Origin: Escherichia coli
Lineage (GTDB): Bacteria; Pseudomonadota; Gammaproteobacteria; Enterobacterales; Enterobacteriaceae
NCBI GenBank assembly: GCA_902499925.1
Contig: GCA_902499925.1_4130.1
Direction: 5' to 3' (one strand)
Length of the DNA: 64,000 nt
Shown: one piece after another, positions 1 to 64,000 of the stretch
Layout: every line of letters begins with the position of its first letter
How positions within the stretch are numbered: the stretch's first letter is position 1
The notes under the pieces: model-generated
Databases searched by the model: none
Seen by the model: only the letters and a program-made list of their open reading frames with translations
Told to the model about the DNA's origin: nothing
Program-made: the position numbers and the translations under genes

Positions 1-389
1 GTTATAACACTACTACATGAACTTAATGTATTGTTTTGGAATTCATTTTCTTCAATGTTATCAGTACTGGTATTGATGAATTGGATAGTATCTTGTTTCT
101 GATTAGACATTGAAACTAAAGTACAATCAGTATAAGGAGTGTACAAAAACGTCTCATTACTAATTGAACTATCATTAGTATATGATGGTTTGGTAATATA
201 AATCAAACGCATGATATCACGCTCAATACCCGATTTACGACTTTCCACTAAAGAAATCATATCTATATTTTTCATATGATCAACATTGACATGGAACTTT
301 TTGTTGAGAATTACATCTTTTGGAGAATTTTTATATGAAGATAAGATCTCATACATCTCAACTAATTCTCGTGCATTTAATAAACTCAT
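1..389 (-). CDS. Hypothetical protein, 3' end truncated by window edge (family A-like)
   Basis: ATG at ~387-389 overlaps stop of next gene (ATGA); open to window start; contains 'ENEFQNNTL'. Confidence 0.45.
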   Translation of the reverse strand, partial: MSLLNARELVEMYEILSSYKNSPKDVILNKKFHVNVDHMKNIDMISLVESRKSGIERDIMRLIYITKPSYTNDSSISNETFLYTPYTDCTLVSMSNQKQDTIQFINTSTDNIEENEFQNNTLSSCSSVI

Positions 390-814
390 GTTTTGTCTCT
401 TAATGAAAGAATATCCTTAGTATAAACTGAAACTGAAATATGATTATATTTCATCATTAATTTATACACATAAGAAGCTAGTACTAAATCGTAAATTAAT
501 TTAGTATCATACAGTACTCCGTATTGTAAAGCAAGTGAATCAATATCATCTTTACTTTCAATATCCAGAAATGTGCCGAAATATGTAGTACCGTAGAGAT
601 GAAAAGTGGAATTAATGCAATCAATGCATTCATTGTCCAATAGAGTAGATGCTGATGCCCTCGGTGAATCCCAAATAGTCACTGCGTGTATGCCCTCAAC
701 GAACAAATCTATCCATATTTTGTGTCGTTGTCTTTTTTGTTTTTTATATTTTTCTGGATTTGAAAGTGTAGTGTCAATTATATCCCATATGTATAAGCAT
801 TCATCTCTTGTCAT
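386..814 (-). CDS. Hypothetical protein (possible divergent family A member)
   Basis: Complete 142-aa ORF abutting neighbours on minus strand. Confidence 0.6.
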   Translation of the reverse strand: MTRDECLYIWDIIDTTLSNPEKYKKQKRQRHKIWIDLFVEGIHAVTIWDSPRASASTLLDNECIDCINSTFHLYGTTYFGTFLDIESKDDIDSLALQYGVLYDTKLIYDLVLASYVYKLMMKYNHISVSVYTKDILSLRDKT

Positions 815-1392
815 TATAGCACCTTATCCATTGCTGCATTTAATGCTTTTAAACGATCAACATTCAAAGTATTGAAGATGTACGTTCCTAAAATGTGGAA
901 ATCGAACTGGTTCTTTTTGTATGTGTGATAAATTAAACTACAAAAAACAACAGTACTAAGAACCTCTTCCGGTATAACGGTGCTCATCTGAAACAGTTCT
1001 TCATCAACTGTACTTGATTCTGGATTGATAGCTTTTAACTTATACTCTTCATCACCGAATAGTACTTTAATATTATATAAAACACCAACAGTACTAATAT
1101 GAAATGGATGGTGTGAAAAACTTCCATCATCATTAATTTGGATATCGGATCTAATCTCGCACTCTTCATTACTTTTACTATTATTTTTTACAATACAAAT
1201 ATTCCTGGCACCAGAAATAGTAAGAATACCGTGATCGTAATATTCTTTGGACATACATTTAGATGAAAATGACACATCACGGATGAGGTAATGTTTGTTA
1301 ATTTCTTTGGTACTACCAACAATGGATAACATTTTTGTACTGATATCATATAGCTGTTGGTGTCGGGCTGTCATATAACTATAAGCGTTCAT
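814..1392 (-). CDS. Family A paralog (EExxFQxS-motif protein), function unknown
   Basis: Motif 'DEELFQMSTV'; complete ORF overlapping neighbours. Confidence 0.75.
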   Translation of the reverse strand: MNAYSYMTARHQQLYDISTKMLSIVGSTKEINKHYLIRDVSFSSKCMSKEYYDHGILTISGARNICIVKNNSKSNEECEIRSDIQINDDGSFSHHPFHISTVGVLYNIKVLFGDEEYKLKAINPESSTVDEELFQMSTVIPEEVLSTVVFCSLIYHTYKKNQFDFHILGTYIFNTLNVDRLKALNAAMDKVL

Positions 1393-1963
1393 ATGTATCC
1401 TTGATGTTTTTGATTGCCGTGTGTAGCTCTTTTAATGTATCGGATTCACAGTTAATGAACTTACTATACATTACCAATTCACCAGTGTCAATAGCTTTTG
1501 CAGTTTCATAGCAAAGCATCATGTACTCAAACTCCTTGAAGTTGTCAAGTACTGATCTCTGGAAAATGTATGCTTCACGAATGTCTTCACTTTGATCTAG
1601 TTCTGGTGGAATTTCCAAATATGTATCATTCTCTACGTCATCAAAATTGGATTCGACAATTCGATTAATATCTTCGTGTAAAGCATTGACAAATATCATG
1701 TTTGGAGTAATGGAACCGATTTGCTCACTATGCCTTGATGTGCGGATATACATTGCCATAGTATCCCATGAACCTTTTTTCGTCGTTCCATAATCGTAAA
1801 CTTTATAAGACTCCAGTACTACTGAACCAAAACGATATGGTGATTTGCATTCAACTTTAAGACGATAATTTCCAATAGGCTCATGTTCAGTAATGTTGTG
1901 CTTTTCAGATAGTTCTGCAATGTCATGCATCAATTTCATAATTTGAATGTGTTCAGCTTGCAT
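1379..1963 (-). CDS. Family A paralog, function unknown
   Basis: Motif 'EAYIFQRSVLD'; complete ORF. Confidence 0.75.
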   Translation of the reverse strand: MQAEHIQIMKLMHDIAELSEKHNITEHEPIGNYRLKVECKSPYRFGSVVLESYKVYDYGTTKKGSWDTMAMYIRTSRHSEQIGSITPNMIFVNALHEDINRIVESNFDDVENDTYLEIPPELDQSEDIREAYIFQRSVLDNFKEFEYMMLCYETAKAIDTGELVMYSKFINCESDTLKELHTAIKNIKDTYERL

Positions 1964-2526
1964 TATAAGTCCTCTAATTTAACAGGTACATGTTCATTGA
2001 TGAACGTCTTAAGAGCCAGTACTAGATCTTCTAATTCTTCTGTACTGAATTTTAATATAGTTTTAAAGATTATCAATTCATTTCTTTCTATAATCTTTGG
2101 AATTTCATATGCTAACATAAGATTGCGAACAGTACCAGCGTTGTGTATGAGGTTCGCATTGAATAAAAGTACATCGTACTCGTCTTTTTTAATTTTATAA
2201 TTGTACTCTTCAATTACTTCATGTGTGTATGTATTCTTATAAGCAATTTTATTTTTATGAAATTTATAACCAACAGTAACACTATCATCATAAAATGTAG
2301 AACGATAATCTTGTTTTCTATCGCCGGACGAAATGATGTGTAATGCTGTGTATTTGTCCTCAACATCTAACTCAATGTTTGCATAACTGTTAACAGTTTC
2401 ATTCTTTAGGACGTTAATGTTATATTTCTCATTAACTTTAATGTACTGGCGTGAACCATTATCATCAATGAACTTAAAACAATGCTTTACCAACAATGTG
2501 ATTTCTTTAATTAATTCAGTACTCAT
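1963..2526 (-). CDS. Family A-like paralog (degenerate motif)
   Basis: Complete ORF in array; weak motif 'EYDVLLFNANLIHN'. Confidence 0.65.
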   Translation of the reverse strand: MSTELIKEITLLVKHCFKFIDDNGSRQYIKVNEKYNINVLKNETVNSYANIELDVEDKYTALHIISSGDRKQDYRSTFYDDSVTVGYKFHKNKIAYKNTYTHEVIEEYNYKIKKDEYDVLLFNANLIHNAGTVRNLMLAYEIPKIIERNELIIFKTILKFSTEELEDLVLALKTFINEHVPVKLEDL

Positions 2527-2613
2527 ATCTTCTCCTGTACTCTGTTAAAAGCGATTATAACACACCTGAATGCTCATGTAAAGCACTAAACACAAAAAGA
2601 CCCATAAGGGTCT

Positions 2614-3198
2614 TTATTTTGGTAAAACGCTGTCAATGTACGCTAGAGCCTCATCTCGGAGGTACGTTCCATCTATCGTTATGTAATAGTTCTTAGGGAT
2701 ATCACTACCAATCTTCTCGTAAATTTTCATACATGATATCACATCTTCATCACAAATGGTACTCAATTGAAACTGTACTTCATCAGTTAAAGGTACGATA
2801 TCATGTTTAGATGGGGGGTTGGTATTTTCATTCAAAACAATATCAAACAAATTAGGAGTATTCTTTGACGAAATGTAACGATGTTTACTACGAATTACCA
2901 TTCTCGACAGAGAAATACTGGAACTCCATCTTGGGTCCACATCTTCGTATGTTAACGCAATTAACATTTCATAATAATCTTGGAATTTCATTGATGCATA
3001 ATATGTTTTGTCCTCACCGTACATTCCAAATGATTTGAATTCAATGTCACCTACATTGTGTGTATCACTATCACTATTCACGAATTTTAACAGACTGTTG
3101 ATTAGTCTGATTAGAATATCATCTTTATTCATTATCAGATAGCTCCCTGTGCATGTTGTATAAATCTCTAAAGTCCTGATAGAAATCTTTTTCTTCAA
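2614..3198 (-). CDS. Family A paralog, function unknown
   Basis: Motif 'DEVQFQLSTI'. Confidence 0.75.
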   Translation of the reverse strand: MKKKISIRTLEIYTTCTGSYLIMNKDDILIRLINSLLKFVNSDSDTHNVGDIEFKSFGMYGEDKTYYASMKFQDYYEMLIALTYEDVDPRWSSSISLSRMVIRSKHRYISSKNTPNLFDIVLNENTNPPSKHDIVPLTDEVQFQLSTICDEDVISCMKIYEKIGSDIPKNYYITIDGTYLRDEALAYIDSVLPK

Positions 3199-3682
3199 GA
3201 ATATCTTTTAAACTAGGAATCTCATCCATAATCTCATCGATATCAGTTTCAATAGTAAAACCTGATTTATAATTTTGTAAGAGATAACTAAAAGCAACAA
3301 TGTAAAGAATTTCATTTGGTTTATGGATTAACATGTGTTGGAACATAACTGATTCTAAATCAGATTCAGTACAAAGGTCAGCATAACATGTATCGTTTGT
3401 GTCAATTCGTACTTTACTTGAATTTGGATTCCATGTAAAGCAATGTGTTCCAACTGTTCCCAAACATCCTACTCTTGTACTATCATTTGTTCCCAAAAAG
3501 ATATCAAAATACGTTTCATCTGTATAATCGTATTTTTGTACTTTACCTTTTTTAAGGCACAAATCATTATCCTTTCGAAAAGTTTTAGATGATAATGTAT
3601 CAATGATGCACATTAATGTTTTTGCAAATGCAATACAATGACGTAATTCAAGTCTATGGAAATTATAATTAGTAAAATTCAT
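3125..3682 (-). CDS. Family A paralog, function unknown
   Basis: Motif 'ESVMFQHMLI'. Confidence 0.7.
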   Translation of the reverse strand: MNFTNYNFHRLELRHCIAFAKTLMCIIDTLSSKTFRKDNDLCLKKGKVQKYDYTDETYFDIFLGTNDSTRVGCLGTVGTHCFTWNPNSSKVRIDTNDTCYADLCTESDLESVMFQHMLIHKPNEILYIVAFSYLLQNYKSGFTIETDIDEIMDEIPSLKDILEEKDFYQDFRDLYNMHRELSDNE

Positions 3683-4224
3683 AATTGTACCTTCAATATT
3701 TTATCAGCAATTGATATAACCTTCTCACTGAATACATTACCAATCTCAATCCTTATATACATAGCAGGTGGAATCTTTCCTTGAAGTGCATAATATGTTT
3801 GTATACCTAAGTACTCATTATTTGATAATGAAAATTTGATTCTCTCCATATCTATGTCTGATTTTGGTAAATCTAGTAGTTCATGGTGGTAGTCAACATT
3901 TTCAGTGTATATTTGATTTAAGTAATTTGAATGATCACTACTAATGTAGATGCTATCATCACGAATAATTACTTTATAATCAGAAGGTTCAAACTTATCT
4001 TTAGGCGAAAAGAAGACATCATCTATCTTCTCTTCTCGTATACCGAATAACAATTTGCCATCGTACTTTACATCAAGCATACCACCTAGAATAGTAATTA
4101 CACAATGTTCATCAATGTCATGACGTAAAGAACGAGTCTTGTATTTTGGGTTAATGAAAATTTTCATTAATTTTATACAAATGTCGGCAATGCATTTTAC
4201 ATTATCATTTTCTATGTACATCAA
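3679..4224 (-). CDS. Family A-like paralog (degenerate motif)
   Basis: Complete ORF in array, ATGA-type overlap with neighbour. Confidence 0.6.
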   Translation of the reverse strand: MMYIENDNVKCIADICIKLMKIFINPKYKTRSLRHDIDEHCVITILGGMLDVKYDGKLLFGIREEKIDDVFFSPKDKFEPSDYKVIIRDDSIYISSDHSNYLNQIYTENVDYHHELLDLPKSDIDMERIKFSLSNNEYLGIQTYYALQGKIPPAMYIRIEIGNVFSEKVISIADKILKVQL

Positions 4225-4699
4225 AAACCCTCTTTAATTCTTTTACATTTTTAATGAATACTTTCATTGCAGAGATCTCAAAAGATAATGATTTAAAATT
4301 GCAGTACTTTTTAAAGTACGACATAATGAATAGCATCTTGAGTTCTTTTTCTGTGTAAATTAAACTATTTTGAAAGTAACTTTCTTCTGATAAATCATCA
4401 AGAAACGGATATAAAACTCCATTTGTTCTCAAGAACATGATACCTTCACTCCATGATCTAAATGAAAGGTAATCAGTCTTACCACATTCATATAAGGAGT
4501 TTATCATTCCATCAATCATTAAGGAGAACTCAATACTGTATCCTAATCTTTGACACTTGTATCTCTTATCTTCTTTCTTTGTAATTACGAAGTGATGACC
4601 CAGTGAGTCTTTGTTATCGAAAATGAAATCAACTGTCTCTAAACACTCCTTAGCGAACTTCATAGTTTCTCTGTACTTTCGGTTCATTAGTCTCTCCAA
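4205..4699 (-). CDS. Family A paralog, function unknown
   Basis: Motif 'EESYFQNSLIY'. Confidence 0.75.
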   Translation of the reverse strand: MERLMNRKYRETMKFAKECLETVDFIFDNKDSLGHHFVITKKEDKRYKCQRLGYSIEFSLMIDGMINSLYECGKTDYLSFRSWSEGIMFLRTNGVLYPFLDDLSEESYFQNSLIYTEKELKMLFIMSYFKKYCNFKSLSFEISAMKVFIKNVKELKRVFDVHRK

Positions 4700-5100
4700 A
4701 CTTTACCAGGGAAGTGTTTCTCGTAGAACTCATCATCACTTAACATATAATCAGGTGTTTCTACTTCTATGGGTTTGTAGAATGTTTCTGGAATGTGTGT
4801 GATTTTATTTGGTTGTACTTTATGTTCGCGTAAAACCTTCTGTATAGCTCCTAGACGTTGTAAATCAATACAGGTGGGCAGAACTAAGCTGTACTGAAAT
4901 AGCTCATCAGGGGTCATTATAGATACATCCTTGGCTTGTTTGATTTTATTGTTGGCATCAATGAATATATCAAATCCAAGTACTGCATTATAGCTTACAT
5001 ATGTTGTTTTGTTTTTGTCAATAGCTGCACTTAAACTATATCCATATATTCCATGTTGGTCAACAATGCATCGTTGCATAATTTTAATCATTTCGAACAT
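4687..5100 (-). CDS. Family A paralog, function unknown
   Basis: Motif 'PDELFQYSLV'. Confidence 0.75.
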   Translation of the reverse strand: MFEMIKIMQRCIVDQHGIYGYSLSAAIDKNKTTYVSYNAVLGFDIFIDANNKIKQAKDVSIMTPDELFQYSLVLPTCIDLQRLGAIQKVLREHKVQPNKITHIPETFYKPIEVETPDYMLSDDEFYEKHFPGKVWRD

Positions 5101-5446
5101 AATTTACCTCGTATGTGTTATAATTCCACGTTTTAACACTATCCATTTGTATATCCTGAACTTCATGGAAATATTTAAGTACCTTCTGGTATTCCATTAG
5201 TTCGTATACATCTTCAGTATTGACAGTGCTCTCCTGAAACAATTCCTCTTCTGATAAAGTACTATAATCAGGGATTTTTATTTCAGAATATATCTCATTC
5301 ATATATGAATCATTTTGGTAAATCTGTAGATAAAACTGATTATATTCAGGGATATAGGTTACGAAATGGTTCTTGATGAATTCATATCTTGAAGCAAAGC
5401 AATCATTGCCATCCGTCATGTACTGAATTGTTGTTGTATTATGCAT
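5084..5446 (-). CDS. Family A paralog, function unknown
   Basis: Motif 'EEELFQESTV'. Confidence 0.75.
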   Translation of the reverse strand: MHNTTTIQYMTDGNDCFASRYEFIKNHFVTYIPEYNQFYLQIYQNDSYMNEIYSEIKIPDYSTLSEEELFQESTVNTEDVYELMEYQKVLKYFHEVQDIQMDSVKTWNYNTYEVNYVRND

Positions 5447-5921
5447 TCAAATAATCCACGCATTTATGGTATACATCTAAATCTAAAAAGAATCGTTGTT
5501 TGTATTTGTAATGATGAAGTAGTGCACCATAAAGTAATATAGCATTAAGTACTTTTGCATCATGAATACAAGACCCTTGGAAGTACATTTCTTCAGTCAT
5601 GAAAACTAACTCATTGTAAGGGATAAGCACTGAATCTCTAAATGTATCAATGTTAATCTTCAAATCGGACCCTTGGCAATATGAAATATATTCACCTCTG
5701 TAATGAAAGTCATTATCGTCAAAGTACTCAGCATATACTTGATTGTCCCTATTATTTTTAAAGGCAAGTCTTCCTTTGGTTGAACTGAATTGGTCATATT
5801 GGAACATTCCACCAAAAGGAATTCCACCGAAAGGTTGGGGACTTCTGAACTCCTTTGCAATGCGATGAATGTTAGATGCAAATTCTAAAACACCATCGTA
5901 ATCATATTCTGTTGTAATCAT
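5439..5921 (-). CDS. Family A paralog, function unknown
   Basis: Motif 'EEMYFQGSCI'. Confidence 0.75.
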   Translation of the reverse strand: MITTEYDYDGVLEFASNIHRIAKEFRSPQPFGGIPFGGMFQYDQFSSTKGRLAFKNNRDNQVYAEYFDDNDFHYRGEYISYCQGSDLKINIDTFRDSVLIPYNELVFMTEEMYFQGSCIHDAKVLNAILLYGALLHHYKYKQRFFLDLDVYHKCVDYLNA

Positions 5922-6397
5922 AGACCATTTTTCTCCATGTACTCAATGATTTCATCTACGAAGTTTAAATCCATATAGAATCTATCATTTGCGTCATTGA
6001 GTTCATCTTTAAGTACTGTAAAAATTGTAGAACTAAACACGATTCTCTCATTGTACAAAGTACTGTACTGGAAGAATTCTTCTTCTGATCTAACATTAAA
6101 TGTGTCATATTCATCATCAACATCAGATCTAGGATGATAGTACTTAAAACTATCAGATGTATGGAAACAATATGAGATAAAATCCCCTGATGGTGCATCG
6201 TCAAGTACACGAATACCACAGAAATTCTCATCTGTAGTATGCAACAAATTGCTATTCATTGACAAATAATTTTTGTACGCATAAAGTGTGCATCGTGGGA
6301 GAATTATATTCTCTTTAACTGTTACAAGGAACTTATGAAGTTTAATGATATTTTGTGCGATTTTTTGTGCATTGCTAAATGATAGGTCTTTGGACAT
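5918..6397 (-). CDS. Family A paralog, function unknown
   Basis: Motif 'EEEFFQYSTLY'. Confidence 0.75.
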   Translation of the reverse strand: MSKDLSFSNAQKIAQNIIKLHKFLVTVKENIILPRCTLYAYKNYLSMNSNLLHTTDENFCGIRVLDDAPSGDFISYCFHTSDSFKYYHPRSDVDDEYDTFNVRSEEEFFQYSTLYNERIVFSSTIFTVLKDELNDANDRFYMDLNFVDEIIEYMEKNGL

Positions 6398-6456
6398 TGT
6401 GATATAACCCTTTACAATTAATATAAAGAGATTATATCACAAAGATTTGGAGGGTG

Positions 6457-7047
6457 TCAAGAGTTCTCACGAAGTTCTACCATTTCTTTCCATACTAAAT
6501 GGTAATCTTCTAAGTCCAGATAGAAGTCTTCATTTAAGTGCTCATATAAGTACTTGTACATGAATAGTACACCTAAATTGTATTCAGTAGTAAGCAATGA
6601 TTGTTGGAAGTAGTTTTCTTCATTTAGTTCTATATCCATGAACTCAAATCTACCTAGACCTTTTAATGTACGTATCTCAACATGTGAAGTATCTGTTTTA
6701 CTGAAGCACATGAATCCACCTCTAAATTCGGGATCATATTCACATTCATACTGTCCACTGTTATTATAGAAATCTCTATTACCATCCTTATCTTTTGGCT
6801 TAACAACTGATACGTGAAGGTCGTCATCTTTGTACATTGTACGTTCTGGCGTTTTCACACATTTTAACTTATTTTCTTTAATGTACTTGATAATATCAAT
6901 TATATCTTGTGCAGTACTGATTGCTGCCTCGAACGTATCCAACTTAAGATGATTGTATAGAGTTCCCTCGTTCTTTATTTTATCTAACATACTAACCTCA
7001 TAGTTCATACATCTTTGATTTGAATTGCATTGGTCCACCAACTTCAC
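6457..7047 (-). CDS. Family A paralog, function unknown
   Basis: Motif 'EENYFQQSLL'. Confidence 0.75.
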   Translation of the reverse strand: MKLVDQCNSNQRCMNYEVSMLDKIKNEGTLYNHLKLDTFEAAISTAQDIIDIIKYIKENKLKCVKTPERTMYKDDDLHVSVVKPKDKDGNRDFYNNSGQYECEYDPEFRGGFMCFSKTDTSHVEIRTLKGLGRFEFMDIELNEENYFQQSLLTTEYNLGVLFMYKYLYEHLNEDFYLDLEDYHLVWKEMVELRENS

Positions 7048-7336
7048 ATGGATAATTTTCCATAATACGATTCAAAAGTATCTGGTACTGTTGTAGTACT
7101 TCAATTTCCAAATGTATACTACTATCCAGTACTAATGACTCCTGAAACAATTCACCTCTATCTAAACCTGAAAAATCATTTATAGTTAGCATTGGCTTAT
7201 CATTTGTACGCAATGTAAATGATTCCTCATTTCGGATTAATGTACAGAATTCATTATGTTTTCTGTTGTAATCCATTTTAACCAATAATAACTTGGTGTG
7301 AGTTGCGTACATTATTTTTACTAATTCAGTCTTCAT
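6998..7336 (-). CDS. Family A paralog, function unknown
   Basis: Motif 'RGELFQESLVLD'. Confidence 0.75.
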   Translation of the reverse strand: MKTELVKIMYATHTKLLLVKMDYNRKHNEFCTLIRNEESFTLRTNDKPMLTINDFSGLDRGELFQESLVLDSSIHLEIEVLQQYQILLNRIMENYPCEVGGPMQFKSKMYEL

Positions 7337-7685
7337 AACGGAATAAAATTCTCCTGTACTGCTCCGGCTTAGTACTCAATCTCTTCACTGGATAATTGTC
7401 GAAGATCCTTTTCATTTCTTTCTGGATTAAACAAAGAAAATCAAAATCACAATAGTATTTTTTATCCCATACTAAACTTTCTTGAAACAACTCATCTTCT
7501 TGCATTAGCGTAGTATCAATTGTATCTTCACGTGTATTTGAGTACGCTTCATGACATTGAAAACCATCCTCGGATAATCCTAATGTATATGCCGCCATTT
7601 CAAACATATCATCATTTGTCTTTAACGAAAGTAAACAACAAACGTATTTTTTCGTTGTGTAGTAAGTAATGCTAATGGTATTCAT
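7326..7685 (-). CDS. Family A paralog, function unknown
   Basis: Motif 'EDELFQESLVWD'. Confidence 0.75.
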   Translation of the reverse strand: MNTISITYYTTKKYVCCLLSLKTNDDMFEMAAYTLGLSEDGFQCHEAYSNTREDTIDTTLMQEDELFQESLVWDKKYYCDFDFLCLIQKEMKRIFDNYPVKRLSTKPEQYRRILFRYED

Positions 7686-7690
7686 TGGAT

Positions 7691-8293
7691 TTAAACCTCA
7701 GTATAAAGCTTACAATAGCTTTCATCGAAATCAAAAATACTTCTCAAGAACTGACAAAGGTCAGTAAAAATATTTACATTTGCTATATACACATTATCAA
7801 ATTCTGTTCTTTCGAAGAATGTATGCATAGAATTTGTAATATATCTCATTGCAGATTCACGCTGCATTGTTATATCATTTGTGAACATCGCATCTTCATC
7901 AGTACTGACTAATTCAATATCAAATGATTGCATATATGGGATACTCTTCCCTAGTGCAAAGCTATCACCGTATGATGCTTCAACTGCATCTTTAGAATAC
8001 ACCAATTGATATAAGTCCGAAATAGGGTTATAAAAAGTACGACATATTGATGAACATAATTTATTATCTATCCAAAAGAAAACCCTATTTGTATTACCGT
8101 CAAATGCTATACGCAATCCATCACCATCTAACGATATATCACCATCGAGATTAAAAGAGAACTGAACTAATGCTTTTTCTAAGTCCATTCTTTTGTGATA
8201 AATGATTTCTTGCATATAGATAATATCATTTACTAATTTCTTAAAATACAAATGAACCTCAGTACTACAACATTTATTTGCATTTAATAACAT
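7691..8293 (-). CDS. Family A-like paralog (degenerate motif)
   Basis: Complete 200-aa ORF in array; weak motif 'EDAMFTNDIT'. Confidence 0.6.
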   Translation of the reverse strand: MLLNANKCCSTEVHLYFKKLVNDIIYMQEIIYHKRMDLEKALVQFSFNLDGDISLDGDGLRIAFDGNTNRVFFWIDNKLCSSICRTFYNPISDLYQLVYSKDAVEASYGDSFALGKSIPYMQSFDIELVSTDEDAMFTNDITMQRESAMRYITNSMHTFFERTEFDNVYIANVNIFTDLCQFLRSIFDFDESYCKLYTEV

Positions 8294-8880
8294 AGTAGAT
8301 CCTTATACATTGCATGTATTCTTACAATGTCTCTGTAATAACTCATATCTTCACGATTATCATTAAAAACAGTAACACTGAATACAGCAGTACTAATTGA
8401 ACTATCAACAATGTACTCTTTTAATTTATTATAAAGATATATGCACTTAGTAGATGTATCATCCCACATAAGACTATTTTGAAAGATGTTTTCTTCTGTG
8501 TTAGGATATAAGTACTGATCAATCTTGTACCCCAATGAACTATCACAGTTTTTATATACAGAAATAGATGGGACATTCATATTGCACATAATACTAATAA
8601 CATTATCATTGTATGTAGAAATTAAACTGGTACTGGATGCTACACTTTCATCATAATTCAGTACTGAAATTCTTGCATTATCTGTGCAGTACAGATGTTT
8701 CATTCCACCTCTCATAGCCATAGTAAGAAATTTATCAGTGAACCATATTCCTTTTGTTTTCAGTATAGTTTCATGCATAAGATAAGTTTCAATGAAGATT
8801 TTTACACGCTCAAATGCCAAGTCAAGTTCATTGTACATAACGGATATCCTTCTGTAAAGAATCAATATATTCTTTAACAA
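8284..8880 (-). CDS. Family A paralog, function unknown
   Basis: Motif 'EENIFQNSLMWD'. Confidence 0.75.
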   Translation of the reverse strand: MLKNILILYRRISVMYNELDLAFERVKIFIETYLMHETILKTKGIWFTDKFLTMAMRGGMKHLYCTDNARISVLNYDESVASSTSLISTYNDNVISIMCNMNVPSISVYKNCDSSLGYKIDQYLYPNTEENIFQNSLMWDDTSTKCIYLYNKLKEYIVDSSISTAVFSVTVFNDNREDMSYYRDIVRIHAMYKDLLCY

Positions 8881-9019
8881 CTTGTTCCTGATACTGTGTA
8901 CCCAAATACATCAGTACTTTTAATTCTTTGAATTCAGTACCATATGAGTCGATTTGCATCATTCTTTTAGAGTATATACCGAATAGTTTATCAATATCAT
9001 CTTGGTTTATTATTTTCAT
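8828..9019 (-). CDS. Family B paralog embedded in family A array
   Basis: 63-aa ORF with 'LGTQYQEQ' motif. Confidence 0.55.
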   Translation of the reverse strand: MKIINQDDIDKLFGIYSKRMMQIDSYGTEFKELKVLMYLGTQYQEQVVKEYIDSLQKDIRYVQ

Positions 9020-9224
9020 AAACCCTCTTCTGGATTAGTTCCTGTAAGTGCTGAATATAACCCTTCATTGCAACATCCTGTTTGTTAGAGCCAACGAAGA
9101 ACAATAGCTTAAAGTCATGGTAATCCATTTTTGGTTTAGTAGTGAACCATATGTCCCACACTGCACTCACAGTTCTCATGTATTCAATTCGATTAAATGT
9201 TTTTGAATACTTCATCGAAATCAA
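8997..9224 (-). CDS. Family B-like small protein
   Basis: 75-aa ORF with 'VGSNKQD...YIQHLQELI' resembling family B C-terminus. Confidence 0.5.
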   Translation of the reverse strand: MISMKYSKTFNRIEYMRTVSAVWDIWFTTKPKMDYHDFKLLFFVGSNKQDVAMKGYIQHLQELIQKRVYENNKPR

Positions 9225-9726
9225 CCTTTAATAAATTGATATTTAAATTACTGTTAAATGCCATCTGTAATTCCATATAGAACTGAATAATAGCATAGTC
9301 AGGATCAGTACAAGATAGTTGAAAGCACTGTTCTTCAAATGAATTGTAATTGTACTTAGGAATATTAATAGTACGATATAACTCTGGATAACCCCATATC
9401 ATAGTGTACACGTCAATTTCAGTACACTTTTTCTTAAAAGTCATCTGTCGAATAGTTTCAGATCTGGATTCAAGGTATACAACATTCTTATGAACGGCTG
9501 AACCAATTGAAAGCAATGATGTATCAATGACGTGTTTCTCACGTATATCACACTTCTGGAATGCACCATTCCCTTGTAACAGTTTATGGAAATCGTACTT
9601 CTCACTAATAACTGTACTAGGATCAATTAATCCAGTACTGCATTTTTTCAGTACTGGTACGATAGTGCGAATCTTTTTTGATAAATCTTGTAATGCATCA
9701 TAATCATTAATGTTAATTTTTCTCAA
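9193..9726 (-). CDS. Family A paralog, function unknown
   Basis: Motif 'EEQCFQLSCT'. Confidence 0.7.
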   Translation of the reverse strand: MRKININDYDALQDLSKKIRTIVPVLKKCSTGLIDPSTVISEKYDFHKLLQGNGAFQKCDIREKHVIDTSLLSIGSAVHKNVVYLESRSETIRQMTFKKKCTEIDVYTMIWGYPELYRTINIPKYNYNSFEEQCFQLSCTDPDYAIIQFYMELQMAFNSNLNINLLKVDFDEVFKNI

Positions 9727-10169
9727 ACGGATGCCTCTTCTATAGTAACGAAATCAACTAACCTATCAAGTTTTTCAGTGTCTAGATAAAATATATCCAG
9801 TACTGACTTCTGATATAGTACACTAAATGTACATAGATTGTCAAGTGTTCCTTCATTATAAACAGTACTTCCCTGGAAGTACCCTTCTTCTGTACTCAGA
9901 GATAAAATATCAGAAATTTTAAAAGATTCTTCATTCTCATGACGCTCTATCGTAACTTCATCATATTTTCTGTTCAATGAAATATAATCGTATGCTAATT
10001 CAATAGTACTACAGTTGTTGTTGCTAGTGTCAAATAAAGAATCAATTGTAATCTTCGTACCATTAGAAACTTCTCTGCGTTTATCATCTACGTATTCAGG
10101 ATTTTCTTTGAAGAACTTAACAACTTTTAGAATATCATTTGCTTTCTTGATTGCACTTTCGTAACTCAT
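9723..10169 (-). CDS. Family A paralog, function unknown
   Basis: Motif 'EEGYFQGSTVY'. Confidence 0.75.
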   Translation of the reverse strand: MSYESAIKKANDILKVVKFFKENPEYVDDKRREVSNGTKITIDSLFDTSNNNCSTIELAYDYISLNRKYDEVTIERHENEESFKISDILSLSTEEGYFQGSTVYNEGTLDNLCTFSVLYQKSVLDIFYLDTEKLDRLVDFVTIEEASV

Positions 10170-10608
10170 TTTTTCTGGACTCCATATATATCACCTGATT
10201 TAGTTCATATACATAATCTAAATCAATGAATATAGAATTATTAAAGTTCTCTTTCAGAAATGCATTAAAAACTACTAAAGCTCTTAATGCACTATTTGGG
10301 TATATAGTACTGTACTGGAAGTAAGCATCTTCTGAATTTAAGAATAGTACTTCTTCTTCGGTGAATTCAAAATATTTTCCACTTTCATCGATTGAATAGA
10401 AAGTTCCAGAATCCCATACGAAGTACTTGAATTCCAAATCATAATCATGGGACTCGTACTTATATTCATTACCTAATCCTAGAATATCTGTACCAACACT
10501 TATAGTACTAATATATGCCCCTTTATGGTCTAAGTACTTTACATTATTTTGAAAGAACTTTACTATATTAACTAATTCTTCAGCGTGCTTAAGATCACTT
10601 TCGTACAT
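10135..10608 (-). CDS. Family A paralog, function unknown
   Basis: Motif 'EDAYFQYSTIY'. Confidence 0.75.
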   Translation of the reverse strand: MYESDLKHAEELVNIVKFFQNNVKYLDHKGAYISTISVGTDILGLGNEYKYESHDYDLEFKYFVWDSGTFYSIDESGKYFEFTEEEVLFLNSEDAYFQYSTIYPNSALRALVVFNAFLKENFNNSIFIDLDYVYELNQVIYMESRKNELRKCNQESK

Positions 10609-10922
10609 TATATTTCAACCTCTATATATTCTTGGGTAATTAAGTAATCCCAGTAGTACTTCACTTGTTTTTGTATCTCAATTAAAGCATAAAAATTAAT
10701 TCTCTTATCCCATACAAGTGATTCCTGAAAAAGAAATGTTTCATGATCATCTCTGTAATCACATTCAAGGAAGTCAGGAATATAATCACAATCGTGAAGA
10801 TATTCAATCATTAAAGATTCATTACATCTCCTAACTGCAAGATGTTGGAAATTATCATGATCGAAGAAATACATTAGACTAATTGTTCCAGGAATGTACT
10901 GAATACTGTATAAGAATTTCAT
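10608..10922 (-). CDS. Family A paralog, function unknown
   Basis: Motif 'ETFLFQESLVWD'. Confidence 0.75.
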   Translation of the reverse strand: MKFLYSIQYIPGTISLMYFFDHDNFQHLAVRRCNESLMIEYLHDCDYIPDFLECDYRDDHETFLFQESLVWDKRINFYALIEIQKQVKYYWDYLITQEYIEVEI

Positions 10923-11362
10923 CGTTTACCCTTATATACTTCACGTACATATTCATAATCCAAATAAAATCTTGTACTATCAATACTTTTAAAGTACCAC
11001 ATAATAACTAAAGTATCTAGTACTTCATCATCATACAAAGTACTATTCTGAAAGTAATACTCTTCACTATCCCACGGACCTTTCAGTACTTCAAAGTTCA
11101 ATTTTAAAGGTCTGCTGCGATTATAAAAACGGATTTCACCACCATAAGCATAACTGATAAATTCTGCATCTGGATTGTATTGTGAAAAATCTGCGGGACT
11201 TTTGGAATTCAACCCAAGAATAACTGTAGTTGTAGCAAAATCACTATCCTTGTAGTAGTTACCATTCTCGGCTTTGTATACTTCTTCGAACTTCCCAGCC
11301 TTAATGTCTTCAATATATGCCTGTAGTTCTTTTGCTTTATCAAGAGCACTTCGTAATGACAT
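10919..11362 (-). CDS. Family A paralog, function unknown
   Basis: Motif 'EEYYFQNSTLY'; close paralog of the next two genes. Confidence 0.8.
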   Translation of the reverse strand: MSLRSALDKAKELQAYIEDIKAGKFEEVYKAENGNYYKDSDFATTTVILGLNSKSPADFSQYNPDAEFISYAYGGEIRFYNRSRPLKLNFEVLKGPWDSEEYYFQNSTLYDDEVLDTLVIMWYFKSIDSTRFYLDYEYVREVYKGKR

Positions 11363-11828
11363 TATCTTCCCCTACAGTATTCTCTACGTATTCATAATCG
11401 AAATAGAAACTACCAGAACCAATACTTTTAAAGTACCACATAATTACAATAACATCTAATTCTTCTTCATTGTACACAGTACTGTTCTGGAAGTAATATT
11501 CTTCACTATCCCACGGACCTTCTAGTACTGAATACGGAATGATTGTGTCATCAACATCACTATCTGTGTTGTAGATGGTAATATCTTCATTACGGCAATA
11601 ACTAATGTACTGATTGTACATATGATATTCACAGTTATCACTATCACCCGTATCAGTGTGTAGTACTAACGTTTCTGCATGTATCTCTGACTCATCATAA
11701 TCGTCGCGGTCTTTTACAAAAAATTCAGTATCAGATGTTTTATACACCCCAGGAACTGAACCTTCTTGTACCATAATCATGTACTCATGAATCTTCTTTG
11801 CTTCTTTCAATGCACTTTCTAATGACAT
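11340..11828 (-). CDS. Family A paralog, function unknown
   Basis: Motif 'EEYYFQNSTVY'. Confidence 0.8.
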   Translation of the reverse strand: MSLESALKEAKKIHEYMIMVQEGSVPGVYKTSDTEFFVKDRDDYDESEIHAETLVLHTDTGDSDNCEYHMYNQYISYCRNEDITIYNTDSDVDDTIIPYSVLEGPWDSEEYYFQNSTVYNEEELDVIVIMWYFKSIGSGSFYFDYEYVENTVGEDNVITKCS

Positions 11829-11830
11829 TA

Positions 11831-12271
11831 CTAATCCCCTGTACTTAAATATTCACATGCTCCCCAGTCAAGGAAGAAGGGTTCAAAATTCAATTCCTTA
11901 AAGTACCACAAAACAACCAAGGAATCAAGCATTTCTTGGTTAAAAATAAGACTCTGTTGGAAGTAATACTCTTCAGTACCCCACGGCCCATCAAGTACCC
12001 CGAAGTCAACAGGTGTATTTGATGTGTCAAAAGTAATCTTAGTACCTGGAATATATACAAAAAAACTAGTATATTGACTACATGAAGAGTACTGTATAGT
12101 ATTGTCTTTATCATGGCCCATAAGTAAAATATCATCAGAGTATGTCTTTATACCTGATAGATAATACTCATTACCAAATGCACTTACTTTATCACCATAG
12201 AAACCACTTTTTATGTTATCGTGGAAGTGATGTATTTTGTGTGCCAGTTTAAGTGCACTTGCTAAACTCAT
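11831..12271 (-). CDS. Family A paralog, function unknown
   Basis: Motif 'EEYYFQQSLIF'. Confidence 0.8.
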   Translation of the reverse strand: MSLASALKLAHKIHHFHDNIKSGFYGDKVSAFGNEYYLSGIKTYSDDILLMGHDKDNTIQYSSCSQYTSFFVYIPGTKITFDTSNTPVDFGVLDGPWGTEEYYFQQSLIFNQEMLDSLVVLWYFKELNFEPFFLDWGACEYLSTGD

Positions 12272-12738
12272 ATATCCTCTTTTATAACTCGTAGTAGATC
12301 CAAGTCCAAATAGAAGCTAGGACAATCTGTATTATTAAAGTACCACAGAATGACAAGCTTGTCAAGTACATCTTCCTCGTAGATAGTATTCTGCTGGAAG
12401 TAGAACTCTTCACTTCCCCAGTCATTATCCAGTACTGAATACGGAAGATGTTTCTCTGCTGCACCAGTTATAATGTCAGTATCTTGTATTAAAATATCAG
12501 CATCACGACAGAAGTACATGTAATTATCTTCCAAATTAACATCACACCCATTGAGTGTTGTTTCAGAAGAATCTAAGTTTTCTTCATACATGTGAATGTA
12601 CTCACTACTGTCATCGTATATCATTCGACAATAAGCTTTACCTTCCTTGAATAGATACCCATTGAGTCGATTGAGTACTATTTCCTTTTTACATAAATCA
12701 ATTAACTTAGCAATTTCTAATGCTCTTTCAAAACTCAT
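12268..12738 (-). CDS. Family A paralog, function unknown
   Basis: Motif 'EEFYFQQNTIY'. Confidence 0.8.
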   Translation of the reverse strand: MSFERALEIAKLIDLCKKEIVLNRLNGYLFKEGKAYCRMIYDDSSEYIHMYEENLDSSETTLNGCDVNLEDNYMYFCRDADILIQDTDIITGAAEKHLPYSVLDNDWGSEEFYFQQNTIYEEDVLDKLVILWYFNNTDCPSFYLDLDLLRVIKEDI

Positions 12739-12739
12739 A

Positions 12740-12925
12740 TCAACTCCTGTGTTGTGTCTTGATATAATCTCGGTACACCATGTGAATATTAGCTATATAC
12801 AATTCACTAATATCATATGTACCGAAGTACATGTCATTCCTAATGCTGTTGTTATGTCTAATATCAATTACGAATCGTCGAAGTATTGTATTCATGAATG
12901 ATTCCATTTGTTCTTTTTTATTCAT
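12740..12925 (-). CDS. Small hypothetical protein
   Basis: 61-aa ORF filling gap between family A genes. Confidence 0.4.
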   Translation of the reverse strand: MNKKEQMESFMNTILRRFVIDIRHNNSIRNDMYFGTYDISELYIANIHMVYRDYIKTQHRS

Positions 12926-13338
12926 AGCTTAAAACGATACCTATCTTTGGAATCAGTCTCTATACAGATTCTTCTATATTCTTTCATCTTCTGTTGGAGT
13001 TCAATGACTTCCTCTAGTGTACACAAGTACTTCTTGTCAAATATTAATGACTCTTGAAATATTTCAGCCTCACCCTGTACTGTTGTATAGTCTTTCATAT
13101 TTTCTACAACTGTTCCTTTGGACTGATAATCAATGAAGCTAAAGTAAGCACCATTAAATTTAATGTACTGATCCATTTTGTGTTCATAATCACCTTTGTT
13201 AAGATTGCAATACACTTCCAGTGAAGTACTAATCTTAGGTATAAACATAGAAAAATCATATTCCATATTACTCACCTGCATTGAAATAATAACTACTTGT
13301 TGTTGGTGTAGATGTATCAAAGGTGTTTTCTTTAACAT
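12922..13338 (-). CDS. Family A paralog, function unknown
   Basis: Motif 'AEIFQESLIFDKKYLCT'. Confidence 0.8.
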   Translation of the reverse strand: MLKKTPLIHLHQQQVVIISMQVSNMEYDFSMFIPKISTSLEVYCNLNKGDYEHKMDQYIKFNGAYFSFIDYQSKGTVVENMKDYTTVQGEAEIFQESLIFDKKYLCTLEEVIELQQKMKEYRRICIETDSKDRYRFKL

Positions 13339-13633
13339 ATCTCTTCATTTCATTTTGTATAAAAATCATATCTTCTATTGTACATGAGTACTTATTCTTG
13401 TCAAACACCAAAGAAGCTTGAAATAGTTCAACATCATCCAGTACTGTATAATCTGTAATACTTTCAGAGTTATAGTCGAAGTCATCATGCAATACATCAA
13501 TGAAATTAAAACACAAATCCGAGTACTGAATATATAAACTCAACTCATGTTCCGAATCACCCTTGACAAGATTGCAGCACAAATCCCACCCCGTTCTGGA
13601 CTTACAAACGTACATCGAATAATCAAATGTCAT
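13268..13633 (-). CDS. Family A paralog, function unknown
   Basis: Motif 'VELFQASLVFDK'. Confidence 0.75.
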   Translation of the reverse strand: MTFDYSMYVCKSRTGWDLCCNLVKGDSEHELSLYIQYSDLCFNFIDVLHDDFDYNSESITDYTVLDDVELFQASLVFDKNKYSCTIEDMIFIQNEMKRYVKENTFDTSTPTTSSYYFNAGE

Positions 13634-13986
13634 TCTGGTATTCCTATATTGAATTTGTATTCTTGATTAATACTGACATTGCCTTTATTCAAAGAGTCAT
13701 ACTCTTTCATTTCATTTTGTATTGCAATAACTTCTTCAAATGTACACAAGTACTTCTTATCAAATACTAATGACTCCTGAAATAGTTCAGCGGCATCCAT
13801 TACTGTATAATCCGGCATATCCTGATGCGGATACTGTAATGAATTATAATCAATGAATGTGAATTTACCCTGAGTGAAATGAATATACTCATTTGCACTG
13901 TGCATTAAATCACCTTTGTTTAAATTACAAAAGTACTGAAAACTGTTCTTAAAAGAATGTACTGATATTACAAAATCAAATTCCAT
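13630..13986 (-). CDS. Family A paralog, function unknown
   Basis: Motif 'AELFQESLVFDKKYLCT'. Confidence 0.8.
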   Translation of the reverse strand: MEFDFVISVHSFKNSFQYFCNLNKGDLMHSANEYIHFTQGKFTFIDYNSLQYPHQDMPDYTVMDAAELFQESLVFDKKYLCTFEEVIAIQNEMKEYDSLNKGNVSINQEYKFNIGIPE

Positions 13987-14354
13987 CAGTACTCAACCTC
14001 TAAATTAAAAGATTCAGGAAACTTAGTCATATAATCTTCAGGATAGTTCTGCATTGTTTTGATCATCTCTACCTGTGTAGCACGGACGTATTCAATTGGT
14101 GCTCCTGGTAAATTCCAGACAGTACTTTCCTGAAAGAATTCCTCTTCTGACAGTACTGTAAGATTTACAAAATCATTACGGTAATTTTTTGAATCATCAT
14201 ATGTGAAGATTTTAAAAGACCCATTTTCATATAGTACAAGAACAAAATGTGAGAATTTTTGTAATGCACCACCCATTTCCACGTCCGCATGATTCAGTGT
14301 ACAGATGACCTCTTTTTTCCTCATACCGAATTGAATTCTAATTTCTTTTTTCAT
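13986..14354 (-). CDS. Family A paralog, function unknown
   Basis: Motif 'EEEFFQESTVW'. Confidence 0.75.
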   Translation of the reverse strand: MKKEIRIQFGMRKKEVICTLNHADVEMGGALQKFSHFVLVLYENGSFKIFTYDDSKNYRNDFVNLTVLSEEEFFQESTVWNLPGAPIEYVRATQVEMIKTMQNYPEDYMTKFPESFNLEVEY

Positions 14355-14406
14355 AAAATCTCCTTCAGATTAGTACTGAATTTGTACAGAATATTAGAAC
14401 TGTATC

Positions 14407-14493
14407 CATAATCAAATCACCTTTGTTTAAATTACAAAAGTACTGAAAACTATTCTTGAAAGAATGTACTGATATTACAAAATCAAATTCCAT
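14407..14493 (-). pseudogene. Truncated duplicate of the 5' end of family A gene 13630..13986
   Basis: About 80 bp near-identical to 13905-13986 (start codon plus first ~25 codons) with no continuing ORF. Confidence 0.5.
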
Positions 14494-14966
14494 CACTCTT
14501 CCCCTAGATTGAAATAATTACTAAAATTAGTTTCACCAGTTTTACACCATTTATCGATACAATCCTTGTGAATAAATTTGATCCTACGCTGGATTTCAAC
14601 TATCTCTTCTAATGTACAGTTGTACTTCTTATCAAATACTAATGCCTCCTGAAACAGTGCAGCCTCATCCATTAATGTATAATCCAGCATATCGGTTGCT
14701 TTACCCCTAAACCCAGTACTAAAATCCATCAAATAAAATTGAGAATTTTCGAACTTTATAAGTTTGTCCCTTGCGTAGTTTAAATCACGCTTGCACAAAT
14801 TACAGCACGTAATAAACTCACCAGTGTACATCCATGTCCCTATATGAAAATCTTTATATTTCATTTGCATCTTCATTTCAATTGTAATCTTTACTGTAAT
14901 TAATAAGGTAAACTCCAATATAAGGAGCACGTTCGCGGCGGGGTATTTTTTTGTTTCAGGAAACAT
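14493..14966 (-). CDS. Family A paralog; true start probably internal (~14876)
   Basis: Motif 'AALFQEALVFDKKYNCT'; N-terminal extension hydrophobic and unlike paralogs. Confidence 0.7.
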   Translation of the reverse strand: MFPETKKYPAANVLLILEFTLLITVKITIEMKMQMKYKDFHIGTWMYTGEFITCCNLCKRDLNYARDKLIKFENSQFYLMDFSTGFRGKATDMLDYTLMDEAALFQEALVFDKKYNCTLEEIVEIQRRIKFIHKDCIDKWCKTGETNFSNYFNLGEE

Positions 14967-15078
14967 GAACTGTACTCTGAAAACACATTTTAAAACTTTA
15001 TATTAAACATATACCTTAACATGTTTTTCAGCGAAAATTTTTTTGACCCCCCCAGCGGCCTGTGAAAACGAAACGTCT

Positions 15079-15324
15079 CTATTTATTCAGCCTAGAAAGC
15101 TTGATTTCTTCAATCCTTTTCATCGCACAAAGCCTTCGACTCGTCCTCTCGTACATATTCAATACTCGTTGTAATGCATTATCTGTATTATCTGTAACTG
15201 CAATCTGAACCAAATATGTATCCTTCAAAATCGAATCCATCATGAATTCAAAACCTTTCACACTAAAGCAATATACCACTTCCGGCTCTTCAAACGTAAT
15301 CATAATTCCAATCCCCTGTCCCAT
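15079..15324 (-). CDS. Hypothetical small protein
   Basis: 81-aa ORF, minus strand. Confidence 0.4.
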   Translation of the reverse strand: MGQGIGIMITFEEPEVVYCFSVKGFEFMMDSILKDTYLVQIAVTDNTDNALQRVLNMYERTSRRLCAMKRIEEIKLSRLNK

Positions 15325-15493
15325 CTAACCTTCTAAGATATCTTGCGTAAATTATTTCGAAATATCTGTGCAACGAAATTACGGATTGCTCATAATCATC
15401 ATTCCTGTACATTGTGCATGTAAGAAAATCATTTAAACCGTAATCTAAACTGCACTTGAACTTCTCCTTTGCAACATCTCTAAAATTATCCAT
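15290..15493 (-). CDS. Hypothetical small protein
   Basis: 67-aa ORF, minus strand. Confidence 0.4.
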   Translation of the reverse strand: MDNFRDVAKEKFKCSLDYGLNDFLTCTMYRNDDYEQSVISLHRYFEIIYARYLRRLDGTGDWNYDYV

Positions 15494-15656
15494 AATATGT
15501 CCTCTGCACAGCGTAGGTGTACTGTGAACTCAGCACCGTTAATAGGTAATCTATGTTGTAAGCACGATTTCCTCGTTGACTAGCACGACTAGAATAAAGA
15601 ATATTATCCACATATGTATCGAACTGTTCTTCAAATAACTCTTTCATCAGCACCCT

Positions 15657-16211
15657 TTAGCACCCTTTAACAACTTTTGAAATGTAATCTTCTAATGCAC
15701 CAATGTTCTTTGTATTCGTTCGAACTAAAAGATAACTTAAATTCTCGAACTCCTGAACATAATGCTTAACAGCGTACATGCATCGTAATTCAAAATCTGT
15801 ATGAACCGTTTTGTACTGAAATAACATCTCTTCTGAAGCATCTAAAAGCTCTGTAGCTTGTTCTGTACTGAACTTAAAGGGATTCTGTACTCCTGAACTA
15901 AAACACTTTTGTACGTTCGTCTGGACACCCTGTGATAGATATAATCCTGTACTACCATCTTGTGTTGATATCGAATTGAAACCATTACTTGCAACCATTA
16001 AATCTGAACTCAATACAAATAATAATTTATCTTCCTTATGAATTAATAAATCTGACTTCAGGGATTTTATTCCTGTACTGGTTATATCACCTATACTAAG
16101 ATTGTCACTGAACTTCTCAGCGTTGTTCGCAATGCTCTGGACAAGATTTTTTAATCTCTTAATGGCACTTCTGTCTTTTTCTAATGTATCTAATAAACTC
16201 ATTGAACTCAT
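15657..16211 (-). CDS. Family A-like protein
   Basis: Motif 'EEMLFQYKTV'; start moved to ATG preceded by AAGGAAAG (track ORF extends to 16283). Confidence 0.6.
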   Translation of the reverse strand: MSSMSLLDTLEKDRSAIKRLKNLVQSIANNAEKFSDNLSIGDITSTGIKSLKSDLLIHKEDKLLFVLSSDLMVASNGFNSISTQDGSTGLYLSQGVQTNVQKCFSSGVQNPFKFSTEQATELLDASEEMLFQYKTVHTDFELRCMYAVKHYVQEFENLSYLLVRTNTKNIGALEDYISKVVKGC

Positions 16212-16221
16212 TGTACTTTCC

Positions 16222-16566
16222 TTACATATTTGTACTGAACAAAACGGAACTTTGAATGCCATTAATCGACACTTCATGTACATATATATTTTGTCTGAAT
16301 ACCTGAAGCAATTGAACTAAACTCTGTTGCATAATAATATGCATCGCTAAATTATCAAAGGCCGTTTCGTATTGGAATCGTGCAGCATCATCTTCTATGA
16401 AATTCGGAACTTGGACTGGATTTTCAAAATTTGTCCTTGTACTGAACTGTACATCATTGTCCTGTACCTTAATACCATATGAATTATCTTTGTTATCAAC
16501 TACATCAAATTCAATTAAACTACCATCTTTACTGACGTTTACTATATAAACTGAAAATCTACTCAT
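16222..16566 (-). CDS. Family A-like protein
   Basis: Motif 'DAARFQYETAF'. Confidence 0.6.
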   Translation of the reverse strand: MSRFSVYIVNVSKDGSLIEFDVVDNKDNSYGIKVQDNDVQFSTRTNFENPVQVPNFIEDDAARFQYETAFDNLAMHIIMQQSLVQLLQVFRQNIYVHEVSINGIQSSVLFSTNM

Positions 16567-17081
16567 AATCCTATTTCCTTTAAATCTTCCAAAAATGTTT
16601 CATAATCACTTAAGGAAAAAAAGATATCCGTATCGATGTTCGCATCTAATACATTATACAAATTCTGCATCTGTAACACATCAGGAGCATCAATCAATGA
16701 TTGCTGGAAATAGGCAGCTTCATCTTCCAAAATATCTCTGAATGTTCTCTCTCGTACTCTGTGGTGTACTGAATTGAATATTGATTTCTCATCCTTAAGC
16801 ATTGGTAGGTATCGAATGTACATGTGTTCTCTTAGCTCTGGACTGATGGAACCCCTGAACTGTAACACGTATTCGAAGCACATAGCAACATCCTGAAGGT
16901 AATTGGCACTGTAATTATTGCTGTAAACAATCTTATGACTTCTGAACTCATCATCATTTCTGAACCAATTGTCACCTACTTTGGTGTACTTATGACTAAG
17001 CAATCCACCCTCTAACGCTTTGATGATCTTCAAAATGTTGTGTGCAAATGCATATGATGTATTGTACTTGGCCTGATACAT
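16563..17081 (-). CDS. Family A paralog, function unknown
   Basis: Motif 'EAAYFQQSLID'; start moved to MYQAKY... matching paralog N-termini (track ORF extends to 17204). Confidence 0.7.
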   Translation of the reverse strand: MYQAKYNTSYAFAHNILKIIKALEGGLLSHKYTKVGDNWFRNDDEFRSHKIVYSNNYSANYLQDVAMCFEYVLQFRGSISPELREHMYIRYLPMLKDEKSIFNSVHHRVRERTFRDILEDEAAYFQQSLIDAPDVLQMQNLYNVLDANIDTDIFFSLSDYETFLEDLKEIGL

Positions 17082-17293
17082 GTGTGCCTCATCTGCCTCA
17101 TTTGGCGTTAAAATATTCACTGAAATGATTATAACACAAAAGCACCACGATGTTAAGCACTCTGTTGTCAAAATCATCTTGTGATGCAGGATGCAAGGAC
17201 GCATTGATGTTAAAATTCACTATATCATTGTGGAATTGGTATGTGAACAAATCAAACTTCGTATGCCTTTGTTTGATATCATCGGCGGTCATA

Positions 17294-17902
17294 TTATATA
17301 TTCAACCCTTTAACAATGGAAATAAATTCTTTGTATACATTTTCAGGTAAAGCTCTACTACCATAAAGAACACTAAATTCAGGTAACATATCCGAAATCT
17401 CTTTCGCTAAATTTATTTCATCCCTGAACATTTGCACAGGCATGATATCCTGTACCAATGATAACTGAAAGAAAAATGATTCAATATCTTCATGCACCTC
17501 TGAATTTAAATAAATCTCTTCTGGAAACTGGTCTGTACTGTAATAATAAAATACGTCAATTCTTTTTTCATTATTTTGTACAAGAGGTAAATTTCTTTCG
17601 TCTCTCTTATTAATATTTGTTTTCCATGACTCAATGTTATTCGGAACCCAAAACTCATAAGGTGTTTTCTCTCCTGAAATATTATCCAGCTTCAATCCAT
17701 AATATTCACCTTCGCCGTACTTCTGCTTCAAAACAATACCTGTACTACTGATGTTTACAATGTACGTATCAACAATCCCCTCTGCGGTAAAAGGAATATT
17801 TAACTCTGAACCTTCAGGGTACTTAGCATTGAATGCATCTAATGCTTTACTAAGCACTGGAATTGCACTTGTACTGTACTTCATTAATTGATCTATGTTC
17901 AT
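17294..17902 (-). CDS. Family A paralog, function unknown
   Basis: Motif 'ESFFFQLSLVQD'. Confidence 0.7.
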   Translation of the reverse strand: MNIDQLMKYSTSAIPVLSKALDAFNAKYPEGSELNIPFTAEGIVDTYIVNISSTGIVLKQKYGEGEYYGLKLDNISGEKTPYEFWVPNNIESWKTNINKRDERNLPLVQNNEKRIDVFYYYSTDQFPEEIYLNSEVHEDIESFFFQLSLVQDIMPVQMFRDEINLAKEISDMLPEFSVLYGSRALPENVYKEFISIVKGLNI

Positions 17903-18483
17903 TTTAATGCCCCTGTAATCATACTGAAATTTGAACGATACATATCGTACACTGTACTTTCTTTCTTGTGCACAATGAAATCATAAAGATCGACGAATGC
18001 AGGAATAATAATCTTGAATGATTTATTCTTGTACGTCCCAAACTCAACGGTGCTCAATTTTGCAACGAGCATAGCAACAAAGATTTCTTCTGGACTATGC
18101 AATGTACTGTACTGAAAATAATCCTCTGCACTTATTTCACCCATTGCACTAATATCTTGTACTTGTAATGAAATTTTAAGATAATAATAAGAAAAATCAT
18201 TCTCTGATTTGTTTTGTATTTTGTATTGGTCTATGGGTACATCTCTCATGAACCATAAACGGTCCTGACCATAAAAAGGAATGATTGAATTTGGGGAACC
18301 CAAAAAAACTTCTTCTCTATCAATATCCTTTAACTCAATTTGCATACTGGATGAATTGGCAATAATTAATTCATTAAAAATGTAATGAACCTTGTGTACC
18401 ATCTCTTGTACTGAATTGAAATCATCTGGTATTTTAAAATTTTCCATAGGTATCTCCTTAAAAATGATTACACATTGTACCAT
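17899..18483 (-). CDS. Family A paralog, function unknown
   Basis: Motif 'AEDYFQYSTLH'. Confidence 0.75.
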   Translation of the reverse strand: MVQCVIIFKEIPMENFKIPDDFNSVQEMVHKVHYIFNELIIANSSSMQIELKDIDREEVFLGSPNSIIPFYGQDRLWFMRDVPIDQYKIQNKSENDFSYYYLKISLQVQDISAMGEISAEDYFQYSTLHSPEEIFVAMLVAKLSTVEFGTYKNKSFKIIIPAFVDLYDFIVHKKESTVYDMYRSNFSMITGALK

Positions 18484-18519
18484 GCATTTGTACTGGTGTC
18501 AAACAAAAAAGCCCATATC

Positions 18520-19017
18520 TTACGATACAGGCATGTTTATTTGAATTTCATTGTACAAATCATCAATATATAGACATGAAAACGATAAACTTTCTTTAAC
18601 TATATTGTTGTGATAAAGCATTTTAAACACTATATAGAAAAATAAATCAATATCATCATGTACTAAATTCTGCTGGAACCACCACTCTTCTGTTAAATCT
18701 TGTGCATTAAAATCATCAGGAACTTCAATTGACGACATATCAACATCTTCTTTGTACTCAAACCACATGTCGTCATTCGGATAACGTTCATGTTTTTCTG
18801 GGTAACAATTGCTGGGATTAAATGCTAAAATATAAAATGTCGTCGCAGAATGTTCTTTATTAAAAAATGAATTATTCCACACCTGATACCTTTCACCAAC
18901 ATCAATCTCTTTTGATACTGATGTTATTGCACATAATGTACGATATATTGTTTCTATTTTGTGAACAAATTTAAAGGCTGCATCTAAACTGAACTCTAAA
19001 TCAGACATGCGGTGCAT
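18520..19017 (-). CDS. Family A paralog, function unknown
   Basis: Motif 'EEWWFQQNLVHD'. Confidence 0.75.
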   Translation of the reverse strand: MHRMSDLEFSLDAAFKFVHKIETIYRTLCAITSVSKEIDVGERYQVWNNSFFNKEHSATTFYILAFNPSNCYPEKHERYPNDDMWFEYKEDVDMSSIEVPDDFNAQDLTEEWWFQQNLVHDDIDLFFYIVFKMLYHNNIVKESLSFSCLYIDDLYNEIQINMPVS

Positions 19018-19337
19018 AAAATTATCTCAACTAAAATAAGAACGGTATTGAATTCGAGGCAACCTTTGATACCTTGATTGTACATGTACTTTGCTACTAC
19101 ATATTTCTGTACTAAATTATAATTATTAAATTCCTCAAAATTGTAATTTAGAATGAAATTTGTACTCAAAAATAACTTATGCATCTCTAATGCACTCTGA
19201 TAATATTTGTACAACTCACTGATATCAATACTTTGTAAATCACTTTGTTCATATGTATGATAAGGAATGGCGTCAATTTCAATATTATTAAACCATTCTC
19301 TTAACTTATTAATATCAAATGTATTATTCAGCTTCAT
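18996..19337 (-). CDS. Hypothetical protein
   Basis: 113-aa ORF, no family motif. Confidence 0.45.
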   Translation of the reverse strand: MKLNNTFDINKLREWFNNIEIDAIPYHTYEQSDLQSIDISELYKYYQSALEMHKLFLSTNFILNYNFEEFNNYNLVQKYVVAKYMYNQGIKGCLEFNTVLILVEIILCTACLI

Positions 19338-19890
19338 AACTCAATACCTCCATTAAGCACTCATAAACACCATCAATCGCATAAGCACAAAAACTGAAAT
19401 TAATTTTGTTATTCTTGTGTAATGGACTATTGTATACTGTACTCATTATGACATTATAAAATAACAAACGCACTGGTACAAGCATTGAACCTTGGAAAAA
19501 TTCTTCCTCTGATTTATATGTATTGTACTCTATTGCTTTGTTCGTTTCTGTATCATATTTTACCATTACTAACGGGGCATTTTTATTATACCATGCGTAC
19601 TCTAAATCATTCTTTCCAATAACAGCACCAGGGGCAAAATCCAAAAGACTAATAACACTACGGGCATTTGGGGTATCAGGTGTATTGAATCGTTTATCAA
19701 AATGTCTCGTGCACGCAATATATGTATTGTACTTCGATGGAATAATACCAATACATTTGTGGATGTGACGCTTGTAATCTTTCTGTGCATTATATAAGGC
19801 TGCAACAATACAAGCTAACTTTTGTCCCATAAGGATTGCATTAGCGTAGGTGTACTGAATTTCATTGTACTCACTGTACGTCGATGTCAT
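19324..19890 (-). CDS. Family A paralog, function unknown
   Basis: Motif 'EEEFFQGSMLV'. Confidence 0.75.
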   Translation of the reverse strand: MTSTYSEYNEIQYTYANAILMGQKLACIVAALYNAQKDYKRHIHKCIGIIPSKYNTYIACTRHFDKRFNTPDTPNARSVISLLDFAPGAVIGKNDLEYAWYNKNAPLVMVKYDTETNKAIEYNTYKSEEEFFQGSMLVPVRLLFYNVIMSTVYNSPLHKNNKINFSFCAYAIDGVYECLMEVLSYEAE

Positions 19891-20182
19891 AATACGCTCC
19901 TACCTCATAATCTTTCTTGCTTTGGAATTCATTAACGACTTTCTGTATATTTCTTAATGTTACCATGTCATGTCCGTACATGTCAACCACCAATTGCATT
20001 TGGAAAAATTCTTCTTCAGATAATGTATTAAAATCTATAAAATAATCCGTAACAACCTGTGCGTCTAAATTTGCCATGTACCATTGATTGGTATCGACCT
20101 CTTTAACCAAATTCCATGCATCTGAATCGGATTCTAATTCTACATATATTAATGTTAATGTATAAAGCATTTTATACTTCAT
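19871..20182 (-). CDS. Family A paralog, function unknown
   Basis: Motif 'EEEFFQMQLVVD'. Confidence 0.75.
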   Translation of the reverse strand: MKYKMLYTLTLIYVELESDSDAWNLVKEVDTNQWYMANLDAQVVTDYFIDFNTLSEEEFFQMQLVVDMYGHDMVTLRNIQKVVNEFQSKKDYEVGAYYDIDVQ

Positions 20183-20732
20183 AACTGTATCCTTGCATTA
20201 AAAGATCATAAGCAATATCAACTAATTCTAAACGAATGAAAAATTTTAAATTATCTTTCAATGGATTCAAATGCATTGTACTAAACAACATAAGATACTT
20301 CATTTGATTTGTATTGTATATTAGGGATGTCTGAAATACTTCTGCTTCATTGTAAGGATCAATGAATTTTATACCTTCTTCACTGTAATCCGTTTTGGAA
20401 TTCTGATATATAAAATAATCATCACCAGCATTATACCACAAATAACCTTCAAAACTAGAATCAAATTCTGAATTTTCATTTCGCATTAAAGGTGATACTG
20501 AAATTGGATTTGAACCAACTGTTGCACAAACCTCAAGGAAAGCATCTTCACTTCCCTTAACTTCCTCTTTGATTTTATCATTGTACTGACCTGCAAAACC
20601 AGCTTTTACTTCCAAATATAAACTACTACCAACTTTATTAATTCTTAAAAGGGAACTCTGTACTGTATTCGCATTATTCAGCACAAACACTATTGTGCAA
20701 ATCTTATGTACCAATAACTGAATATCATTCAT
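20172..20732 (-). CDS. Family A paralog, function unknown
   Basis: Motif 'EAEVFQTSLIY'. Confidence 0.75.
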   Translation of the reverse strand: MNDIQLLVHKICTIVFVLNNANTVQSSLLRINKVGSSLYLEVKAGFAGQYNDKIKEEVKGSEDAFLEVCATVGSNPISVSPLMRNENSEFDSSFEGYLWYNAGDDYFIYQNSKTDYSEEGIKFIDPYNEAEVFQTSLIYNTNQMKYLMLFSTMHLNPLKDNLKFFIRLELVDIAYDLLMQGYSYEV

Positions 20733-20733
20733 A

Positions 20734-21063
20734 TTATACCCTTGTGCATTTAAGCACTGTAACTAAACCTTTTGCGTTCTTGAAATGCATTAACGATAAT
20801 GATGCATCAACGTATTGTAATGATACAATTACATCTTCTGATGTGTTCTTGAATAAAAATTCCTGTACTGAATTCTCACCAAAATAAATGTACTTTGTGG
20901 ACTCAATTTGCAAATACGGAATTTCTGTACTATGTAAAAAGATATCAATTTTATCATTGTTTTGTAATCTGCAATCAAATTGATATACTTCATAATCAGC
21001 GGCCTGTACTGTATTAGAGAACATTGATAAAATAAATGTTAGAGCTAAAATAATTTTATTCAT
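20734..21063 (-). CDS. Putative secreted/periplasmic small protein
   Basis: N-terminus MNKIILALTFILSMFSNTVQA-ADYE looks like a cleavable signal peptide. Confidence 0.6.
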   Translation of the reverse strand: MNKIILALTFILSMFSNTVQAADYEVYQFDCRLQNNDKIDIFLHSTEIPYLQIESTKYIYFGENSVQEFLFKNTSEDVIVSLQYVDASLSLMHFKNAKGLVTVLKCTRV

Positions 21064-21074
21064 ATTGGTATTCC

Positions 21075-21257
21075 TTAATTTGGTGGATTTGGATGTAATA
21101 AATGATCTATATAATTTAAATGTTCTATTGTAACTAATGAAAGATAATAATTGTAATCATCAATACCACCCTTTAAATGTATATTGTAATACATCTTGAT
21201 ACTTACTAATAAAGAATCATTTAAATCATTTATTGCTTTTGTATTAACGTCTTTCAT
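21075..21257 (-). CDS. Hypothetical small protein
   Basis: 60-aa ORF. Confidence 0.3.
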   Translation of the reverse strand: MKDVNTKAINDLNDSLLVSIKMYYNIHLKGGIDDYNYYLSLVTIEHLNYIDHLLHPNPPN

Positions 21258-21396
21258 TAATGTTCTTCTCTTAAAAAACGCTTAATGGCACAATCTAAAT
21301 AAAAATCATAATACATCATATCTCGATTCTTAACCCATACACAATAATCTGCATTAATATTTCTTAATAATATATTCATATTATAATCTTCACTCC

Positions 21397-21786
21397 CTAA
21401 TCGTGCCATTTAATAGGATACTCCGTTCCATTTATTGTATAAGATATAATCCATCCGTAATGAATAGGACTATTCTTTTCTCCTTTAGGAATAAAATATA
21501 AAGATGTACTAGGATTATAACTGAATAAATCTTTATTGTCAAATGTAAAATGAGATAACGTTATCTTCCTTGAACTTGGACTAATAACATTCTTAACACC
21601 AAACACGGTATCTTGATATTTCTCTGAAAATTCAAACAATGCATCTGTAATTAAATCATTGAATTCTATACATAATGGTTTAAAAGAACCATCATTATCT
21701 TTGAATTCCTTATATAAAGAGCTTCTTGTATTCAAAAGAAATATTACTTTTTTAAGATCCTGAACTATTTCTGGATTCATATTCAT
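21397..21786 (-). CDS. Hypothetical protein
   Basis: 129-aa ORF. Confidence 0.5.
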   Translation of the reverse strand: MNMNPEIVQDLKKVIFLLNTRSSLYKEFKDNDGSFKPLCIEFNDLITDALFEFSEKYQDTVFGVKNVISPSSRKITLSHFTFDNKDLFSYNPSTSLYFIPKGEKNSPIHYGWIISYTINGTEYPIKWHD

Positions 21787-22003
21787 TTATCTCATCCTGT
21801 AACTTAAGCATCAAAATTTGCATATTAATTTTTTGTACAAGGTGATTGAGAAATTTCTGTACTGTATCTTCTTGTTCTTTTGACCCAAGATAAAATAACA
21901 TATTAAATTCCGATAACCTCAGAGCAAAATCGTCATCTCCCCCTTGTAAACAAAAATCCCTGTACTTTGATGCATACAAATAACGGTTTATTTTTTTGTA
22001 CAT
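21752..22003 (-). CDS. Family B paralog
   Basis: Motif 'LGSKEQED'. Confidence 0.55.
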   Translation of the reverse strand: MYKKINRYLYASKYRDFCLQGGDDDFALRLSEFNMLFYLGSKEQEDTVQKFLNHLVQKINMQILMLKLQDEINEYESRNSSGS

Positions 22004-22031
22004 TTATATTGCATCTCCTTTAGGTATATTC

Positions 22032-22343
22032 TTATATGTCAATTTCAATGATCCTCCCTGACATACCTTGTATTAGCTTATCATACATATCGAGCATCAC
22101 TTTTTGAATACTAATTAATACTGGCATCGTGCAAATATCAATGTCGTATATTAAGCTGTACTGGAATAATTCCTCTTCCTGCATTTGTACTAAATTAGGT
22201 AAAAGATAATTGTCTGCCTCTTCATCCTGGTACTTGAAATGCATAACGCCATCCTTTTTGTACAAAAGAATGTCAATATCACCTAACTCTTCTGCATAAC
22301 CAAAAATACATATACTCGATGTTTTTGCTATATTAAATTTCAT
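22032..22343 (-). CDS. Family A paralog (short form)
   Basis: Motif 'EEELFQYSLIYD'. Confidence 0.75.
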   Translation of the reverse strand: MKFNIAKTSSICIFGYAEELGDIDILLYKKDGVMHFKYQDEEADNYLLPNLVQMQEEELFQYSLIYDIDICTMPVLISIQKVMLDMYDKLIQGMSGRIIEIDI

Positions 22344-22352
22344 ATTCTTCTC

Positions 22353-22676
22353 TTATATGTGGAATTCACATACGTGTTGAACAAAATTCTTTGGAAGATG
22401 ACAATGTGTAATCATCTGCTTTTGTACTTCCTTCATATCTTCGAATGTAAATCCTAAAGAATCATCATGTACTAACAAGTACTGAAACTCTTCTTCTTCA
22501 GAGATAGAACATAAATTCGGTACTGAAATTGTTTTTGTTTTTCTTGCACCTAATTTCCAATGAAAAGAATTATTGCATTTTCTGTACTCAAATATCTTCA
22601 ACCCAGAACCTGTATTAAAATCAGCTACTACAATGTAACATGAATTCTTACGTACAATACAATTGAACTTACGCAT
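22353..22676 (-). CDS. Family A paralog (short form)
   Basis: Motif 'EEEEFQYLLVHD'; start moved to MRKFNCIV (track ORF to 22703). Confidence 0.7.
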   Translation of the reverse strand: MRKFNCIVRKNSCYIVVADFNTGSGLKIFEYRKCNNSFHWKLGARKTKTISVPNLCSISEEEEFQYLLVHDDSLGFTFEDMKEVQKQMITHCHLPKNFVQHVCEFHI

Positions 22677-22921
22677 TATCTCCACCTCTCTCCGTCTGTA
22701 CAAGAGTACTGGTACGTTGTCGTTAGGGTAGGAACCATGTTTGTAATGGGCATATTGTTAACAATAACCGTAACAGGCATAAGAATCGTCTCTTCTCTAC
22801 TCTGTCCTGTCCTTGTGCAATTCATCTTCTGCATTTCATCTGAATCCATGAAATACAATACAAATGGTGCAATCCCAAGAACAATACACAAGACGATAAG
22901 GAAATTTAAAAAATTTAACAT
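22676..22921 (-). CDS. Putative small membrane protein
   Basis: N-terminal ~24 strongly hydrophobic residues (LNFLNFLIVLCIVLGIAPFVLYF). Confidence 0.4.
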   Translation of the reverse strand: MLNFLNFLIVLCIVLGIAPFVLYFMDSDEMQKMNCTRTGQSREETILMPVTVIVNNMPITNMVPTLTTTYQYSCTDGERWR

Positions 22922-22990
22922 AATTTTTACCCTCTATTTGAACGCTCAAAAAGTACAGGTACTATAGCACTAAAGAAAAGTACTGTCAAG

Positions 22991-23356
22991 CTAGTATTGC
23001 ACTGTTCTAATGAAAGTACCTGAACTCATGGATTTAAGCTTATGAACCTCTTCCTGTATACCCTTGAGCAACTCTAAAGGCATTGGTACATCATGTACTA
23101 AGCTGTACTGAAAGTATTCTTCTTCAGATAAAGTACTAACATCTGGGACGCCAATTTTAGTTAGATAATCTTGATGTGTTGACCAATAAATTATATCTTC
23201 AGTACAATTGTACTCCCCATATACTGAACAATATTGATGAATATCTTTCCTGTACCCTTGAGCAATAAAGAACTTATCTACGGCATTAATAGAACTCACT
23301 TCGATTGTTACAGTACTTGAGCTTGTTTTTCCTTTATTATGCATATTAATCCCCAA
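22991..23356 (-). CDS. Family A paralog (short form)
   Basis: Motif 'EEEYFQYSLVHD'. Confidence 0.75.
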   Translation of the reverse strand: MGINMHNKGKTSSSTVTIEVSSINAVDKFFIAQGYRKDIHQYCSVYGEYNCTEDIIYWSTHQDYLTKIGVPDVSTLSEEEYFQYSLVHDVPMPLELLKGIQEEVHKLKSMSSGTFIRTVQY

Positions 23357-23532
23357 ATTAGATATCGAACACTATCAGCTTGATAGTTAGTTCCTACTGT
23401 GTGTTTTAATATTAACTCATCTTTCAGTACTGAACATTCTGCATTAGATATAGGAAGTGAATTAATTCTTTGAATTTCTGGTCGCAACATACCGCGAATC
23501 TTGCGATAATCTTCGTATGATAATCTTTTCAT
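23308..23532 (-). CDS. Family B paralog
   Basis: Motif 'VGTNYQAD'. Confidence 0.6.
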   Translation of the reverse strand: MKRLSYEDYRKIRGMLRPEIQRINSLPISNAECSVLKDELILKHTVGTNYQADSVRYLIWGLICIIKEKQAQVL

Positions 23533-23535
23533 GGT

Positions 23536-23880
23536 TTAATACTCAATAATGTGTTCTTCATAATCACCATTAGGCTCCTGTTTAGCTTCTTTCATTAGTA
23601 CTATCATCTTATGTACTAATGGCATAGGAAACTCTAAATCCCATACTAATGATTCCTGAAAGTATTCCTCTGGTGATAAAGTACTTAAATCTTTAATATC
23701 AACGTGCTTGTATATTTTATTTTCGTAATTAACAAATGATATATATAAATCATTAATATAAGAATCATACGTAATTGTGAATGGCTTACCCTTGTAGTCC
23801 ATTACATCTCTACATAGACTACTTTTGATATATATATGTTCATAGGATTTATATACCTTGAGTTGTATATTAGTTTTCAT
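23536..23880 (-). CDS. Family A paralog (short form)
   Basis: Motif 'PEEYFQESLVWD'. Confidence 0.75.
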   Translation of the reverse strand: MKTNIQLKVYKSYEHIYIKSSLCRDVMDYKGKPFTITYDSYINDLYISFVNYENKIYKHVDIKDLSTLSPEEYFQESLVWDLEFPMPLVHKMIVLMKEAKQEPNGDYEEHIIEY

Positions 23881-24121
23881 ATTTCTCTTTATTAGCTTGT
23901 TTGGTTTTATAGTGAATTAAATCTATTAATGTAATCAAGTACAACTTCAAAAAGTACTCTTGATGGTTCGTACCTAATGATACAAAGAACTTATGCTCAT
24001 AAATCAAAACCTGTTTCACTTCAAAGGGACACTTAATCCTCTGTATAGGTTTAAGTAAATGATAGTACTTATTAAATCTATGATACATTTCTAGTTCTGT
24101 CAGTACTTTCATATTAAACAA
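23870..24121 (-). CDS. Family B paralog (LGTNYQE-motif small protein)
   Basis: Motif 'LGTNHQEY'. Confidence 0.65.
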   Translation of the reverse strand: MFNMKVLTELEMYHRFNKYYHLLKPIQRIKCPFEVKQVLIYEHKFFVSLGTNHQEYFLKLYLITLIDLIHYKTKQANKEKYEN

Positions 24122-24335
24122 TCACTCCATTAGCTGTAGCATCACGTAAAGCTCTCAAATACTTCTGTACTGCTTGCTCTTGCTTATTTGTACCTAAAAG
24201 TATATACATCCATAATTCACTGTAATGTACATCTTGTGTATAAGGGTTGTTGTAACTTTTTGATAATATAGCATCAAATTCAGATGCATGAACCCTTGTG
24301 AACTTAAGAATATCTTGTTGTGTTATGATTCTCAT
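24114..24335 (-). CDS. Family B paralog
   Basis: Motif 'LGTNKQEQ'. Confidence 0.7.
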   Translation of the reverse strand: MRIITQQDILKFTRVHASEFDAILSKSYNNPYTQDVHYSELWMYILLGTNKQEQAVQKYLRALRDATANGVIV

Positions 24336-24547
24336 ATCTTTTCCTGTACTATCTGTATAAGAATCCCTATGTGTGAATTAACAGTTCTCTCTTGATGCTG
24401 TGTTCCTAAGAGTGTCAGTACTATCATCTCTGAACGCAAAAGATTTTTCTGAAGTTCACTTATATCAGTCCTCATATCAAGATTCAGAAATTCTTGACTA
24501 TTTTTTCTGAATAGTGCCAAGTACTCTTGATTTGATATTTCCTTCAT
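24332..24547 (-). CDS. Family B paralog
   Basis: Motif 'LGTQHQER'. Confidence 0.7.
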   Translation of the reverse strand: MKEISNQEYLALFRKNSQEFLNLDMRTDISELQKNLLRSEMIVLTLLGTQHQERTVNSHIGILIQIVQEKI

Positions 24548-24774
24548 AGTTTATCCCTGATGCCATTTAAAAGTGCTCTAATATGCTCCTGTACGAATTT
24601 GTACTGACTGTCTGTTCCTAGAGTGAGTAGCAATCTTAAATCTGAACTTTTGATGTGATATTCTAAATCATTATTTGATTCTTGCATCAGTTTCTTAAAG
24701 GATGAGAAGTTTGCAGCCATTAGTTCAATGTATTCTGCTGTTCCTAGTGGTTTGTGTATTGGCTGTTTGTGCAT
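24544..24774 (-). CDS. Family B paralog
   Basis: Motif 'LGTDSQYK'. Confidence 0.7.
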   Translation of the reverse strand: MHKQPIHKPLGTAEYIELMAANFSSFKKLMQESNNDLEYHIKSSDLRLLLTLGTDSQYKFVQEHIRALLNGIRDKL

Positions 24775-24986
24775 TTTAATTTTATTACCCTTTTGAGTGT
24801 ATTAATGTAATTATACACATTGGCTTCTTGATAGTTAGTTCCCAGTGTAGCTTGAACATAGATTTCATTTAACTTAATAATTTTATCAGTATCTGGTAGT
24901 TTTGATGTGTTAATGGCAAATAACTTCAAAAACAGTCCATTTAAGATTGTTAGGTATTCTTCGTCGGTAATGATTCGCATTTGCAT
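24744..24986 (-). CDS. Family B paralog
   Basis: Motif 'LGTNYQEA'. Confidence 0.7.
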   Translation of the reverse strand: MQMRIITDEEYLTILNGLFLKLFAINTSKLPDTDKIIKLNEIYVQATLGTNYQEANVYNYINTLKRVIKLKCTNSQYTNH

Positions 24987-25192
24987 TGGATAAACCTTTT
25001 TAGTTCTTTGATGTAATCATTAATATTGCATTCTTGATAGTTAGTCCCTAGGGTAGCTTGAACATAGATTTCACTCATTAGAATATTTTTTTCTTCATCA
25101 GGTAAATCTGTGGTCTTTGCTATATACAATTTTAGAATTAAACTACTTAATAGTTCGTGGTATTCACTTGGTGAAAGGATTTTCATTTGCAT
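24950..25192 (-). CDS. Family B paralog
   Basis: Motif 'LGTNYQEC'; near-duplicate of 24744..24986. Confidence 0.7.
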   Translation of the reverse strand: MQMKILSPSEYHELLSSLILKLYIAKTTDLPDEEKNILMSEIYVQATLGTNYQECNINDYIKELKRFIQCKCESLPTKNT

Positions 25193-25398
25193 GTTCTCAG
25201 TACAGATTCTTTAAGTTCATCGATGTAGTCCTCAACGAATTGCTCTTGGAAGTTAGTTCCAATATATAAAAGAACTCTTAAATCTGCTCTAAGTAACTCT
25301 TTTTCATCATCATCTATATCAGACAATGTTATGTTTAAGAATTTACTTGTATTAAAGATTAACAATTCTGTTTGTTCACTGTGGCTTAAAATTTTCAT
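25183..25398 (-). CDS. Family B paralog
   Basis: Motif 'IGTNFQEQ'. Confidence 0.7.
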   Translation of the reverse strand: MKILSHSEQTELLIFNTSKFLNITLSDIDDDEKELLRADLRVLLYIGTNFQEQFVEDYIDELKESVLRTCK

Positions 25399-25606
25399 AA
25401 TCTCTTTTTGCTTTCCTCGACAGTAGGTACAAATACGATTCTTCGTATTGTGCTTGGAAGTTTGTGTTTAAGAGTCGAAACAACTTCTGTTCTTCTAGAA
25501 CGAGTTGCTTATCTTCATAACAACGGTAGCGTATCAACTTTTTGTATTCGATGTTGATTACATCCATTACTATAAGCCCATGTTCATCATCTGTCAAGTG
25601 CTTCAT
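25376..25606 (-). CDS. Family B paralog
   Basis: Motif 'LNTNFQAQ'. Confidence 0.65.
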   Translation of the reverse strand: MKHLTDDEHGLIVMDVINIEYKKLIRYRCYEDKQLVLEEQKLFRLLNTNFQAQYEESYLYLLSRKAKRDYENFKPQ

Positions 25607-25845
25607 GCTTTTTTTCTTTTCCTGATGTGTTTAGTTAAAAGGTATATTAGTTTTCTGATGTATTCTTCCTGATAGTTTGTTCCTAATAGTGCAAGAAGTT
25701 TTGCTTCAACTAAAGCTAATTGACGTTCTTCAAATGTGTGTTCCAGTATGTACTTTGGGTTTGATTTTTTAGAAATTGCACTATTAGTTTTCATTACAAT
25801 CTTATGATATTCATTAACTGTTAGGATTTTTAAATTCTTGAGCAT
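25603..25845 (-). CDS. Family B paralog
   Basis: Motif 'LGTNYQEE'. Confidence 0.7.
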   Translation of the reverse strand: MLKNLKILTVNEYHKIVMKTNSAISKKSNPKYILEHTFEERQLALVEAKLLALLGTNYQEEYIRKLIYLLTKHIRKRKKA

Positions 25846-26071
25846 GTACCTTTTCCTTTATAGAGAATTTAAGATATCGAAGCATACTTTCAATGTAATA
25901 CTCTTGTCTGTCAGTTCCAAGAAAGTACAGGAGTTGAATGTATAAAACTTCTGCACTCCTTTCGGCATGTGACTTGTTTGTGTCGTTTGGAAGTTGATTT
26001 GTAAGTTTTCTGGATTTAATTAATCGTTCTTTTAACTCATCGTCTGTTAAGTATTTCATTTGCATTTGCAT
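25814..26071 (-). CDS. Family B paralog
   Basis: Motif 'LGTDRQEY'. Confidence 0.7.
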   Translation of the reverse strand: MQMQMKYLTDDELKERLIKSRKLTNQLPNDTNKSHAERSAEVLYIQLLYFLGTDRQEYYIESMLRYLKFSIKEKVHAQEFKNPNS

Positions 26072-26297
26072 TTACTTTTTCCTTAATAGTGATTTTAAGA
26101 TATCTAATCATACGTGCAACATATTCCTCTTGTCTATCAGTTCCCAGAAGATATGGTAGTGATTGGAATAATACTTCTGCACTCCTTTCTGCTGGGGTTT
26201 GGTTTAGGTCAATTGGACGTTTATTGGTATATCTCTTGGCACGAACTAATCTCTCGACGTATTCATTATAGGTTAAGTATATCATTTCATTTTGCAT
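26037..26297 (-). CDS. Family B paralog
   Basis: Motif 'LGTDRQEE'; near-duplicate of 25814..26071. Confidence 0.7.
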   Translation of the reverse strand: MQNEMIYLTYNEYVERLVRAKRYTNKRPIDLNQTPAERSAEVLFQSLPYLLGTDRQEEYVARMIRYLKITIKEKVNANANEILNRR

Positions 26298-26533
26298 TTA
26301 ATGTTTCTTACGTAAATTGTCTGGATTAAACAATCAATCCAAGTTTGAATATATTGGTTTTGATACTGTGTGCCTAAGAGACTCTGCATTTTAAACTCTG
26401 CTTCAAGTTCATATCTCTTTTCTATAGAAAAGCTCAAATGACCATATTCTTTATCGTATCTTCTCAGTGCTTCCCCAATTCTATCAAATCTTTCTGCTAA
26501 TCTGATGTTATTCACAATATTCATCGCATTCAT
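26282..26533 (-). CDS. Family B paralog
   Basis: Motif 'LGTQYQNQ'. Confidence 0.7.
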   Translation of the reverse strand: MNAMNIVNNIRLAERFDRIGEALRRYDKEYGHLSFSIEKRYELEAEFKMQSLLGTQYQNQYIQTWIDCLIQTIYVRNIKCKMK

Positions 26534-26808
26534 CGATCAGTACACCTCAGTGGTTGGGTCATTTGATGAAAGTACAGCTTACCTCTGATTTCCAGTAGTA
26601 ACTCCGCGATTAAGCGATTTACTTCTGTATCTTGATAGTTTGTTCCTAAGAATACACCCATCTTTAACTCACGCATCATAATCATTTTCTTACTGTGTTG
26701 AATTTCTGGGTTGTGATAGATTGTATTACGTTTGTGCGTAATTTTTGTCATACGCTCGGTATATTCATCTTTACTTAAATTAATCATTTTTATTCTCCAA
26801 AGCATCAC
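26530..26808 (-). CDS. Family B paralog (start probably at internal MINLSKDEY)
   Basis: Motif 'LGTNYQDT'. Confidence 0.65.
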   Translation of the reverse strand: MMLWRIKMINLSKDEYTERMTKITHKRNTIYHNPEIQHSKKMIMMRELKMGVFLGTNYQDTEVNRLIAELLLEIRGKLYFHQMTQPLRCTDR

Positions 26809-27019
26809 ATTTATTTTCGATACAAATCATTAGTTCTCTAAGATAGTTTTTTATCTTACCTTCCTGATGGTTCGTCCCCAGGAAGTTGCATAACTCTGCT
26901 TCTATTATTTTGATTCTTCTGGTGTCAGGTTTCAATTTTTTGTTATTGAAGATTTGAATCCTTATATCCCTTGATGCATTTAAACGTTTTTGATATTCAT
27001 GGAAAGATAAATTAATCAT
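26780..27019 (-). CDS. Family B paralog
   Basis: Motif 'LGTNHQEG'. Confidence 0.7.
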   Translation of the reverse strand: MINLSFHEYQKRLNASRDIRIQIFNNKKLKPDTRRIKIIEAELCNFLGTNHQEGKIKNYLRELMICIENKCDALENKND

Positions 27020-27234
27020 TTACTTTGTATCTCTCTCTTGAGGGCATCAATTAACAACAGTACAGCATTCTCTTGATAGTTTGTTCCTAAGACTGAAAGC
27101 ATCTTAATCTCATTTACTACAATCAACTTCTTTGAGCGTTCAATAATGTTACTATTATAAACGGCGTTACGTGCTGGATAAGTTTTTGCAAGACGAACAT
27201 AATATTCATCTTTACTTAAATTAATCATTTGCAT
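27016..27234 (-). CDS. Family B paralog
   Basis: Motif 'LGTNYQEN'. Confidence 0.7.
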   Translation of the reverse strand: MQMINLSKDEYYVRLAKTYPARNAVYNSNIIERSKKLIVVNEIKMLSVLGTNYQENAVLLLIDALKREIQSK

Positions 27235-27443
27235 TTACTTTGGATCTCCTTGACTAATGCATCAACCCACATGTCTATATACATTTGTTGATAGTTTGTC
27301 CCTATGAGTGCCCCTGCATAGAGTTCAGCTACCATTGCATGTTTTAGGTTGGCAGGGATGCTCTTATCAGATTGAATCTTTACTCTTCTGTTGGCACATG
27401 TTTTCAGAAGCTTAACATATTCGTAACCTATTAATTTTCTCAT
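27225..27443 (-). CDS. Family B paralog
   Basis: Motif 'IGTNYQQM'. Confidence 0.7.
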   Translation of the reverse strand: MRKLIGYEYVKLLKTCANRRVKIQSDKSIPANLKHAMVAELYAGALIGTNYQQMYIDMWVDALVKEIQSKCK

Positions 27444-27655
27444 TCTTTTGATATCACCTTGTTACGTAAGGCACTTAACAATACGTCAGTGTAGATGTTT
27501 TGATAGTTTGTTCCTACGAATACACCCAACTTCATTTCAGCTATTATAACACATTTGTCCTCTTGTGCAATAGACTTGTCTAAAGAAATACTAACAACTT
27601 TCCTTCTTATAGCTTGTAACCTCCAATGATACTGATACTCATTTAGGGTTATCAT
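27440..27655 (-). CDS. Family B paralog
   Basis: Motif 'VGTNYQNI'. Confidence 0.7.
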   Translation of the reverse strand: MITLNEYQYHWRLQAIRRKVVSISLDKSIAQEDKCVIIAEMKLGVFVGTNYQNIYTDVLLSALRNKVISKE

Positions 27656-27890
27656 TCTCTCGCCTCCATTTCTCGGTTCTAATGTGTTGACATTGTGCTT
27701 CGATGAACATATCTATTGATTTGGCAATTGCTTTTTTATCTGTGCCTGTCATCAGTACAAGCATCTCGGCCTCACAGTGAAGTAAACGCATGATATCATA
27801 GGGTAATATTCCAGATACCGTGTCATAGTGTTTCTGTGCCAGTGTCTGTAATAGTTTACAATACATTTTGTGATTTAGTCTGTGTCGCAT
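27639..27890 (-). CDS. Family B-like paralog (divergent)
   Basis: Divergent motif 'TGTDKKAI'; same size and position in array. Confidence 0.55.
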   Translation of the reverse strand: MRHRLNHKMYCKLLQTLAQKHYDTVSGILPYDIMRLLHCEAEMLVLMTGTDKKAIAKSIDMFIEAQCQHIRTEKWRRENDNPK

Positions 27891-28147
27891 TGTTTATTCC
27901 ATTCTTTTTTGGCCTTGATGGTTTTATATTGGATTTGGTTTCTTAATGCTGATAAGTATCGTTGAATGAACAGATCTTGATAGTTTGTTCCAATGAATTT
28001 CATCAGATAAAGTTCACCGTTGATAACATCCACTTCAGGTGCACCATATAAGGCATTGTTTTTTCTAAGGGTATGGATTAAAGAGAATAGGGCAGTTTGA
28101 TACTCAACTCCTGATAAAGTCTTCATGTTTTGTGAGCCAATAATCAT
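27875..28147 (-). CDS. Family B paralog
   Basis: Motif 'IGTNYQDL'. Confidence 0.7.
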   Translation of the reverse strand: MIIGSQNMKTLSGVEYQTALFSLIHTLRKNNALYGAPEVDVINGELYLMKFIGTNYQDLFIQRYLSALRNQIQYKTIKAKKEWNKQCDTD

Positions 28148-28361
28148 CTAGTTTATCCTGTATAACATTCATTAATTGTTCGACATATTCTGTGCAAAAC
28201 TTATCTTGATATTGAGTCCCCATAAAGTACAACAACCATAGCTCATTAACTTTAGCTCGCATTTGGTTCCATGTAAGGCTGGGGTCATCGTAGACTATCC
28301 TTGCTATAGGGGTTAGTTTACGGACTATAGTTTCATATTCATCTAGTGTTAAGTGTTTCAT
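28104..28361 (-). CDS. Family B paralog
   Basis: Motif 'MGTQYQDK'. Confidence 0.7.
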   Translation of the reverse strand: MKHLTLDEYETIVRKLTPIARIVYDDPSLTWNQMRAKVNELWLLYFMGTQYQDKFCTEYVEQLMNVIQDKLDDYWLTKHEDFIRS

Positions 28362-28576
28362 TTACATTTGTCCCTTATTAGATCAGTGAGGGCAACTATG
28401 TGTGCAACAACATACTCTTCCTGAAAGTTCGTCCCCAGTACAGCCATCATGCGTATATCGGTGGTGTTTATCCTGTGTTCCCTTACACATAAACCTTCTG
28501 TGTGAGGAAGTGTAAAATATTTGTTTATTGCAGCAACGATAATTTTATTCTTCTCGGAGTTACTTAAATGTTTCAT
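28358..28576 (-). CDS. Family B paralog
   Basis: Motif 'LGTNFQEE'. Confidence 0.7.
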   Translation of the reverse strand: MKHLSNSEKNKIIVAAINKYFTLPHTEGLCVREHRINTTDIRMMAVLGTNFQEEYVVAHIVALTDLIRDKCK

Positions 28577-28785
28577 AGTTTGCTCTTAATGTATTTCTGG
28601 AGTGCAATTATATACTCATTCAAGAAATGCTCCTGATAGTCTGTGCCGAGGAATGCACCCAATAGTATATCATTTTCCAATACTAATGCTAAGTTTAAAT
28701 CATCAGTCTCTTCATATACTATGAGAATTTCAAGTTGTCTGGCAGCGACGCGTTCGGTATATAGATTTGAGTTAATGCTATTCAT
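28573..28785 (-). CDS. Family B paralog
   Basis: Motif 'LGTDYQEH'. Confidence 0.7.
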   Translation of the reverse strand: MNSINSNLYTERVAARQLEILIVYEETDDLNLALVLENDILLGAFLGTDYQEHFLNEYIIALQKYIKSKL

Positions 28786-28994
28786 AGTTTACTCTTAATG
28801 TAATTCTGGAGTGCAATTAAGTATTCCCCTACATAATACACCTGAAAGTCTGTATCCAAAAATGCACCCATAAGTAAATCTTTTTCTAATACCCTTGATA
28901 AGTTAAGGTCTGCATTTGAAAGGTATATAAGTAAGATTTCACCCTGTGCGGAATTGAAACGTTTCTTATATTCTTCTGGTGTTAAAAAAATCAT
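28782..28994 (-). CDS. Family B paralog
   Basis: Motif 'LDTDFQVY'; near-duplicate of 28573..28785. Confidence 0.65.
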   Translation of the reverse strand: MIFLTPEEYKKRFNSAQGEILLIYLSNADLNLSRVLEKDLLMGAFLDTDFQVYYVGEYLIALQNYIKSKL

Positions 28995-29200
28995 AGTTTC
29001 CTCTTAATATCTTCTATTAAAAATCGAATCCAATCGTCAACATACTCTTCCTGATGGTTTGTGTTCAGTACAGCCAACATGCGGATCTCTGCTCTTGCAA
29101 CTTCAATTGCAGTTTTAGGAAGGTCTTTTCTGATATCCAACATTAAGTCCATGTATCTCAAGATAAGACCGTATGATTGGGTTCGTGTTATAGTTTTCAT
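28991..29200 (-). CDS. Family B paralog
   Basis: Motif 'LNTNHQEE'. Confidence 0.65.
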   Translation of the reverse strand: MKTITRTQSYGLILRYMDLMLDIRKDLPKTAIEVARAEIRMLAVLNTNHQEEYVDDWIRFLIEDIKRKL

Positions 29201-29397
29201 TGTTTCCTCGTGGATAATATTTCATTTTTCAATGCATCCATATATTGAATCACCCATCTTCCCTGATAGCTTGTTCCCAATGTAATCAAAAGGTATAACT
29301 CAATTCGTTCTAAGTTTGTGTCTGTGTTATAAATCTTTACCATGTTTTTACGTAACAGTTCTTGATAATCTTCTTTATTTAAAATACGCATTTTCAT
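29197..29397 (-). CDS. Family B paralog
   Basis: Motif 'LGTSYQGR'. Confidence 0.65.
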   Translation of the reverse strand: MKMRILNKEDYQELLRKNMVKIYNTDTNLERIELYLLITLGTSYQGRWVIQYMDALKNEILSTRKQ

Positions 29398-29591
29398 AGT
29401 CTACCTTTTATGTCCCTTCGTAATTCTTGTAAGTATAGTTCGATATACTTTTCTTGATAGTTAGTTCCTATGAAAAGTTTCATAACCAATTCACGCTTAT
29501 ATGCAATACCACGGATATGTGACATATGTAGGATATATGCCATGTTGGATATGAGTGTGTGGTTGTGCTCTTCTTGAGTTAAAATACGCAT
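29394..29591 (-). CDS. Family B paralog, first gene of array
   Basis: Motif 'IGTNYQEK'; start moved to MRILTQEE preceded by GGAG (track ORF to 29621). Confidence 0.7.
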   Translation of the reverse strand: MRILTQEEHNHTLISNMAYILHMSHIRGIAYKRELVMKLFIGTNYQEKYIELYLQELRRDIKGRL

Positions 29592-29619
29592 AGGGACTCC
29601 ATTAAAAATAATATCAATC

Positions 29620-29650
29620 ATATAATATACAATTCATATAAAAAGTCAAT
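29620..29650 (-). promoter_or_regulatory. Candidate sigma70-like promoter reading into family B array
   Basis: Minus-strand TTGACT, ~17-nt spacer, TATTAT/ATTATA just upstream of gene start 29591; approximate. Confidence 0.35.
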
Positions 29651-29840
29651 AACATTTTATTAGTAATACCCCTTTATCGAAGTCGCTAAGGTTACCCGCC
29701 CTTTAGCCCCCTACGCATTTTGCCATAGTCCAATCCCTTTTTATTCATAAAAGTCAAGGGATTACCTATGCATTTTTTTAACGCTGAAATTTAAAAATGC
29801 CTTGACTTTTTTATGATTCAGTACTAAATCCTTTTACGCA

Positions 29841-30050
29841 TTAATCCTTCGTTACGCTTACGATTATCTGTGTATCCCCATAGTCCTGCCATACTTCCAC
29901 GCCAGCCGCCGCCCTGGTTAGTCGTGCTGTCATCTGCTTAATGGTCTTAGGCTTTAGTGGAACCTGTTGCAGTACTGTACGCATAGCACTATCGACGTTA
30001 TCATGTACGCCTGCAATAGTGCCTAGAACGTTGTATACTGTATAGATCAT
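29841..30050 (-). CDS. Hypothetical protein
   Basis: 69-aa ORF; AGGAG upstream; composition shifts to higher G+C here. Confidence 0.6.
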   Translation of the reverse strand: MIYTVYNVLGTIAGVHDNVDSAMRTVLQQVPLKPKTIKQMTARLTRAAAGVEVWQDYGDTQIIVSVTKD

Positions 30051-30118
30051 GTGTATGTACTCCTGATATAGTTAAGGCCGCTAGAGAGCGGCCTATGATG
30101 TTTGATGATGTGTAACGC

Positions 30119-30520
30119 TTACAACCCTAAGATAGTACGTGCTTCGTTGCGTTCCGTCCACAACTGCATGATGTGAGCAAGTAAGTCCTTGCTAATGTAT
30201 CCGGTGTTCATAGCTTCACGGATAGATACATCATAAGCACCGAAGCCAGTGCGAACGATACGCACATCATTCAGGTTAGTGTTATAGATACCGCCGAGAT
30301 CAACGGCTTCGAATACTGCATCAACAGAATATTCATTGTTGCCATCGTTGAAGTTTTCCAGTGCAATAGTATTGGATACCGCCCAACGTTTGCAGTTTCC
30401 AATGATGCGGCACTGTTCCGGTTGGATAGTGCCATTACTTACAGCGTACTCCAGTGCATCTTTACCAAAAGTCCGAGCCAGTACTAAAACGTCAGCGAAG
30501 GAAGTGATTGAGAAGGTCAT
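30119..30520 (-). CDS. Hypothetical protein
   Basis: Start set at ATG 7 nt after TAAGGAG; track N-terminal extension is the promoter/hairpin read through. Confidence 0.7.
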   Translation of the reverse strand: MTFSITSFADVLVLARTFGKDALEYAVSNGTIQPEQCRIIGNCKRWAVSNTIALENFNDGNNEYSVDAVFEAVDLGGIYNTNLNDVRIVRTGFGAYDVSIREAMNTGYISKDLLAHIMQLWTERNEARTILGL

Positions 30521-30540
30521 GATAAAACTCCTTAATTTAG

Positions 30541-30610
30541 GAGGGAGAACCATTTCCCCCTCTCTATGTAAAACATTATACATGAATCTAAGTACTATGC
30601 AAGTACTTTT
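30541..30610 (-). promoter_or_regulatory. Promoter (TTGCAT-N16-TATAAT) plus 5' leader palindrome
   Basis: Minus-strand reading: AAAAAGTACTTGCATAGTACTTAGATTCATGTATAAT then GGGGGAAATGGTTCTCCC then TAAGGAG. Confidence 0.55.
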
Positions 30611-30942
30611 TACATTTTGATACCTGGATTCAGGTAGCGGTGAGATCCATATTCTGGATCGGTTTCGGCCCAGTACTGTAAATCTATAGTACCTTTAGCG
30701 TTAATCTTGTCTACCAGCTTATTCATCTTAGCGTATACTACATCAGCATCGATGCGTTTAAAGCCAGTGGCTTTAGTGAAGTAGTAGTGATTTGCTTCAC
30801 TATCATTAAGGATGTACCGAGCACCGTTTGCCGTTTGTGCAATAATGATTGAGTATTCTACGTTACGGTCGAGGCCGTCAATGAATACAGAGGAAACATT
30901 AGTACGGATGAAAGCTTTAACGATAGCGATTGAAGTAGTCAT
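30610..30942 (-). CDS. Hypothetical protein
   Basis: 110-aa ORF; upstream TTGACA-N17-GATAAT and AGGAG. Confidence 0.7.
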   Translation of the reverse strand: MTTSIAIVKAFIRTNVSSVFIDGLDRNVEYSIIIAQTANGARYILNDSEANHYYFTKATGFKRIDADVVYAKMNKLVDKINAKGTIDLQYWAETDPEYGSHRYLNPGIKM

Positions 30943-31094
30943 TTTGAATCTCCTAACTTTGTGGGCCGTCGCACCGTTGCCGCCCTACGAGATACATTAT
31001 CGCAGTACTGATATACTTTGTCAATACTTTTTTATTAATAGTTTCCACTCCACCAGCAGATAGTTACTCACCGTTATTAACTATATATTTTGGG

Positions 31095-31180
31095 TACACC
31101 TATGCACCCTGTGGGCTAGTTTTTGTCTATGCGTATATAATAGCAAAGGGACTGACCGGAGTCAATCCCTTTTTTTATTC
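31095..31180. repeat. Copy A of ~90-bp intergenic repeat (GCACCCTGTGGGC motif + AAAGGGACTGACCGGAGTCAATCCCTTTTTT hairpin)
   Basis: Near-identical copies at ~33350, ~36615 and ~40624. Confidence 0.6.
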
Positions 31181-31187
31181 TTTTTTG

Positions 31188-31388
31188 TTAGATGATTCTC
31201 CAATCATCAACGATCATGGTAAGATACCGAACCAGTGATCCGAGTGATTCGTGTTCTCGATAGTCTGCCGCTCCACCAGCGGTACAAGTACAGCCGATTA
31301 AGCCGTTTTGTAGTTCCTGGATCTTTACGTCGATCTGGTTGGCTTTAGCTTCTTTCAGTACTTCAACCAGGGCGATAGCGATAGACAT
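31188..31388 (-). CDS. Hypothetical protein
   Basis: 66-aa ORF with own promoter and leader hairpin. Confidence 0.65.
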   Translation of the reverse strand: MSIAIALVEVLKEAKANQIDVKIQELQNGLIGCTCTAGGAADYREHESLGSLVRYLTMIVDDWRII

Positions 31389-31410
31389 AATGTTTTACTC
31401 CAAACTATTG

Positions 31411-31472
31411 GCGGGAGAACTATTCCCCCGCTCTATGTAAAACATTATACATTACTGGTTAGTACTGTCAAA
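31411..31472 (-). promoter_or_regulatory. Promoter (TTGACA-N16-TATAAT) plus leader palindrome GGCGGGAGAACTATTCCCCCGC
   Basis: Read on minus strand immediately upstream of gene start 31388. Confidence 0.55.
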
Positions 31473-31478
31473 TAGTTT

Positions 31479-31736
31479 TTATGAAATATCTTCGATGTAG
31501 TCGGCCCATTTCATTTTTTCAGTACTGTCAATGGCGACCGGATTATTTGGATCAAACCATTCACCATCACCGCAATACATACCCACGGCTACGGTTTTAT
31601 AGCCATCCTGGGCCGCACTCCACGACATTGCACGATAGATATGGCCTTTAACTGGTTGCAGTACTGGTAACGTTTTATGGTCTTCTACGTAGGCCATAGC
31701 TTGAGGATTTACCCGATATTGTGTGAACTGATCCAT
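31479..31736 (-). CDS. Hypothetical protein
   Basis: 85-aa ORF. Confidence 0.65.
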   Translation of the reverse strand: MDQFTQYRVNPQAMAYVEDHKTLPVLQPVKGHIYRAMSWSAAQDGYKTVAVGMYCGDGEWFDPNNPVAIDSTEKMKWADYIEDIS

Positions 31737-31812
31737 TATGTTTCCCCTTGTAGTTAGTAAAGTTATTACATCAGTACTATCAAGCTATGTCAATAGTACT
31801 GAAATAAAACTT

Positions 31813-32037
31813 TTAGATTAGATTATTGAGGCCGTCAATGGTAGACTCACTTTCTTCTTTCTCCCATTGTCGGTAGTACTTCCATGCTTCATGATAGGTG
31901 GCGATTAGTTCATCTTTTTGATCCTGGTTACATGCCAGTACTGAATCACGGTGAGCGGTGTTATAGATAGAATCGAATGATTTCTTCTCTTCTGCCAGGT
32001 TAGCTACTTCCCGCATCAGTTCATCAAAGTTAGCCAT
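31813..32037 (-). CDS. Hypothetical protein
   Basis: 74-aa ORF; leader palindrome GGGGGAGGATATCTCCCCC upstream. Confidence 0.65.
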   Translation of the reverse strand: MANFDELMREVANLAEEKKSFDSIYNTAHRDSVLACNQDQKDELIATYHEAWKYYRQWEKEESESTIDGLNNLI

Positions 32038-32104
32038 TTTATTACTCCTTTTAGTGGGGGAGGATATCTCCCCCTATGCAAAACATTATACGCTTTATTC
32101 AGTA

Positions 32105-32368
32105 CTATGCAAGTACTTTTTTCATATAAAGATTATATTCTACACCGCCGTAACCTTCTACGATGATATGTTTTGCGTTATCACGTTTGCATATAGTAAA
32201 GGCATCGTTGACGTGTTTTGCATTTTCCAGGGCAACATCGCCGATAGCGGCACATACTGAACTAATAACGATATTCCGCAAAGTACTGGTATCATTAGCG
32301 GTCATAGTAGTTTGCAGTACTACGTTGTCGTATACGTGTGCATTGATAGTGATTTCGATAGTGTTCAT
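32105..32368 (-). CDS. Hypothetical protein
   Basis: Start set at MNTIEIT preceded by AGGAG; track extension MFYIERGKWF... is the translated promoter/hairpin. Confidence 0.7.
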   Translation of the reverse strand: MNTIEITINAHVYDNVVLQTTMTANDTSTLRNIVISSVCAAIGDVALENAKHVNDAFTICKRDNAKHIIVEGYGGVEYNLYMKKVLA

Positions 32369-32455
32369 GGTGTATCTCCTGGACTTGAGGGGAAACCATT
32401 TCCCCCTCTCGATATAAAACATTATACGTTAATCTAACTACAATGCAAGTACTTT

Positions 32456-32647
32456 TTAAATTTTATTTCCGATATAGTCCGGTCTATTCTTTTCGGTCAT
32501 ACGCTTTGCTAATGATTGCATATGGCTTATTGCGTTTAATGTGTCTTCCTCCAGGGATGAATCAACATAATCAGGATCATTCTTCACCTTGCAATGATTA
32601 TGATATCGTAGTACTGCCAGTACTTTTTTAACTTCTTCAACTGTCAT
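32456..32647 (-). CDS. Hypothetical protein
   Basis: 63-aa ORF; ATGA overlap with upstream gene. Confidence 0.6.
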   Translation of the reverse strand: MTVEEVKKVLAVLRYHNHCKVKNDPDYVDSSLEEDTLNAISHMQSLAKRMTEKNRPDYIGNKI

Positions 32648-32916
32648 AATAAGTATTCCACTTCGTTAGCTTTCAGGTTAGTATCAATCATCAGTGGATT
32701 TTTGTAGTTCACAAAACGAGTAGTTTTCTCGATAGCGAATCCCATATAATCCAGCTTACTAACAGTACATTCATTCTTAAAAACTTCTTTCGCTGCATCG
32801 ATGGCTGATTGCATGGATAACCGCCCATCTAAGTTAATATTTCCAAATGATCCACCAGCAGAAGTAGGATTACCGTTCATATCTTTAATGATCATAGTAG
32901 CGGAGTAGCTGGACAT
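32644..32916 (-). CDS. Hypothetical protein
   Basis: 90-aa ORF. Confidence 0.65.
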   Translation of the reverse strand: MSSYSATMIIKDMNGNPTSAGGSFGNINLDGRLSMQSAIDAAKEVFKNECTVSKLDYMGFAIEKTTRFVNYKNPLMIDTNLKANEVEYLL

Positions 32917-32937
32917 AATTTTGTTTCCTTTTAGTAT

Positions 32938-32997
32938 CGGGGAGAACTATTCTCCCCTTGATGTAAACTATTATACAGTACTAATATACTTTGTCAA
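32938..32997 (-). promoter_or_regulatory. Promoter (TTGACA-N16-TATAAT) plus leader palindrome GGGGAGAA-cta-TTCTCCCC
   Basis: Hexamers and perfect 8-bp inverted repeat read directly upstream of gene start 32916. Confidence 0.6.
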
Positions 32998-33000
32998 TAC

Positions 33001-33222
33001 TTAATTACGTTTAAAATGATATGTGCCTTTATCATCCTGTACGCCCCATACTGATTTACCATCAACACCAGTGAAACCGGATTGTAATTCAATATGGAAA
33101 CCATTATTATCAACTACAAAAACTTTTTTATTTTCATCCCGATAACATTGATATTCTGAATCAACATTAAAGGCCGCATCATTCAGAAGATTGGAAGCGT
33201 AAATGCAAGTCATTGTAGTCAT
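33001..33222 (-). CDS. Hypothetical protein
   Basis: Start set at MTTMTCIY after AAGGAA. Confidence 0.65.
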   Translation of the reverse strand: MTTMTCIYASNLLNDAAFNVDSEYQCYRDENKKVFVVDNNGFHIELQSGFTGVDGKSVWGVQDDKGTYHFKRN

Positions 33223-33349
33223 GATTTTATTCCTTAATATACCAGGGAGAACCATTTCCCCCTCTCGATATAAAACATTATACTTGATTCTAAGTACAAT
33301 GCAAGTACTTTTTTAAAAATAGTTTTCAGTACTGAATACTTATATAATA

Positions 33350-33438
33350 TATACACTTCCGCACCCTATGGGTCAGTGAGTTATCTCTCAATGAATATAT
33401 AATAGCAAAGGGACTGACCGGAGTCAATCCCTTTTTTA
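33350..33438. repeat. Copy B of ~90-bp intergenic repeat
   Basis: GCACCCTATGGGTCAGTGAG...TATAATAGCAAAGGGACTGACCGGAGTCAATCCCTTTTTT. Confidence 0.6.
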
Positions 33439-33445
33439 ATCTTTT

Positions 33446-34030
33446 TTATCGTGTTACCTTACTTGCTTCTACATCACGCTTTTTATAGTACTGATTCCAG
33501 ATATTGCGGGTTAAACCGTAATCAAGTACTTTAATAAGTCCATTACGATCCTGGCCGATATTCTGTTTTCTGATATCTCTTATCGTTAGTGTTGATAATG
33601 TATCATCAACGTGTTGTAGTGCATCAGCAAAGCGGTGCTGGCGTTCGATTGCATTACGTTTAATATTGTACTTTAATTCGTTGCACGCGTTAACGTGCTT
33701 CACACTGCCTTTACTTGCAGTACTCAACCGATCCATAACGATAAACATATTATCAGGATCGCATAAATGCATATGCACCTTTGCAAAGTACTGTTTCAAC
33801 TGAGGGCGGTCATAGTCTAAAAAATTCCATACCTTACATTCAGTTTCATTTTGTTCTACACCCGCATCACAATTCGCGACCTTAATCACTAACCGATCAT
33901 TTAAAGCGAAAACTATACGGGAAGAACCAGCACCGATGATCTCCAGGCCAGCTAACCGACAAGCTGAAAGGATCTCTTTGTTGGTTTCCATTTCTGACAG
34001 TGTACGGATGAATTTAGTATAATTACGCAT
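33446..34030 (-). CDS. Putative Ser/Thr protein kinase-like protein
   Basis: Gly-rich loop 'GAGSSRIVF', 'VIKVAN', catalytic-loop-like 'RDIRKQNIG' and DFG-like 'LDYGL'; start at MRNYTKF after GGAG. Confidence 0.6.
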   Translation of the reverse strand: MRNYTKFIRTLSEMETNKEILSACRLAGLEIIGAGSSRIVFALNDRLVIKVANCDAGVEQNETECKVWNFLDYDRPQLKQYFAKVHMHLCDPDNMFIVMDRLSTASKGSVKHVNACNELKYNIKRNAIERQHRFADALQHVDDTLSTLTIRDIRKQNIGQDRNGLIKVLDYGLTRNIWNQYYKKRDVEASKVTR

Positions 34031-34061
34031 TGTTTTATCTCCTTGAGTTAATGAAACTATA

Positions 34062-34304
34062 TTACAGTACTTTACTATCAATGGCAACTACTTTTTTAAC
34101 ATTAACGGCGTGGATCACTTCCTTCGTGTTTTTAGTACTGAATACTTTCGCCGCACCATTCACGACCGTGATACGATAGCGACCATTAACATCAACCATA
34201 TTAATAAAGTCCGGCGTGCTGAATGGTGTTGTTTTACATTTCAGTACTGTTAACAGTTCCACCAGCGATGTAGTTTCTTTGATACGTTTTTCTAAAGTAA
34301 TCAT
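34062..34304 (-). CDS. Hypothetical protein
   Basis: Start at MITLEKRIKE; track ORF begins at a TTG inside the upstream leader. Confidence 0.6.
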   Translation of the reverse strand: MITLEKRIKETTSLVELLTVLKCKTTPFSTPDFINMVDVNGRYRITVVNGAAKVFSTKNTKEVIHAVNVKKVVAIDSKVL

Positions 34305-34361
34305 TTTGTTTCCCCCGTGTTGGTATGTACATATAGTACTAAAACATTTGAGTACTGTCAA

Positions 34362-34580
34362 TTAGATAATATTATATTTCTTAAAATAAAATGCGTCCTG
34401 TGTTGGTTGATACTCGATACCGTTACCGTTATTGACTTCAACTAATAAACCTTTGTCAATAAGTTTTTTAATAGTACGATACCCTTGTTGAAAATTGGTA
34501 AAATGTGAATCATTACGAAAGGTATAACCGTGCTTAACTGCTTCATCAATAGTTTTCTTTTCGATTTTAGATAATTTCAT
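34362..34580 (-). CDS. Hypothetical protein
   Basis: Start at MKLSKIEKK; upstream leader duplicated from the previous gene. Confidence 0.6.
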   Translation of the reverse strand: MKLSKIEKKTIDEAVKHGYTFRNDSHFTNFQQGYRTIKKLIDKGLLVEVNNGNGIEYQPTQDAFYFKKYNII

Positions 34581-34633
34581 TTTGTTTCTCCCGTGTTGGT
34601 ATATGTACATAGTACTAAAACAATTGAGTACTG

Positions 34634-34888
34634 TCAACGTGATATTAGTTTTATTTTCTTATTATATTGTTGGTGTTCATATAGGTTTATCTTTCCTGTG
34701 TTCTCTATTACTATTCTGTTGTTAGTGTCTACATCGATTACACGCAGTTTTCCGTTGCTTAACTTCCTTGGTAATAGGTTACCATTAATAAACTCATTAG
34801 CAAGCTGTACGGCCTTTGTGATGATTCTCTGAGGTGCTTTATAGTGTACCCGCAAGATATTATCTTTATATAGTTGAACCTTAATCAT
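34634..34888 (-). CDS. Hypothetical protein
   Basis: 84-aa ORF directly after a terminator hairpin. Confidence 0.65.
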   Translation of the reverse strand: MIKVQLYKDNILRVHYKAPQRIITKAVQLANEFINGNLLPRKLSNGKLRVIDVDTNNRIVIENTGKINLYEHQQYNKKIKLISR

Positions 34889-34902
34889 TTTAGTTTATCC
34901 TA

Positions 34903-34928
34903 TAAAAAAGGCGGGAACTGATCCCGCC
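34903..34928 (-). terminator. Rho-independent terminator
   Basis: GGCGGGATCAGTTCCCGCC followed by TTTTTT on minus strand. Confidence 0.6.
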
Positions 34929-34950
34929 GTGTTGTTAGTACTGCAAGTTA

Positions 34951-35346
34951 TTAGATAACCTGGCGGCGTTTACTGTATACTGTTACACGATTACCCTTAC
35001 GGTCGTGTCGGATCTCTTTCTGGTTGCGAATCAGTTCACTTGGACGCTTAAGGTTTGCCAGGTGATCCGCGTGAGTCCAAGCGGTATGGTTTACCTGTAC
35101 TTTGATATCAGAACCAGCGATAAACTCATCTTGTGCGTTAAGTACTGCCGCCAGATCTTCCGCTCGTTTTAGTTCTGCTGCTGTTAGTACTGGCTCAGGT
35201 GAATTCACAATATCAGAGATCTCTTTGAACTGTACGGCCCAACGTTGGCCTTTCGGTGCATCTTTGCCCATGTCTTTAAATGCTGCTCCTTCCTCGCGTG
35301 CAACAATACGGGCAGCTTCACGGGTAGCGTAGAATTTAGTAATCAT
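34951..35346 (-). CDS. Hypothetical protein (paralog of 47602..47865)
   Basis: Shares 'YFATREAARI...FKDMG' and 'DRKGNRVTVY' with 47602..47865; start at MITKFYATRE after AGGA. Confidence 0.65.
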   Translation of the reverse strand: MITKFYATREAARIVAREEGAAFKDMGKDAPKGQRWAVQFKEISDIVNSPEPVLTAAELKRAEDLAAVLNAQDEFIAGSDIKVQVNHTAWTHADHLANLKRPSELIRNQKEIRHDRKGNRVTVYSKRRQVI

Positions 35347-35441
35347 GGTATACATCCTATTAGTTAAGTTAGTACTACAAGTTAGAGTCTATTATAAAGT
35401 ACTATCTGGGCAATGTCAAATAGTACTTTAAATGGATTCTA

Positions 35442-35765
35442 TTACATGTCTTTCTTACGTTTTACATCGTAGTAGCGAACTGTTATTTCTTTGTTAATCT
35501 CTTTTTCGATGTGGTGAATAACTTTTTCTTTCGGGTTGAAACCTATAACGGTTTCTTTAATGATCTCCAAACCAGTGTATTCGCCTTGTGTGCCGTAACC
35601 GTATGTAAAGGTTTCATGTCCCAGGTCTTCCCAGCGGTCGCCAATTAACGCAGACACGTAGCAAGAGTGGTAAGTATTGCCGTGTGAATCAGTCCACCGA
35701 TTAACTTTAATGTCAAAGGAGGTTACAATTTTCAATTCTACTTTCTGGGCAAGGATCATAGCCAT
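35442..35765 (-). CDS. Hypothetical protein (paralog of 42290..42613)
   Basis: Shares 'RWTDSHGNTYHSC.VS' and 'FTYGYG' with 42290..42613. Confidence 0.7.
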   Translation of the reverse strand: MAMILAQKVELKIVTSFDIKVNRWTDSHGNTYHSCYVSALIGDRWEDLGHETFTYGYGTQGEYTGLEIIKETVIGFNPKEKVIHHIEKEINKEITVRYYDVKRKKDM

Positions 35766-35852
35766 TTTTATTTCTCTCTTTTAGTTAGGAGGGGAACCAT
35801 TCCCCTCACTTGATGTAAACTATTATACAGTACTAAGATACTTTGTCAATAC

Positions 35853-36035
35853 TTATTTTTTGGAAAGTTTACGCATTAATTCTACGCTTTCTTGTGAACG
35901 TTTTGCTACCTGGCAAGCTGCATGGACAGTAAACATTTTTGTATAGTCTGACGCTTTGCCACCGAACCGAGCGGCACGTTCACGGGCACTTGGAACTAAT
36001 ACTATTTCTTTCTTGCAGATAGTGCACTTAGCCAT
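35853..36035 (-). CDS. Small Cys-rich (zinc-ribbon-like) protein
   Basis: MAKCTICKK...HAACQ; start set 45 nt inside track ORF. Confidence 0.55.
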   Translation of the reverse strand: MAKCTICKKEIVLVPSARERAARFGGKASDYTKMFTVHAACQVAKRSQESVELMRKLSKK

Positions 36036-36123
36036 TTTTATTTCTCTCTCTTTGTTAGGAGGGGAACCGTTTCCCCTCACTCGATGTAAACTATTATACA
36101 GTACTAAGATACTTTGTCAATAC

Positions 36124-36399
36124 TTAATTATTGTAAATGTCGTGAATAGTGATAAAGTTTTTACGACCGTAAACCTGCAAATCAATATCAATGTAGTGCT
36201 TATCTAGTACATCCTCGACGCTTAACGCGGTGTCGTGGATATCTTCGTAGAATTGAGGATCTACAATCTTGCTTAAGTCATCCGGCGTTAACTTATCGTT
36301 AAGCCATTGAACCGCCTGGATATCTGCTTCACGTTTCCAGTCTTCCAGGTTAGTAGTCAGTACTTGTTCGATTTCGTTAGCTGTCAGTAGAATCCGCAT
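36124..36399 (-). CDS. Hypothetical protein
   Basis: 91-aa ORF downstream of tandem promoters and structured leader. Confidence 0.65.
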   Translation of the reverse strand: MRILLTANEIEQVLTTNLEDWKREADIQAVQWLNDKLTPDDLSKIVDPQFYEDIHDTALSVEDVLDKHYIDIDLQVYGRKNFITIHDIYNN

Positions 36400-36423
36400 T
36401 TTTATGTTTCCTTATCAGTGGTT

Positions 36424-36600
36424 GATGTAAGTATTATACTCTTTTACTTTCTATTGTCAAACTATTTTATCAGGGGAGGTTTTCTTATGTCTTACTCCTG
36501 GACTACTTAACGGGGTTACTTGTTTCGTTCCCCGTCCTGATGTAAAACATTATACTTGATTCTAAGTACAATGCAAGTACTTTTTTAAAAATAGTTTTCA
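36424..36600 (-). promoter_or_regulatory. Tandem promoters flanking a ~70-nt conserved structured leader element
   Basis: Two TTGACA/TTGCAT-N16-17-TATAAT promoters; between them CAGGACGGGGAACGAAAC...CCTCCCCTG, repeated at ~46925-46998. Confidence 0.5.
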
Positions 36601-36614
36601 GTACTAGCCACCAG

Positions 36615-36706
36615 CATATAATAGATACATTTATGCACCCTGTGGGCTGATTTGTTTCTATGCGTATATAATAGCAAAGGGACTGACCGGAGTCAATCCC
36701 TTTTTC
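36615..36706. repeat. Copy C of ~90-bp intergenic repeat
   Basis: TATAATAGATACATTTATGCACCCTGTGGGCT...AAAGGGACTGACCGGAGTCAATCCCTTTTT. Confidence 0.6.
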
Positions 36707-36714
36707 AATTATTT

Positions 36715-36864
36715 TTAAACTTCTTTCGGGTTGCGATAGGTGATAGCGTTCGGGTACATTTGTTTAATGTTATTCCATGCCTGGTTAACATTGTAACCAC
36801 TTGAGCGAATCAGTTGGTTACTACCGACACCTTGAAACACTACTTCGAATAAGAATTCTTTCAT
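36715..36864 (-). CDS. Small hypothetical protein (~49 aa), not in ORF track
   Basis: ATG overlaps stop of upstream gene (ATGA); translation MKEFLFEVVFQGVGSNQLIRSSGYNVNQAWNN... Confidence 0.45.
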   Translation of the reverse strand: MKEFLFEVVFQGVGSNQLIRSSGYNVNQAWNNIKQMYPNAITYRNPKEV

Positions 36865-37034
36865 GCTTTCACCTCGCGATCTGCTTTACCTTTACGCCAG
36901 GACATTACTAATTGTTCGCGTTGCCATAAGTCGAGTGATACAAAAAGTTTTGCGGTATCACTTTTAGGATACTCGCCATTAGTACCTAACCGATAAAACA
37001 GATCTTTCAGTACTGATAATTCTACTTGGATCAT
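36861..37034 (-). CDS. Hypothetical small protein
   Basis: Start at MIQVELSVLKD; track extension is the translated leader hairpin. Confidence 0.55.
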   Translation of the reverse strand: MIQVELSVLKDLFYRLGTNGEYPKSDTAKLFVSLDLWQREQLVMSWRKGKADREVKA

Positions 37035-37120
37035 TATACTTTCCTCTTTGTTGGGAGGGGAACTATTCCCCTCTCGATATAAAACATTATACACTTTATT
37101 CAGTACTGTGCAAGTACTTT

Positions 37121-37333
37121 TTAATCTTTCAGCCAATGATCCTGAATGAATTTTTCGCCGGAACCTTGCTGCATAGATTGTAACAGACGTTCACGATGAG
37201 CGGCGGCGAATTGCTCAGTACTATGCGTTACACCTGGTTGATATCTGGATTCACCATTGGGGGCGATGTATTGTACATCCCACGGTTTTTCGTTAGTATC
37301 AGACCATTTACGAACGATTAGTTGACCTTGCAT
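37121..37333 (-). CDS. Hypothetical protein
   Basis: 70-aa ORF with promoter and GGGGAGAATCATTTCTCCCC leader. Confidence 0.65.
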   Translation of the reverse strand: MQGQLIVRKWSDTNEKPWDVQYIAPNGESRYQPGVTHSTEQFAAAHRERLLQSMQQGSGEKFIQDHWLKD

Positions 37334-37416
37334 TTTTCTTTCCTCTTAGTGGGGAGAATCATTTCTCCCCTTCATGTAAACTATTATACAGTACTAGATT
37401 ATCTTGTCAATAGTTT

Positions 37417-37740
37417 TTATTCACCTTGTTTGAATTTAGTTTTCTCCATTGATTCCATGATTGCAACCAATACACCGTGGATCTCGCTTAACGCGGAATC
37501 ACTAAAAGCATTAATGAATAGTCGATCATTCTCGCGAATATTTTTAATGTACTTTTCAGCAGTAGTTGCGAATTCATTCAACGGTAGATCAAATGCTTTA
37601 TCCCATGATGGATGGCGTAATTGTAACAGTACTGGATTATCACGATCACCAGGGGAAAACGTACCAGTGATGAAACATACGCCCGGAATACTTTCGAACT
37701 GGCAACGGACTTCCTTTGTGATAGTAGTATGAATGTACAT
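37417..37740 (-). CDS. Hypothetical protein
   Basis: 107-aa ORF; GAGGA SD; likely co-transcribed with 37768..37956. Confidence 0.65.
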   Translation of the reverse strand: MYIHTTITKEVRCQFESIPGVCFITGTFSPGDRDNPVLLQLRHPSWDKAFDLPLNEFATTAEKYIKNIRENDRLFINAFSDSALSEIHGVLVAIMESMEKTKFKQGE

Positions 37741-37767
37741 TTATTGTTATCCTCTATTAAATTAATA

Positions 37768-37956
37768 TTACAGTTTATGAATCAATTCTTTATCTAAGCG
37801 ATAGCGTACATTATTAATGGTAACAGCATTATTTTTAATGCTACGCTGTACAGGTCCACCAGCAATAACAAATGTTGCTTTATTACCCCGAACAATGATA
37901 GCACTTCCAGGATTACCGAAATCATCTTGTACTAAAATACTTGATAAGTTTTCCAT
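37768..37956 (-). CDS. Hypothetical protein
   Basis: 62-aa ORF; promoter TTGCAT...TATAGT and leader hairpin upstream. Confidence 0.6.
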   Translation of the reverse strand: MENLSSILVQDDFGNPGSAIIVRGNKATFVIAGGPVQRSIKNNAVTINNVRYRLDKELIHKL

Positions 37957-38034
37957 TTTTATTTCCTCTTAGTAGGGGAAGATGTTTCCCCTTGATGTAA
38001 GTACTATAACAGTACTGAAAACTAAATGCAAGTA

Positions 38035-38391
38035 CTATGATAAAATCATGATAGGATATTCACTATCGATCAGTACCTCGAATCCGAAACCTTCGTACCA
38101 TTCTTTAAGATTAAAGGCGTTATCTTCTCCCGTATCGCATTCTAAGATGATACAATCTGAATCATCAGCGGCATCGATAAAGGCATTCATTAATTCGTTA
38201 CCTTCACCATTGCCCCGACTATCAGGATCAACATAAAGAGAATCAATAAACGCTACACGGTCATAATCAAGATCCGGTGCAATGATTCCACGTTTAACAA
38301 ACCAGTACTGCAATTGTGCTACTTTGCCCTGTACTTGATAGCCAGTGATCTCGCCATTGTCAGTAGTACGCGTGATATGTTGTATTCCCAT
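38035..38391 (-). CDS. Putative GNAT-family N-acetyltransferase-like protein
   Basis: 'IDSLYVDPDSRGNGEGNELMNAF' resembles acetyl-CoA-binding motif A; TTGACA-N16-TATAAT upstream. Confidence 0.55.
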   Translation of the reverse strand: MGIQHITRTTDNGEITGYQVQGKVAQLQYWFVKRGIIAPDLDYDRVAFIDSLYVDPDSRGNGEGNELMNAFIDAADDSDCIILECDTGEDNAFNLKEWYEGFGFEVLIDSEYPIMILS

Positions 38392-38455
38392 GATTACTAT
38401 CCTCAGTTAAGATATAAAACATTATACACTATCTTTCAGTACTGTCAATTACTTT

Positions 38456-38713
38456 TTATCTCATAGATCTATGCCAACAATTACGCGGGGGACGTTTAAA
38501 AGTACTATCATGATCCTCCTGGCAAGTAATGCAGTACATGCACCCTATAACGGCCTGGCGTCGATTCTCAGGGATTTTATCGCCGCAGTCGAGGCAATGT
38601 ACTAGTGATTCTCTTTGTGCGTTAATTTGCTTTCTAGCGTGGTTGACGGCGGCCTGAATCACTGCGTTGATCTCGTCTTGTTCGGCCCCGTCTTTCGCGT
38701 ATCCTACTGCCAT
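38456..38713 (-). CDS. Putative DksA/TraR-type C4 zinc-finger protein
   Basis: 'HCLDCGDKIPENRRQAVIGCMYCITCQ' gives CxxC-N17-CxxC spacing. Confidence 0.55.
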   Translation of the reverse strand: MAVGYAKDGAEQDEINAVIQAAVNHARKQINAQRESLVHCLDCGDKIPENRRQAVIGCMYCITCQEDHDSTFKRPPRNCWHRSMR

Positions 38714-39042
38714 TATTTTAACCTCATTATAAAAATACTATAGTACTGTAATGCTACAATAATACTACTAGTGTTTATCTTATTCAAACCATATGATACT
38801 ACATATCCATCAGCATTACCACGGATAGTAACGCCTTTGTACTGTCTATATAAATTCAACTGCGTATATTGCCTTTGATCAAGAATTGATCAGAATTATA
38901 CGCCTTATGCTAAATTAATCCAGTACTTTTTTGATCATTTATTGATCGATATTATATAGTTACATTTGTGCACCCTATGGGTTAGTGACGTTCTCGTCTT
39001 GATGTAAGTATTATGCCAGTACTGGAGGATATTGTCAATAGA

Positions 39043-39240
39043 TTATTTTAATTTTTTTCTGTCATTGATTAATGCTTTCAGTACTATACTAATAACTTGC
39101 AATGATTCATCAATGACAATGAAATTATTCTCTTTCATTAGATGATAGTTACCATTGATTGTATATTCTAACGAGTACTGTTTACGTTTAATTTTTGATA
39201 ATGTTTCTATTTGTTTTTGTACTGATTTCATGCTAATCAT
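39043..39240 (-). CDS. Hypothetical small protein
   Basis: ORF in AT-rich spacer; start taken at first ATG (track begins at TTG). Confidence 0.35.
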   Translation of the reverse strand: MISMKSVQKQIETLSKIKRKQYSLEYTINGNYHLMKENNFIVIDESLQVISIVLKALINDRKKLK

Positions 39241-39313
39241 TGTCAAACGTCCTGTAACGCATTCTAACGAGATAAACGGTTTAGTACTGGCATTGTATAG
39301 GGTAAATGATTAA

Positions 39314-39339
39314 AGCCCACCAGCGTTAACCAGTGGGCT
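39314..39339 (-). terminator. Rho-independent terminator
   Basis: AGCCCAC-N12-GTGGGCT hairpin followed by T-rich tract on minus strand. Confidence 0.55.
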
Positions 39340-39345
39340 ATAATC

Positions 39346-39489
39346 TTACATCTTGCGGATAATCTTAACAGTATCTTTCACCGATTTACCGTTTTGCTGA
39401 CATTGCTCGATCATCGCGTATTGTTCTGCGGTCAGATCCTCGCCAGTTTTTGCCAGTACTGCGTCGATGAATGAATCCAGTGCGATCAT
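39346..39489 (-). CDS. Small hypothetical protein (~47 aa), not in ORF track
   Basis: Own TTGACA-N16-TATAAT promoter; translation MIALDSFIDAVLAKTGEDLTAEQYAMIEQCQQNGK...; terminator downstream. Confidence 0.45.
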   Translation of the reverse strand: MIALDSFIDAVLAKTGEDLTAEQYAMIEQCQQNGKSVKDTVKIIRKM

Positions 39490-39588
39490 TTTGTTTCTCT
39501 CTTAGGTTAAGTTAACTACTGTTTATAAAACTTATTATACAGTACTATCAAACGTTGTCAATATCTTTAATAGTACTGGTAATATATT

Positions 39589-39768
39589 TTAGCGGTAATC
39601 GTCGTATGCTTTATTCACCTGGCGAATGTAACTTTCAAAGGCTTCGTCTACCGTTTCATACTCCCGAACATAATCACCATAGGAAACTACATACATACCT
39701 TTTTGATCTTCAAACGTCATGATGATAGAATCCAGGCCGATGATTTCAGTTTTTGCGATGATAGCCAT
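39589..39768 (-). CDS. Hypothetical small protein
   Basis: Start at MAIIAKTEII after AAGGA; upstream TTGACA-N17-CATAAT. Confidence 0.55.
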   Translation of the reverse strand: MAIIAKTEIIGLDSIIMTFEDQKGMYVVSYGDYVREYETVDEAFESYIRQVNKAYDDYR

Positions 39769-39850
39769 TTTTAATTCCTTAGTAGTGTAGTTGATAAAAG
39801 TTATTATGCCAGTACTATCAATCAGTGTCAATAGTACTGTGATAATATTT

Positions 39851-40063
39851 TTAGTTAATGATAGTCAGTGTAAAATTGTAATCCCCTGCCTGGTATAGTA
39901 CTTTGTCGCCGAACGTTCCAACACGTTTCATATTGCAATAGATACCCATAACACTTTTTACATCTTTGATATTCCGAACGCCAGTAATATCCTTGTTTAA
40001 ATGATCGTGATCAGAAAATAAAACTTGTTTTGCATTTTTCAGTACAGTGCAGATATTAGCCAT
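39851..40063 (-). CDS. Hypothetical protein
   Basis: 70-aa ORF; promoter and GGGGAGAATCATTTCTCCCC leader. Confidence 0.6.
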   Translation of the reverse strand: MANICTVLKNAKQVLFSDHDHLNKDITGVRNIKDVKSVMGIYCNMKRVGTFGDKVLYQAGDYNFTLTIIN

Positions 40064-40157
40064 TTTGTTTTCTCTCTGTTAGTGGGGAGAATCATTTCTC
40101 CCCTTGATGTAAACTATTATACAGTACTATAATCTATTGTCAAACTATTTTTTTATA

Positions 40158-40499
40158 TTATTCGAAATCTTCTGGACCGGACTGATAATCATCTTCACCG
40201 TATGCACTTTCTAACCGCTCACCAGTGTGATCATCAGTTAGTGAGTCATCCTCATAGTTCACGTCTACGCCAGTGATGTAAAACTGGCTATCGTCTGGAT
40301 CATTGAAATTAATTTTTTGGATGTTTACAATAACTGTATTGATACCCAGGACACCGCCATCAGCCGTTACAAAGTACTGATAGTTTTCGCAACCGCCTGA
40401 ATTGAAACCGTAATTAATTTCGGCCCGACCATCATTTAAACGCAGTGCCTGGGCGATGATTTCATTTTCAAAGTTAGATTGAGCAATTGAGATAGTCAT
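40158..40499 (-). CDS. Hypothetical acidic protein
   Basis: 113-aa ORF with promoter TTGCAA-N16-TATAAT and GGGGAAACGGTTTCCCC leader. Confidence 0.65.
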   Translation of the reverse strand: MTISIAQSNFENEIIAQALRLNDGRAEINYGFNSGGCENYQYFVTADGGVLGINTVIVNIQKINFNDPDDSQFYITGVDVNYEDDSLTDDHTGERLESAYGEDDYQSGPEDFE

Positions 40500-40623
40500 G
40501 ATTTGTTTCCTTATTACCAGGGGAAACCGTTTCCCCTTTCGATGTAAAACATTATACGCTTATTGAGATAGTTTGCAAGTACTTTCTACAAATACTTTTA
40601 AAATAGTTTTCAGTACTCAAACA

Positions 40624-40727
40624 TTATATAATAGATACACTTATGCACCCTGTGGGCTAGTGAGCTATCTCTCAATGAATATATAATAGCAAAATGGCTG
40701 ACCGGAGTCAACCACTTTTTTCATTTA
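40624..40727. repeat. Copy D of ~90-bp intergenic repeat
   Basis: TATAATAGATACACTTATGCACCCTGTGGGCTAGTGAGC...AAAATGGCTGACCGGAGTCAACCACTTTTTT. Confidence 0.6.
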
Positions 40728-40864
40728 TTTTTAGCTTTTAGAATCGCCGCCTTTCGCGTCATGCCTTGCTTGATGTATTCCTGTACTTTCGCTTTACGTG
40801 CATTCGCTTTATTTGCTTTCGTAAACGCCGAACAACTTTTATAATTTAAGCCTGTTGGATTCAT
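40721..40864 (-). CDS. Small basic hypothetical protein (~47 aa), not in ORF track
   Basis: Start directly after stop of upstream ORF (TAAATG); Lys-rich; followed by terminator hairpin. Confidence 0.4.
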   Translation of the reverse strand: MNPTGLNYKSCSAFTKANKANARKAKVQEYIKQGMTRKAAILKAKNK

Positions 40865-40954
40865 TTAAATCACCATAAAGAATAGATAGGTTACTAACAA
40901 TGCCGCGATCAATGCACCGACCAGGGCCGAACTATAGTAAGCTAATGATTTCAT
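40865..40954 (-). CDS. Small hydrophobic peptide (~29 aa), not in ORF track
   Basis: ATGA overlap with upstream gene; MKSLAYYSSALVGALIAALLVTYLFFMVI is a single predicted TM helix. Confidence 0.4.
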   Translation of the reverse strand: MKSLAYYSSALVGALIAALLVTYLFFMVI

Positions 40955-41103
40955 TTTTTAGCCTGAAAGTAATGTTTAATTTGAGCGGCGGTCAGTGCAC
41001 AATTACGCAGGAAGTTTTCTGTATAACTGCGGCGAGTACTGAAAGAGAATTGACCTTTGCCGTTACCGATAGTAACATCAAACCGAGCGTTGTATTGTTT
41101 CAT
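40951..41103 (-). CDS. Hypothetical small protein
   Basis: Start at MKQYNARF after GGAG; track extension is promoter/hairpin. Confidence 0.5.
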   Translation of the reverse strand: MKQYNARFDVTIGNGKGQFSFSTRRSYTENFLRNCALTAAQIKHYFQAKK

Positions 41104-41184
41104 TTTGTTTCTCCTGTTATTGGGGAGAATCATTTCTCCCCTTCATGTAAAACATTATACAGTACTAAAAACTAATTGCAAGTA

Positions 41185-41331
41185 CTATTTTTTAGATTTA
41201 CGCAAACTTTCTACCATCTCAGGAGTAAGGCCAGGCGGGTAGAAAACCACTTCATCAACGAAACGTAAAGGGAATACCCCATCTAAGGTTGAACGTGCTT
41301 TCTTGTTAGTACTCTTTTTTGATGCTTTCAT
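41185..41331 (-). CDS. Small basic hypothetical protein (~48 aa), not in ORF track
   Basis: Own promoter (TTGCAA-N16-TATAAT), GGGGAGAA leader and TAAGGAA SD; MKASKKSTNKKARSTLDGVFPLRF... Confidence 0.5.
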   Translation of the reverse strand: MKASKKSTNKKARSTLDGVFPLRFVDEVVFYPPGLTPEMVESLRKSKK

Positions 41332-41400
41332 TTCATATTCCTTAATTAGTGGGGAGAATCATTTCTCCCCTTCATGTAAAACATTATACGCGTTTAAAAA

Positions 41401-41610
41401 CTAATTGCAAGTACTATTTGAAAGTAAATGCTCATACGCTGCATTAACTACGTTTTCAATAACCGACTGTACAGAAAGATCCCCCACGGCCTGGCTATAG
41501 TAGAAATCGCTTACAGTGGTGTCATCGTATGCAAATACTTTACCAGGTACTGCATCAATCACATACATATTAACCTTTAAGATGTCGATCTTATCCTGTA
41601 CAGTAAGCAT
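41401..41610 (-). CDS. Hypothetical protein
   Basis: 69-aa ORF. Confidence 0.6.
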   Translation of the reverse strand: MLTVQDKIDILKVNMYVIDAVPGKVFAYDDTTVSDFYYSQAVGDLSVQSVIENVVNAAYEHLLSNSTCN

Positions 41611-41615
41611 ATTAA

Positions 41616-41888
41616 TTAACCTTTTAAGTACTGGCTTAAGTAGTCTTGTTGATCTTCGGTGATTGCAGCCATCTTCCCTAGTACTGGATTGATGATATAA
41701 TCCCCTGTAACGTCCTGTAACGCATTCTCAGGCGGTTTAACGGCTGGGGTAGCCATAGCCATTGCCTGGACTTGTTCGACGCTGTAACGCTCATAAAGGC
41801 GGCATTCTTCCGGTGTTAACATAGCATCAGTACGCTTCATCGGTTTAATGATGCTTTCGATCTCATTCAGTACTTGATTAACGTTCAT
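41616..41888 (-). CDS. Hypothetical protein
   Basis: 90-aa ORF. Confidence 0.65.
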   Translation of the reverse strand: MNVNQVLNEIESIIKPMKRTDAMLTPEECRLYERYSVEQVQAMAMATPAVKPPENALQDVTGDYIINPVLGKMAAITEDQQDYLSQYLKG

Positions 41889-41939
41889 GGTATAATCCCC
41901 AATATAAGCGGCCTGAATCGACCGCTAACGATGTTTTGA

Positions 41940-42209
41940 TTAATAGGTGTATGGTTGACGCTCAAACAATGATTGCACGTTGTACGCCCCGCTTATGGGC
42001 TTCGCTGGTAAATCAATTTTATATTGTTCACGCTTAAAGATAATAAAACGGCAATTGTTTTTAACATCAAAATTGATTGAACGTTCCAGGAGTTTTCCAT
42101 CGTGCACAAATACAAGATAACCGCTTGCTACTTGTTTTGTAGTACTGGTTGCAACCATAGACCGACGAACATGTGTACCTGCATCGATTAAAGTACTGAT
42201 ATTTTTCAT
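41940..42209 (-). CDS. Hypothetical protein
   Basis: 89-aa ORF. Confidence 0.65.
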   Translation of the reverse strand: MKNISTLIDAGTHVRRSMVATSTTKQVASGYLVFVHDGKLLERSINFDVKNNCRFIIFKREQYKIDLPAKPISGAYNVQSLFERQPYTY

Positions 42210-42289
42210 TATACGATCCTCTTAAGTTAATTTAATTTCTTTCCCCTATGCAGACACTATATCAAAGTATCTGCATAAAGTAAAGCTAA

Positions 42290-42613
42290 TTAAAGATCTT
42301 TTTTGCGTTTAACATTCTGTACAGTACAATGCAACGGGATATTAAGATCATTGCACAAACGAGTAAGGGAGGTTTCATCAGTATTAAGCCCGTCTACTGA
42401 TTCCTTTAAGAGAGATAACGCCGTTTGTTGATATGCATCTTCATAGCCATAAGTAAATGATTCAACCGCCAGATCATTCAAACCGTTATCCAGTTCAACG
42501 CTTACATGACAAGAATGATAAGTATTGCCATATGAATCAGTCCAACGTTTACCGTCAACATTGATTGCACGGATTGCAGCCAGGGAAACGGTGTTAATGA
42601 TAGTTTTAGCCAT
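42290..42613 (-). CDS. Hypothetical protein (paralog of 35442..35765)
   Basis: Shares 'RWTDSYGNTYHSCHVS' and 'FTYGYE'. Confidence 0.7.
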   Translation of the reverse strand: MAKTIINTVSLAAIRAINVDGKRWTDSYGNTYHSCHVSVELDNGLNDLAVESFTYGYEDAYQQTALSLLKESVDGLNTDETSLTRLCNDLNIPLHCTVQNVKRKKDL

Positions 42614-42702
42614 TTTTGTATTCCTTAAATTAATATGTTGTCTTGATAAAATCTATTATGCCAGTACTATCAAACTATGTCAATAGTACTGTGATAATAT
42701 TT

Positions 42703-42846
42703 TTACTTACTTTTTTCTTTCTTTATTACTTCCACCTGGTCGGCCCATTCTTTACCCCATACTTGTAAATTATAATGGTACTGGCAAAGAGCAACGCCCC
42801 GCTTTAAACCCGTAATAGATTTCTGACCACATTGACAAGTTTTCAT
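42703..42846 (-). CDS. Small Cys-containing hypothetical protein (~47 aa), not in ORF track
   Basis: Own promoter and GGGGAGAACCATTTCTCCCC leader; MKTCQCGQKSITGLKRGVALCQYHYNLQVW... Confidence 0.45.
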   Translation of the reverse strand: MKTCQCGQKSITGLKRGVALCQYHYNLQVWGKEWADQVEVIKKEKSK

Positions 42847-42932
42847 TTTAGTTTCCTTGTAGTGGGGAGAACCATTTCTCCCCTTGATGTAATGTATTAT
42901 ACTTTATTCGATTTACTTTGCAAGTACTTTTT

Positions 42933-43160
42933 TTAATTTAATTCATCAAGGCAAAGGATACGCTCAACGCCCAAATCAGTTAAACTAATCGACGGCACTT
43001 GATAGGTTTCAATGTATGCTACACTTGCCCACTGACCGAACTCATTAACGGCCCAGGTATTCATTGCATTTTGCAATTCCGCACCTTCCTTGTTGGTAAT
43101 GACTGCAACTACTTGTTCGTTGCCAGTAGTACCAGATACGCGAGTAATGATAATAGCCAT
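42933..43160 (-). CDS. Hypothetical protein
   Basis: Start at MAIIITRVSG; track extension is promoter/hairpin. Confidence 0.65.
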   Translation of the reverse strand: MAIIITRVSGTTGNEQVVAVITNKEGAELQNAMNTWAVNEFGQWASVAYIETYQVPSISLTDLGVERILCLDELN

Positions 43161-43397
43161 TGTTTTGATTCCTTTGATTTGGAAGGAGAACCGTTTCCCC
43201 CTCTCGATGTAAAACATTATACGCTAATCTCTTAATCGTGCAAGTACTTTTTATTACTTTTTGCAAAATACTTTAAACGCTCTCAATCGCATTACAACGA
43301 CCTTAACGCCACCAGCTAGGGCAATTGCATCAGATAATCAGTTTAATGCGTTAGAATCGTTTCTAGGCGGTGCTGGTGGCCTGGTAAACGATAAACA

Positions 43398-43425
43398 CAA
43401 AAAAGCCCACCATTTAAGGTGGGCT
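43398..43425 (-). terminator. Rho-independent terminator
   Basis: AGCCCACC-ttaaat-GGTGGGCT followed by TTTTTT on minus strand, just 3' of gene 43447..43929. Confidence 0.65.
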
Positions 43426-43446
43426 AGTGATTCAGTACTTTAATTG

Positions 43447-43929
43447 TTATGCTTCAACTTTGCGATGAGCTTCGATCCATTCCTCGCGAGTCATACCGCT
43501 GGAGTTAATCGCATCCAGTACTACAGCAATGCAGTTACCACGCACCGGAATCAGATATTCTTCCCCGTTGTCCAGTACTACCGCTACGCGTTCCTGAATC
43601 CATTTTTTTGCTTTTACTTCTGGCTTATCTTCCCCGTACTTAACCGCCAGGGCTTTTTGTGCCATCTCTGTAACTACTTCCAGATCCAGCCCAACTACTG
43701 CCGCCTGAATACTTTCAATTGTTGCTTGCAGTTCTGCTTCACGGGCCGCTTTCGCCGCTTCAATTTCTGCCGCTTTATTTGCTTGTAGTTCTTTCGCAGT
43801 ACTGTACGCGATGTTAAAATTATTGCGTACCGCTTTCATGGTATCGTTGTCCAGTTCAGCCAGGATCTCAGCCGCGACGTTAGTTTCATTTGCTACCAGT
43901 GCTTTGATGAATGATTTTACATTAGCCAT
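43447..43929 (-). CDS. Hypothetical protein with Ala/Glu-rich predicted coiled-coil region
   Basis: Start at MANVKSFIK; central 'AKELQANKAAEIEAAKAAREAELQATIESIQAA'. Confidence 0.7.
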   Translation of the reverse strand: MANVKSFIKALVANETNVAAEILAELDNDTMKAVRNNFNIAYSTAKELQANKAAEIEAAKAAREAELQATIESIQAAVVGLDLEVVTEMAQKALAVKYGEDKPEVKAKKWIQERVAVVLDNGEEYLIPVRGNCIAVVLDAINSSGMTREEWIEAHRKVEA

Positions 43930-44134
43930 TTTATAAATCCTCAATTAAAGTTTAGTTTACGTTTATTAGTGTATCAAAGTTTTCTCGACGTGTCCAGTTT
44001 TTCGTTCGACTTACTGGCGGTCTACTTAGTGCTCCCCGTCTTGATGTAATACATTCTACGCCTTTTTGCGGTAATGTCAACTACTTTTTTTAAAACTATT
44101 TTCAAAGTATCTCAGTACTACGATACTATAAAAA

Positions 44135-44161
44135 CAAAAAAGCCCACTGTATAAGTGGGCT
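44135..44161 (-). terminator. Rho-independent terminator
   Basis: AGCCCAC-ttataca-GTGGGCT followed by T-run on minus strand, 3' of gene 44179..44478. Confidence 0.6.
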
Positions 44162-44178
44162 AGTGATTCAGTACTAGA

Positions 44179-44478
44179 TTATAAACAGTTAATTACTCCG
44201 GTGTGCGTTACTTTCTCAGTATCCATTACAGTGACCGAACCGCGTTTAGTACTTGCATCGTAATAAATTGTCGTGCTACCTTTTTCGTCTTCTTCATGGA
44301 ACGGGCCGCTTTTAAATGCTTCTGGCTGGATCTCTAAATCCTTTAAAACAATCTCGCCAGTACTTTCATTGGTCATCGCTACAGTGCACTGAATGAATTT
44401 TTCATTACTTACATCTAACGACGCATTAACAGCGAAAGAGGAAACAGATAAAGCCAGGGCGATGATTGCAATTTTCAT
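44179..44478 (-). CDS. Putative secreted/periplasmic protein
   Basis: N-terminus MKIAIIALALSVSSFAVNA-SLDV looks like a signal peptide. Confidence 0.7.
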   Translation of the reverse strand: MKIAIIALALSVSSFAVNASLDVSNEKFIQCTVAMTNESTGEIVLKDLEIQPEAFKSGPFHEEDEKGSTTIYYDASTKRGSVTVMDTEKVTHTGVINCL

Positions 44479-44562
44479 TTGATTATCCTTAGTTACCAGG
44501 GGGAACCGCTCCCCCTTGCGATGTAAAATATTATACAGTTCTAAAAACTATTATCAAGTACT

Positions 44563-44799
44563 TTATGATTTTTTATAAAACATTTCAGCAGTGATATTTT
44601 TACCCGTTGGCTGTACTTTATCCAGGATTTTTTGATGTCCAGGCCGACCAAATGAATATGATCCGTAAACCGTAAACCAGTAGTTACCCTCAGTGTTTAC
44701 ATGTACAGCACAATAAGGAACACCACGCGATTCATCACTAGTAAAGTGTGATACCGTTCCCGTTACATTCGCAGACGTTGATTTGATTTGTTCGAGCAT
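44563..44799 (-). CDS. Hypothetical protein
   Basis: 78-aa ORF with leader hairpin GGGGAACCACTCCCC. Confidence 0.6.
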   Translation of the reverse strand: MLEQIKSTSANVTGTVSHFTSDESRGVPYCAVHVNTEGNYWFTVYGSYSFGRPGHQKILDKVQPTGKNITAEMFYKKS

Positions 44800-44906
44800 T
44801 TTCTTATTCCTTAGTTACCAGGGGAACCACTCCCCTATGCAAAACATTATACGCGTTTAAAAACTAATTGCAAGTATTTTAATAAAAAGTATTTGAAAAA
44901 TAGTTG

Positions 44907-44935
44907 TTGACAAGTGCATCCAGTACTGGCATAAT
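44907..44935 (+). promoter_or_regulatory. Plus-strand sigma70-like promoter (TTGACA-N17-CATAAT) with no downstream ORF
   Basis: Hexamers read on plus strand; followed by CCCACCGGGTGC motif and a hairpin. Confidence 0.5.
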
Positions 44936-44941
44936 TACTAC

Positions 44942-45045
44942 ATAAAGACAAAACAGTCTCTAACCCACCGGGTGCCGAGATCCGTCTATTAAATGATTCA
45001 GTACTGAAAAAGTAACGGGGAGTTATTATCTCCCCGCGTTGTTAT
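44942..45045 (+). ncRNA. Candidate small RNA (promoter-to-terminator unit ~100 nt)
   Basis: Begins after promoter at 44907-44935; contains CCCACCGGGTGC; ends at CGGGGAG-ttattat-CTCCCCG hairpin followed by T-rich tract. Confidence 0.35.
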
Positions 45046-45263
45046 TTGGTAAGGTATAAACAGAAGTCACCTTTATTTGCTACGCCGCCAGTGTAACGCG
45101 ATGAATAGTTAGAAACGTCCTGGACTTCTGCTATTACCAGTGTATCATCATTCATTTCGTCGCAGAAGCAAACGGCTGGATCTTGTACGCCGATTTTGTC
45201 GGCATGTTCCCGCATAGATTTAACCAGTGCTTCCAGTTGGGAAAGAGTAGTGATATTAGCCAT
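45042..45263 (-). CDS. Hypothetical protein
   Basis: Start at MANITTLSQ; track extension is leader. Confidence 0.65.
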   Translation of the reverse strand: MANITTLSQLEALVKSMREHADKIGVQDPAVCFCDEMNDDTLVIAEVQDVSNYSSRYTGGVANKGDFCLYLTK

Positions 45264-45349
45264 TTTATTTTCCTCATTACCAGGGAGAACCATTTCTCCC
45301 TTTGATGTAAACCATTATACAGTACTGAAAACTAATTGCAAGTACTTTT

Positions 45350-45553
45350 TTAATTTAATTGCTTTAAAACATACTCAAAGACACCACGCACATCATTGAT
45401 CATCGCCTGGCGGTTAGCAGGTAACGCATCAGGATCGCCACTATCCCAGGCATTGATAAAACTCCCCAAATCATGATAGATTTTATTCTGTAAGCCGATT
45501 AACTGCAATTCTTTTTCTTCAAGCTCTTTGATACGTTCAATTAAATCACTCAT
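45350..45553 (-). CDS. Hypothetical protein
   Basis: Start at MSDLIERIKE after GAGGA. Confidence 0.6.
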   Translation of the reverse strand: MSDLIERIKELEEKELQLIGLQNKIYHDLGSFINAWDSGDPDALPANRQAMINDVRGVFEYVLKQLN

Positions 45554-45570
45554 TAGATAATCCTCAGTAC

Positions 45571-45855
45571 TTAACTGTAAGATCCGCAACGGTCGCAGTA
45601 GTGCCCGTCCTCGTCATCGTCAACGAATTGACCGACGAAATGATCTACTTTCGCTTTCAGGTTATTATAATCGTTTTCTACTTCCGTTAAACGCTTCTGG
45701 TAGTATTCCAGTGCTTTAAGATATGCCGCATCAGCAGTTTTCTCCTGCATAGCTAAATTCATGCCACGCGTTTCATCGTACAGCCAAAAACCATCGGTGC
45801 ACTCACTGATTGACAATGATTTACTTAACACATTGTACTTTATTACTTTACTCAT
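45571..45855 (-). CDS. Hypothetical protein with C-terminal CxxC
   Basis: Start at MSKVIKYNVL after GAGGA; C-terminal 'HYCDRCGSYS'. Confidence 0.65.
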   Translation of the reverse strand: MSKVIKYNVLSKSLSISECTDGFWLYDETRGMNLAMQEKTADAAYLKALEYYQKRLTEVENDYNNLKAKVDHFVGQFVDDDEDGHYCDRCGSYS

Positions 45856-45911
45856 TAGATAATCCTCAGTAAAGGCGGGAACCATTCCCGCCATTGATTC
45901 AGTACTGAATG

Positions 45912-46151
45912 TTACATTCCAACCATTGCGGCACGGATCGCAGTAGTGCTATACTTGAATCCGTCCGGCGTTGTAGTAGTACCGTTGGCTTTTAATCTGC
46001 GGTACATACATTGGGCCGCAATATCTTTAGTTTTACATTGTGCGATGCAACTTTGAGCAAGCCGATATAATGACTCACCGTTATTAATCCACAATGAAAC
46101 ATTCCAATGAGTTTTGTTTTTGTGCCCGTTGTAAGTTTTAGTACTAGCCAT
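45912..46151 (-). CDS. Hypothetical protein (paralog of 47951..48190)
   Basis: Shares 'GHKNKTHWNVSLWINN' and identical C-terminus 'TPDGFKYSTTAIRAAMVGM'. Confidence 0.7.
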   Translation of the reverse strand: MASTKTYNGHKNKTHWNVSLWINNGESLYRLAQSCIAQCKTKDIAAQCMYRRLKANGTTTTPDGFKYSTTAIRAAMVGM

Positions 46152-46241
46152 TTTTAAATCCTCGTTTGAGCGGGGAACCATTCCCCGCCTCGATATAAAG
46201 TATTATACGCTTTTAAACTTAGTTTGCAAGTACTTTTTGAA

Positions 46242-46853
46242 TTAATATTCGATTGATTCTACTACGCCATCAATAACATTGAATTGATATTCGTTACCCT
46301 CAATCAGTGCCGTAATGTTTTCAGTACTGAATTGATCCTCATATGCATTCTCTAAATCACGGTACAACTTGCGGGATAATTCACGAATAGTTTCAGTGAG
46401 TAGTTCCTCAAGCTCATTAACTAACGTTTCTTGTTTTGCGGTTAAATCAGTGTAAGCCGATTCAATGTACCCGCTTACAGTGTTTTCGTGTGAGTAGCGA
46501 GATTGAGAACGCTTTACACTCATCGCCAAATCATCTTCATTCAGCAGGTGACGGATTGAGCGATACTTAGTTAATGCTCTTACCTTGCGTAAAAACTTCA
46601 CTGCGTCAACGTGGTCAGTACTGATTGATGCACCGTCACCCTGGGACCAAAAACCACTGAATTGTATTTCAGCGTCATTAATGCCATATTCCGGTAATAC
46701 TGTTTCTTTATAGTATTCGATCACTGACTCAGAAAAGAAATCATCCCCGCTTGAACGTTCACGTTCCCGAACCAGTTCGATAGCTGACGTTTTTTGTTCT
46801 GCGTTCAATTCAGAAAAATCCATAACATAAGTAGTAGTAGTGATAGTTTTCAT
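46242..46853 (-). CDS. Hypothetical acidic protein
   Basis: 203-aa ORF; tandem promoters plus structured leader upstream. Confidence 0.7.
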   Translation of the reverse strand: MKTITTTTYVMDFSELNAEQKTSAIELVRERERSSGDDFFSESVIEYYKETVLPEYGINDAEIQFSGFWSQGDGASISTDHVDAVKFLRKVRALTKYRSIRHLLNEDDLAMSVKRSQSRYSHENTVSGYIESAYTDLTAKQETLVNELEELLTETIRELSRKLYRDLENAYEDQFSTENITALIEGNEYQFNVIDGVVESIEY

Positions 46854-46879
46854 TTTGTAACCCTCATTCAGTAGTTGAT

Positions 46880-47035
46880 GTAAGTATTATACGCTTTTAA
46901 AAACATTTGTCAAACTATTTTATCAGGGGAGTTTTTCGTGTGCCTTACTCCTGGGCTACTTAACGGGGAGTTACTTATTTCGTTCCCCGTCCTGATGTAA
47001 AACATTATACGCCTTTAAACATAGTTTGCAAGTAC
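46880..47035 (-). promoter_or_regulatory. Tandem promoters flanking second copy of ~70-nt structured leader
   Basis: Same arrangement and near-identical element as 36424-36600. Confidence 0.5.
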
Positions 47036-47078
47036 TTTTTAAAAATAGTTTTCAGTACTGAATATTAAAAAAAAAGTA

Positions 47079-47107
47079 TTGACAGCATTATCAAGTACTG
47101 GTATAAT
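47079..47107 (+). promoter_or_regulatory. Plus-strand consensus promoter (TTGACA-N17-TATAAT)
   Basis: Followed at ~20 nt by CCCACCGGGTGC; no plus ORF downstream. Confidence 0.5.
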
Positions 47108-47281
47108 ATATCCCATGACAACAGCTAACCCACCGGGTGCACAATTGTAACTATACTAAACTAATTTTTCTATAGATACACTCCCGCACCCTATGGGCTA
47201 CGGCTTATCTGCCAATGAATACATTATGCCAGTACTGACAAAATAAGTCAATACCGGCAATTGTAAAGATTTGTAAACTGC

Positions 47282-47512
47282 TTATACTGCAATCGCGTCC
47301 AGGCTATAATAATAATAAGTGCCGTATTGGTGTACTTTATTACCTTTTATTTCAGTACTGAATGAATCCGAACGATTGGCATATGATGTTAATTTAAAGT
47401 ACTTTGATTTGCTGATACGTTGCCATACACCGCAGATCCGCTGTAAGTAAGTAGTTTTATTAGTGGTAGTATCTTTTACGGTTTTAACTTCAGTCATATA
47501 CATATTGGTCAT
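47282..47512 (-). CDS. Hypothetical protein
   Basis: 76-aa ORF; AAGGAG upstream. Confidence 0.55.
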   Translation of the reverse strand: MTNMYMTEVKTVKDTTTNKTTYLQRICGVWQRISKSKYFKLTSYANRSDSFSTEIKGNKVHQYGTYYYYSLDAIAV

Positions 47513-47601
47513 TTTTTTTTACTCCTTGCTTTAGTGGGGAACTATTCCCCACCTGATATAAAGTATTATACGCTTTTAAACTTAGTTTGCAAGTACTTTT
47601 T

Positions 47602-47865
47602 TTATAGTACTGCTATCTTTTTAGTACGGTACACGGTAACACGATTCCCCTTACGGTCGAGCTTTATTTCTACCACTCGACGCGATACACTAGCAGGACT
47701 TTTCAACGCCGCTAACCAGTACTGTAATGATCTGGCGGTACTACGCTTTACAATGGCCCAACGTTTACCACTTTCCGATTGTACGCCCATATCTTTAAAC
47801 GTTGCCCCGTCCTGGCGTGCGGCGATCCGAGCTTGTTCACGCGTCGCAAAATACTTAATATTCAT
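47602..47865 (-). CDS. Hypothetical protein (paralog of 34951..35346)
   Basis: Start at MNIKYFATREQARIAAR. Confidence 0.65.
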   Translation of the reverse strand: MNIKYFATREQARIAARQDGATFKDMGVQSESGKRWAIVKRSTARSLQYWLAALKSPASVSRRVVEIKLDRKGNRVTVYRTKKIAVL

Positions 47866-47950
47866 GCTGTTGCCCTTATCGTTGGTGTATGAATAAAACA
47901 CTATTATAAAGTACTATCGCAAAAAATGATAGTACTTTAAATAAATTCTA

Positions 47951-48190
47951 TTACATTCCAACCATCGCCGCACGGATCGCAGTAGTGCTATATTTGAATC
48001 CGTCCGGTGTTTTATCTTGTCCAGTCTGTTCTAAAAATAACATCATATGACGGGCCGCATCATTGCGATTAGTGCTATCGTTAATAAAGTCCTGGGCCAA
48101 CCGGTATAATGATTCATCGTTATTAATCCAAAGGCTTACATTCCAATGAGTTTTGTTTTTGTGACCTAAGAACATTTTTGATTTAGCCAT
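47951..48190 (-). CDS. Hypothetical protein (paralog of 45912..46151)
   Basis: 79-aa ORF sharing N- and C-terminal blocks with 45912..46151. Confidence 0.7.
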   Translation of the reverse strand: MAKSKMFLGHKNKTHWNVSLWINNDESLYRLAQDFINDSTNRNDAARHMMLFLEQTGQDKTPDGFKYSTTAIRAAMVGM

Positions 48191-48282
48191 TTTTTAATCC
48201 TCTTATATAGTGGGGAACTATTCCCCACCTGATGTAAAACATTATACGCTTTTAAACTTAGTTTGCAAGTACTTTATTAAAC

Positions 48283-48645
48283 TTATTTGTAAATTTTGCC
48301 ACTGTCAGCCCATACCAGGAAACGATGCATATTATCCCATGCATCTTGTTTTAAATTTAAACCGTGCAATTCCTCAGTAGTTGCCATCCCTGGTACTGGC
48401 TTACTACACACCGCGAAATTTTCTCCCATGTACTGATAAACCATCGTTAAATCATTTGAGATCATTACATGGATCATTGAATCAAGCATCAAAGTAGCGG
48501 CGTATTGTTCACGCTTAAGCGGCAACATTGCAATAAGTTCCCGATAAGCTGCAATGTGAATTTTTACAGTTTCAGCCGGAAGACCTTTCATCTCTTCACG
48601 GAAGTTAACCAGGTTAAGCATGATTTTATTGATTTGAGTCGCCAT
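48283..48645 (-). CDS. Hypothetical protein
   Basis: Start at MATQINKIML; leader palindrome GCGGGAA-gtg-TTCCCGC. Confidence 0.7.
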   Translation of the reverse strand: MATQINKIMLNLVNFREEMKGLPAETVKIHIAAYRELIAMLPLKREQYAATLMLDSMIHVMISNDLTMVYQYMGENFAVCSKPVPGMATTEELHGLNLKQDAWDNMHRFLVWADSGKIYK

Positions 48646-49008
48646 CGTTTTAATCTCTCTTAATGTGTAGCGGGAAGTGTTCCCGCTCTCGATGTAAAAC
48701 ATTATACGCTTTTATCAGTACGGTGCAAGTACTTTCTACAAATACTTTTAAAATAGTTTTCTTTCTATATAGGGGAACTATTATTCAGTACTGCAACCAT
48801 CCAGGGGAACTATCTTTCTATATAGTAGTACTATCATTCAGTACTGAATCAATCCACCAAATCATCCCGATACCCCGTAAAACGGCCTCAGACGCATTCT
48901 AACGCATTAATACACCTAAGCTATACATTTGCACCATTCCAATCATTCCAGGGCTTTACTGGCCGTTTAAACGCGTTAAATTATTTTCAATTATTTTGTT
49001 TTTAGCTA

Positions 49009-49036
49009 TTGACTCAGTACTAAAAAAGCGTATAAT
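49009..49036 (+). promoter_or_regulatory. Plus-strand promoter (TTGACT-N17-TATAAT) in noncoding region
   Basis: Followed by TACTACATAGA...GAGAAAG...GATCCGTCC leader resembling the unit at 44936. Confidence 0.45.
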
Positions 49037-49474
49037 TACTACATAGACGCGAGAAAGCGGATACCCCAGGGGGTGGGAAGATCCGTCCAAAATTCATAAA
49101 ATTTAAAAAGGATACACTCCCGCACCCTAGCAGGTCAAAGCACTTTCTCAGTACTGAAATATAGTACCATAGTCCGGCCCAGGATAGCAAGCAAATTAAT
49201 TAAAACTTTTTGCTTCCAGGGTATTGCTTTATTTTTCCAGTACTGTATAATAGTTCCATCAAGTCGAGAAAGACTCAAGCCCACCGGGTGCATAGTTACG
49301 CCCAAAATTCAGTACTGAAAAAATTTTTAAAAATATCCGTCCAGGCCGTTGACATTGCCCCCAGTTTATAAGATAATGATTCCAGATTCAGAAAAATCTA
49401 ACTCCAGATACTGCGGGGAAACTATCCCCACGCGGTAGGGGAACTATTGGAAAAAACAAAATAAAATTTTGATT

Positions 49475-49620
49475 TAGCCGTCTATACTTCCAGACGTGTA
49501 ACCATCTAGCCGTTTAGCCGTCCAAACGTCTAGCCATCCAGCCATCCAGAAATCTAGCCGTTTAGCCGTCTAGATGGATAGCCATCTTTACTTCCAGACT
49601 TCTGGAGGGCTAGACATATC
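49475..49620. repeat. Cluster of short direct repeats (TAGCCGT / CCATCCAG / TCTAGCC), iteron-like
   Basis: About ten TAGCC(G/A)T-type units within ~150 bp in ORF-free region. Confidence 0.6.
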
Positions 49621-50289
49621 TACGTCCAAAATCCATCCAGGGTAACTACGCCCAAAATCCGTCAGTACTATACCATAGATCTATCTTTTGAAAGGGAGTA
49701 TTCAGTACTGCCATCATAGCCCTCACTATGTTACCCTAGGAGGATGAAGACTATCATGTAGTACTGAATACTGTTAGAGGGAATCCACCAGCTTGTGCTG
49801 GTGGCATAATGCTTTAGATTAAAATCAGTACTGATACCATTCTGTTAATACCAGTACTGTTATTACGATTTTCATATGAGGTTCAAAAAGATGTACCACC
49901 ACAGGAGGAACTATCTTTTCTGTACTGTCTCACGACAGGAGGTAGAGTAAATGAATTGTTCGCAGCAACTCATCTCTCTATGTAGAACATTATACAGTAC
50001 TGAATCATAATGTCAATAACTTTCTTTCACCATTCAGTACTGATATTCTTGAGAACTACCCGACTACAAACATCATTATATCCCACAAATCATAAACGTC
50101 CCAACGTAAATTTCAACTTTCGAAGATCCAACTTTTATTTCATAGGTACTCCAAAATTTTTAGGATCGAGATTTAGGATGGAGTACTAACCAACTTTTTG
50201 CTGGAGCCTCAAGGGGTAATGGAATTTTACCCCGAAGGGTAAAGGGGTAATTGAAATTAAGGTGAAAGTAATAATTCAGTACTAATCAT

Positions 50290-50560
50290 TGCGTGATTAC
50301 TTTTGATTACATTTGATGTAATTTGCAAAATGGAAAAGGAGCTTGGAAACTACAAAGTACGGCAGACTTCCTCTGCCTACTTAGTGGCATATCGACACCT
50401 TCAGTACTGAATACTTTTGGGGCAGTACTGAATCCTTCCCTAGCATTCTTGAGTAATCTTGTCTATAATAATCAGTACTGAATCATATATAATCATTCTG
50501 TGATTCTACGGTGCTCATATAAATGTTTATATATGATTACTTATGACTACATATGATTAC
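50290..50560. repeat. Repeated TGATTAC-type heptamers
   Basis: GTGATTAC...TGATTAC...TGATGTAAT and ATGATTAC...TGACTAC...ATGATTAC read directly. Confidence 0.45.
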
Positions 50561-50683
50561 GGGGTTTAGCCTGGGGAGAATCCTAGTGATCGCATTTGTC
50601 CAGGCTGAATTTTAACATATATAACATATGTTAAAGCCTGTCCAATGCTTTCCCTGCGGAGCTTCCCCTGTCTATATGTTGAA

Positions 50684-50890
50684 TTACTTCCTATATATAA
50701 GCATTAACATATAGTAGTACTGATTATGCTGTACATTCTCTTTAATATTATAAGGGTCTATAGCAATCTCGGTACATCTGTTAAATGCATATCTATTAAA
50801 TGCCAGTACTATTATAGATCTAATCCATGCTTGGTCAGTCGGTGGTAGTTTACTTATATAGTACTCTTTATAATTTTTTATGTTCTGCAT
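50684..50890 (-). CDS. Family C paralog (small protein, N-terminal KEYY...KL motif)
   Basis: MQNIKNYKEYYISKL...YYYMLMLIYRK. Confidence 0.65.
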   Translation of the reverse strand: MQNIKNYKEYYISKLPPTDQAWIRSIIVLAFNRYAFNRCTEIAIDPYNIKENVQHNQYYYMLMLIYRK

Positions 50891-50901
50891 AGTATACCTT
50901 A

Positions 50902-51093
50902 TTATTTCAAAGTACCATATAGTACTCTTAATAGGAAGTAGTACGTATTAGAAATATCATTACTAGTTAAAACAATCTTTGTACACATATTAAATTCGTA
51001 TTGAGTCATTGCCAGGGGGATTAAATTGTTAACCCATGCTTGTTCGTTTTCTTTGAGTTTACTTATATAGAAATCTTTATGTTCTTTATTCAT
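50902..51093 (-). CDS. Family C paralog
   Basis: MNKEHKDFYISKL... Confidence 0.65.
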   Translation of the reverse strand: MNKEHKDFYISKLKENEQAWVNNLIPLAMTQYEFNMCTKIVLTSNDISNTYYFLLRVLYGTLK

Positions 51094-51295
51094 ATAGGAA
51101 TAGTATACCTATGATGCCGGAGTACATATTAGTACTGTTATTATTGGCGTTTGCGTTTAAAGTCATTTGAATACAATTATTGTAGCATACTCTGCCGAAA
51201 TATGTATCAGTACTTAAAGGTGCTGTAGTCCTTAGAAACATTTGTTCTGTGGGGCTGAGGTGTTTGGAATAGAATTCTTTATGTTCTTTATTCAT
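51086..51295 (-). CDS. Family C paralog
   Basis: MNKEHKEFYSKHLSPTEQMFL... Confidence 0.65.
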   Translation of the reverse strand: MNKEHKEFYSKHLSPTEQMFLRTTAPLSTDTYFGRVCYNNCIQMTLNANANNNSTNMYSGIIGILFLYE

Positions 51296-51300
51296 ATTAG

Positions 51301-51486
51301 TTAGTGTCTGTATATAAGTAATAGTAAGAATACGTACTGCACCTGTTCATCTTTAGTATTGAGTACTGTACGTATTGCGTCATGGAACAAGAATATAGTA
51401 CTTGGGTCATTAGAATTTAAGGGGTTTACGGGGACGGCGTGTTTGTAGTTCCCTTTAACAAATTGTATATAGTATTCTCTATGCAT
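51301..51486 (-). CDS. Family C paralog
   Basis: MHREYYIQFV...VFLLLLIYRH. Confidence 0.6.
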   Translation of the reverse strand: MHREYYIQFVKGNYKHAVPVNPLNSNDPSTIFLFHDAIRTVLNTKDEQVQYVFLLLLIYRH

Positions 51487-51487
51487 A

Positions 51488-51676
51488 TCAGTACCTATAT
51501 ATTAGGGCGAGAATGTAGTACAGTTTATATGTATTATAATCTGGGTTGATAGCACATAGTGTGTGGTAGTGGAATTGTTTGGTATTTTTCTTATCCTTGA
51601 TATCTATTGGGTTTAGTGGTATAAGCATTTGGGAGTTTAGTTCCAGATGGTTTAAGTAGAATTCTTTGTTATTCAT
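51488..51676 (-). CDS. Family C paralog
   Basis: MNNKEFYLNHL...YYILALIYRY. Confidence 0.65.
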   Translation of the reverse strand: MNNKEFYLNHLELNSQMLIPLNPIDIKDKKNTKQFHYHTLCAINPDYNTYKLYYILALIYRY

Positions 51677-51875
51677 AGAAGAATATTAGTCCCATTACGC
51701 CTGAGTATTGAATATTTTTGTTATTGTTTTCTAAAGCTTCTAGAGTAATACGTATACAATTATTAAAGCAATCTCTGGCGTGTGGTGTATCTAAACTTAA
51801 AGGTGATACACTCCTTAGAAACATTTGTTCTGATGCACTGAGGTGTTTGGTGTAAAATTCTTTCTGTTCGTTCAT
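51669..51875 (-). CDS. Family C paralog
   Basis: MNEQKEFYTKHLSASEQMFL...; close paralog of 51086..51295. Confidence 0.65.
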   Translation of the reverse strand: MNEQKEFYTKHLSASEQMFLRSVSPLSLDTPHARDCFNNCIRITLEALENNNKNIQYSGVMGLIFFYE

Positions 51876-51885
51876 ATTGGCCTCT

Positions 51886-52074
51886 TTAGTACACGAAAGC
51901 TAGGTACAGTGTATGATACAGTACTCGATGATAGCTATCAAAATCTAGTATACATGCTTTAGTGCACATAGTAAAGTACACTTTATCGTTTTGAGCATTG
52001 ATACCGCGAGGTTTATCTAATAGATTAGTACTGAGGTACATTGGGAAATATTTTGTGTAGTATTCTTTATGCAT
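51886..52074 (-). CDS. Family C paralog
   Basis: Start at MHKEYYTKYF (track ORF to 52119). Confidence 0.6.
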   Translation of the reverse strand: MHKEYYTKYFPMYLSTNLLDKPRGINAQNDKVYFTMCTKACILDFDSYHRVLYHTLYLAFVY

Positions 52075-52075
52075 A

Positions 52076-52258
52076 TTAGTACCTGAATATAAGTAGGATA
52101 GTGTTATATAATTGGTCATAACTACTACTATTTTCTATACTTCGTTCTATGCAGTTATTGAATCCCAGTACTGCCAAATCGTTATCCAGGGGGACTTTGT
52201 ATCTGGCGTAGTGTTCAAAAATGCTGGGGAGAAATTGTGTGTAGTATTCTTTGTGCAT
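52076..52258 (-). CDS. Family C paralog
   Basis: MHKEYYTQFL... Confidence 0.65.
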   Translation of the reverse strand: MHKEYYTQFLPSIFEHYARYKVPLDNDLAVLGFNNCIERSIENSSSYDQLYNTILLIFRY

Positions 52259-52259
52259 A

Positions 52260-52451
52260 TTAGTACTTATATATTAGTAAAAGGATGTGATACAGTACTC
52301 GATTATAGTCTTCAATATATATCGAGGATTTAGTGCACTGAATGAAGTAGTCTTTTTCGTAGTTTTTTTCTATACCCAATGGTTCTGTTGGTAGAAGGTG
52401 TTGGAGATACATTGGGAGTTTCTCTATGTAGTATTCTTTGTGGTTATTCAT
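52260..52451 (-). CDS. Family C paralog
   Basis: MNNHKEYYIEKL... Confidence 0.65.
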   Translation of the reverse strand: MNNHKEYYIEKLPMYLQHLLPTEPLGIEKNYEKDYFIQCTKSSIYIEDYNRVLYHILLLIYKY

Positions 52452-52459
52452 ATTATGTG

Positions 52460-52633
52460 TTATTTCGTGAAAACAAGGGTTAGTACTGCATAGTACAAGT
52501 CATACGTATCTTTAGGGTTAATAGCACCTTTAATACATTCTTTCATTACTTCATTATAGATAATTTTAGTACTGAATGTATTGGATGTTACTATATCGGA
52601 ATTAAGGTACGAGAGGTAGAATTCTTTATACAT
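52460..52633 (-). CDS. Family C paralog
   Basis: Start at MYKEFYLSYL (track ORF to 52696). Confidence 0.6.
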   Translation of the reverse strand: MYKEFYLSYLNSDIVTSNTFSTKIIYNEVMKECIKGAINPKDTYDLYYAVLTLVFTK

Positions 52634-53285
52634 AGTTTGAAATATACGTAATGAGGTGATGAAATTTCTTATCAGTACTGATAAGTTCCTGTACATGTTT
52701 TGTTAGTTTGTACGCGTTTTTATAGAGTCCTGGATTATCGATTACAGTACTGTACATGAATTCTTCTTCCTCGGATAATTCTTTGTGTTCTAGTTCTTTG
52801 AGGAATTGCAGTACTGTATCAGTTTCGTTAGTACGTTGCTTTTGGAAGAAGTGCATGTTATCGTGTATTTTTTCTGAACCCATGCAGTACATATCGCCGA
52901 TTTGGAATTGTGCAGTACTGATATCATGGGTGCTATTACAATTCCCGAAGAAGTATACATTCCCGAAAGATAGAATTATAGTGCACGGGATATTATCCAT
53001 GTGTATATAGATAGATGCATTCTTTAGTGCTTTTGTGCTGGTATTAGTACTCAATACTTTTAAATCAGTATTATAGATATTAATAAAAGCAAGAGCTATA
53101 TTATTTTTCTTCAAGTACGATTTGAGGTTCTTAGATACGAGAACATTTCTGGATTTTTTCTTTTTATTTCGTTTCTTTAGTACACACGGGTCGTAAGTAT
53201 ATGCTGGTGTAAAAGATTCTGCTTGAATACTGTTGAGGTATTTAAAGTGCTTAAGGTATTGTTTGCTGTGTGCATTAAGTTTCAT
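52626..53285 (-). CDS. Family A-like protein embedded in family C array
   Basis: 219-aa ORF with 'SEEEEFMYSTVIDNPG'. Confidence 0.65.
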   Translation of the reverse strand: MKLNAHSKQYLKHFKYLNSIQAESFTPAYTYDPCVLKKRNKKKKSRNVLVSKNLKSYLKKNNIALAFINIYNTDLKVLSTNTSTKALKNASIYIHMDNIPCTIILSFGNVYFFGNCNSTHDISTAQFQIGDMYCMGSEKIHDNMHFFQKQRTNETDTVLQFLKELEHKELSEEEEFMYSTVIDNPGLYKNAYKLTKHVQELISTDKKFHHLITYISNYV

Positions 53286-53294
53286 TTGGTTTCC

Positions 53295-53474
53295 TTTATA
53301 CAGATGCGAGAGCGAGGATTTCCCTGAAGGGATTATCTTTTGTTAGTGCGTGATGAATGCAGCTATTGAGATTAATATTTTTAGTACTGTTAGTTGCCAG
53401 GTTGTAGTACTTCACGAAGGTGTCGTACATGAAACGGTCTTTAATGCTTATGTGTTCTATATAGTATTCTTGCA
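53295..53474 (-). CDS. Family C paralog (~59 aa), not in ORF track
   Basis: Translation MQEYYIEHISIKDRFMYDTFVKYYNLATN...; coordinates approximate. Confidence 0.45.
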
Positions 53475-53483
53475 TATTATTCC

Positions 53484-53672
53484 TTACATAGAGATGAGTT
53501 TCAGTACATCAATATACATATAACGTTCAGATGACAGTACACGGGTAGTGATAATCTCAATCGATATATTTTTAATTCCATGTGCAGATGATTGATGGTG
53601 CTGAATAAATGAGTTGTGCATACTTTGTTCTATGTGGTTTAGTTTATTGAAGTAGTACTCAAAAGTGTTCAT
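53484..53672 (-). CDS. Family C paralog
   Basis: MNTFEYYFNKL...YIDVLKLISM. Confidence 0.65.
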   Translation of the reverse strand: MNTFEYYFNKLNHIEQSMHNSFIQHHQSSAHGIKNISIEIITTRVLSSERYMYIDVLKLISM

Positions 53673-53679
53673 GTCTACC

Positions 53680-53859
53680 TTAGATTGAGATTAGTTTAAG
53701 TACTTCTCTGTACGTGTACTTTTCGTTTTGTGCTTCTACTGTACATGATAGTAGGTATCGTTTTTTATCTCTTTTGTTCCCGACTGTGTAGTACCTTTGG
53801 AATTTATTATAGTTGTATCTATCTTTGTGCTGGAGGTTATAGATATAGAATTCTTGCAT
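53680..53859 (-). CDS. Family C paralog (~59 aa), not in ORF track
   Basis: Translation MQEFYIYNLQHKDRYNYNKFQRYY...YTYREVLKLISI; coordinates approximate. Confidence 0.45.
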   Translation of the reverse strand: MQEFYIYNLQHKDRYNYNKFQRYYTVGNKRDKKRYLLSCTVEAQNEKYTYREVLKLISI

Positions 53860-53867
53860 AGAGTACC

Positions 53868-54053
53868 TTAGATTGCTATCAGTTTGAGTACTTCAATATA
53901 TGTGCGGTACTCTGCTTTAATTAAATTTGTACACACTGTAAGGGAATTTCTTTGTATAAGTTTATTGCCGCTTTTATACGCATTTCTCCACACATAGAGA
54001 TGAGATCTTTCAGGCATAGATAGTTTATTTGTATAGTACTCAAATGTATTCAT
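53868..54053 (-). CDS. Family C paralog
   Basis: MNTFEYYTNKL...YIEVLKLIAI. Confidence 0.65.
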   Translation of the reverse strand: MNTFEYYTNKLSMPERSHLYVWRNAYKSGNKLIQRNSLTVCTNLIKAEYRTYIEVLKLIAI

Positions 54054-54061
54054 ATATTACC

Positions 54062-54265
54062 TCAAATAGAGATTAGTTTAAGTACTTCTCTGTATGTGTA
54101 CTTTTCGTTTTGTGCATCTCTTGTGCTTGTATATAGGTATCCTCGACGATATTTGTTGCTCCCGTTCTTGTAGTTGAATTCGAACTTATTGTAGATGAAT
54201 CTATCGCCAGGCTGTAATTTACTTAAGTACAATTCAATGCTCATAGTATTCTCTTTACATATCAA
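54062..54265 (-). CDS. Family C paralog
   Basis: ...MSIELYLSKL...YTYREVLKLISI. Confidence 0.65.
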   Translation of the reverse strand: MICKENTMSIELYLSKLQPGDRFIYNKFEFNYKNGSNKYRRGYLYTSTRDAQNEKYTYREVLKLISI

Positions 54266-54440
54266 TAAGTTTCAGTACTGCTCTGTACGTGTACTTAGTT
54301 GTTAGTGCTTCTTTTATAGCAATACAGAAGTAATGTTGTTTGTCTCTTATACTACCGCGTTTGTAGTACCATACATTGGAGTTGTGGGTGTACTTGTCCC
54401 TGTCGGATAGATTTTGGTAATAGTATAATATATGATTCAT
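54255..54440 (-). CDS. Family C paralog
   Basis: MNHILYYYQNL...YTYRAVLKLIDM. Confidence 0.65.
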   Translation of the reverse strand: MNHILYYYQNLSDRDKYTHNSNVWYYKRGSIRDKQHYFCIAIKEALTTKYTYRAVLKLIDM

Positions 54441-54649
54441 GGTAATGTAATTAGCCTTACTATATTAAAGTACTCGGTCCCTGGTACACCTTGTAGAATA
54501 TTATCAACTACATTTTCTTGGTGCAGGATTAATACATTCGGTGCGGTTCTTTTAAGGTTTTTTAAAGTACTGTATTCTTGTTTAAGGATGAACTGTACAT
54601 CTTTAGGGAGAATATCTAAGTAGTACTGGTGTATGTTCATAGTTTTCAT
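54437..54649 (-). CDS. Family C paralog
   Basis: MKTMNIHQYYLDIL... Confidence 0.6.
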   Translation of the reverse strand: MKTMNIHQYYLDILPKDVQFILKQEYSTLKNLKRTAPNVLILHQENVVDNILQGVPGTEYFNIVRLITLP

Positions 54650-54660
54650 ATAGTACTCTT

Positions 54661-54846
54661 TTAGAACTTAAAGATGAGGTTCATGATAGATAAGTACTTA
54701 GTTTCAGGAAATTGATGTTCTATTGCATAACGTGTCTCCAGTCTGAAGTCAAATTTATAAAAGGGACTATTCATATCCATAGGTTCATTGGGAAATGAAT
54801 CTCTGTATTGTTTGTGCAGCTTACTACAGTAGAATTCTTTATACAT
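54661..54846 (-). CDS. Family C paralog
   Basis: MYKEFYCSKL... Confidence 0.6.
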   Translation of the reverse strand: MYKEFYCSKLHKQYRDSFPNEPMDMNSPFYKFDFRLETRYAIEHQFPETKYLSIMNLIFKF

Positions 54847-54847
54847 A

Positions 54848-64000: not shown

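Follow-up and report, generated by a model that had tools for sequence, protein, structure and literature searches.

Promoter-early stem-loop (PeSL) cassettes were defined, together with their sub-classes, in the T4-type phages RB49 and phi1 (PMC2839356, PMC4122927). Attenuator and recombination roles have been proposed for this class and assayed in part: one PeSL stem-loop, inserted between lacZ and its promoter, was reported to reduce expression as strongly as rrnB T1, and RB49 PeSL mini-circles had crossovers inside the stem-loop (PMC2839356). 5′ secondary structure is known to stabilise E. coli mRNAs, because both RNase E and RppH require a 5′ end that is single-stranded (PMC3997798). Here we describe repeated promoter-hairpin modules in a 64,000-nucleotide stretch of DNA (the window), for which PeSL cassettes appear, from sequence comparison, to be the closest known class. 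Such cassettes have not been reported before in this phage group, and the initial annotation of the window did not recognise this class of mobile promoter-stem-loop cassettes.

The early-gene block

Judged by its 95–97% identity to phages of the PBECO4/121Q group, the window is part of an Asteriusvirus (PBECO4/121Q-like) jumbo coliphage. The modules were located in the following region:

29841..50381 (−): early-gene block, corresponding to the long direct terminal repeat (DTR) found in Asteriusvirus genomes

By alignment, this block matches the ~21.5-kb Asteriusvirus DTR: the 21,525-bp DTR annotated in vB_Ec-M-J has its first position at window 50381 (minus strand; 96.8% identity), the far boundary (~28.9 kb) being an estimate only. 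GC skew and composition shift at ~30 and ~50 kb. A terminal repeat of similar kind, 20 kb long and containing the kinase homologue, is present in Klebsiella phage Muenster. The block contains ~52 small genes transcribed from 50.4 kb towards 29.8 kb (minus strand), and the ~50 small genes of the initial annotation were recovered, about 50 being called with SD and ATG across the block. Their products belong mainly to unknown PHROGs families; others include a DksA/TraR zinc finger, a GNAT acetyltransferase and a weakly kinase-like protein. We propose that the block would be the early ("host-takeover") region within the DTR, assembled from PeSL-type cassettes.

Promoter-hairpin cassettes

In each cassette the previous stop codon is followed by an A-rich tract, a near-consensus host sigma-70 promoter, a G-run/C-run stem-loop and an SD, up to the ATG of a small gene. 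The minus strand of 29.8–50.4 kb has ~40 sigma-70-type promoters for the ~52 small genes. A strict pattern (TTG[ACT][ACT]N, 16–17 nt, TATAAT or TATAGT) searched on the minus strand of 29.5–50.4 kb gave 32 sites, of which 24 had, 6–16 nt further on, a GC-rich hairpin with 7 bp or more; 200 first-order Markov simulations of the region gave a mean of 1.5 promoter sites and 0 with a hairpin. The promoter-hairpin module is far beyond chance, and the near-consensus promoters and palindromic leaders described in the initial annotation are real. The 24 full modules and one variant are:

48643..48728 (−) cassette 1: −35 48728; hairpin 48687–48669 (AGCGGGAA cac TTCCCGCT); ATG 48645
48188..48268 (−) cassette 2: −35 48268; hairpin 48229–48209 (GGTGGGGAA tag TTCCCCACT); ATG 48190
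47510..47592 (−) cassette 3: −35 47592; hairpin 47553–47533; ATG 47512
46149..46229 (−) cassette 4: −35 46229; hairpin 46189–46169 (GGCGGGGAA tgg TTCCCCGCT); ATG 46151
45261..45341 (−) cassette 5: −35 45341; hairpin 45301–45282 (AGGGAGAA atgg TTCTCCCT); ATG 45263
44797..44873 (−) cassette 6: −35 44873; hairpin 44837–44819; ATG 44799
44476..44557 (−) cassette 7: −35 (TTGATA) 44557; hairpin 44516–44498; ATG 44478
43158..43243 (−) cassette 8: −35 43243; hairpin 43203–43182 (GAGGGGGAA acgg TTCTCCTTC, two G·U pairs); ATG 43160
42844..42923 (−) cassette 9: −35 42923; hairpin 42883–42864 (GGGGAGAA atgg TTCTCCCC); ATG 42846
41329..41410 (−) cassette 10: −35 41410; hairpin 41370–41351; ATG 41331
41101..41181 (−) cassette 11: −35 41181; hairpin 41141–41122; ATG 41103
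40497..40578 (−) cassette 12: −35 40578; hairpin 40537–40519 (AGGGGAAA cgg TTTCCCCT); ATG 40499
40061..40143 (−) cassette 13: −35 40143; hairpin 40103–40084; ATG 40063
37954..38031 (−) cassette 14: −35 38031 (17-bp spacer, TATAGT); hairpin 37992–37974 (AGGGGAA acatc TTCCCCT); ATG 37956
37331..37410 (−) cassette 15: −35 37410; hairpin 37370–37351; ATG 37333
37032..37113 (−) cassette 16: −35 37113; hairpin 37073–37055; ATG 37034
36033..36120 (−) cassette 17: −35 36120; hairpin 36078–36059; ATG 36035
35763..35849 (−) cassette 18: −35 35849; hairpin 35807–35789; ATG 35765
33220..33304 (−) cassette 19: −35 33304; hairpin 33263–33244 (one G·U pair); ATG 33222
32914..32997 (−) cassette 20: −35 32997; hairpin 32957–32939; ATG 32916
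32366..32448 (−) cassette 21: −35 32448; hairpin 32408–32387 (one G·U pair); ATG 32368
32035..32112 (−) cassette 22: −35 32112; hairpin 32074–32056 (GGGGGAG atatc CTCCCCC); ATG 32037
31386..31471 (−) cassette 23: −35 31471; hairpin 31431–31411 (one G·U pair); ATG 31388
30518..30602 (−) cassette 24: −35 30602; hairpin 30562–30541 (GAGGGGGAA atgg TTCTCCCTC, one G·U pair); ATG 30520
30940..31024 (−) variant cassette: TTGACA, 17 nt, GATAAT; irregular GC-rich leader structure (GGGCGGCAACGGTGCGACGGCCC); ATG 30942

The full module (n = 24) consists of a −35 (TTGCAA in 9, TTGACA in 6, TTGCAT in 5, TTGCAC in 3 and TTGATA in 1), a 16-bp spacer (23/24), TATAAT (23/24), a gap of 8–14 nt (mode 12), a G-run/C-run hairpin and a further 17–23 nt to the ATG. 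Hairpins of this type were confined, in the 64-kb window searched, to the minus strand of 29.8–50.4 kb. The module had been placed upstream of each, or most, of the genes; it does recur, but with 24 full copies and ~3 variants it precedes only about half of the ~52. As for the AGTACT said to flank the −35, AGTAC adjoins it in 17 of the 24 modules and AGTACT lies within the spacer in 11, but the hexamer is not promoter-specific. No other hexamer is as frequent in the window as AGTACT, which occurs 284 times (~21 expected), and its hyper-abundance is clade-wide. Two over-extended N-termini suspected in the initial annotation proved to be artefacts: the ORF starting at 32422 (MFYIERGK...) begins at the ATG within TATAATG of cassette 21, and that at 45293 (MVLPGNEENK-MANI...) at an ATG in the loop of cassette 5.

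Other promoters, hairpins and terminators in the block

Other elements of the same strand are:

45874..45892 (−): promoterless hairpin of cassette type between two cistrons (GGCGGGAA tgg TTCCCGCC)
31145..31172 (−): terminator/−35 composite, stem containing the −35 (AAAGGGATTGACtccgGTCAGTCCCTTT), then TATTAT
33407..33434 (−): terminator/−35 composite, same as 31145–31172
36676..36703 (−): terminator/−35 composite, same as 31145–31172
40691..40718 (−): terminator/−35 composite, same as 31145–31172 (AAAGTGGTTGAC tccg GTCAGCCATTTT)
34910..34928 (−): intrinsic-terminator-like G/C hairpin with T run (GGCGGGA tcagt TCCCGCC TTTTTT)
43404..43425 (−): intrinsic-terminator-like site (AGCCCACC ttaaat GGTGGGCT TTTTT)
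44141..44161 (−): intrinsic-terminator-like site (AGCCCACT tatac AGTGGGCT TTTTT)
42655..42683 (−): family-B promoter (TTGACA, 17 nt ending AGTACTGG, CATAAT; extended −10), short unstructured leader, no hairpin
39803..39831 (−): family-B promoter, no hairpin

Family-B promoters (AGTACTATTGACA, 17 nt ending AGTACTGG, CATAAT) lack the hairpin. The composite at 31145–31172, which drives non-coding element 2, belongs to the sub-type of PeSL in which the stem-loop covers the −35. This element is a second conserved non-coding element besides the cassettes. G/C-type hairpins with a T run lie where gene blocks end (34928 and the four sites that overlap a −35). The description of the genes as mostly monocistronic did not hold: only ~8 terminator-like sites lie on the sense strand of the block, and most promoters begin right at the preceding stop codon, so that overlapping read-through transcripts are expected.

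The palindrome as an RNA hairpin

Two readings of the palindrome had been offered in the initial annotation, a DNA operator for a dimeric regulator or an RNA 5′ stem-loop, and the palindrome variants it listed are plus-strand readings of real hairpins (32389–32405, 45874–45892 and 48669–48687). The covariance analysis it called for revealed compensatory changes. In an alignment that was itself fitted to the covariance model, 93.2% of cells were paired versus 84% in shuffles, and the covariation score was 0.375 versus 0.19, neither value being reached by any of 500 shuffles; pair statistics were above every shuffle and every slid register. Both-sided changes occurred at four stem pairs, and one pair cycled among GU (14), GC (11) and AU (10). 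Among 77 distinct promoter-linked hairpins, G·T-type non-Watson-Crick pairs outnumbered A·C-type ones by 17 to 6 (17 to 1 in the core stems, since 5 of the 6 A·C pairs lie in the doubtful outer extension), many of the G·U cases deriving from one variant (GGGGGAA/TTCTCCC) spread by duplication and hence not independent events. Loops of 3, 4, 5 and 6 nt were present in 29, 22, 19 and 7 of the 77. Folding energies of the 46 distinct hairpins examined all lay between −8 and −18 kcal/mol, and folding of 14 whole leaders gave z-scores of −0.8 to −4.5 with SD and AUG unpaired. Strong covariance-model matches were on the sense strand only, and the 5′ arm had a mean of 93% purines, a strict purine-5′/pyrimidine-3′ polarity. 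In a terminator-like scan none of the 24 module hairpins passed and none was followed by a U tract; after 23 of them the following 8 nt contain no more than 3 T, the tails being ACUAA, GGUAA or CUAA. The hairpin had no match in Rfam.

At least four genera retain the hairpin. In RaK2, Munch, Hallingskeid and EJP2, its position and fold are retained with different stem sequences; the RaK2 stems (GGGAATGAA/TTCATTCCC and GGGGATACA/TGTATCCCT) have in common with the Asteriusvirus block the terminal GGG/CCC only. These comparisons showed that the palindrome behaves as a sense-orientation RNA hairpin, apparently selected as such. At the level of structure, covariation and G·U asymmetry upheld the stem-loop reading and not the operator; as that annotation proposed, the stem-loop may act in mRNA stabilisation or translational control.

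Cassette borders and gene replacement

Comparison with related phages showed that cassette borders coincide with gene gain, loss and replacement. Against TH47, 22 of 34 synteny-block ends fell at −60 to +65 nt of the −10 end (~24% expected; binomial 5.6e-7). Orthologous genes in 121Q and TH47 bear different cassette variants, and cassette 9 has 94–95% identity to cassettes of several unrelated Vequintavirinae phages.

Proposed role and alternative explanations

We lean modestly towards early-region cassettes of PeSL type in which the hairpin would serve both as an RNA barrier or insulator for early mRNAs and as a recombination substrate. In the cassette's own mRNA the stem-loop would be the first structured element, with ~3–7 unpaired nt predicted 5′ of it (predicted start at the A of a conserved CAT), and in read-through RNA from upstream promoters it would be positioned between cistrons. 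As a nuclease barrier, it could hinder 5′-end-dependent RNase E/RppH attack and scanning on its own mRNA and give processed read-through RNA a protected end; as an insulator, it could shield the ribosome-binding site from the influence of upstream sequence. The cassette, a repeat of ~100 bp, would be a substrate for homologous recombination, shuffling early genes and allowing exchange with unrelated coliphages. An unpaired end of 3–7 nt may exceed what a classical ompA-type block of RppH and of the RNase E 5′ sensor allows, in which case protection would rest on obstruction of scanning. Since family-B promoters and about half of the genes lack the hairpin, it is not required for early expression, and its purine/pyrimidine polarity is unaccounted for by a pure stability role.

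Alternatively, the hairpin could attenuate or terminate transcription from upstream cassettes, damping read-through from serial strong promoters, its position after its own start being incidental. This is the role given to the RB49/phi1 stem-loops, including the one assayed with lacZ (PMC2839356), and read-through from successive promoters without terminators must be handled. The same G/C hairpin occurs promoterless between cistrons (45892–45874) and as a T-run terminator (34928–34910), and attenuation, also acting on RNA, is equally compatible with the G·U asymmetry. We nevertheless regard it as rather unlikely, because the 24 leader hairpins end in the tails given above and not in a U tract, and a terminator past its own start would halt the cassette's own transcripts too. 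Moreover, the assayed phi1 stem-loop precedes a U/A-rich −10 (CCCCTTATAAT), a context absent in this block, and the T-run stem-loops of this genome sit upstream of or over the −35, which suggests two separate uses. More doubtful is a tag function, in which an RNA-binding protein, of the phage or hijacked from the host, would recognise the hairpin and so single out early mRNAs, whether to repress their translation at a set time, to protect them selectively while host mRNA is destroyed, to shut them off by endonucleolytic cleavage or to load RNA polymerase with an anti-termination factor. Features kept beyond pairing (the purine-rich 5′ arm, a basal G run, a fixed distance to the AUG, GAA/UUC beside the loop in Asteriusvirus and mostly YRR loops), restriction to one promoter family, as for a regulatory class, and retention across genera would fit a tag. 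However, loop and stem sequences vary widely, wholly in RaK2, which is hard to reconcile with one specific protein, conservation within the genome is largely explicable by cassette duplication and gene conversion, and neither a boxA-like partner motif in the sequences read, nor an Rfam match, nor a candidate protein was found.

Two explanations act on DNA. That the cassettes are selfish or recombinogenic repeats, with the palindrome used in DNA-level recombination (e.g. mini-circles) and devoid of any expression role, is very unlikely: gene-replacement breakpoints within cassettes, their presence in unrelated phages and the RB49 mini-circles (PMC2839356) agree with it, but both the upkeep of pairing by compensatory and G·U changes and the constant placement between start site and SD, with SD and AUG open, point to selection on the transcript; besides, recombination needs homology, not a hairpin. 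A double-stranded operator at about +5 to +25, by which a dimeric repressor would shut off the early promoters, is scarcely credible. Its palindrome would lie immediately downstream of the start, a position from which a repressor can block promoter escape or elongation, and half-sites are alike within one genome; yet centre-to-centre arm spacing shifts with loops of 3 to 6 nt, the arms change jointly instead of each being held to a consensus and are not conserved across genera (RaK2), and the mismatches are asymmetric (G·T in the sense strand, hence A·C in its complement), which has no meaning for duplex DNA.

Comparison with PeSL cassettes

The PeSLs of phi1 share with the cassettes of the window their upstream tract, a consensus promoter, the G-run/C-run stem and SD-ATG, and have similar leaders; the synteny breakpoints against 121Q and TH47 lie inside cassettes, as in PeSLs. 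The two differ in stem-loop position: in RB49 and phi1 most stem-loops are inside the promoter and outside the cassette's own transcript, whereas in the window they lie 8–14 nt after the −10 and would be transcribed. The sole role common to all PeSL sub-types would therefore be one exerted on transcripts arriving from upstream, which counts against the role favoured here.

Genomic context and gene content of the early-gene block

A 6-kb piece of the region was 94–97% identical over its full length to more than 12 Escherichia jumbo phages of about 350 kb from the PBECO4/121Q/slurp01 group (Asteriusvirus), where the matching region is annotated almost entirely as "hypothetical protein". In phage vB_Ec-M-J, position 1 of a 21,525-bp feature annotated as "Direct Terminal Repeats" corresponded to position 50381 of the window, on the minus strand, with 96.8% identity. 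Therefore, the span 29,841–48,740 lies within the equivalent of a long terminal repeat, the far end of which is estimated to be at about 28.9 kb. Both the GC content and the GC skew of the window change at about 30 and 50 kb. Klebsiella phage Muenster carries a comparable 20-kb terminal repeat, which contains the homologue of the kinase-like gene listed below. Placing the whole block in the terminal repeat helps in reasoning about the order of gene entry and expression.

Gene calling by a Shine-Dalgarno (SD) sequence followed by ATG gave about 50 genes in 29,841–48,740, in agreement with the number of small genes proposed in the initial annotation. Two N-termini regarded there as artefactual (MFYIERGK... 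and MVLPGNEENK...) were found to be exactly so, and the same correction applies to many database ORFs of these phages, which begin at an ATG within TATAATG or within the hairpin loop. Ten larger products were compared with PHROGs: seven matched families of unknown function only, and for one of the ten the sole PHROG label was a weak secondary match to DNA ligase. Other assignments were as follows:

Protein features of the block
38456–38713, minus strand: DksA/TraR C4 zinc-finger protein (Pfam E = 3.7e-9)
38035–38391, minus strand: GNAT acetyltransferase (E = 4e-9)
33446–34030, minus strand: kinase-like protein of 194 aa (weak protein-kinase matches, below the Pfam cut-off)

Conservation of the 194-aa protein spans Asteriusvirus, RaK2, CBB and Yersinia jumbo phages. 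This gene content fits an early host-takeover set. No tRNA genes were found in the window.

Recurrent promoter and hairpin cassettes

When the window was scanned with a regular expression, the minus strand at 29.6–50.1 kb gave about 40 promoter-like sites; there were hardly any on the plus strand or in the rest of the window. Scanning for the consensus yielded 12 perfect (12/12) sites within about 20 kb, and 11 of the 12 lay on the minus strand. With a stricter pattern 32 sense-strand promoters were retained, and 24 of these had a GC-rich hairpin (7 bp or longer) located 6–16 nt downstream; 200 Markov-1 simulations produced a mean of 1.5 promoters and none with a hairpin. The recurrence of promoter and hairpin modules, first noticed in the sequence alone, was thus well founded, and the palindrome variants reported with them corresponded to real hairpins, read on the plus strand. 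The 24 cassettes have a very uniform anatomy. The tract AAAAAGTAC lies upstream of the -35 box, which is TTGCAA, TTGACA, TTGCAT or TTGCAC in 23 of the 24; the spacer is 16 bp and the -10 box TATAAT, each also in 23 of 24. The hairpin starts 8–14 nt after the -10 box (mode 12) and is separated from the ATG by 17–23 nt. All cassette hairpins were located on the minus strand at 29.8–50.4 kb, with none in the other 43 kb of the window.

A second promoter family consists of AGTACTATTGACA, 17 nt with AGTACTGG at their end, and CATAAT (an extended -10); its leaders are short, unstructured and devoid of a hairpin. These data refined the initial annotation, in which the module had been placed upstream of most genes and a promoter with a palindromic leader on each gene of the block: the module is real and its full form precedes about half of the genes, and the hairpin leader is a property of the 24 modules and not of the CATAAT family. 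The proposal that the genes are mostly monocistronic is unlikely, since terminator-like sites on the sense strand of the block number only about eight and most block promoters start at the stop codon of the preceding gene. Nor is AGTACT a promoter-specific flank, as it is the commonest hexamer window-wide.

The hairpin is conserved as an RNA structure

Hairpins were compared between the window and relatives taken from GenBank phage records; an IMG/VR search with the kinase protein returned one locus, 121Q. In the record of phage CMSTMSU (L010, GenBank MH494197), G runs are shortened in nearly all cassette hairpins and the kinase gene is split. This loss of G runs is typical of homopolymer sequencing errors, which makes the record unfit for covariation work, and it was left out of the comparisons. 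A plain MAFFT alignment of the hairpins, whose arms fell out of register because loop lengths differ, was dropped and replaced by a covariance model and by loop-anchored counts.

The 46 distinct hairpins of the window and five relatives all folded as single stem-loops (-8 to -18 kcal/mol), and in fourteen complete predicted leaders the hairpin was the sole stable element, with the SD and AUG unpaired (z-scores -0.8 to -4.5). A covariance model built from eleven copies with 4-nt loops gave strong matches on the sense strand only, in the window, Munch, Hallingskeid, EJP2 and phage A73. An alignment of 36 sequences, many of them paralogous copies, was fitted to this model: paired cells amounted to 93.2% versus 84.0% after shuffling, and the covariation score was 0.375 versus 0.190, neither value being reached by any of 500 shuffles. 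Every slid register of the alignment was worse than the true one. Changes on both sides occurred in four of the nine stem pairs, and one pair was GU in 14 sequences, GC in 11 and AU in 10. Such a path from A-U through G·U to G-C is typical of RNA helices.

A model-free tally, in which promoters were located by pattern and the best Watson-Crick stem was then taken with isolated mismatches allowed, comprised 77 distinct hairpins. Their stems are 6–12 bp long, with 93% purines in the 5' arm and G·U pairs present, and their loops have 3, 4, 5 or 6 nt (29, 22, 19 and 7 hairpins, respectively). Internal mismatches were of the G·T type in 17 cases versus 6 of the A·C type (p = 0.035), and five of those six lay in a questionable outer stem extension made by conserved flanks. 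Klebsiella phage RaK2 has the stems GGGAATGAA/TTCATTCCC, GGGGATACA/TGTATCCCT and GGGAAACA/TGTTTCCC at the same position after the -10 box.

Two readings of the palindrome had been put forward, a duplex-DNA operator for a dimeric regulator and an RNA stem-loop, the latter to be examined by covariance analysis. A rigid dimeric operator is hard to reconcile with the variation in loop length and the unrelated RaK2 stems. An RNA helix would be expected to have arms that change together at variable spacing and a mismatch bias tied to one strand, as observed here; a duplex-DNA operator would not, and is hardly tenable. Pairing and covariation above all 500 shuffles and the excess of G·T over A·C showed that selection acts on the hairpin at the RNA level, in the sense orientation.

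Signs of cassette shuffling and of transfer between phages

When the window was compared with phage TH47, 22 of 34 synteny-block ends lay between -60 and +65 nt from the end of a -10 box, about 24% being expected (binomial 5.6e-7); the comparison with 121Q showed the same pattern. Orthologous genes in 121Q and TH47 have different cassette variants, or a hairpin-less promoter, upstream. Cassette 9 (42844–42923, minus strand) and its neighbours were also present at 94–95% identity in Vequintavirinae phages of about 140 kb. In one of them, Escherichia phage A73, positions 3577–4090 and 7757–7830 share cassettes with window 42844–43243; the cassette is 94–95% identical and the flanking small genes 79–84%. 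The 8-kb A73 locus contains four AGTACT copies, two of them inside the shared cassettes. Since this hexamer is a signature of the jumbo clade, its position suggests that the shared A73 cassettes moved from a jumbo phage to the Vequintavirinae.

Relationship to the PeSL cassettes of T4-type phages

Promoter-early stem-loops (PeSLs) were described in RB49/phi1 (Arbiol et al., 2010; PMC2839356) and later extended to PST/T4 and nt-1/KVP40 (Comeau et al., 2014; PMC4122927). They measure about 100 bp and comprise an A/T-rich tract from the upstream stop codon, a consensus sigma-70 promoter and a stem-loop, with five sub-classes according to its position, one of them downstream of the -10 box; the stem-loop was interpreted by its authors as a terminator/attenuator, who also showed that genes are shuffled and mini-circles formed by recombination between PeSLs (PMC2839356). 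The cassettes of the block are likewise intergenic elements of about 100 bp with an A/T-rich start at the upstream stop codon and a near-perfect sigma-70 promoter. Both have a stable G-run-then-C-run stem-loop that includes G-T pairs, followed by the SD and ATG of a small ORFan (the families of the block being mostly of unknown function). Both cluster in variable regions of non-essential genes, here the early block equivalent to the direct terminal repeat, and both are associated with indels and replacements among close relatives. The element thus has the structural and evolutionary features that define PeSLs. When phi1 cassettes were read directly, the same AAAAAGT-TTGACA start and G-run/C-run stem were found; their stems lie mostly between the -35 box and the -10 box or across the latter, and their leaders resemble the hairpin-less promoter leaders of Munch and Hallingskeid.

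Several differences were also observed. The hairpin here lies mainly after the -10 box and the predicted start, unlike in phi1, and is therefore included in the mRNA that the cassette itself produces. Spacers measure 16 bp instead of the 17 of RB49/phi1 PeSLs, and the location is a long terminal repeat instead of internal hyperplastic regions. No direct sequence match to RB49/phi1 was obtained by blastn. The PeSL hosts described so far are T4-type myoviruses (Straboviridae), whereas the hosts found here are RaK2-like jumbo phages (Asteriusvirus, Alcyoneusvirus and others) and Vequintavirinae, which widens the host range of PeSLs and does not conflict with the class definition. Other stem-loop positions also occur. 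The window also has the sub-type whose stem-loop covers the -35 box, in this case a true terminator that carries a T run (31172, 33434, 36703 and 40718). A sub-type with a palindrome spanning the -10 box (GGGGATAggtTATACTATCCCC), resembling the commonest PeSL sub-type of phi1/RB49, was present in Munch and TH47, and none was seen in the window:

Palindromes spanning the -10 box
Munch (L002): for example 6180, 6404, 8963 and 19444
TH47 (L008): upstream of the gene orthologous to the one at window 40499

A literature search returned no report of PeSLs or leader-hairpin promoters in RaK2-like phages; the CBB paper goes no further than RpoD-like promoters that have an UP-like element, in what is presumed to be the early region, and promoters are not discussed in the RaK2 paper. 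These results extend PeSL-type mobile cassettes from T4-type phages to RaK2-like jumbo and rV5-like phages, and point to a pool of early-gene cassettes shared across unrelated coliphage families. A stem-loop that lies mostly in the mRNA leader and lacks terminator features also calls into question a single "terminator" reading of PeSLs. Because a single genome presents about 24 natural variants of the same design, the block offers a clean test system that could settle the actual function of PeSL stem-loops.

Possible roles of the leader hairpin

The hairpin lies downstream of the predicted start and upstream of the SD, and its distance from the AUG is nearly constant. The predicted start is the A of a conserved CAT, 6–8 nt past the -10 box, which would leave about 3–7 unpaired nt before the hairpin. 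Host RNA polymerase starting at this A would produce an mRNA whose first few nucleotides are free and are followed by the hairpin. Single-stranded 5' ends are required by RNase E and RppH (PMC3997798), so the hairpin could hinder 5'-end-dependent decay of the message of its own cassette. As an upstream terminator is missing from most cassettes, the same hairpin would also lie between cistrons in read-through RNA. Such RNA would be very A/U-rich across the transcribed promoter and is expected to be a good RNase E substrate; after processing, the hairpin would give each product a structured end. It would also stop upstream sequence from pairing with the ribosome-binding site.

That the element is a PeSL-type cassette with a hairpin acting at the RNA level is highly probable. 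Among the roles considered, that of nuclease barrier and insulator has the most support. As for the whole package, in which such a cassette carries a hairpin serving in this way, we lean towards it on balance, and on the specific protective role taken by itself we are nearly evenly divided, with a slight inclination to doubt. Several points weigh against protection: the predicted 5' tail is possibly too long, half of the genes lack a hairpin, the sole role shared by all PeSL sub-types concerns upstream-derived transcripts, and it does not account for the strict G-first polarity. Attenuation of read-through transcription, a role of the kind assigned to the PeSL stem-loop by its authors, is unlikely. 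The U/A-rich tail of the phi1 elements is missing here, so a terminator role is doubtful; none of the 24 leader hairpins passed a terminator-like scan (tails ACUAA, GGUAA or CUAA, with 0–4 T per 8 nt), and the U tract that an intrinsic terminator would have directly after the hairpin is absent from all 24 modules.

It is less probable still that the hairpin is a clade-wide tag by which an RNA-binding factor recognizes one class of early mRNA. It would be read by a factor dedicated to this task, which the phage could encode itself or obtain by redirecting a host protein, so that these messages are either protected during the destruction of host RNA or shut off jointly at the early-to-middle transition. 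In that case recognition would rely on the G-first polarity, on the GAA/UUC pairs that close the loop and on the fixed distance to the AUG, none of which would be an accident of descent, and the tag would move among phage families along with the promoter. Synteny-block ends near promoters and the copies in A73 can also be read as signs of selfish or recombinational DNA; that the cassettes are this only is very improbable when set beside the pairing retained by their hairpins. With a consensus promoter, a putatively insulating hairpin and a strong SD, each cassette is a compact and very strong expression part that could be reused.

Other candidate functions were tried and rejected. For an anti-SD switch, in which the 3' pyrimidine arm would sequester the SD after loss of the 5' arm, truncated leaders gave a mean of -3.7 kcal/mol versus -3.8 for shuffled-arm controls. 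A leader peptide starting in the loop was discarded because ATG occurs only in ATGG and ATGA loops and not in TAG, TGG, CGG or ACGG, with inconsistent frames. Guanidine-II-like ACGR loops were dismissed by inspection, ACGG being found in a minority of loops and the hairpin being single. A lambda-type nut site (boxA plus a boxB with a 5-bp stem and a conserved purine-rich pentaloop) did not agree with stems of 6–12 bp and with loops that differ both in length and in sequence, and the sequences read contained no boxA-like partner. Rfam gave no match at the gathering score in the whole window; with E up to 1, the single match in 29.8–50.3 kb was a chance Trp-leader (E = 0.28).

Other repeated elements and sequence features

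The window contains 284 copies of AGTACT (often CAGTACTG), against about 21 expected. In 29.5–50.4 kb there are 137 copies, 50 of them inside genes in all three frames, and others are intergenic; at 56–64 kb the hexamer forms terminator stems. No other hexamer is as common as AGTACT in Munch, RaK2, CBB, Hallingskeid, EJP2, 121Q, TH47 and a Klebsiella phage (L002–L009) either, where it reaches 10–21 times expectation; it is near expectation in Vequintavirinae and is absent from a 24-kb locus of the T4-like phage phi1. Within the window, 16001–20000 and 24001–28000 have 0 and 4 copies, versus 11–30 per 4 kb elsewhere, and the lowest GC (0.28) occurs at 20–22 kb; these AGTACT-poor, low-GC stretches may be recently acquired DNA. 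The literature search returned no publication on the frequency of AGTACT in RaK2-like phages; the most similar case in kind is HIP1, the hyper-abundant palindrome of cyanobacteria (PMC5861425). Candidate explanations for the excess are a binding, modification or nicking site. Opposite to it, the window has not a single copy of 26 of the 64 palindromic hexamers, including GGATCC, CTGCAG, GTCGAC, GAGCTC and GGTACC (2–6 expected each), a pattern of strong restriction-site avoidance.

A second non-coding element consists of a sigma-70 promoter, whose -35 box often lies within a terminator hairpin, about 20 nt that often include a small hairpin, and then RNCCCAYNGGGTGC-N4-5-(A/T)TGTATCTATAG. It is not followed by an ORF; about 100 nt further on, the next cassette promoter begins. 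Ten copies are in the block:

Cores of the second element
47197, 40656, 38981, 36646, 33372 and 31115, minus strand
44964, 47129, 49064 and 49280, plus strand

Altogether, 55–60 distinct copies were found at eight loci from five genera, and an exact-pattern IMG/VR scan returned almost exclusively jumbo contigs of 345–378 kb. Rfam gave no match for this element. An enclosing helix was not significant: cognate flanks gave -5.05 versus -4.80±0.19 kcal/mol for permuted ones, and 27 of 300 permutations were as good. Candidate identities for it are a small RNA, a leader element and a DNA site. A third non-coding element is formed by a cassette promoter, CAGGACGGGGAACGAAAYAAGTAAC(T)CCCGTTAAGTAGYCCAGGAGTAAG..., about 90 nt without an ORF, and another promoter; similar leaders occur in A73, EJP2, RaK2 and Munch:

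Third element
about 46995–46915, minus strand, after promoter 47031
about 36540–36465, minus strand, after promoter 36576

The E. coli Chi octamer GCTGGTGG is present nine times on the minus strand, all in the terminal-repeat block, against 0.18 expected per strand (about 50-fold enrichment on the block's minus strand). Several copies come directly after the second element:

Chi sites
31050, 31273, 32852, 34259, 36608, 37856, 39317, 43309 and 49785, minus strand
43372, 49797 and 56824, plus strand (3 copies)

As we understand Chi polarity, sites oriented in this way would attenuate RecBCD that comes in from the end of the repeat distal to 50381. Finally, a module on the plus strand at 56.5–64 kb, on the far side of the terminal repeat, consists of a terminator hairpin with GTAC half-sites (GCCAGTAC tca GTACTGGC), a T run and then TTAAATATAGTATAATG. 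It is probably another promoter class:

GTAC-terminator/TTAAATATAGTATAATG module
56578, 57758, 60194, 61435, 62686 and 63916, plus strand

Comparison with other known systems

Early clusters in long terminal repeats are represented by the host-takeover module of Bacillus phage SPO1 and the pre-early region of phage T5. As in the block, dozens of very small genes of unknown function, with a very strong host-type promoter and a strong SD per gene or gene pair, are clustered in a terminal repeat of 10–20 kb and are thus present in two copies per genome. These phages are unrelated to the one studied here, the host of SPO1 is also different, and we know of no conserved leader hairpin described in either cluster.

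The leader of phage T7 gene 10 contains a 5' stabilizing stem-loop, and the GGGAGA...UUUCCC polarity of this phi10 leader is the same as that of the cassette hairpins. The hairpins of the ompA and papA 5' UTRs are 5'-terminal mRNA stabilizers in E. coli (PMC3997798), with a short stable hairpin at the start of a highly expressed mRNA followed by an open ribosome-binding site, an arrangement resembled by the leaders predicted for the cassettes. Classical ompA-type elements have almost no unpaired nucleotides before the hairpin, compared with 3–7 from the predicted start here, and serve single genes, whereas the cassette is a repeated mobile module that serves dozens of genes and also lies inside read-through transcripts. 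By analogy, the cassette hairpin may be considered a candidate member of the ompA/T7 gene-10 type of 5' stabilizers.

Follow-up and report, generated by a model that had tools for sequence, protein, structure and literature searches.

Lambda nutL/nutR (boxA and boxB), the rrn leader (boxB-boxA-boxC) and HK022 put are promoter-proximal anti-termination leaders. The lambda PR'-6S RNA-tR' unit couples a strong constitutive promoter and an adjoining specific element to a short terminated RNA, and Q proteins need a -10-like pause element. T4-type phages carry PeSL (promoter-early stem-loop) cassettes (Arbiol et al. 2010, PMC2839356; Comeau et al. 2014, PMC4122927). By RNA-seq, the long terminal repeat of the jumbo phage PA5oct, a reported relative of the 121Q/Rak2 group, yields non-coding RNAs that make up 1-5% of phage reads at each of the time points sampled; ncRNA001 and ncRNA002 measure 236 and 451 nt (Lood et al. 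2020, PMC7318152).

The 64,000-nucleotide stretch of DNA analyzed here (the window) originates from a Rak2/121Q-like jumbo coliphage (Asteriusvirus). We think it reasonably probable that four intergenic repeats within it are minus-strand terminator-promoter-leader cassettes of an immediate-early region, with the leader acting as an RNA tag. According to its annotation, the vB_Ec-M-J record has Direct Terminal Repeats at 1-21525, of which position 1 maps to window position 50381 and position 21525 to about 29690; the G17 record likewise ends at window position 50381. All 10 promoter-plus-leader units of the window, and one degenerate copy, lie inside this terminal repeat, and a covariance-model search of the window returned zero units outside 31,083-49,312. 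Across the whole TH47 genome, all ten units fall within one 16-kb stretch of the same region. The leader appears to be confined to the terminal repeat of Rak2/121Q-like giant phages. Many small ORFan genes surround the element, and cassette indels distinguish relatives there; the gene strand around the four copies is minus.

All four copies (~31095-31180, ~33350-33438, ~36615-36706 and ~40624-40727) are present where a sequence-only reading had placed them. Allowing up to two mismatches, GCACCCTGTGGGC is matched nine times against 0.20 expected, a count reached in none of 100 shuffles, and the hairpin 20-mer GACTGACCGGAGTCAATCCC four times with up to three mismatches (0.00 expected). The two middle subtypes described earlier are borne out by the 5' segment, which is short and A-rich in copies 1 and 3 (short subtype) and forms a 4-bp hairpin, UGAG-AGAUAR-CUCA, in copies 2 and 4 (long subtype). 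Other parts of that description need correction. TATAATAGATACA, claimed for all four copies, occurs in copies 3 and 4 only; copy 2 has TATAATATATACA and copy 1 lacks such a box. The supposed partial copy at ~49125 is indeed degenerate; those at ~38970 and ~47185 carry the motif and are complete promoter-plus-leader units without the GC hairpin. The repeat as first described is a portion of a bigger unit that includes an A-tract and a minus-strand sigma-70 promoter, and the earlier description missed four inverted units on the plus strand (boxes at 44964, 47129, 49065 and 49280). Both strands are represented among the window units (Table 1).

Table 1. Coordinates of the terminal repeat, the four copies and the further units in the window
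Feature	Position	Strand	Support or remark
Direct terminal repeat of the phage genome, ~20.7 kb, holding every unit	29690..50381 (boundaries approximate)	.	
Copy 1 hairpin/terminator AAAGGGATTGACTCCGGTCAGTCCCTTT, contains -35 TTGACT	31145..31172	-	terminator-like, 12 pairs
Copy 1 A-tract, 5' of hairpin	31173-31179	-	
Upstream gene, putatively terminated by copy 1 hairpin	31188-31388	-	
Copy 1 sigma-70-type promoter TTGACT-17-TATTAT + TG	31137..31165	-	10 of 12 matches; predicted start near 31130
Copy 1 leader, short subtype, UAG-ACAAAAA-CUA, then box, then T-block	31083..31139	-	covariance model 51.9 bits, E = 9e-9
Copy 1 box CCCACAGGGTG	31105-31115	-	
Copy 2 hairpin/terminator with -35	33407..33434	-	scan, fold
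Kinase-like gene, putatively terminated by copy 2 hairpin	33446-34087	-	
Copy 2 promoter TTGACT-17-TG-TATTAT	33399..33427	-	scan; predicted start near 33392
Copy 2 leader, long subtype, hairpin UGAG-AGAUAA-CUCA	33340..33396	-	covariance model 56.6 bits; fold
Copy 2 box CCCATAGGGTG	33362-33372	-	
Copy 3 hairpin/terminator with -35	36676..36703	-	scan, fold
Copy 3 promoter TTGACT-17-TG-TATTAT	36668..36696	-	scan; predicted start near 36661
Copy 3 leader, short subtype, box 36636-36646	36614..36670	-	covariance model 49.7 bits
Copy 4 hairpin AAAGTGGTTGACTCCGGTCAGCCATTTT, stem variant, fully paired on minus including G.U	40691..40718	-	scan, fold
Copy 4 promoter TTGACT-17-TG-TATTAT	40683..40711	-	scan; predicted start near 40676
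Copy 4 leader, long subtype, box 40646-40656	40624..40680	-	covariance model 57.8 bits
Unit without GC hairpin, promoter TTGACA-17-TG-CATAAT (39038 to 39010) + leader	38949..39038	-	scan, covariance model
Leader of the preceding unit, GACG-AGAA-CGUC, box CCCATAGGGTG		-	
Unit, TTGACT-17-TG-CATAAT + leader (GGC-AGAUAA-GCC, CCCATAGGGTG)	47165..47251	-	scan, covariance model
Unit, consensus promoter TTGACA-17-TG-TATAAT + leader (CCCACCGGGTG)	47079..47161	+	scan, covariance model
Stand-alone unit, TTGACA-17-TG-CATAAT, leader 44940-44996	44907..45045	+	scan, fold (z = -2.8), covariance model
Terminator-like hairpin of the stand-alone unit	45016-45036	+	scan
Unit, variant box (CCCAGGGGGTG), pointing to terminal-repeat end	49009..49097	+	covariance model 36.6 bits
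Unit, TTGCTT-16-TATAAT + leader (GUC-GAGAAA-GAC, CCCACCGGGTG)	49225..49312	+	covariance model 41 bits
Degenerate copy, CCCAY box half lost, GGGTGCGGGAGTGTATC kept	49101..49158	-	covariance model 22.3 bits, E = 0.04

Read on the minus strand, each copy runs from the A-tract through the hairpin with its -35 TTGACT and 17 nt to the extended -10 TGcTATTAT. The GC hairpin has the form of an intrinsic terminator and lies directly 3' of the stop codon of the upstream minus-strand gene; its left arm doubles as the -35 hexamer (TTGACT) of a near-consensus promoter for host sigma-70, the extended -10 sits within its U-rich tail, and the A-run 5' of it occupies the UP-element position. A promoter scan found TTGACT-17-TG-TATTAT on the minus strand at all four copies, and the placement of TGcTATTAT 17 nt past TTGACT is kept in every unit examined. 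The earlier proposal that the hairpin can terminate the upstream minus-strand gene is supported by three observations: on the minus strand, and there alone, the scan called all four hairpins terminator-like; in phage G17, ARNOLD annotations assign them to the gene strand; and their stability is strand-biased. RNA folds give -19.5 (minus) versus -13.2 (plus) kcal/mol for copies 1-3 and -16.9 versus -6.4 kcal/mol for copy 4. Among relatives the promoter strand yields the stabler hairpin in 32 of 37 (average difference 4.8 kcal/mol), because G.U pairs there turn into C.A mismatches on the opposite strand.

This bias bears on another claim of the sequence-only reading, namely that the plus strand gives a small RNA, about 85-90 nt long and antisense to the genes, running from the TATAATAG box to the hairpin and T-run. 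The hairpin does still fold at -13 kcal/mol on the plus strand, where a T-run comes after it (6-7 T in copies 1, 2 and 4; 5 T in copy 3), but it contains C.A mismatches where the minus strand pairs G.U, and 6 of the 10 units are hairpin-free yet keep the promoter and module in the minus sense of the cassette. The second TATAATAG is the reverse complement of the minus-strand extended -10. As for the first plus-strand TATAAT, a usable -35 and spacing accompany it in copy 3 only (TTTTCA-16-TATAAT); copies 1, 2 and 4 have no plus-strand -35 at usable spacing, and the segment varies freely in relatives (TATAGT, TATTAA, CAAAAT, CTTAAT, others). This TATAAT lies in an AT-rich stretch unconserved among relatives, and we consider a plus-strand RNA very improbable. 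A small non-coding transcription unit seems to lie on the opposite (minus) strand, with other boundaries than those first described.

The repeat had also been suggested to be a miniature mobile element, which can be extended to a PeSL-type recombination cassette that moves genes around. It is repeated and intergenic, amid small ORFan genes with cassette indels between relatives, and at one orthologous site the leader core is replaced with its flanks unchanged; this patch replacement does indicate recombination or gene conversion among copies. However, the four copies occupy identical sites in G17, Ecwhy_1, 121Q and TH47, with no insertion polymorphism seen, and a casual rather than systematic reading of the flanks noticed neither target-site duplications nor terminal inverted repeats. 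Mapped indel breakpoints fall in another repeat family, a gene-proximal promoter with a 5'UTR hairpin (for example 32904-33002, 38017-38438 and 38724-39042). We hold mobility of either kind to be highly unlikely.

The minus-strand cassette reading extends to relatives. Each of 71 motif matches from the window, G17, Ecwhy_1, Rak2, GAP32, 121Q and other ~350-kb contigs has a sigma-70-type promoter (9-12 of 12 matches) in the same orientation as the box, its -10 ending 20-29 nt upstream of the box; in one of the 71 the -10 was picked by eye. Further contigs hold additional promoter-plus-leader units, and the architecture is identical in all units examined from Rak2, GAP32, 121Q and related contigs. 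About a quarter of units form convergent pairs and about an eighth are terminated some 90 nt downstream; in about 10 stand-alone units a terminator hairpin begins 51-52 nt past the box, and none of the four copies has a terminator 3' of the leader module. Within the window, the 47165..47251 (-) and 47079..47161 (+) units are convergent and form a long inverted repeat (z = -5 to -6), the 38949..39038 unit (-) lies upstream of a DksA/TraR-like gene (38456-38713), and the 44907..45045 unit, which is convergent with gene 45042-45293, would produce an RNA about 100 nt long. Alternatively, the box could be the upstream element of a phage middle-type promoter that replaces the -35 (compare the T4 MotA box), with a -10-like hexamer exactly 12 nt downstream. 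Such a hexamer (TATTAT, TATACT, CAAAAT, TATAGA) does stand exactly 12 nt past GGGTG in all ten window units. It is unconserved across genera (TGTTGA, CAGTAC, AGTACT, CTTAAT, ATTTTT, others), and a sigma-70 promoter always precedes the box at constant spacing, which would be superfluous for a promoter element acting alone, making this alternative extremely unlikely.

The leader, roughly 50 nt long, begins about 7 nt past the -10 and consists of a small 5' hairpin, a 4-5-nt linker, the box CCCAYNGGGTG, a spacer of exactly 6 nt, and the T-block, T(G/C)YRTC. No match to Rfam families or E. coli sequence was found, nor a description in the literature. The 5' hairpin is real: its stem covaries or differs between copies beneath a conserved A-rich loop, with similar loops capping at least 15 different stems, and its summed fold energy is -135 kcal/mol versus -47.6 +/- 8.4 in shuffled sequence (0 of 500 shuffles reach it). 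Individual leaders fold no better than shuffled sequence (z = -0.1 to -1.4). The box could fold as an RCCC-AYN-GGGU triloop hairpin; its stem positions never vary among distinct leaders, so covariation supporting the pairing was not found. Testing for co-evolution of the 5' segment with the T-block gave a negative result (p = 0.34 and 0.14).

Some of these features would also suit a DNA-level operator, in which the box and the T-block 6 bp on form a bipartite double-stranded site for a phage or host protein. Such a protein would occupy about +15 to +50 at the strongest immediate-early promoters, pausing, blocking or otherwise controlling them; the 5' hairpin would then be an unrelated mRNA-end feature. 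Nine box positions are invariant across 49 distinct aligned leaders, compensatory change is absent, and the interval from box to T-block aligns gap-free in all 49. This fixed 6-nt spacing and the partly palindromic T-block (often a partial palindrome, such as ATAGAT-CT-ATCTAT in L052) fit a double-stranded site equally well. Units stand in any orientation relative to genes, also as inverted pairs, and T-block-like sequences (ACGYCCAAAAT) and an 8-bp TAGCCGTC array occur box-free near the repeat end. The spacing, read off the leader alignment, also fits the RNA polymerase pause pattern G(-11)G(-10)...Y(-1)G(+1). Yet the box is non-palindromic and its orientation to the promoter is identical in every unit, the adjoining hairpin is under clear RNA-level constraint, stand-alone units with their own terminators resemble RNA genes, and no DNA-binding domain was detected among the scanned terminal-repeat proteins. 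We regard an operator as a possible but unlikely explanation.

A processive anti-termination site of the lambda nut, HK022 put or rrn leader kind would place the function in RNA: the leader would load a factor onto RNA polymerase just past the early promoter, permitting read-through of the repeat's many terminators into the array of promoter-less genes that lies past about 29.7 kb. In every unit the module is promoter-proximal, and it combines a covarying stem and purine-rich loop (GAGAAA, GCGAAA, AGAACAA, AGAUAA) with an invariant stretch; the scan found eight distinct terminator-like hairpins on the gene strand from 31 to 45 kb, and the gene-proximal promoter repeat has zero copies left of about 30.5 kb. 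Against it stand the convergent and early-terminated units described above and the orientation of the window units, of which four in ten are directed away from or against genes; moreover, the box is unlike the boxA consensus, and single leaders, unlike put, are not significantly structured. Among 30 terminal-repeat-encoded proteins scanned, no RNA-binding or anti-termination domain was found and no N-, Q- or NusG-like protein was seen. A processive anti-termination site is, in our judgment, quite improbable.

We propose that host RNA polymerase starts at the cassette promoters within the first minutes of infection and that the module works at the RNA level, tagging the 5' end of immediate-early transcripts for recognition by a phage or host protein. 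Judged from its sequence pattern, the leader is most likely a protein-binding RNA tag on such transcripts. At the four copies the module would lead transcripts continuing toward the next gene; elsewhere in the repeat and in relatives, a lone promoter and module ending at a terminator would give a small RNA of about 95-100 nt, and others occur as convergent pairs. The tag might work in cis, through factor recruitment (stabilisation, anti-termination), or in trans, as an abundant decoy. Starts, placed by the usual spacing of about 7 nt past the -10, are predicted, as are termination and the RNAs themselves.

The terminator/promoter fusion resembles PeSL cassettes. Both are small intergenic composites with a strong sigma-70-like early promoter, an AT-rich upstream segment and a GC stem-loop terminator/attenuator, often inside the promoter between -35 and -10, and both are repeated many times among ORFan genes of hyperplastic regions. 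PeSL hosts are T4-type, whereas the present phage is Rak2-like. A PeSL ends in the Shine-Dalgarno and start codon of the next gene; here a conserved non-coding module follows, and in the window a second promoter stands between module and gene. The mapped indel breakpoints fall outside the cassette, in another repeat family, and nothing in the PeSL description corresponds to the invariant box. Like anti-termination leaders, the module lies just downstream of early promoters, pairs a small purine-rich-loop hairpin with an invariant block, and recurs at several promoters per genome; it differs in lacking similarity to boxA, in having loops of 6-8 nt rather than a GNRA-like pentaloop, and in that many units are directed against genes or meet a terminator in the first 100 nt or so. 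The stand-alone units recall lambda PR'-6S RNA-tR' in joining a strong promoter and adjoining element to a putative short terminated RNA, but the -10-like pause element is unconserved, each repeat holds about ten copies in varied orientations, and no Q homologue was seen among the scanned proteins. At the PA5oct ncRNA001 and ncRNA002 loci the box is absent, and no sequence similarity was found; the likeness lies in the terminal repeat itself, which expresses abundant non-coding RNAs in PA5oct and is predicted to encode the leader RNAs here.

The repeat family is real and more structured than first described, and its proper reading is on the opposite, minus strand. All four copies of the ~90-bp element claimed by the sequence-only reading (copies 1-4) are present, and the repeat is far above chance: the 13-mer GCACCCTGTGGGC occurs nine times in the window with at most two mismatches versus 0.20 expected, and the shared hairpin 20-mer four times versus 0.00 expected. 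The two subtypes of the middle segment are likewise real. What had been taken for partial copies at ~38970 and ~47185 are complete units (a sigma-70-type promoter followed by a ~50-nt leader) without the GC hairpin, whereas that at ~49125 is a decayed copy. The plus strand carries four more units, in inverted orientation, at 44964, 47129, 49065 and 49280.

By megablast, the region shares 94-96% identity with jumbo coliphages of Asteriusvirus (Ecwhy_1, CRJP21, G17 and 121Q among them), and between 28 and 52 kb it is the minus strand that carries the ORFs matching annotated G17 and Ecwhy_1 genes. Most of these ORFs have their own sigma-70-type promoter, 5'UTR hairpin and ribosome-binding site, parts that themselves form gene-proximal repeat families with the layout TTGCAA or TTGACA, 16 nt, TATAAT, 5'UTR hairpin (GGGGAGAA..TTCTCCCC) and ribosome-binding site. 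In the vB_Ec-M-J record, positions 1-21,525 are annotated as direct terminal repeat; in the alignment its position 1 equals window 50,381, where the G17 record also ends, and its position 21,525 falls at about window 29,690. This mapping therefore places copies 1-4 wholly within the terminal repeat, whose boundaries would, by the annotation of vB_Ec-M-J and the end of the G17 record, be ~29,690 and 50,381. The inner boundary separates two gene styles: tightly packed ORFs that overlap give way there to genes that each have a promoter. The megablast listing also includes 11 'Campylobacter' phage records (host Campylobacter jejuni) matching this E. coli jumbo-phage region, which is odd for such distant hosts; these records may be mislabelled or contaminated. 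Rak2/121Q-like phages rank with the largest coliphages, over 80% of their genes are without known function, and hardly any work has addressed their takeover of the host during the first minutes.

Read on the minus strand, each copy runs from the upstream gene's stop codon through an A-run and the hairpin AAAGGGATTGACTCCGGTCAGTCCCTTT to GCTATTATAT. The promoter scan finds TTGACT-17-TATTAT, with TG two bases before the -10, at 4/4 copies, and a run of 5-7 A precedes this TTGACT-17-TG-TATTAT at each. The hairpin, of 12 pairs and -16.9 to -19.5 kcal/mol, covers the -35 and the spacer; its left arm doubles as the -35, and its U-rich tail holds the extended -10. The A-run, described earlier as a T-run, would occupy the position of an UP element, judged by the published consensus.

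The strand on which this hairpin acts bears on two proposals of the sequence-only reading. That it could terminate the upstream gene on the minus strand agrees with the terminator scan, which flags all four hairpins as terminator-like on that strand only. The predicted intrinsic-terminator form is a GC-rich hairpin followed by UUUGCUAUUAU on the minus strand and a weaker hairpin followed by U5-7 on the plus strand, with fold energies of -19.5 versus -13.2 kcal/mol for copies 1-3 and -16.9 versus -6.4 for copy 4; G.U pairs of the minus-strand hairpin become C.A mismatches on the plus strand. Among promoter-embedded hairpins of relatives, the promoter strand is the more stable in 32 of 37. The G17 record annotates the regional hairpins as gene-strand terminators, four of which sit 32-38 nt upstream of the orthologous boxes (the leader motif CCCAYNGGGTG). 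The hairpin is an RNA-level feature of the minus strand. The second proposal, a small RNA transcribed from the plus strand, could draw on the weaker terminator form there, but it is unlikely because the -10 assigned to it either falls in sequence that is not conserved or is the minus-strand extended -10 in reverse complement, and because six of ten units have no hairpin and still keep the minus-sense architecture. Overall, the copies show a predicted terminator and a promoter compactly fused on the gene strand; the leader family that follows them is conserved and specific to this phage group's terminal repeat.

After the -10, the leader follows the same order in every unit: CAU(A/U), a small hairpin, a 4-5-nt linker with a purine end, the box CCCAYNGGGTG, C plus 5 nt, the T-block T(G/C)YRTC and then AT-rich sequence. 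Viral contigs were scanned for the pattern, and the element turned up in Rak2 (Klebsiella), GAP32 (Cronobacter), 121Q and other contigs of ~350 kb. All 71 motif matches examined have, in the orientation of the box, a sigma-70-type promoter that scores 9-12 of 12, with 20-29 nt from the -10 end to the box (the -10 of one match was picked by eye); more units are present in further contigs, beyond these 71. The box is invariant at nine positions across 49 distinct leaders, and no gap is needed to align box and T-block.

The 5' hairpin of the leader is statistically supported, its summed energy being -135 versus -47.6 +/- 8.4 kcal/mol for shuffles (0/500 shuffles as low), and at least 15 different stems occur under similar A-rich loops, including GGC/GCC, UGAG/CUCA, GACG/CGUC, AGCA/UGCU, ACCG/CGGU and GGAG/CUCC. 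The 'short' leaders (13/49), which carry an A-rich 5' segment in copies 1 and 3 in place of the 4-bp hairpin of copies 2 and 4, have no stable hairpin predicted (0 kcal/mol) and at most 2-3 pairs by eye. The box could fold as an RCCC-AYN-GGGU hairpin; its stem positions never vary, and there is therefore no covariation for or against this pairing. RNAalifold on the 49 leaders returned only the 4-pair hairpin of the box, with no covariation; leaders folded individually were no more stable than shuffles, and long-range pairing of the 5' segment with the T-block was negative when cognate and swapped partners were compared. Similar strings occur elsewhere in the window. Two strong minus-strand terminators, at 43,404-43,425 and 44,141-44,161, have stems AGCCCAC...GTGGGCT, whose left arm, AGCCCAC, equals the box's first half plus the bases just before it, perhaps by coincidence, and at 49,610-49,665 the T-block-like sequences ACGTCCAAAAT and ACGCCCAAAATCCGTC, without a box, resemble the variant T-blocks carried by units 49065 and 49280.

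TH47, a complete genome of 352 kb, has 12 matches to the pattern CCCNNNGGGTG. Promoter-plus-leader units account for ten of them, all of which fall at 88.9-104.9 kb, the homologue of window 31-49 kb, and a single palindromic terminator contributes the other two. Searched with a covariance model of the leaders, the window gave nothing convincing outside 31,083-49,312. Phages of Escherichia, Klebsiella and Cronobacter have in common a leader with nine invariant bases, found only in the stretch of DNA that both ends of the genome carry.

When 78 distinct units were sorted automatically by context, 45 (about 58%) lacked a terminator within ~150 nt, 20 (about a quarter) formed convergent pairs that make long inverted repeats (z = -5 to -6 for the pair at 47113-47217), and 13 were flagged with a downstream terminator, about 10 of them convincing as stand-alone. 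In stand-alone units the terminator hairpin begins 51-52 nt past the box, giving predicted RNAs of ~95-100 nt. Such units have both the promoter and the terminator that would delimit a trans-acting small RNA gene, whereas copies 1-4 have their own promoter and no terminator after the leader module. In copies 1-4, promoter, ~50-nt module, another promoter-like site and gene follow in that order, and in each of the six gene-sense units of the window another promoter-like site precedes the gene. A second strong promoter (10 of 12 or better) after the module is not general in relatives, being found at 25% of units versus 18% of control positions (not significant).

Coordinates of the repeat copies and neighbouring features in the window
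Feature	Position	Strand	Remarks
Copy 1	~31095-31180	minus	short subtype
Copy 2	~33350-33438	minus	long subtype
Copy 3	~36615-36706	minus	short subtype
Copy 4	~40624-40727	minus	long subtype
Stand-alone unit	44907-45045		own promoter and own terminator; like about 10 units in relatives
Gene-proximal repeat (D1, D2, D5-D9, D13)	30,500-48,800		14-18 copies
Indel	32904-33002		duplicated flank; comparison with G17/Ecwhy_1
Indels	38017-38438 and 38724-39042		absent from G17
Kinase-like gene	33,446-34,087	minus	ends at copy 2 hairpin; Pkinase E = 0.003, below Pfam cut-off
GNAT acetyltransferase	38,035-38,391		in terminal repeat
DksA/TraR zinc-finger protein	38,456-38,713		in terminal repeat

A miniature mobile element had also been suggested for the repeats. 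Copies 1-4 occupy orthologous sites in G17, Ecwhy_1, 121Q and TH47, and a MITE-like element is not supported, as these four relatives show no presence/absence polymorphism; by eye, no terminal inverted repeats or target-site duplications were noticed at copies 1-4. Indel junctions between the window and G17 or Ecwhy_1 do occur, in the gene-proximal D1/D2 promoter/5'UTR repeats and not in copies 1-4. At one orthologous site the ~45-nt leader core is of the long subtype in the window and of the short subtype in TH47, with the same flanks, a difference that points to patch exchange among copies.

Several other features of the window merit mention. AGTACT occurs 284 times in window 1-64000 versus about 21.5 expected from base composition, most densely at 32-56 kb and often as CAGTACTG (65 times). 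It is found in promoter spacers right before the -10 (CAGTACTGGCATAAT) and immediately upstream of the -35 (AAAAAGTACTTGCAA), and it may be a protein-binding site; its core resembles the SlmA site, GTGAGTACTCAC. About 0.8 kb from the repeat end lies an array of 8-bp period, TAGCCGTC (12.4 copies, 64% matches; 49,475-49,573), and 10-bp repeats ATGATTACAT flank that end at 50,294-50,317 and 50,523-50,560; these could be iterons or a terminus-processing signal. A plus-strand tandem array of about eight paralogous ~1.2-kb units spans 55,383-63,996, each with its own promoter and a conserved N-terminus (MLPFVRM...), and their Ecwhy_1 homologues are annotated 'putative DNA condensation protein'. Dispersed families D15-D19, spaced a few hundred bases apart at 5,200-24,000, suggest expanded families of putative small paralogous genes outside the terminal repeat.

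We propose that the leader probably works as RNA, because of its covarying hairpin, its strict orientation to the promoter and the stand-alone terminated units, and that it may be a binding tag for a putative protein partner. A double-stranded DNA operator is a serious rival to an RNA tag, because the box is invariant, the spacing from box to T-block is fixed and inverted pairs of units are present. To look for a partner, 30 proteins encoded in the terminal repeat were scanned with Pfam; no anti-terminator or RNA-binding domain was found, only a weak kinase, GNAT, the DksA/TraR zinc finger and DUFs; the kinase-like gene is annotated as a Ser/Thr kinase in several relatives.

For the RNA reading, we tentatively suggest that promoter and leader could form an undescribed immediate-early class of Rak2-like terminal repeats that supplies a ~50-nt protein-binding RNA tag, in cis or in trans. 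Such a tag would consist of the variable hairpin and an invariant CCCAYNGGGUG hairpin, and would be made in bulk from about ten near-consensus host promoters per repeat, presumably firing via host RNA polymerase immediately upon infection. In cis, the tag might affect stability or reprogram host RNA polymerase, serving as an anti-termination or pause site of a new kind; in trans, it might be an abundant decoy that soaks up a host RNA-binding or defence factor. A literature search found no transcriptome of an Asteriusvirus or Rak2-like coliphage. We infer the function of the leader, and its conservation and restriction to the terminal repeat are striking. The regulatory grammar of the terminal repeat is now defined as compact terminator/promoter fusions plus a leader element. 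An element so conserved and localized offers a handle for finding its reader protein and for understanding how jumbo phages that transcribe with host RNA polymerase control early transcription, and the terminator-in-promoter layout, a very compact insulating part, may be of use to synthetic biology.

We compared the element with known systems. Against Rfam 15 (cmscan, E <= 5), the stretch at 28-52 kb had no matches beyond two to Trp_leader, both sub-threshold and both at ordinary terminators; a tRNA/tmRNA scan gave none. Host mimicry was rejected, as no leader-like sequence occurs in 5,426 complete E. coli genomes. To our knowledge, the box, compared by eye, fits none of sigma-32/sigma-54 promoters, CsrA sites, CRISPR repeats, the OmrA/B seed, preQ1-I or RfaH ops. 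Unlike lambda nut, the leader has no sequence like the boxA consensus, and its loops are A-rich and of 6-8 nt, not a GNRA-like pentaloop as in boxB. A T4 middle promoter of MotA-box type, with the box as -35 substitute about 12 bp upstream of a conserved TAnnnT -10, fits the spacing in the window, but the -10 is unconserved in relatives; this reading and a Q-type loading site, which would need a conserved -10-like pause element at fixed spacing downstream, were dropped because the hexamer that follows the box at 12 nt varies between genera. Searching the literature for leader motif strings returned unrelated primers only. The CBB paper on this phage group covers early promoters of RpoD-like type, a TGAAACG-type class and a class resembling T4 late promoters, and the leader is absent from it (PMC5259590). 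PA5oct, a reported relative, expresses abundant terminal-repeat non-coding RNAs (PMC7318152), but these RNA-seq-defined RNAs share no sequence with the leader.

Copies 1-4 share with PeSLs, the promoter-early stem-loop cassettes of T4-type phages, a strong promoter close to the sigma-70 consensus, AT-rich sequence upstream of it, and a stable GC stem-loop in or beside the promoter, a predicted terminator of upstream transcription. In contrast to copies 1-4, a PeSL ends in the Shine-Dalgarno sequence and start codon of the next gene, as do the gene-proximal repeats D1 and D2. Indel junctions in the cassettes are PeSL behaviour in T4-type phages (PMC2839356, PMC4122927); the junctions placed in D1/D2 relative to G17/Ecwhy_1 match these reports but concern the gene-proximal family, whereas copies 1-4 have none and are kept in place. 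No description of the leader was found in the papers searched. The element is a composite regulatory cassette: its terminator/promoter part is PeSL-like in kind, differing in these two features, and to it a leader module has been added.

Follow-up and report, generated by a model that had tools for sequence, protein, structure and literature searches.

A minimal kinase-like protein of PHROG 4301 encoded in the terminal repeat, a putative early region, of an Asteriusvirus jumbo phage

Bud32/PRPK and RIO are small, kinase-like proteins without an activation loop that keep additional C-lobe helices and act as ATPases within KEOPS or pre-ribosomes, and ArkI is an archaeal tRNA 2'-O-kinase of 216 aa. 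The phage kinase T7K (T7 gp0.7) is an early, promiscuous counter-defence kinase that was recently shown to disarm many bacterial defence systems; a DP(V) motif in place of DFG is a trait of its family, and homologs with the DP motif have been reported in jumbophages G17 and Munch (PMC13645617). The Sharanji genome paper describes WNN14351.1, which is exactly the protein analysed here, as 'another protein kinase ... function is unknown' (PMC11895373).

The window, i.e. the whole stretch of 64,000 nucleotides that was analysed, belongs to a G17/Sharanji-like Asteriusvirus E. coli jumbo phage of about 350 kb, and the region is 95–97% identical to the Asteriusvirus phages fEgEco12, Ecwhy_1, G17, Sharanji, PBECO4 and 121Q. 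The initial annotation had called a 194-aa ORF at 33446-34030, and this frame is present at exactly those coordinates on the minus strand, with its ATG at 34030 and its TAA at 33448-33446. We refer to the product as the mini-kinase. The orthologs of G17, Sharanji and CRJP21 show 100% protein identity to it. The PBECO4 ortholog is entered in UniProt as a protein of 147 aa (L7TKF0) and is encoded in full, with 194 aa and 95.9% identity, at 136222-136803 of the genome KC295538.1; the short UniProt entry probably reflects a frameshift or a wrongly called start. All of the motifs quoted for the gene were found in the order of a kinase, namely G33-A-G-S-S-R-I-V-F41, V48-I-K50-V-A-N53, R151-D152-I-R-K-Q-N157-I-G159 and L169-D170-Y-G-L173. 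The features of the gene are:

33446..34030, minus strand: mini-kinase coding sequence, 194 aa plus stop, a PHROG 4301 member (ORF translation, phrog_4301 E=1e-41, AF2 pLDDT 94.9, kinase-fold matches)
34038..34042, minus strand: Shine-Dalgarno GGAGA, 7 nt 5' of the mini-kinase ATG, read directly from the sequence
33911..33934, minus strand: Gly-rich loop codons G33-V40 (GAGSSRIV), with S36 and R38 as family hallmarks; β1-β2 strands in the model
33881..33883, minus strand: codon of K50, the ATP-anchoring Lys of β3 (VIK), found in 185/185 domains; strand 47-52 of the model
33839..33853, minus strand: Q60-N61-x-x-E64 codons at the start of helix αC, from conservation; E64 presumably forms a salt bridge with K50
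33560..33577, minus strand: catalytic loop codons D152-I-R-K-Q-N157, aligned to the HRDxKxxN loop of MKK4/MKK7
33515..33523, minus strand: D170-Y-G172 codons, the DFG-equivalent Mg-binding motif, aligned to the DFG of MKK4/7
33449..33508, minus strand: C-terminal tail, residues 175-194, with one helix at 175-182 (NIWNQYYK) in the secondary structure of the model and without an activation segment or αF-αI

Profile searches were utilized in order to evaluate the relationship of the mini-kinase to known kinases. As a single sequence it scored 17.8 bits against Pfam Pkinase (PF00069), below the gathering threshold of 31.7, and 5 of 46 diverse family members matched this model at E<=0.01. Other generic kinase models gave marginal matches only (PknB_PASTA_kin of NCBIfam, 0.05; PD-T4-6 kinase of PADLOC, 2.4e-4). 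Weak sequence matches to the PDB were kinases in 82 of 82 cases, aligned at the catalytic loop and DFG. The Pfam search, which the initial annotation had proposed as a check, was thus sub-threshold, yet a 14-sequence family profile returned 252 PDB matches at E<=1, nearly all of them kinases. The best of these were MKK4 (E=1.6e-4) and MKK7 (E=5e-4), spanning positions 29-183, with D152, N157 and D170 aligned with the HRD Asp, the Asn and the DFG Asp of both.

Structure prediction, the second proposed check, also returned a kinase fold. With the 46 diverse members as alignment, AlphaFold (AF2) gave a model with a pLDDT of 94.9 and a pTM of 0.90; a first model from the shallow 14-sequence alignment had been discarded, its C-terminal half being unreliable (pLDDT 53.8). 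The model contains β1-β3 with K50 in β3 (strand 47-52), a long αC helix (55-73) with E64, a hinge strand and two C-lobe helices; the catalytic loop and DYG are flanked by a β-hairpin, and a last helix (175-182) follows. This corresponds to the PKL fold, that is, a five-stranded N-lobe with αC and a C-lobe with catalytic and Mg-binding loops, and the β3 Lys, αC Glu, catalytic Asp and DFG-type Asp are all present. Foldseek against the PDB assigned a probability of 1.0 to MEK1, OSR1, PknB, PRPK and APH(2''), and hundreds of kinase-fold structures matched the model. As none of the structural neighbours is close, the mini-kinase is a very divergent kinase-like protein. Neither a lack of similarity to kinase profiles nor a failure to align the catalytic residues, the two outcomes named beforehand as speaking against a kinase, was observed: the profile matched at E=1.6e-4 and the residues aligned.

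Conservation was counted in 185 domains from 153 homologous proteins. K50 and D170 are present in 185/185 domains, E64 and G172 in 183/185, R38 in 182/185 and G159 in 181/185. The catalytic D152 is found in 180 of the 185 domains and is replaced by Glu in 4 others; Q60 (180/185), N61 (179/185), G35 (178/185) and S36 (165/185) are likewise retained, and position 171 is Tyr or Phe in 162/185. The close family comprises 13 clusters, all of 191-212 aa, in which G33, G35, K50, E64, D152 and D170 are invariant. The RaK2-like subfamily to which the mini-kinase belongs retains N157. In the majority of the remaining members this position is occupied by H, S, T or Q, and the loop is one residue longer (GD.....[S/T/H][W/Y]G). 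The conservation of the catalytic residues argues for what would be an active enzyme rather than a pseudokinase.

The eukaryotic-like Ser/Thr/Tyr kinases (PF00069; MKK4/MKK7, PknB) are the sequence-level matches of the mini-kinase and share with it the motif order of Gly-loop, β3 Lys, αC Glu, D-x4-N and a DFG-type motif. Compared to these kinases the mini-kinase is missing roughly 100 residues (activation segment, APE and αF-αI), and the third Gly of the Gly-loop is a near-invariant Arg in its family. Only 24 aa remain after D170 before the C-terminal end, with no activation segment (DFG...APE) and no αF-αI. In 109 single-domain family proteins the tail after the DFG Asp has a median length of 26 aa; as the short tail is a family trait, the missing activation segment and αF-αI are not a truncation artefact. 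Conservation in the family does not extend to the HRD His/Arg or to the D+2 Lys that is typical of Ser/Thr kinases, and the mini-kinase is therefore not a canonical ePK. Of the 'compact Ser/Thr kinase' that the initial annotation had read from the motifs, the kinase-like fold and the alignable, conserved catalytic residues were borne out, whereas the protein is not a typical member of that class, on account of the absent activation segment, αF-αI, HRD His/Arg and D+2 Lys and of the sub-threshold Pkinase score.

T7 gp0.7 had been named as the precedent for the gene, and as an architectural analogy, i.e. a truncated domain with collinear motifs, this stands. Both proteins are phage-encoded, T7K in the early region transcribed by host RNAP and the mini-kinase in a putative early region, and both are minimal kinase-like domains that end about 20-25 aa past the DFG-equivalent Asp. 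When the mini-kinase family was compared with a 9-sequence T7K kinase-domain profile by hhalign, 138 columns aligned collinearly and all of the motifs were in register, at a probability of 49% and an E of 1.8e-4. T7-type kinases were also the best functionally annotated viral structure matches when Foldseek was run against BFVD (TM 0.50-0.57).

Membership in the T7K family was rejected. The hhalign probability was 2.8% with a single sequence as against 49% with the 9-sequence T7K profile, and in an HMM test with a positive control the mini-kinase reached 7.9 bits compared to 88.3 bits (E 3e-29) for Sharanji gp144. No match to PHROG 2828 (T7K) was found for any of the 46 members. The mini-kinase has D170-Y-G where T7K has D-P-V, GxGSSR where T7K has GNGHFSAA in the Gly-loop, and G..QN..E where T7K has EDSGAAY in αC, and it is without the T7 shut-off domain. 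The same genome moreover encodes a true T7K homolog: Sharanji gp144 (224 aa, 'ITDP' motif; OR545507.1 66182-66856, or 26183-26857 of locus L019, outside the window) is a confident T7K-family member with an hhalign probability of 99.2%, and is likewise without the shut-off domain. No T7K-like gene is present in the window, and the T7K-type gene of Sharanji lies about 46 kb away. We infer that the T7K homologs of G17 and Munch (PMC13645617) are of the gp144 type and are not the mini-kinase gene.

The location of the gene was compared with the terminal repeats of related phages. G17 carries the mini-kinase gene twice, at 4249-4833 and 354398-354982, because it sits in a direct terminal repeat of 20,668 bp. 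In vB_Ec-M-J and Muenster, too, the ortholog lies within an annotated terminal repeat. The direct terminal repeat (DTR) of fEgEco12 is 20,993 bp long, as confirmed by restriction mapping (PMC13070987), and contains the ortholog at 16.1-16.7 kb. The features surrounding the gene in the window are:

29700..50381, minus strand: block that corresponds to the direct terminal repeat of G17, ~20.7 kb (G17 350150-370817 mapped), with small genes and 12 perfect sigma-70 promoters; putative early region
34910-34928, minus strand (34928-34910): terminator 5' of the ParE_like gene
34634..34888, minus strand: ParE_like (PF24732) gene, 84 aa, E=6.4e-11, above cutoff; 0-4 genes upstream of the mini-kinase in relatives
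34609..34637, minus strand: second copy of the promoter cassette, preceding a 72-aa gene
34333..34361, minus strand: nearest strong promoter-like site, TTGACA-17-TACTAT, in the repeated promoter+RBS cassette; probable promoter of a unit of the 80-aa gene and the mini-kinase
34062..34304, minus strand: upstream 80-aa gene, 31-nt gap to the mini-kinase with no promoter cassette between; putatively co-transcribed, no Pfam match, not conserved in divergent loci
33407..33434, minus strand: intrinsic-terminator-like hairpin with a 12 bp stem, 12 nt past the mini-kinase stop; an equivalent terminator is annotated in G17

Read 5' to 3' on the minus strand, the order is terminator (34928-34910), ParE_like gene (34888-34634), cassette (34637-34609), 72-aa gene, cassette (34361-34333), 80-aa gene, 31-nt spacer with the Shine-Dalgarno sequence, mini-kinase and terminator (33434-33407). 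Perfect TTGACA-N16-18-TATAAT sites occur 15 times in the window compared to 0.34 expected; the minus strand carries 14 of these, 12 of which fall in the DTR-equivalent block. The initial annotation had placed the gene in a block of individually promoted small genes. The block itself is confirmed by this excess, but the mini-kinase gene has no promoter cassette of its own and probably shares that of the upstream 80-aa gene. As the mini-kinase is the last gene of a short operon with sigma-70-type promoters, early expression is suggested, and we consider early timing probable. For the related phage CBB, a block of short genes with RpoD promoters was proposed by its authors to be an early host-takeover region (PMC5259590).

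The near-identical promoter+RBS cassettes (TTGACAGTACTCAA.TGTTTTAGTACTAT...GGGAGAAACAAAATG) lie at 34577-34637 and 34302-34361 (minus strand), ahead of successive small genes, and an AGTACTG spacer motif just 5' of TATAAT is common to many of the 15 perfect sigma-70 promoters. Past the mini-kinase, the terminator stem and the -35 (TTGACT) of the promoter that follows overlap (33399-33434, minus strand). Intergenic segments of roughly 190-235 bp that are 83-86% identical recur several times in the terminal repeat of G17 (e.g. L001 4021-4251 and 7218-7519). These repeated segments yield spurious repeated peptides in ORF lists, such as 'MFYIERGKWF'.

The reading that we put forward, and to which as a whole we give an even chance, is that of an early, catalytically competent minimal kinase-like phosphotransferase of low specificity that serves takeover or counter-defence. 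Its parts differ in strength. Catalytic activity is highly probable, as judged from the residue conservation. Whether the substrate is a protein is evenly balanced. A role in host takeover or anti-defence, which is argued by analogy, is conceivable at somewhat less than an even chance. Mechanistically, host sigma-70 RNA polymerase would transcribe the operon from the terminal-repeat block, with synthesis of the protein probably very early. The enzyme would combine a complete N-lobe (Gly-loop, β3 Lys50 and αC Glu64) with a stripped-down C-lobe (Asp152/Asn157 loop, Mg-binding Asp170-Tyr-Gly and a closing helix), and according to the model would do without an activation segment, P+1/APE region and αF-αI helices. 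As the usual substrate-docking elements are thereby absent, it most likely has little intrinsic specificity. The gamma-phosphate of ATP would be passed to host, and possibly phage, proteins, and the outcome may be a contribution to host takeover or counter-defence, as for the similarly truncated T7 kinase domain. Depletion of Ser/Thr/Tyr was considered as a possible trace of a promiscuous kinase; the content of these residues in early proteins was 16.9% compared to 18.9% and 25.2% in the flanks, a weak difference for which protein type and the second kinase are confounders.

Several observations count against this reading. Among these are the weak and confounded Ser/Thr/Tyr depletion, the sub-threshold Pfam score, the D+2 Lys that is not conserved and the presence of H, S or Q at position 157 in most of the wider family. 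A redundant role is furthermore not obviously needed in a phage that carries a genuine T7K-type kinase as well. Some distant relatives in RNA-repair clusters also count against it, as a hint that the substrate may not be a protein in at least one branch. The homolog in this distant clade directly adjoins genes for AAA_33/tRNA-ligase-CPD-like (Pnk-like), NUDIX, T4 RNA ligase 1 and CCA-adding enzyme proteins. The loci with such a neighbourhood (L022, L023, L024 and L027, partly L020/L021) are on contigs of 166-341 kb and also hold RNase T and HD genes.

An alternative is that the mini-kinase is active on a non-protein substrate. Candidates would be RNA or tRNA in the manner of ArkI, nucleotides or immune second messengers, and other small molecules or lipids. 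The absence of a conserved D+2 Lys and of a peptide-binding activation segment, together with the RNA-repair genes directly beside distant members, fits such a substrate. The RNA-repair context is confined, however, to that distant clade, which has a divergent catalytic loop (GD.....SYG), whereas other family members sit in capsid, baseplate or replication clusters. No RNA-repair, capsid, baseplate or replication neighbours were found at the mini-kinase gene itself. As a general clue the RNA-repair context was rejected for being specific to a clade with a different loop, and for the same reason the RNA link is a lead for the distant branch only. The sequence-level matches are moreover protein kinases. 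With regard to small-molecule kinases, no Pfam APH (PF01636) match was obtained for the mini-kinase, identity to APH(2'')/ArkI is 12-19%, and the large helical substrate-binding subdomain of APH is absent from the model. A non-protein substrate is on balance rather unlikely.

A further alternative is that the mini-kinase is an ATPase or nucleotide-dependent switch that acts with a partner protein, like Bud32/PRPK, RIO or COQ8. The lack of an activation loop is shared with Bud32 and RIO, and one family member matches Pfam ABC1 weakly, but the mini-kinase itself had no match to the RIO, Bud32 and ABC1 Pfam models at E<=10. A conserved adjacent partner, such as the Kae1/KEOPS or ribosomal context expected for Bud32 and RIO, was likewise not found. 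Only the ParE_like gene and a gene of ~115-134 aa recur as a pair upstream of the mini-kinase, at variable distance, in loci that are 40-52% identical (L013, L015 and L016), and the other flanking small genes differ among these loci; no gene stands out as an obligatory partner. In the window the 84-aa ParE_like toxin-domain gene is paired with a 134-aa gene at 34951-35355 (minus strand) that has no Pfam match. The catalytic Asp, kept in 180/185 domains, is consistent with phosphotransfer, and an ATPase or switch is improbable.

That the protein is a pseudokinase or ATP-binding scaffold without catalysis, or resembles kinases by chance, is very improbable: the Pfam score is sub-threshold and the extremely reduced C-lobe could be non-functional, but pseudokinases typically lose at least one catalytic residue, and here the Lys, Glu, catalytic Asp and Mg-binding Asp are each conserved at >=97% across very divergent homologs, with hundreds of kinase-fold structural matches and PDB profile matches that are nearly all kinases.

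The preferred reading, an early minimal phosphotransferase, concerns a protein of a large family. The mini-kinase matches the PHROG 4301 HMM over residues 3-187 (E=1e-41), an entry labelled 'unknown function' in the database, and 46 of 46 diverse homologs match it too; no Pfam family covers these 46 members. An exhaustive HMM search at E<=1e-3 identified 2072 cluster representatives, the clusters being defined at 50% identity. Of the cultured phages, with 50,697 genomes covered, only jumbo phages of >300 kb were found to carry the family, namely Asteriusvirus, RaK2/K64-1/Muenster, Munch/7t3/SE_PL, Hallingskeid, Kaldavass, EJP2, GAP32, CBB, fHe-Yen9 and Xoo-sp13, and PHROG 4301 is common in T4-related jumbo phages. 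The metagenomic members have T4-type capsid, baseplate and RNA-ligase genes as neighbours, and their contigs reach 346 kb. As called genes from metagenomes, 25 of the 153 family proteins have at least two complete tandem mini-kinase domains with intact motifs (e.g. P0021, P0023, P0027, P0030, P0032 and P0037). Five of the tandem proteins have three or more domains, with up to four copies in 923-969 aa.

Homologs of the mini-kinase are mostly named hypothetical in databases. A few carry automated kinase names ('serine/threonine-protein kinase PRP4', 'PknA' and 'protein kinase domain-containing protein'), and Munch, Muenster and SE_PL use the label 'putative protein kinase'. As these annotations and the Sharanji paper (PMC11895373) name it, the kinase-likeness of the protein is already on record. 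What is new here is the firm confirmation at the level of the fold, together with the delimitation of a large mini-kinase family that had no annotation and is recognized by a distinct signature (GxGSSR, K, G..QN..E, D-x4-N/H/S-x-G, D-[YF]-G and a tail of ~26 aa). It is also new that this family is set apart from T7K and placed in a putative early block of the terminal repeat.

T7K was recently shown to disarm many bacterial defence systems (PMC13645617), and the mini-kinases form a different large kinase family that is conserved across RaK2-like jumbo phages considered for therapy. A minimal kinase that is predicted to be catalytically intact, encoded in a putative early terminal-repeat block, is a candidate factor of host takeover or counter-defence that is directly open to testing. 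The family is also among the smallest complete kinase cores and shows how far the kinase fold can shrink. More speculatively, and with a low probability, the mini-kinases of PHROG 4301 might form a second, independent line of stripped-down phage kinases that, alongside the T7K type, provide broad counter-defence from the terminal repeat at the start of infection, or in some branches nucleic-acid or nucleotide kinases tied to tRNA repair, with the tandem forms of 2-4 domains as multi-specificity arrays. If the mini-kinase only duplicates the co-resident T7K-type kinase, the result is a routine improvement of annotation.

The family HMM found no mini-kinase paralogs in the window, although many of its ORFs are about 190 aa long. 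A junction with respect to G17 was observed at 32904-33002, where one whole G17 gene (G17_00010/00623, 135 aa) is absent from the window. The ~100-bp segment in which the junction falls occurs twice in the alignment, pointing to recombination between repeated intergenic cassettes as a route of gene gain or loss. Elsewhere in the window, about 24 ORFs of 155-215 aa are arranged in long runs at 814-20732 (minus strand) and seven ORFs of 358-440 aa at 55391-63870 (plus strand), and one equivalent in Sharanji is annotated as an RCC1-repeat protein; both runs of similar-sized ORFs look like expanded paralog families.

Follow-up and report, generated by a model that had tools for sequence, protein, structure and literature searches.

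Two copies each of three families of small phage proteins, here designated P1, P2 and P3, lie dispersed in an early, sigma70-promoted gene block of an Asteriusvirus (121Q-like jumbo coliphage), the source of the 64,000-nucleotide stretch of DNA analysed here (the window). Amino acid identities of 35-66% between the copies, with pairs 1 and 2 at 35-38%, point clearly to an old split within each family, and we consider it probable (about 70%) that the present gene positions result from cassette-level homologous recombination and not from recent copying of units. Crossovers would use the approximately 30 near-identical promoter/leader elements together with the conserved 5′ and 3′ gene ends, so that slots in the block would be filled, emptied and refilled with divergent family members, some of the incoming alleles coming from unrelated coliphages such as Phapecoctavirus.

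Three protein families in an early terminal-repeat block

The initial annotation had placed three paralog pairs here, and all six ORFs were found where it had placed them, on the minus strand (Table 1). By BLASTP, P1a and P1b share 44 of 124 residues across a 45-aa gap (E 3e-19), P2a and P2b share 41 of 107 without a gap (E 2e-28) and P3a and P3b share 52 of 79 (E 9e-38), the similarity being significant in all three cases. The motifs quoted in the annotation are present, except that the first reads FYATRE in one of the two copies but YFATRE in its partner. All-vs-all BLASTP of 290 window ORFs (E<1e-4) gave no further paralog pairs between 30 and 50 kb; tandem paralog arrays are abundant in the remainder of the window.

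Table 1. Positions of the paired genes, their upstream units and the enclosing block in the window.
Feature	Position	Strand	Evidence or remark
P1a, 131 aa, phrog_8127, long form with central segment	34951..35346	-	phrog_8127 E 2e-35
P1a upstream unit: ATGTAATAGAAT junction 35436-35447, promoter 35419-35391, unstructured leader	35347..35447	-	
P2a, 107 aa, phrog_6246	35442..35765	-	phrog_6246 E 2e-36
P2a promoter (35849-35822) and hairpin leader	35766..35863	-	
P2b, 107 aa, phrog_6246, in variable slot	42290..42613	-	BLASTP, PHROG, E9.1 comparison
P2b promoter (42683-42655, TTGACA-17-CATAAT with TG) and unstructured leader	42614..42697	-	
P3a, 79 aa, DUF7249 / phrog_871, accessory cassette	45912..46151	-	Not at this position in fEgEco12 and 121Q
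P3a promoter (46229-46202) and hairpin leader	46152..46243	-	
Promoter and hairpin leader of unrelated gene 47282..47512	47513..47606	-	-35, spacer and -10 same as in pair 3
P1b, 87 aa, phrog_8127, short form without central ~45 aa	47602..47865	-	BLASTP, PHROG
P1b upstream unit: same junction and -10 as P1a, unstructured leader	47866..47956	-	
P3b, 79 aa, DUF7249 / phrog_871	47951..48190	-	92% identical to Phapecoctavirus nepoznato protein
P3b promoter (48268-48241) and hairpin leader	48191..48282	-	
Direct-terminal-repeat equivalent block, holding all six paired genes	29400..50390 (approximate)	.	Matches 20,993-bp fEgEco12 repeat

The early block is the counterpart of the fEgEco12 direct terminal repeat, which was delimited experimentally (PMC13070987): megablast aligned it collinearly with fEgEco12 positions 2792-16191 (77% coverage, 96.6% identity), with gene order kept. 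Its outer edge was set by coordinate arithmetic on this match; its inner boundary, where unique sequence begins, lies at window position ~50,390 and is approximate because of indels. The megablast matches of the block also include Phapecoctavirus and Justusliebigvirus records. The CMSTMSU genome was left out of all gene-order arguments since its record is unverified and many of its genes have split or duplicated matches consistent with frameshifts.

The minus strand between 30 and 50 kb carries 31 promoter/leader units. Thirteen promoters in the region match the sigma70 consensus at 12/12 positions, and looser matches number 99 against 67.6 +/- 8.9 expected. Where a leader hairpin is present (it is missing in three of the six genes), it sits downstream of the -10 box and ahead of the Shine-Dalgarno sequence, which places it in the mRNA 5′ leader; lacking a U tract, it does not represent a terminator in front of the promoter, and the leader hairpins of P2a, P3a and P3b were absent from the list returned by a terminator scan. 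A CAGTACTG palindrome is heavily over-represented.

All six proteins are full-length members of their families (PHROG 8127, 6246 and 871 for pairs 1, 2 and 3; E 8e-26 to 5e-41). P1 was found in Rak2-like jumbo phages only, P1a being 63% identical to EJP2_516 and 41% to RaK2 ORF353. The P2 family, with over 1,200 clusters, has no Pfam family, and no fused Pfam domain was seen in ten multi-domain P2 relatives scanned; in the C-terminal alignment KKDL-stop is the family end, with the sole exception of P2a, which ends in KKDM. We also considered RaK2 ORF352 as a hidden P2 relative and rejected it (hhalign probability 0.1%). P3a and P3b score 52.2 bits (E 1.3e-13) and 45.0 bits (E 2.2e-11) against DUF7249 (PF23907), for which the Pfam gathering cut-off is a whole-protein score of 27 bits. 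They are plain members of DUF7249 and PHROG 871 that share the invariant GHKN..WNVSLWINN and TPDG..Y...IRAAMV with 57 other members, as well as the VGM-stop that ends the family, and their homologues in a large database carry PF23907. DUF7249 is present in many phage genera and goes unmentioned in any paper that we found.

With regard to function, labels of the DUF or 'unknown function' kind were all that Pfam, NCBIfam and PHROGs yielded, PDB sequence profiles gave no match, Foldseek against BFVD returned uncharacterised viral proteins only and the whole window had no Rfam match. Judging from position and promoters, P1, P2 and P3 are most likely candidate early, dispensable host-takeover or anti-defence factors, the early expression class of the block genes itself being deduced from promoter type and position.

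Slot alleles and gene adjacency in related phages

Both copies of each pair are more than 85-90% conserved in other Asteriusvirus genomes, and therefore no split is recent; each copy also has separate orthologues in other phages. Comparison with related phages, as the initial annotation had advised, revealed that equivalent slots hold very divergent alleles or ORFs of unrelated sequence, with allele identity falling to 33-37% in phages whose flanks are 92-99% identical. The divergent Asteriusvirus EJP2 carries two P3 genes, two P1 genes and one P2 gene: a P3b-like allele (84%) occupies the P3a slot, a third allele type the P3b slot, and a P2b-type promoter directly fronts the homologue of g41940. 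Its P1b slot holds EJP2_516, in which the central segment is present. The ~45-aa length difference in pair 1, previously read as an insertion of ~50 aa in P1a, is more likely a deletion in P1b.

Breakpoints were inspected in six relatives, in a region where cassettes fill most of the intergenic space, and in this small sample they fall at cassettes or conserved gene ends in the comparisons with fEgEco12, 121Q, JNE01, E9.1 and EJP2. Against fEgEco12, homology stops at the P3a ATG and restarts at the 5′ border of the following promoter; the P3a promoter and leader drive an unrelated 54-aa ORF there instead of P3a. Against 121Q, one breakpoint lies at the promoter's 5′ border and the other at the hairpin that follows the P3a stop codon. 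The P2b slot of E9.1, with flanks of 92-99% nucleotide identity, contains an allele with 83% identity to a Phapecoctavirus protein and only 37% to P2b, and the crossovers map to the leader and to the codons for the conserved DVKRKKDL.

The E9.1 allele is also what would be expected if the pair members were xenologues, each imported independently from other phages, with no duplication in the Asteriusvirus lineage. P3b in particular is closer to proteins of Phapecoctavirus, Vequintavirinae and T7-like phages (83-92%) than to P3a (66%), its identity to the nepoznato homologue being 92% at the amino acid and 89% at the nucleotide level; P3a and P3b also fall in different clades of an NJ tree, although this tree of short proteins is weakly resolved, and the Phapecoctavirus and Justusliebigvirus matches of the block point the same way. 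However, the confinement of P1 to Rak2-like jumbo phages leaves no outside donor evident, both P1 copies have a lineage-specific upstream unit in common, and export from Asteriusvirus would explain the P3b similarities equally well. Trees of such short proteins (79-131 aa) do not tell an ancient duplication within the genome and later export apart from independent acquisition, and we regard independent import of every copy as possible but doubtful. Transfer between Asteriusvirus and Phapecoctavirus could have occurred in either direction.

The adjacency of the families could alternatively reflect a functional module, in which P1 works with the P2 or P3 encoded just upstream and selection for dyads keeps them together. 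P2 followed by P1 and P3 followed by P1 are indeed adjacent in the window and in fEgEco12, 121Q, JNE01, E9.1 and EJP2; P2 and P3 adjoin (about 90 nt) in nepoznato and in six of eight coliphage records of ~130-150 kb with both families listed, these being Phapecoctavirus-like, with the genus confirmed for nepoznato only. Yet RaK2 has P1 without P2 or P3 nearby, neither a metagenomic P2 locus nor the P3 gene of a 38.5-kb phage contig has a partner family within 4 kb, P2b and P3a are solitary in the window, and inherited synteny with one copying event accounts for the adjacency equally well. A universal P1/P2/P3 module is rejected as a general rule by the distant P2 and P3 loci and the lone RaK2 P1, and we find selection for dyads improbable as the explanation of gene order.

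Upstream units and the proposed duplication of expression units

According to the initial annotation, promoters and leaders were duplicated along with the genes, indicating duplication of whole expression units. The three pairs differ in this respect, and the claim fits pair 1 only. The upstream stretch common to P1a and P1b runs from ATGTAATAGAAT, which is the last codon and stop of the preceding gene in each case, to GATAGTACTTTATAATAG at the -10 box and occurs nowhere else in the window, exact 12-mer and 18-mer matches being found upstream of these two genes only; the same P3/P1 junction was also found in EJP2. The P1a promoter is a 12/12 match (TTGACA-17-TATAAT) followed by a leader of -2.9 kcal/mol, whereas in P1b the -35 box is degraded and the spacer is 3 nt shorter. 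A single recombination event of the kind proposed above probably copied a P1 gene, its promoter and the terminal codon plus stop of the upstream P3 gene as one piece; the copied unit would have landed beside a P2 gene, creating the P2a-P1a dyad, and in the other P1 copy the central ~45 codons and the -35 box would have disappeared afterwards.

The promoters of pair 2 do not conform to the claim. They are of different classes, with a hairpin leader in P2a and an unstructured one in P2b, and their mutual similarity ranks 27-30 of 30; both show 93% identity to promoters of other, unrelated genes, namely the neighbour 35853..36035 for P2a and 39589..39768 for P2b. In pair 3 the promoters are 93% identical and each other's best match, and similarity at the DNA level spans from about -90 to the stop codon. 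This case is nevertheless ambiguous, since an unrelated gene is served by the same promoter: that of 47282..47512 is 88-91% identical to both pair 3 promoters, and both pair 3 leaders have their nearest counterpart in its leader.

A recent in-genome segmental duplication that copied each gene along with its promoter and leader would account for the specific stretch of pair 1, from the preceding stop codon to the -10 box, and for the mutually best promoters and extended similarity of pair 3. It is difficult to reconcile with identities as low as those observed, with dS of about 0.9 and dN of 0.33 in the closest pair, with the conservation of both copies across other Asteriusvirus genomes, and with pair 2 promoters whose similarity ranks near the bottom for the block and a pair 3 promoter that serves unrelated ORFs. 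Recent unit duplication is therefore largely refuted for pairs 2 and 3, and for the block as a whole we consider it quite unlikely. Between P3a and P3b, 4 of 14 synonymous sites differ in the last 20 codons against 11 of 15 mid-gene, which could point to gene conversion, but the counts are too small to support such a claim. Finally, a chance or compositional artefact of short AT-rich ORFs, for which nothing speaks beyond ORF length, has a negligible probability and is refuted by E-values of 3e-19 to 9e-38 under composition-based statistics, by the common PHROG family of both members of each pair (E<1e-25) and by the hundreds to over a thousand homologues elsewhere.

Comparison with known cassette systems

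In themselves these paralogues are unremarkable; we value them as markers of a mosaic of exchangeable single-gene cassettes in the terminal-repeat early block of 121Q-like phages, with some block alleles common to unrelated coliphages of 150 kb. For annotators, 'paralogue' need not mean 'local duplication', and DUF7249, PHROG 6246 and PHROG 8127 are widespread small early-protein candidates for host-takeover and anti-defence screens. More speculatively, and with odds clearly against it, the terminal-repeat block might be a platform for gene-cassette exchange with unrelated coliphages (Phapecoctavirus, Vequintavirinae and RaK2-like), with promoter and 5′-leader hairpin units as dedicated crossover sites, possibly together with the CAGTACTG palindrome. 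If so, P1, P2 and P3 would be swapped between co-infecting phages, in a PeSL-like manner with another cassette layout, across subfamilies.

Phapecoctavirus (phi92/nepoznato-like) has homologues of P2, P3, g45571 and g42933 and the same promoter and hairpin-leader layout; it differs in gene order (P2, then P3, then a g42933-like gene), in the absence of P1, in a genome of about 150 kb and in belonging to another subfamily. The Rak2-like jumbo phages CBB and fEgEco12 share with the window a direct terminal repeat of ~21 kb, densely filled with short uncharacterised genes behind RpoD-type promoters with UP-like elements. Phage T5 likewise has its pre-early region in the terminal repeat, although its two-step DNA entry is not known for Rak2-like jumbo phages. 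In CBB, 22 ORFs were reported with in-genome paralogues (PMC5259590); the CBB and fEgEco12 papers do not deal with these three families, with slot and allele exchange or with cassette breakpoints (PMC5259590, PMC13070987), the latter makes no mention of promoters, and we found no paper describing promoter cassettes in Asteriusvirus.

The closest known parallel is with PeSL cassettes and the modular shuffling of T4-type phages (Arbiol et al. 2010, PMC2839356; Comeau et al. 2014, PMC4122927). The repeated strong early promoters of PeSL are present here, as are many near-identical sigma70-like promoter and GGGG...CCCC stem-loop units beside small uncharacterised genes in a hyperplastic region, and insertions, deletions and replacements between close relatives end in these units. 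However, the G/C-rich stem-loop of the T4-type cassette precedes the promoter and terminates the upstream gene, whereas in Asteriusvirus the hairpin lies in the 5′ leader and conserved gene ends also serve as crossover sites. Small circular DNAs from the recombination of neighbouring cassettes are a feature of the T4-type system. Asteriusvirus is not T4-like, and similar cassettes occur in Phapecoctavirus and RaK2. The mosaic described here would extend promoter-cassette shuffling, known from T4-like phages, to a further group of phages with a cassette layout unlike theirs.

Three families of small genes in a terminal repeat

The six genes form real pairs. Their members, whether paralogues or xenologues, are old and belong to three families of small, putatively early proteins (P1, P2 and P3, with copies a and b) encoded in a phage terminal repeat. 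All six named ORFs are present, the 30-50 kb portion of the window being read on the minus strand, and the proposal of the initial annotation that this promoter-rich block holds three paralog pairs was borne out by BLASTP (see the table). At E<1e-4, no further paralog pair was seen between 30 and 50 kb when 290 window ORFs were compared all against all by BLASTP. Outside the block, big tandem arrays of paralogs, with dozens of significant pairs, occupy 4-15, 22-29.6, 50.6-55 and 55-64 kb and encode proteins of about 120-160, 70, 60 and 380 aa, respectively, the last array being on the plus strand.

By megablast, the block was assigned to Asteriusvirus (121Q/PBECO4/phAPEC6-like jumbo coliphages); its top matches were 94-97% identical with a query coverage of at most 79% for every one, so that gene content differs among close relatives. 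The block homologues in the relative fEgEco12 are g01-g55, at the left genome end. The direct terminal repeat of this phage measures 20,993 bp and was defined via PhageTerm with confirming restriction digests (PMC13070987). Since fEgEco12 350619-355631 matches window 48500-53500 in one continuous stretch, the beginning of the right-hand copy of the repeat (fEgEco12 353741) falls at about window 50390, and the sequence from about 29.4 to 50.4 kb is thus terminal repeat, with all six genes within it. This accounts for the four loci per family in those deposited genomes that include both copies of the repeat; P1 has two loci in most of the Asteriusvirus records listed and four where both copies were deposited. 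Imperfect 8-bp tandem repeats (49479-49630, consensus about CGTCTAGC), some 0.8 kb inside this inferred outer end, may be connected with genome termini or packaging.

The annotatable genes of the block are few (kinase-like, GNAT and DksA/TraR-type, see the table) and, judging by their homologues, would fit an early host-takeover region. In the Rak2-like phage CBB, the early block is reported to reach into the terminal repeat, with 22 ORFs having in-genome paralogues and with RpoD-type promoters carrying UP-like elements (PMC5259590).

Coordinates of the paralog pairs, annotated genes and repeated elements
Feature	Coordinates	Strand	Details
Pair 1 (P1a/P1b)	34951..35346 / 47602..47865	-	BLASTP 44/124 identical, single 45-residue gap, E 3e-19
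Pair 2 (P2a/P2b)	35442..35765 / 42290..42613	-	BLASTP 41/107 identical, ungapped, E 2e-28
Pair 3 (P3a/P3b)	45912..46151 / 47951..48190	-	BLASTP 52/79 identical, E 9e-38
Serine/threonine protein kinase-like	33446..34030	-	annotation of homologues in relatives
GNAT acetyltransferase	38035..38391	-	annotation of homologues in relatives
DksA/TraR-type zinc-finger protein	38456..38713	-	annotation of homologues in relatives
Motif A(A/G)CCCAYMGGGTGC	31104-31117, 33361-33374, 36635-36648, 38970-38983, 40645-40658, 47186-47199	-	
Motif A(A/G)CCCAYMGGGTGC	44962-44975, 47127-47140, 49278-49291	+	
Hairpin AAAGGGATTGACTCCGGTCAGTCCCTTT	31145-31172, 33407-33434, 36676-36703, 40691-40718	-	
Palindrome CAGTACTG, examples	45900-45907, 47053-47060, 47717-47724, 49826-49859		
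Double-promoter leader, full copies	47031-46886, 36576-36433	-	precede unrelated genes 46242..46853 and 36124..36399
Whole-allele replacement	E9.1 11167-11511 vs nepoznato 2045-2410		83% amino-acid, 77% nucleotide identity

P3 corresponds to Pfam DUF7249 and PHROG 871 (more than 330 clusters) and ranges over Asteriusvirus, Phapecoctavirus, Vequintavirinae-like phages and ~38-45 kb phages of several hosts, its proteins having invariant N- and C-terminal motifs and a variable middle. P2 is PHROG 6246, with 1,268 clusters at E<=0.001 in a profile search and no Pfam family, and P1 (PHROG 8127) is confined to Rak2-like jumbo phages and one 52-kb Klebsiella phage. The length difference in pair 1 had been read as an insertion in P1a; the central segment concerned is present in all P1 family members but P1b, and the difference is therefore more likely a deletion in P1b.

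The splits within all pairs are non-recent. Over the whole gene, P3a and P3b differ by a dS of about 0.9 and a dN of 0.33, with the mid-gene saturated, and P3b differs from a gene of Phapecoctavirus nepoznato by a dS of 0.66 and a dN of 0.04 (92% amino-acid and 89% nucleotide identity). A neighbor-joining tree, weakly resolved because P3 has only 79 aa, placed P3a and P3b in different clades, both with members from other contigs. P2b-type alleles (at least 90%) occur in 27 records, against 37 for the P1a-type gene (at least 60%), and P3a is present in the relative JNE01 and absent at that position from fEgEco12 and 121Q.

Promoter and leader units of the block

The minus strand of the block carries 31 upstream units, each running from an AT-rich element with AGTACT through a -35 box (TTGACA/TTGCAA), a 16-17 nt spacer, a -10 box (TATAAT/CATAAT) and a leader to a Shine-Dalgarno sequence and ATG; perfect 12/12 sigma70 matches in the region number 13, with 12 on this strand. 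The majority of leaders contain a GGGG...CCCC hairpin of 9-10 bp (-14 to -16 kcal/mol), with the Shine-Dalgarno left unpaired, as do those of P3a, P3b and P2a, while P2b, P1a and P1b have unstructured leaders. Since the hairpin lies downstream of the -10 box and has no U tract, it belongs to the 5′ leader rather than acting as a terminator. An equivalent promoter/hairpin-leader layout was found in nepoznato and in Klebsiella phage RaK2.

When every unit was compared against the 30 others, the claim that promoter and leader had been duplicated with each gene stood for pair 1, proved not to be specific for pair 3 and failed for pair 2. The pair 3 promoters are mutual best matches (93%), but both are also 88-91% identical to the promoter of 47282..47512, an unrelated gene with the closest leader, and the spacer ACTAAGTTTAAAAGCG is identical in all three. 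The pair 2 units rank 27-30 of 30 for each other, that of P2a being 93% identical to that of the unrelated neighbour 35853..36035 and the P2b unit 93% identical to that of the unrelated gene 39589..39768. Both pair 1 units lack a hairpin and share the 12-mer ATGTAATAGAAT, which is the final codon and stop of the upstream gene, as well as the 18-mer GATAGTACTTTATAATAG, the two pair 1 sites being the only exact occurrences of either in the window; relative to P1a, the P1b promoter has a degraded -35 box and a spacer short by three bases. Pair 1 alone thus bears the mark of expression-unit copying.

Other repeated elements were seen as well. The motif A(A/G)CCCAYMGGGTGC has nine copies against 0.01 expected, on both strands, each about 25 nt 3′ of a good promoter of the sigma70 type that has no ORF after it and in many cases has an extended -10; 47127(+) and 47186(-) form an overlapping convergent pair. 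These sites look like short non-coding transcription units of one family, and they gave no Rfam match. Four of them have upstream a perfect 12-bp hairpin, AAAGGGATTGACTCCGGTCAGTCCCTTT, around a TTGACT -35 box. The 8-bp palindrome CAGTACTG occurs at 65 sites in the window against about 1 expected, in promoter spacers, beside stop codons and within ORFs (translated F-S-T-E or S-V-L), AGTACT being also found in the element directly 5′ of most -35 boxes; it could be a protein-binding or recombination site. Finally, a promoter followed by a conserved leader of ~80 nt (GGACGGGGAACGAAAYAAGTAAC.CCCGTTAAGTAG.CCAGGAGTAAG...) and a second perfect promoter has two full copies, and 44080-43950 (-) has in common with them only the first promoter and leader start, the second promoter not being seen there. 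It may represent a small RNA or have a regulatory role as a leader.

Breakpoints and probable exchange of alleles among relatives

The window and fEgEco12 are homologous (94%) from 46400 to 46149, where the match breaks off at base three of the P3a start codon ATG; it is back at 98% from 45348, where the following promoter has its 5′ edge. The interval holds P3a and two further genes in the window (about 800 bp), and in fEgEco12 a single unrelated 54-aa ORF behind the same promoter/leader. In the comparison with 121Q, breaks occur at 46238 (promoter 5′ edge) and at about 45891-45910 (hairpin past the P3a stop), and JNE01 lacks 45606-45355, a segment stopping at the next promoter. At the P2b slot, E9.1 shares the promoter with the window up to the leader and again the sequence from the DVKRKKDL codons on downstream, and has in between an allele 83% identical to a nepoznato protein and 37% identical to P2b, which points to genes passing between jumbo phages and coliphages of 150 kb. 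In EJP2, a divergent Asteriusvirus collinear with the window, the homologue of 41940..42209, the next gene after P2b in the window, is placed directly behind a promoter whose -35 box and spacer are those of P2b. Patterns of this kind would be expected if repeated promoter cassettes recombined with one another and conserved gene ends did likewise.

Slots and alleles are likewise uncoupled in EJP2. Its P3b slot holds a P3 of a third type, with 54-60% identity to P3a and to P3b, and its P3a slot a P3b-like allele (84% identical). The P1b slot is occupied by EJP2_516 (125 aa, 63% identical to P1a, central segment present), which has a P1b-like C-terminus, a leader matching P1a and a promoter region matching P1b. 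In the P2a-P1a slot are a P2 with the canonical KKDL-stop and the P1 gene EJP2_016, which has a different promoter and about 35% identity to P1a and P1b. The one P1 of RaK2 has a hairpin leader and includes the central segment; downstream of it are homologues of 34634..34888 and, farther on, the kinase gene, so that it is in the P1a position.

The conserved ends of the families are VGM-stop in P3 and KKDL-stop in P2, with a C-terminus DVKRKKDL in seven of eight aligned P2 members and DVKRKKDM in P2a. The sequence ATG TAA TAGAAT, found after P3b in the window and after P3(515) in EJP2, is also the end of P2a, where the final residue is M against L in the family. We infer that the P2a-P1a junction is the only case of expression-unit copying, this scar at the P2a end giving its direction. 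The copied unit would have comprised the last codon and stop of P3, the promoter, the leader and a P1 gene of the EJP2_516 type, and would have landed adjoining P2a, displacing a P1 of the EJP2_016 type. More generally, the present distribution of pair members probably results from cassette-level recombination.

Linkage of the families and comparison with known phages

The P2-to-P1 and P3-to-P1 dyads were found in every Asteriusvirus genome examined, and P2 is directly adjacent to P3 in nepoznato and in six of the eight ~130-150 kb coliphage records listed for both families, which are Phapecoctavirus-like, the genus being confirmed for nepoznato only. This recurrent adjacency could suggest that P1, P2 and P3 form a functional module; however, partner families are absent from a metagenomic P2 locus, from a P3 locus on a contig of 38.5 kb and from RaK2, and we regard the module as a minority possibility.

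We found in the literature no earlier description of the P1, P2 and P3 families or of such shuffling in Asteriusvirus. The nearest described mechanism is the modular shuffling mediated by promoter-early stem-loop (PeSL) cassettes in T4-like phages (PMC2839356, PMC4122927). Both systems have strong sigma70-type promoters, GGGG...CCCC stem-loops, ORFan-rich hyperplastic regions and breakpoints within cassettes. However, the PeSL stem-loop is a terminator ahead of the promoter, whereas here it is in the mRNA leader, and the phage group is Asteriusvirus instead of the T4-like phages. The three pairs are thus a further instance of an already known type of phage genome plasticity.
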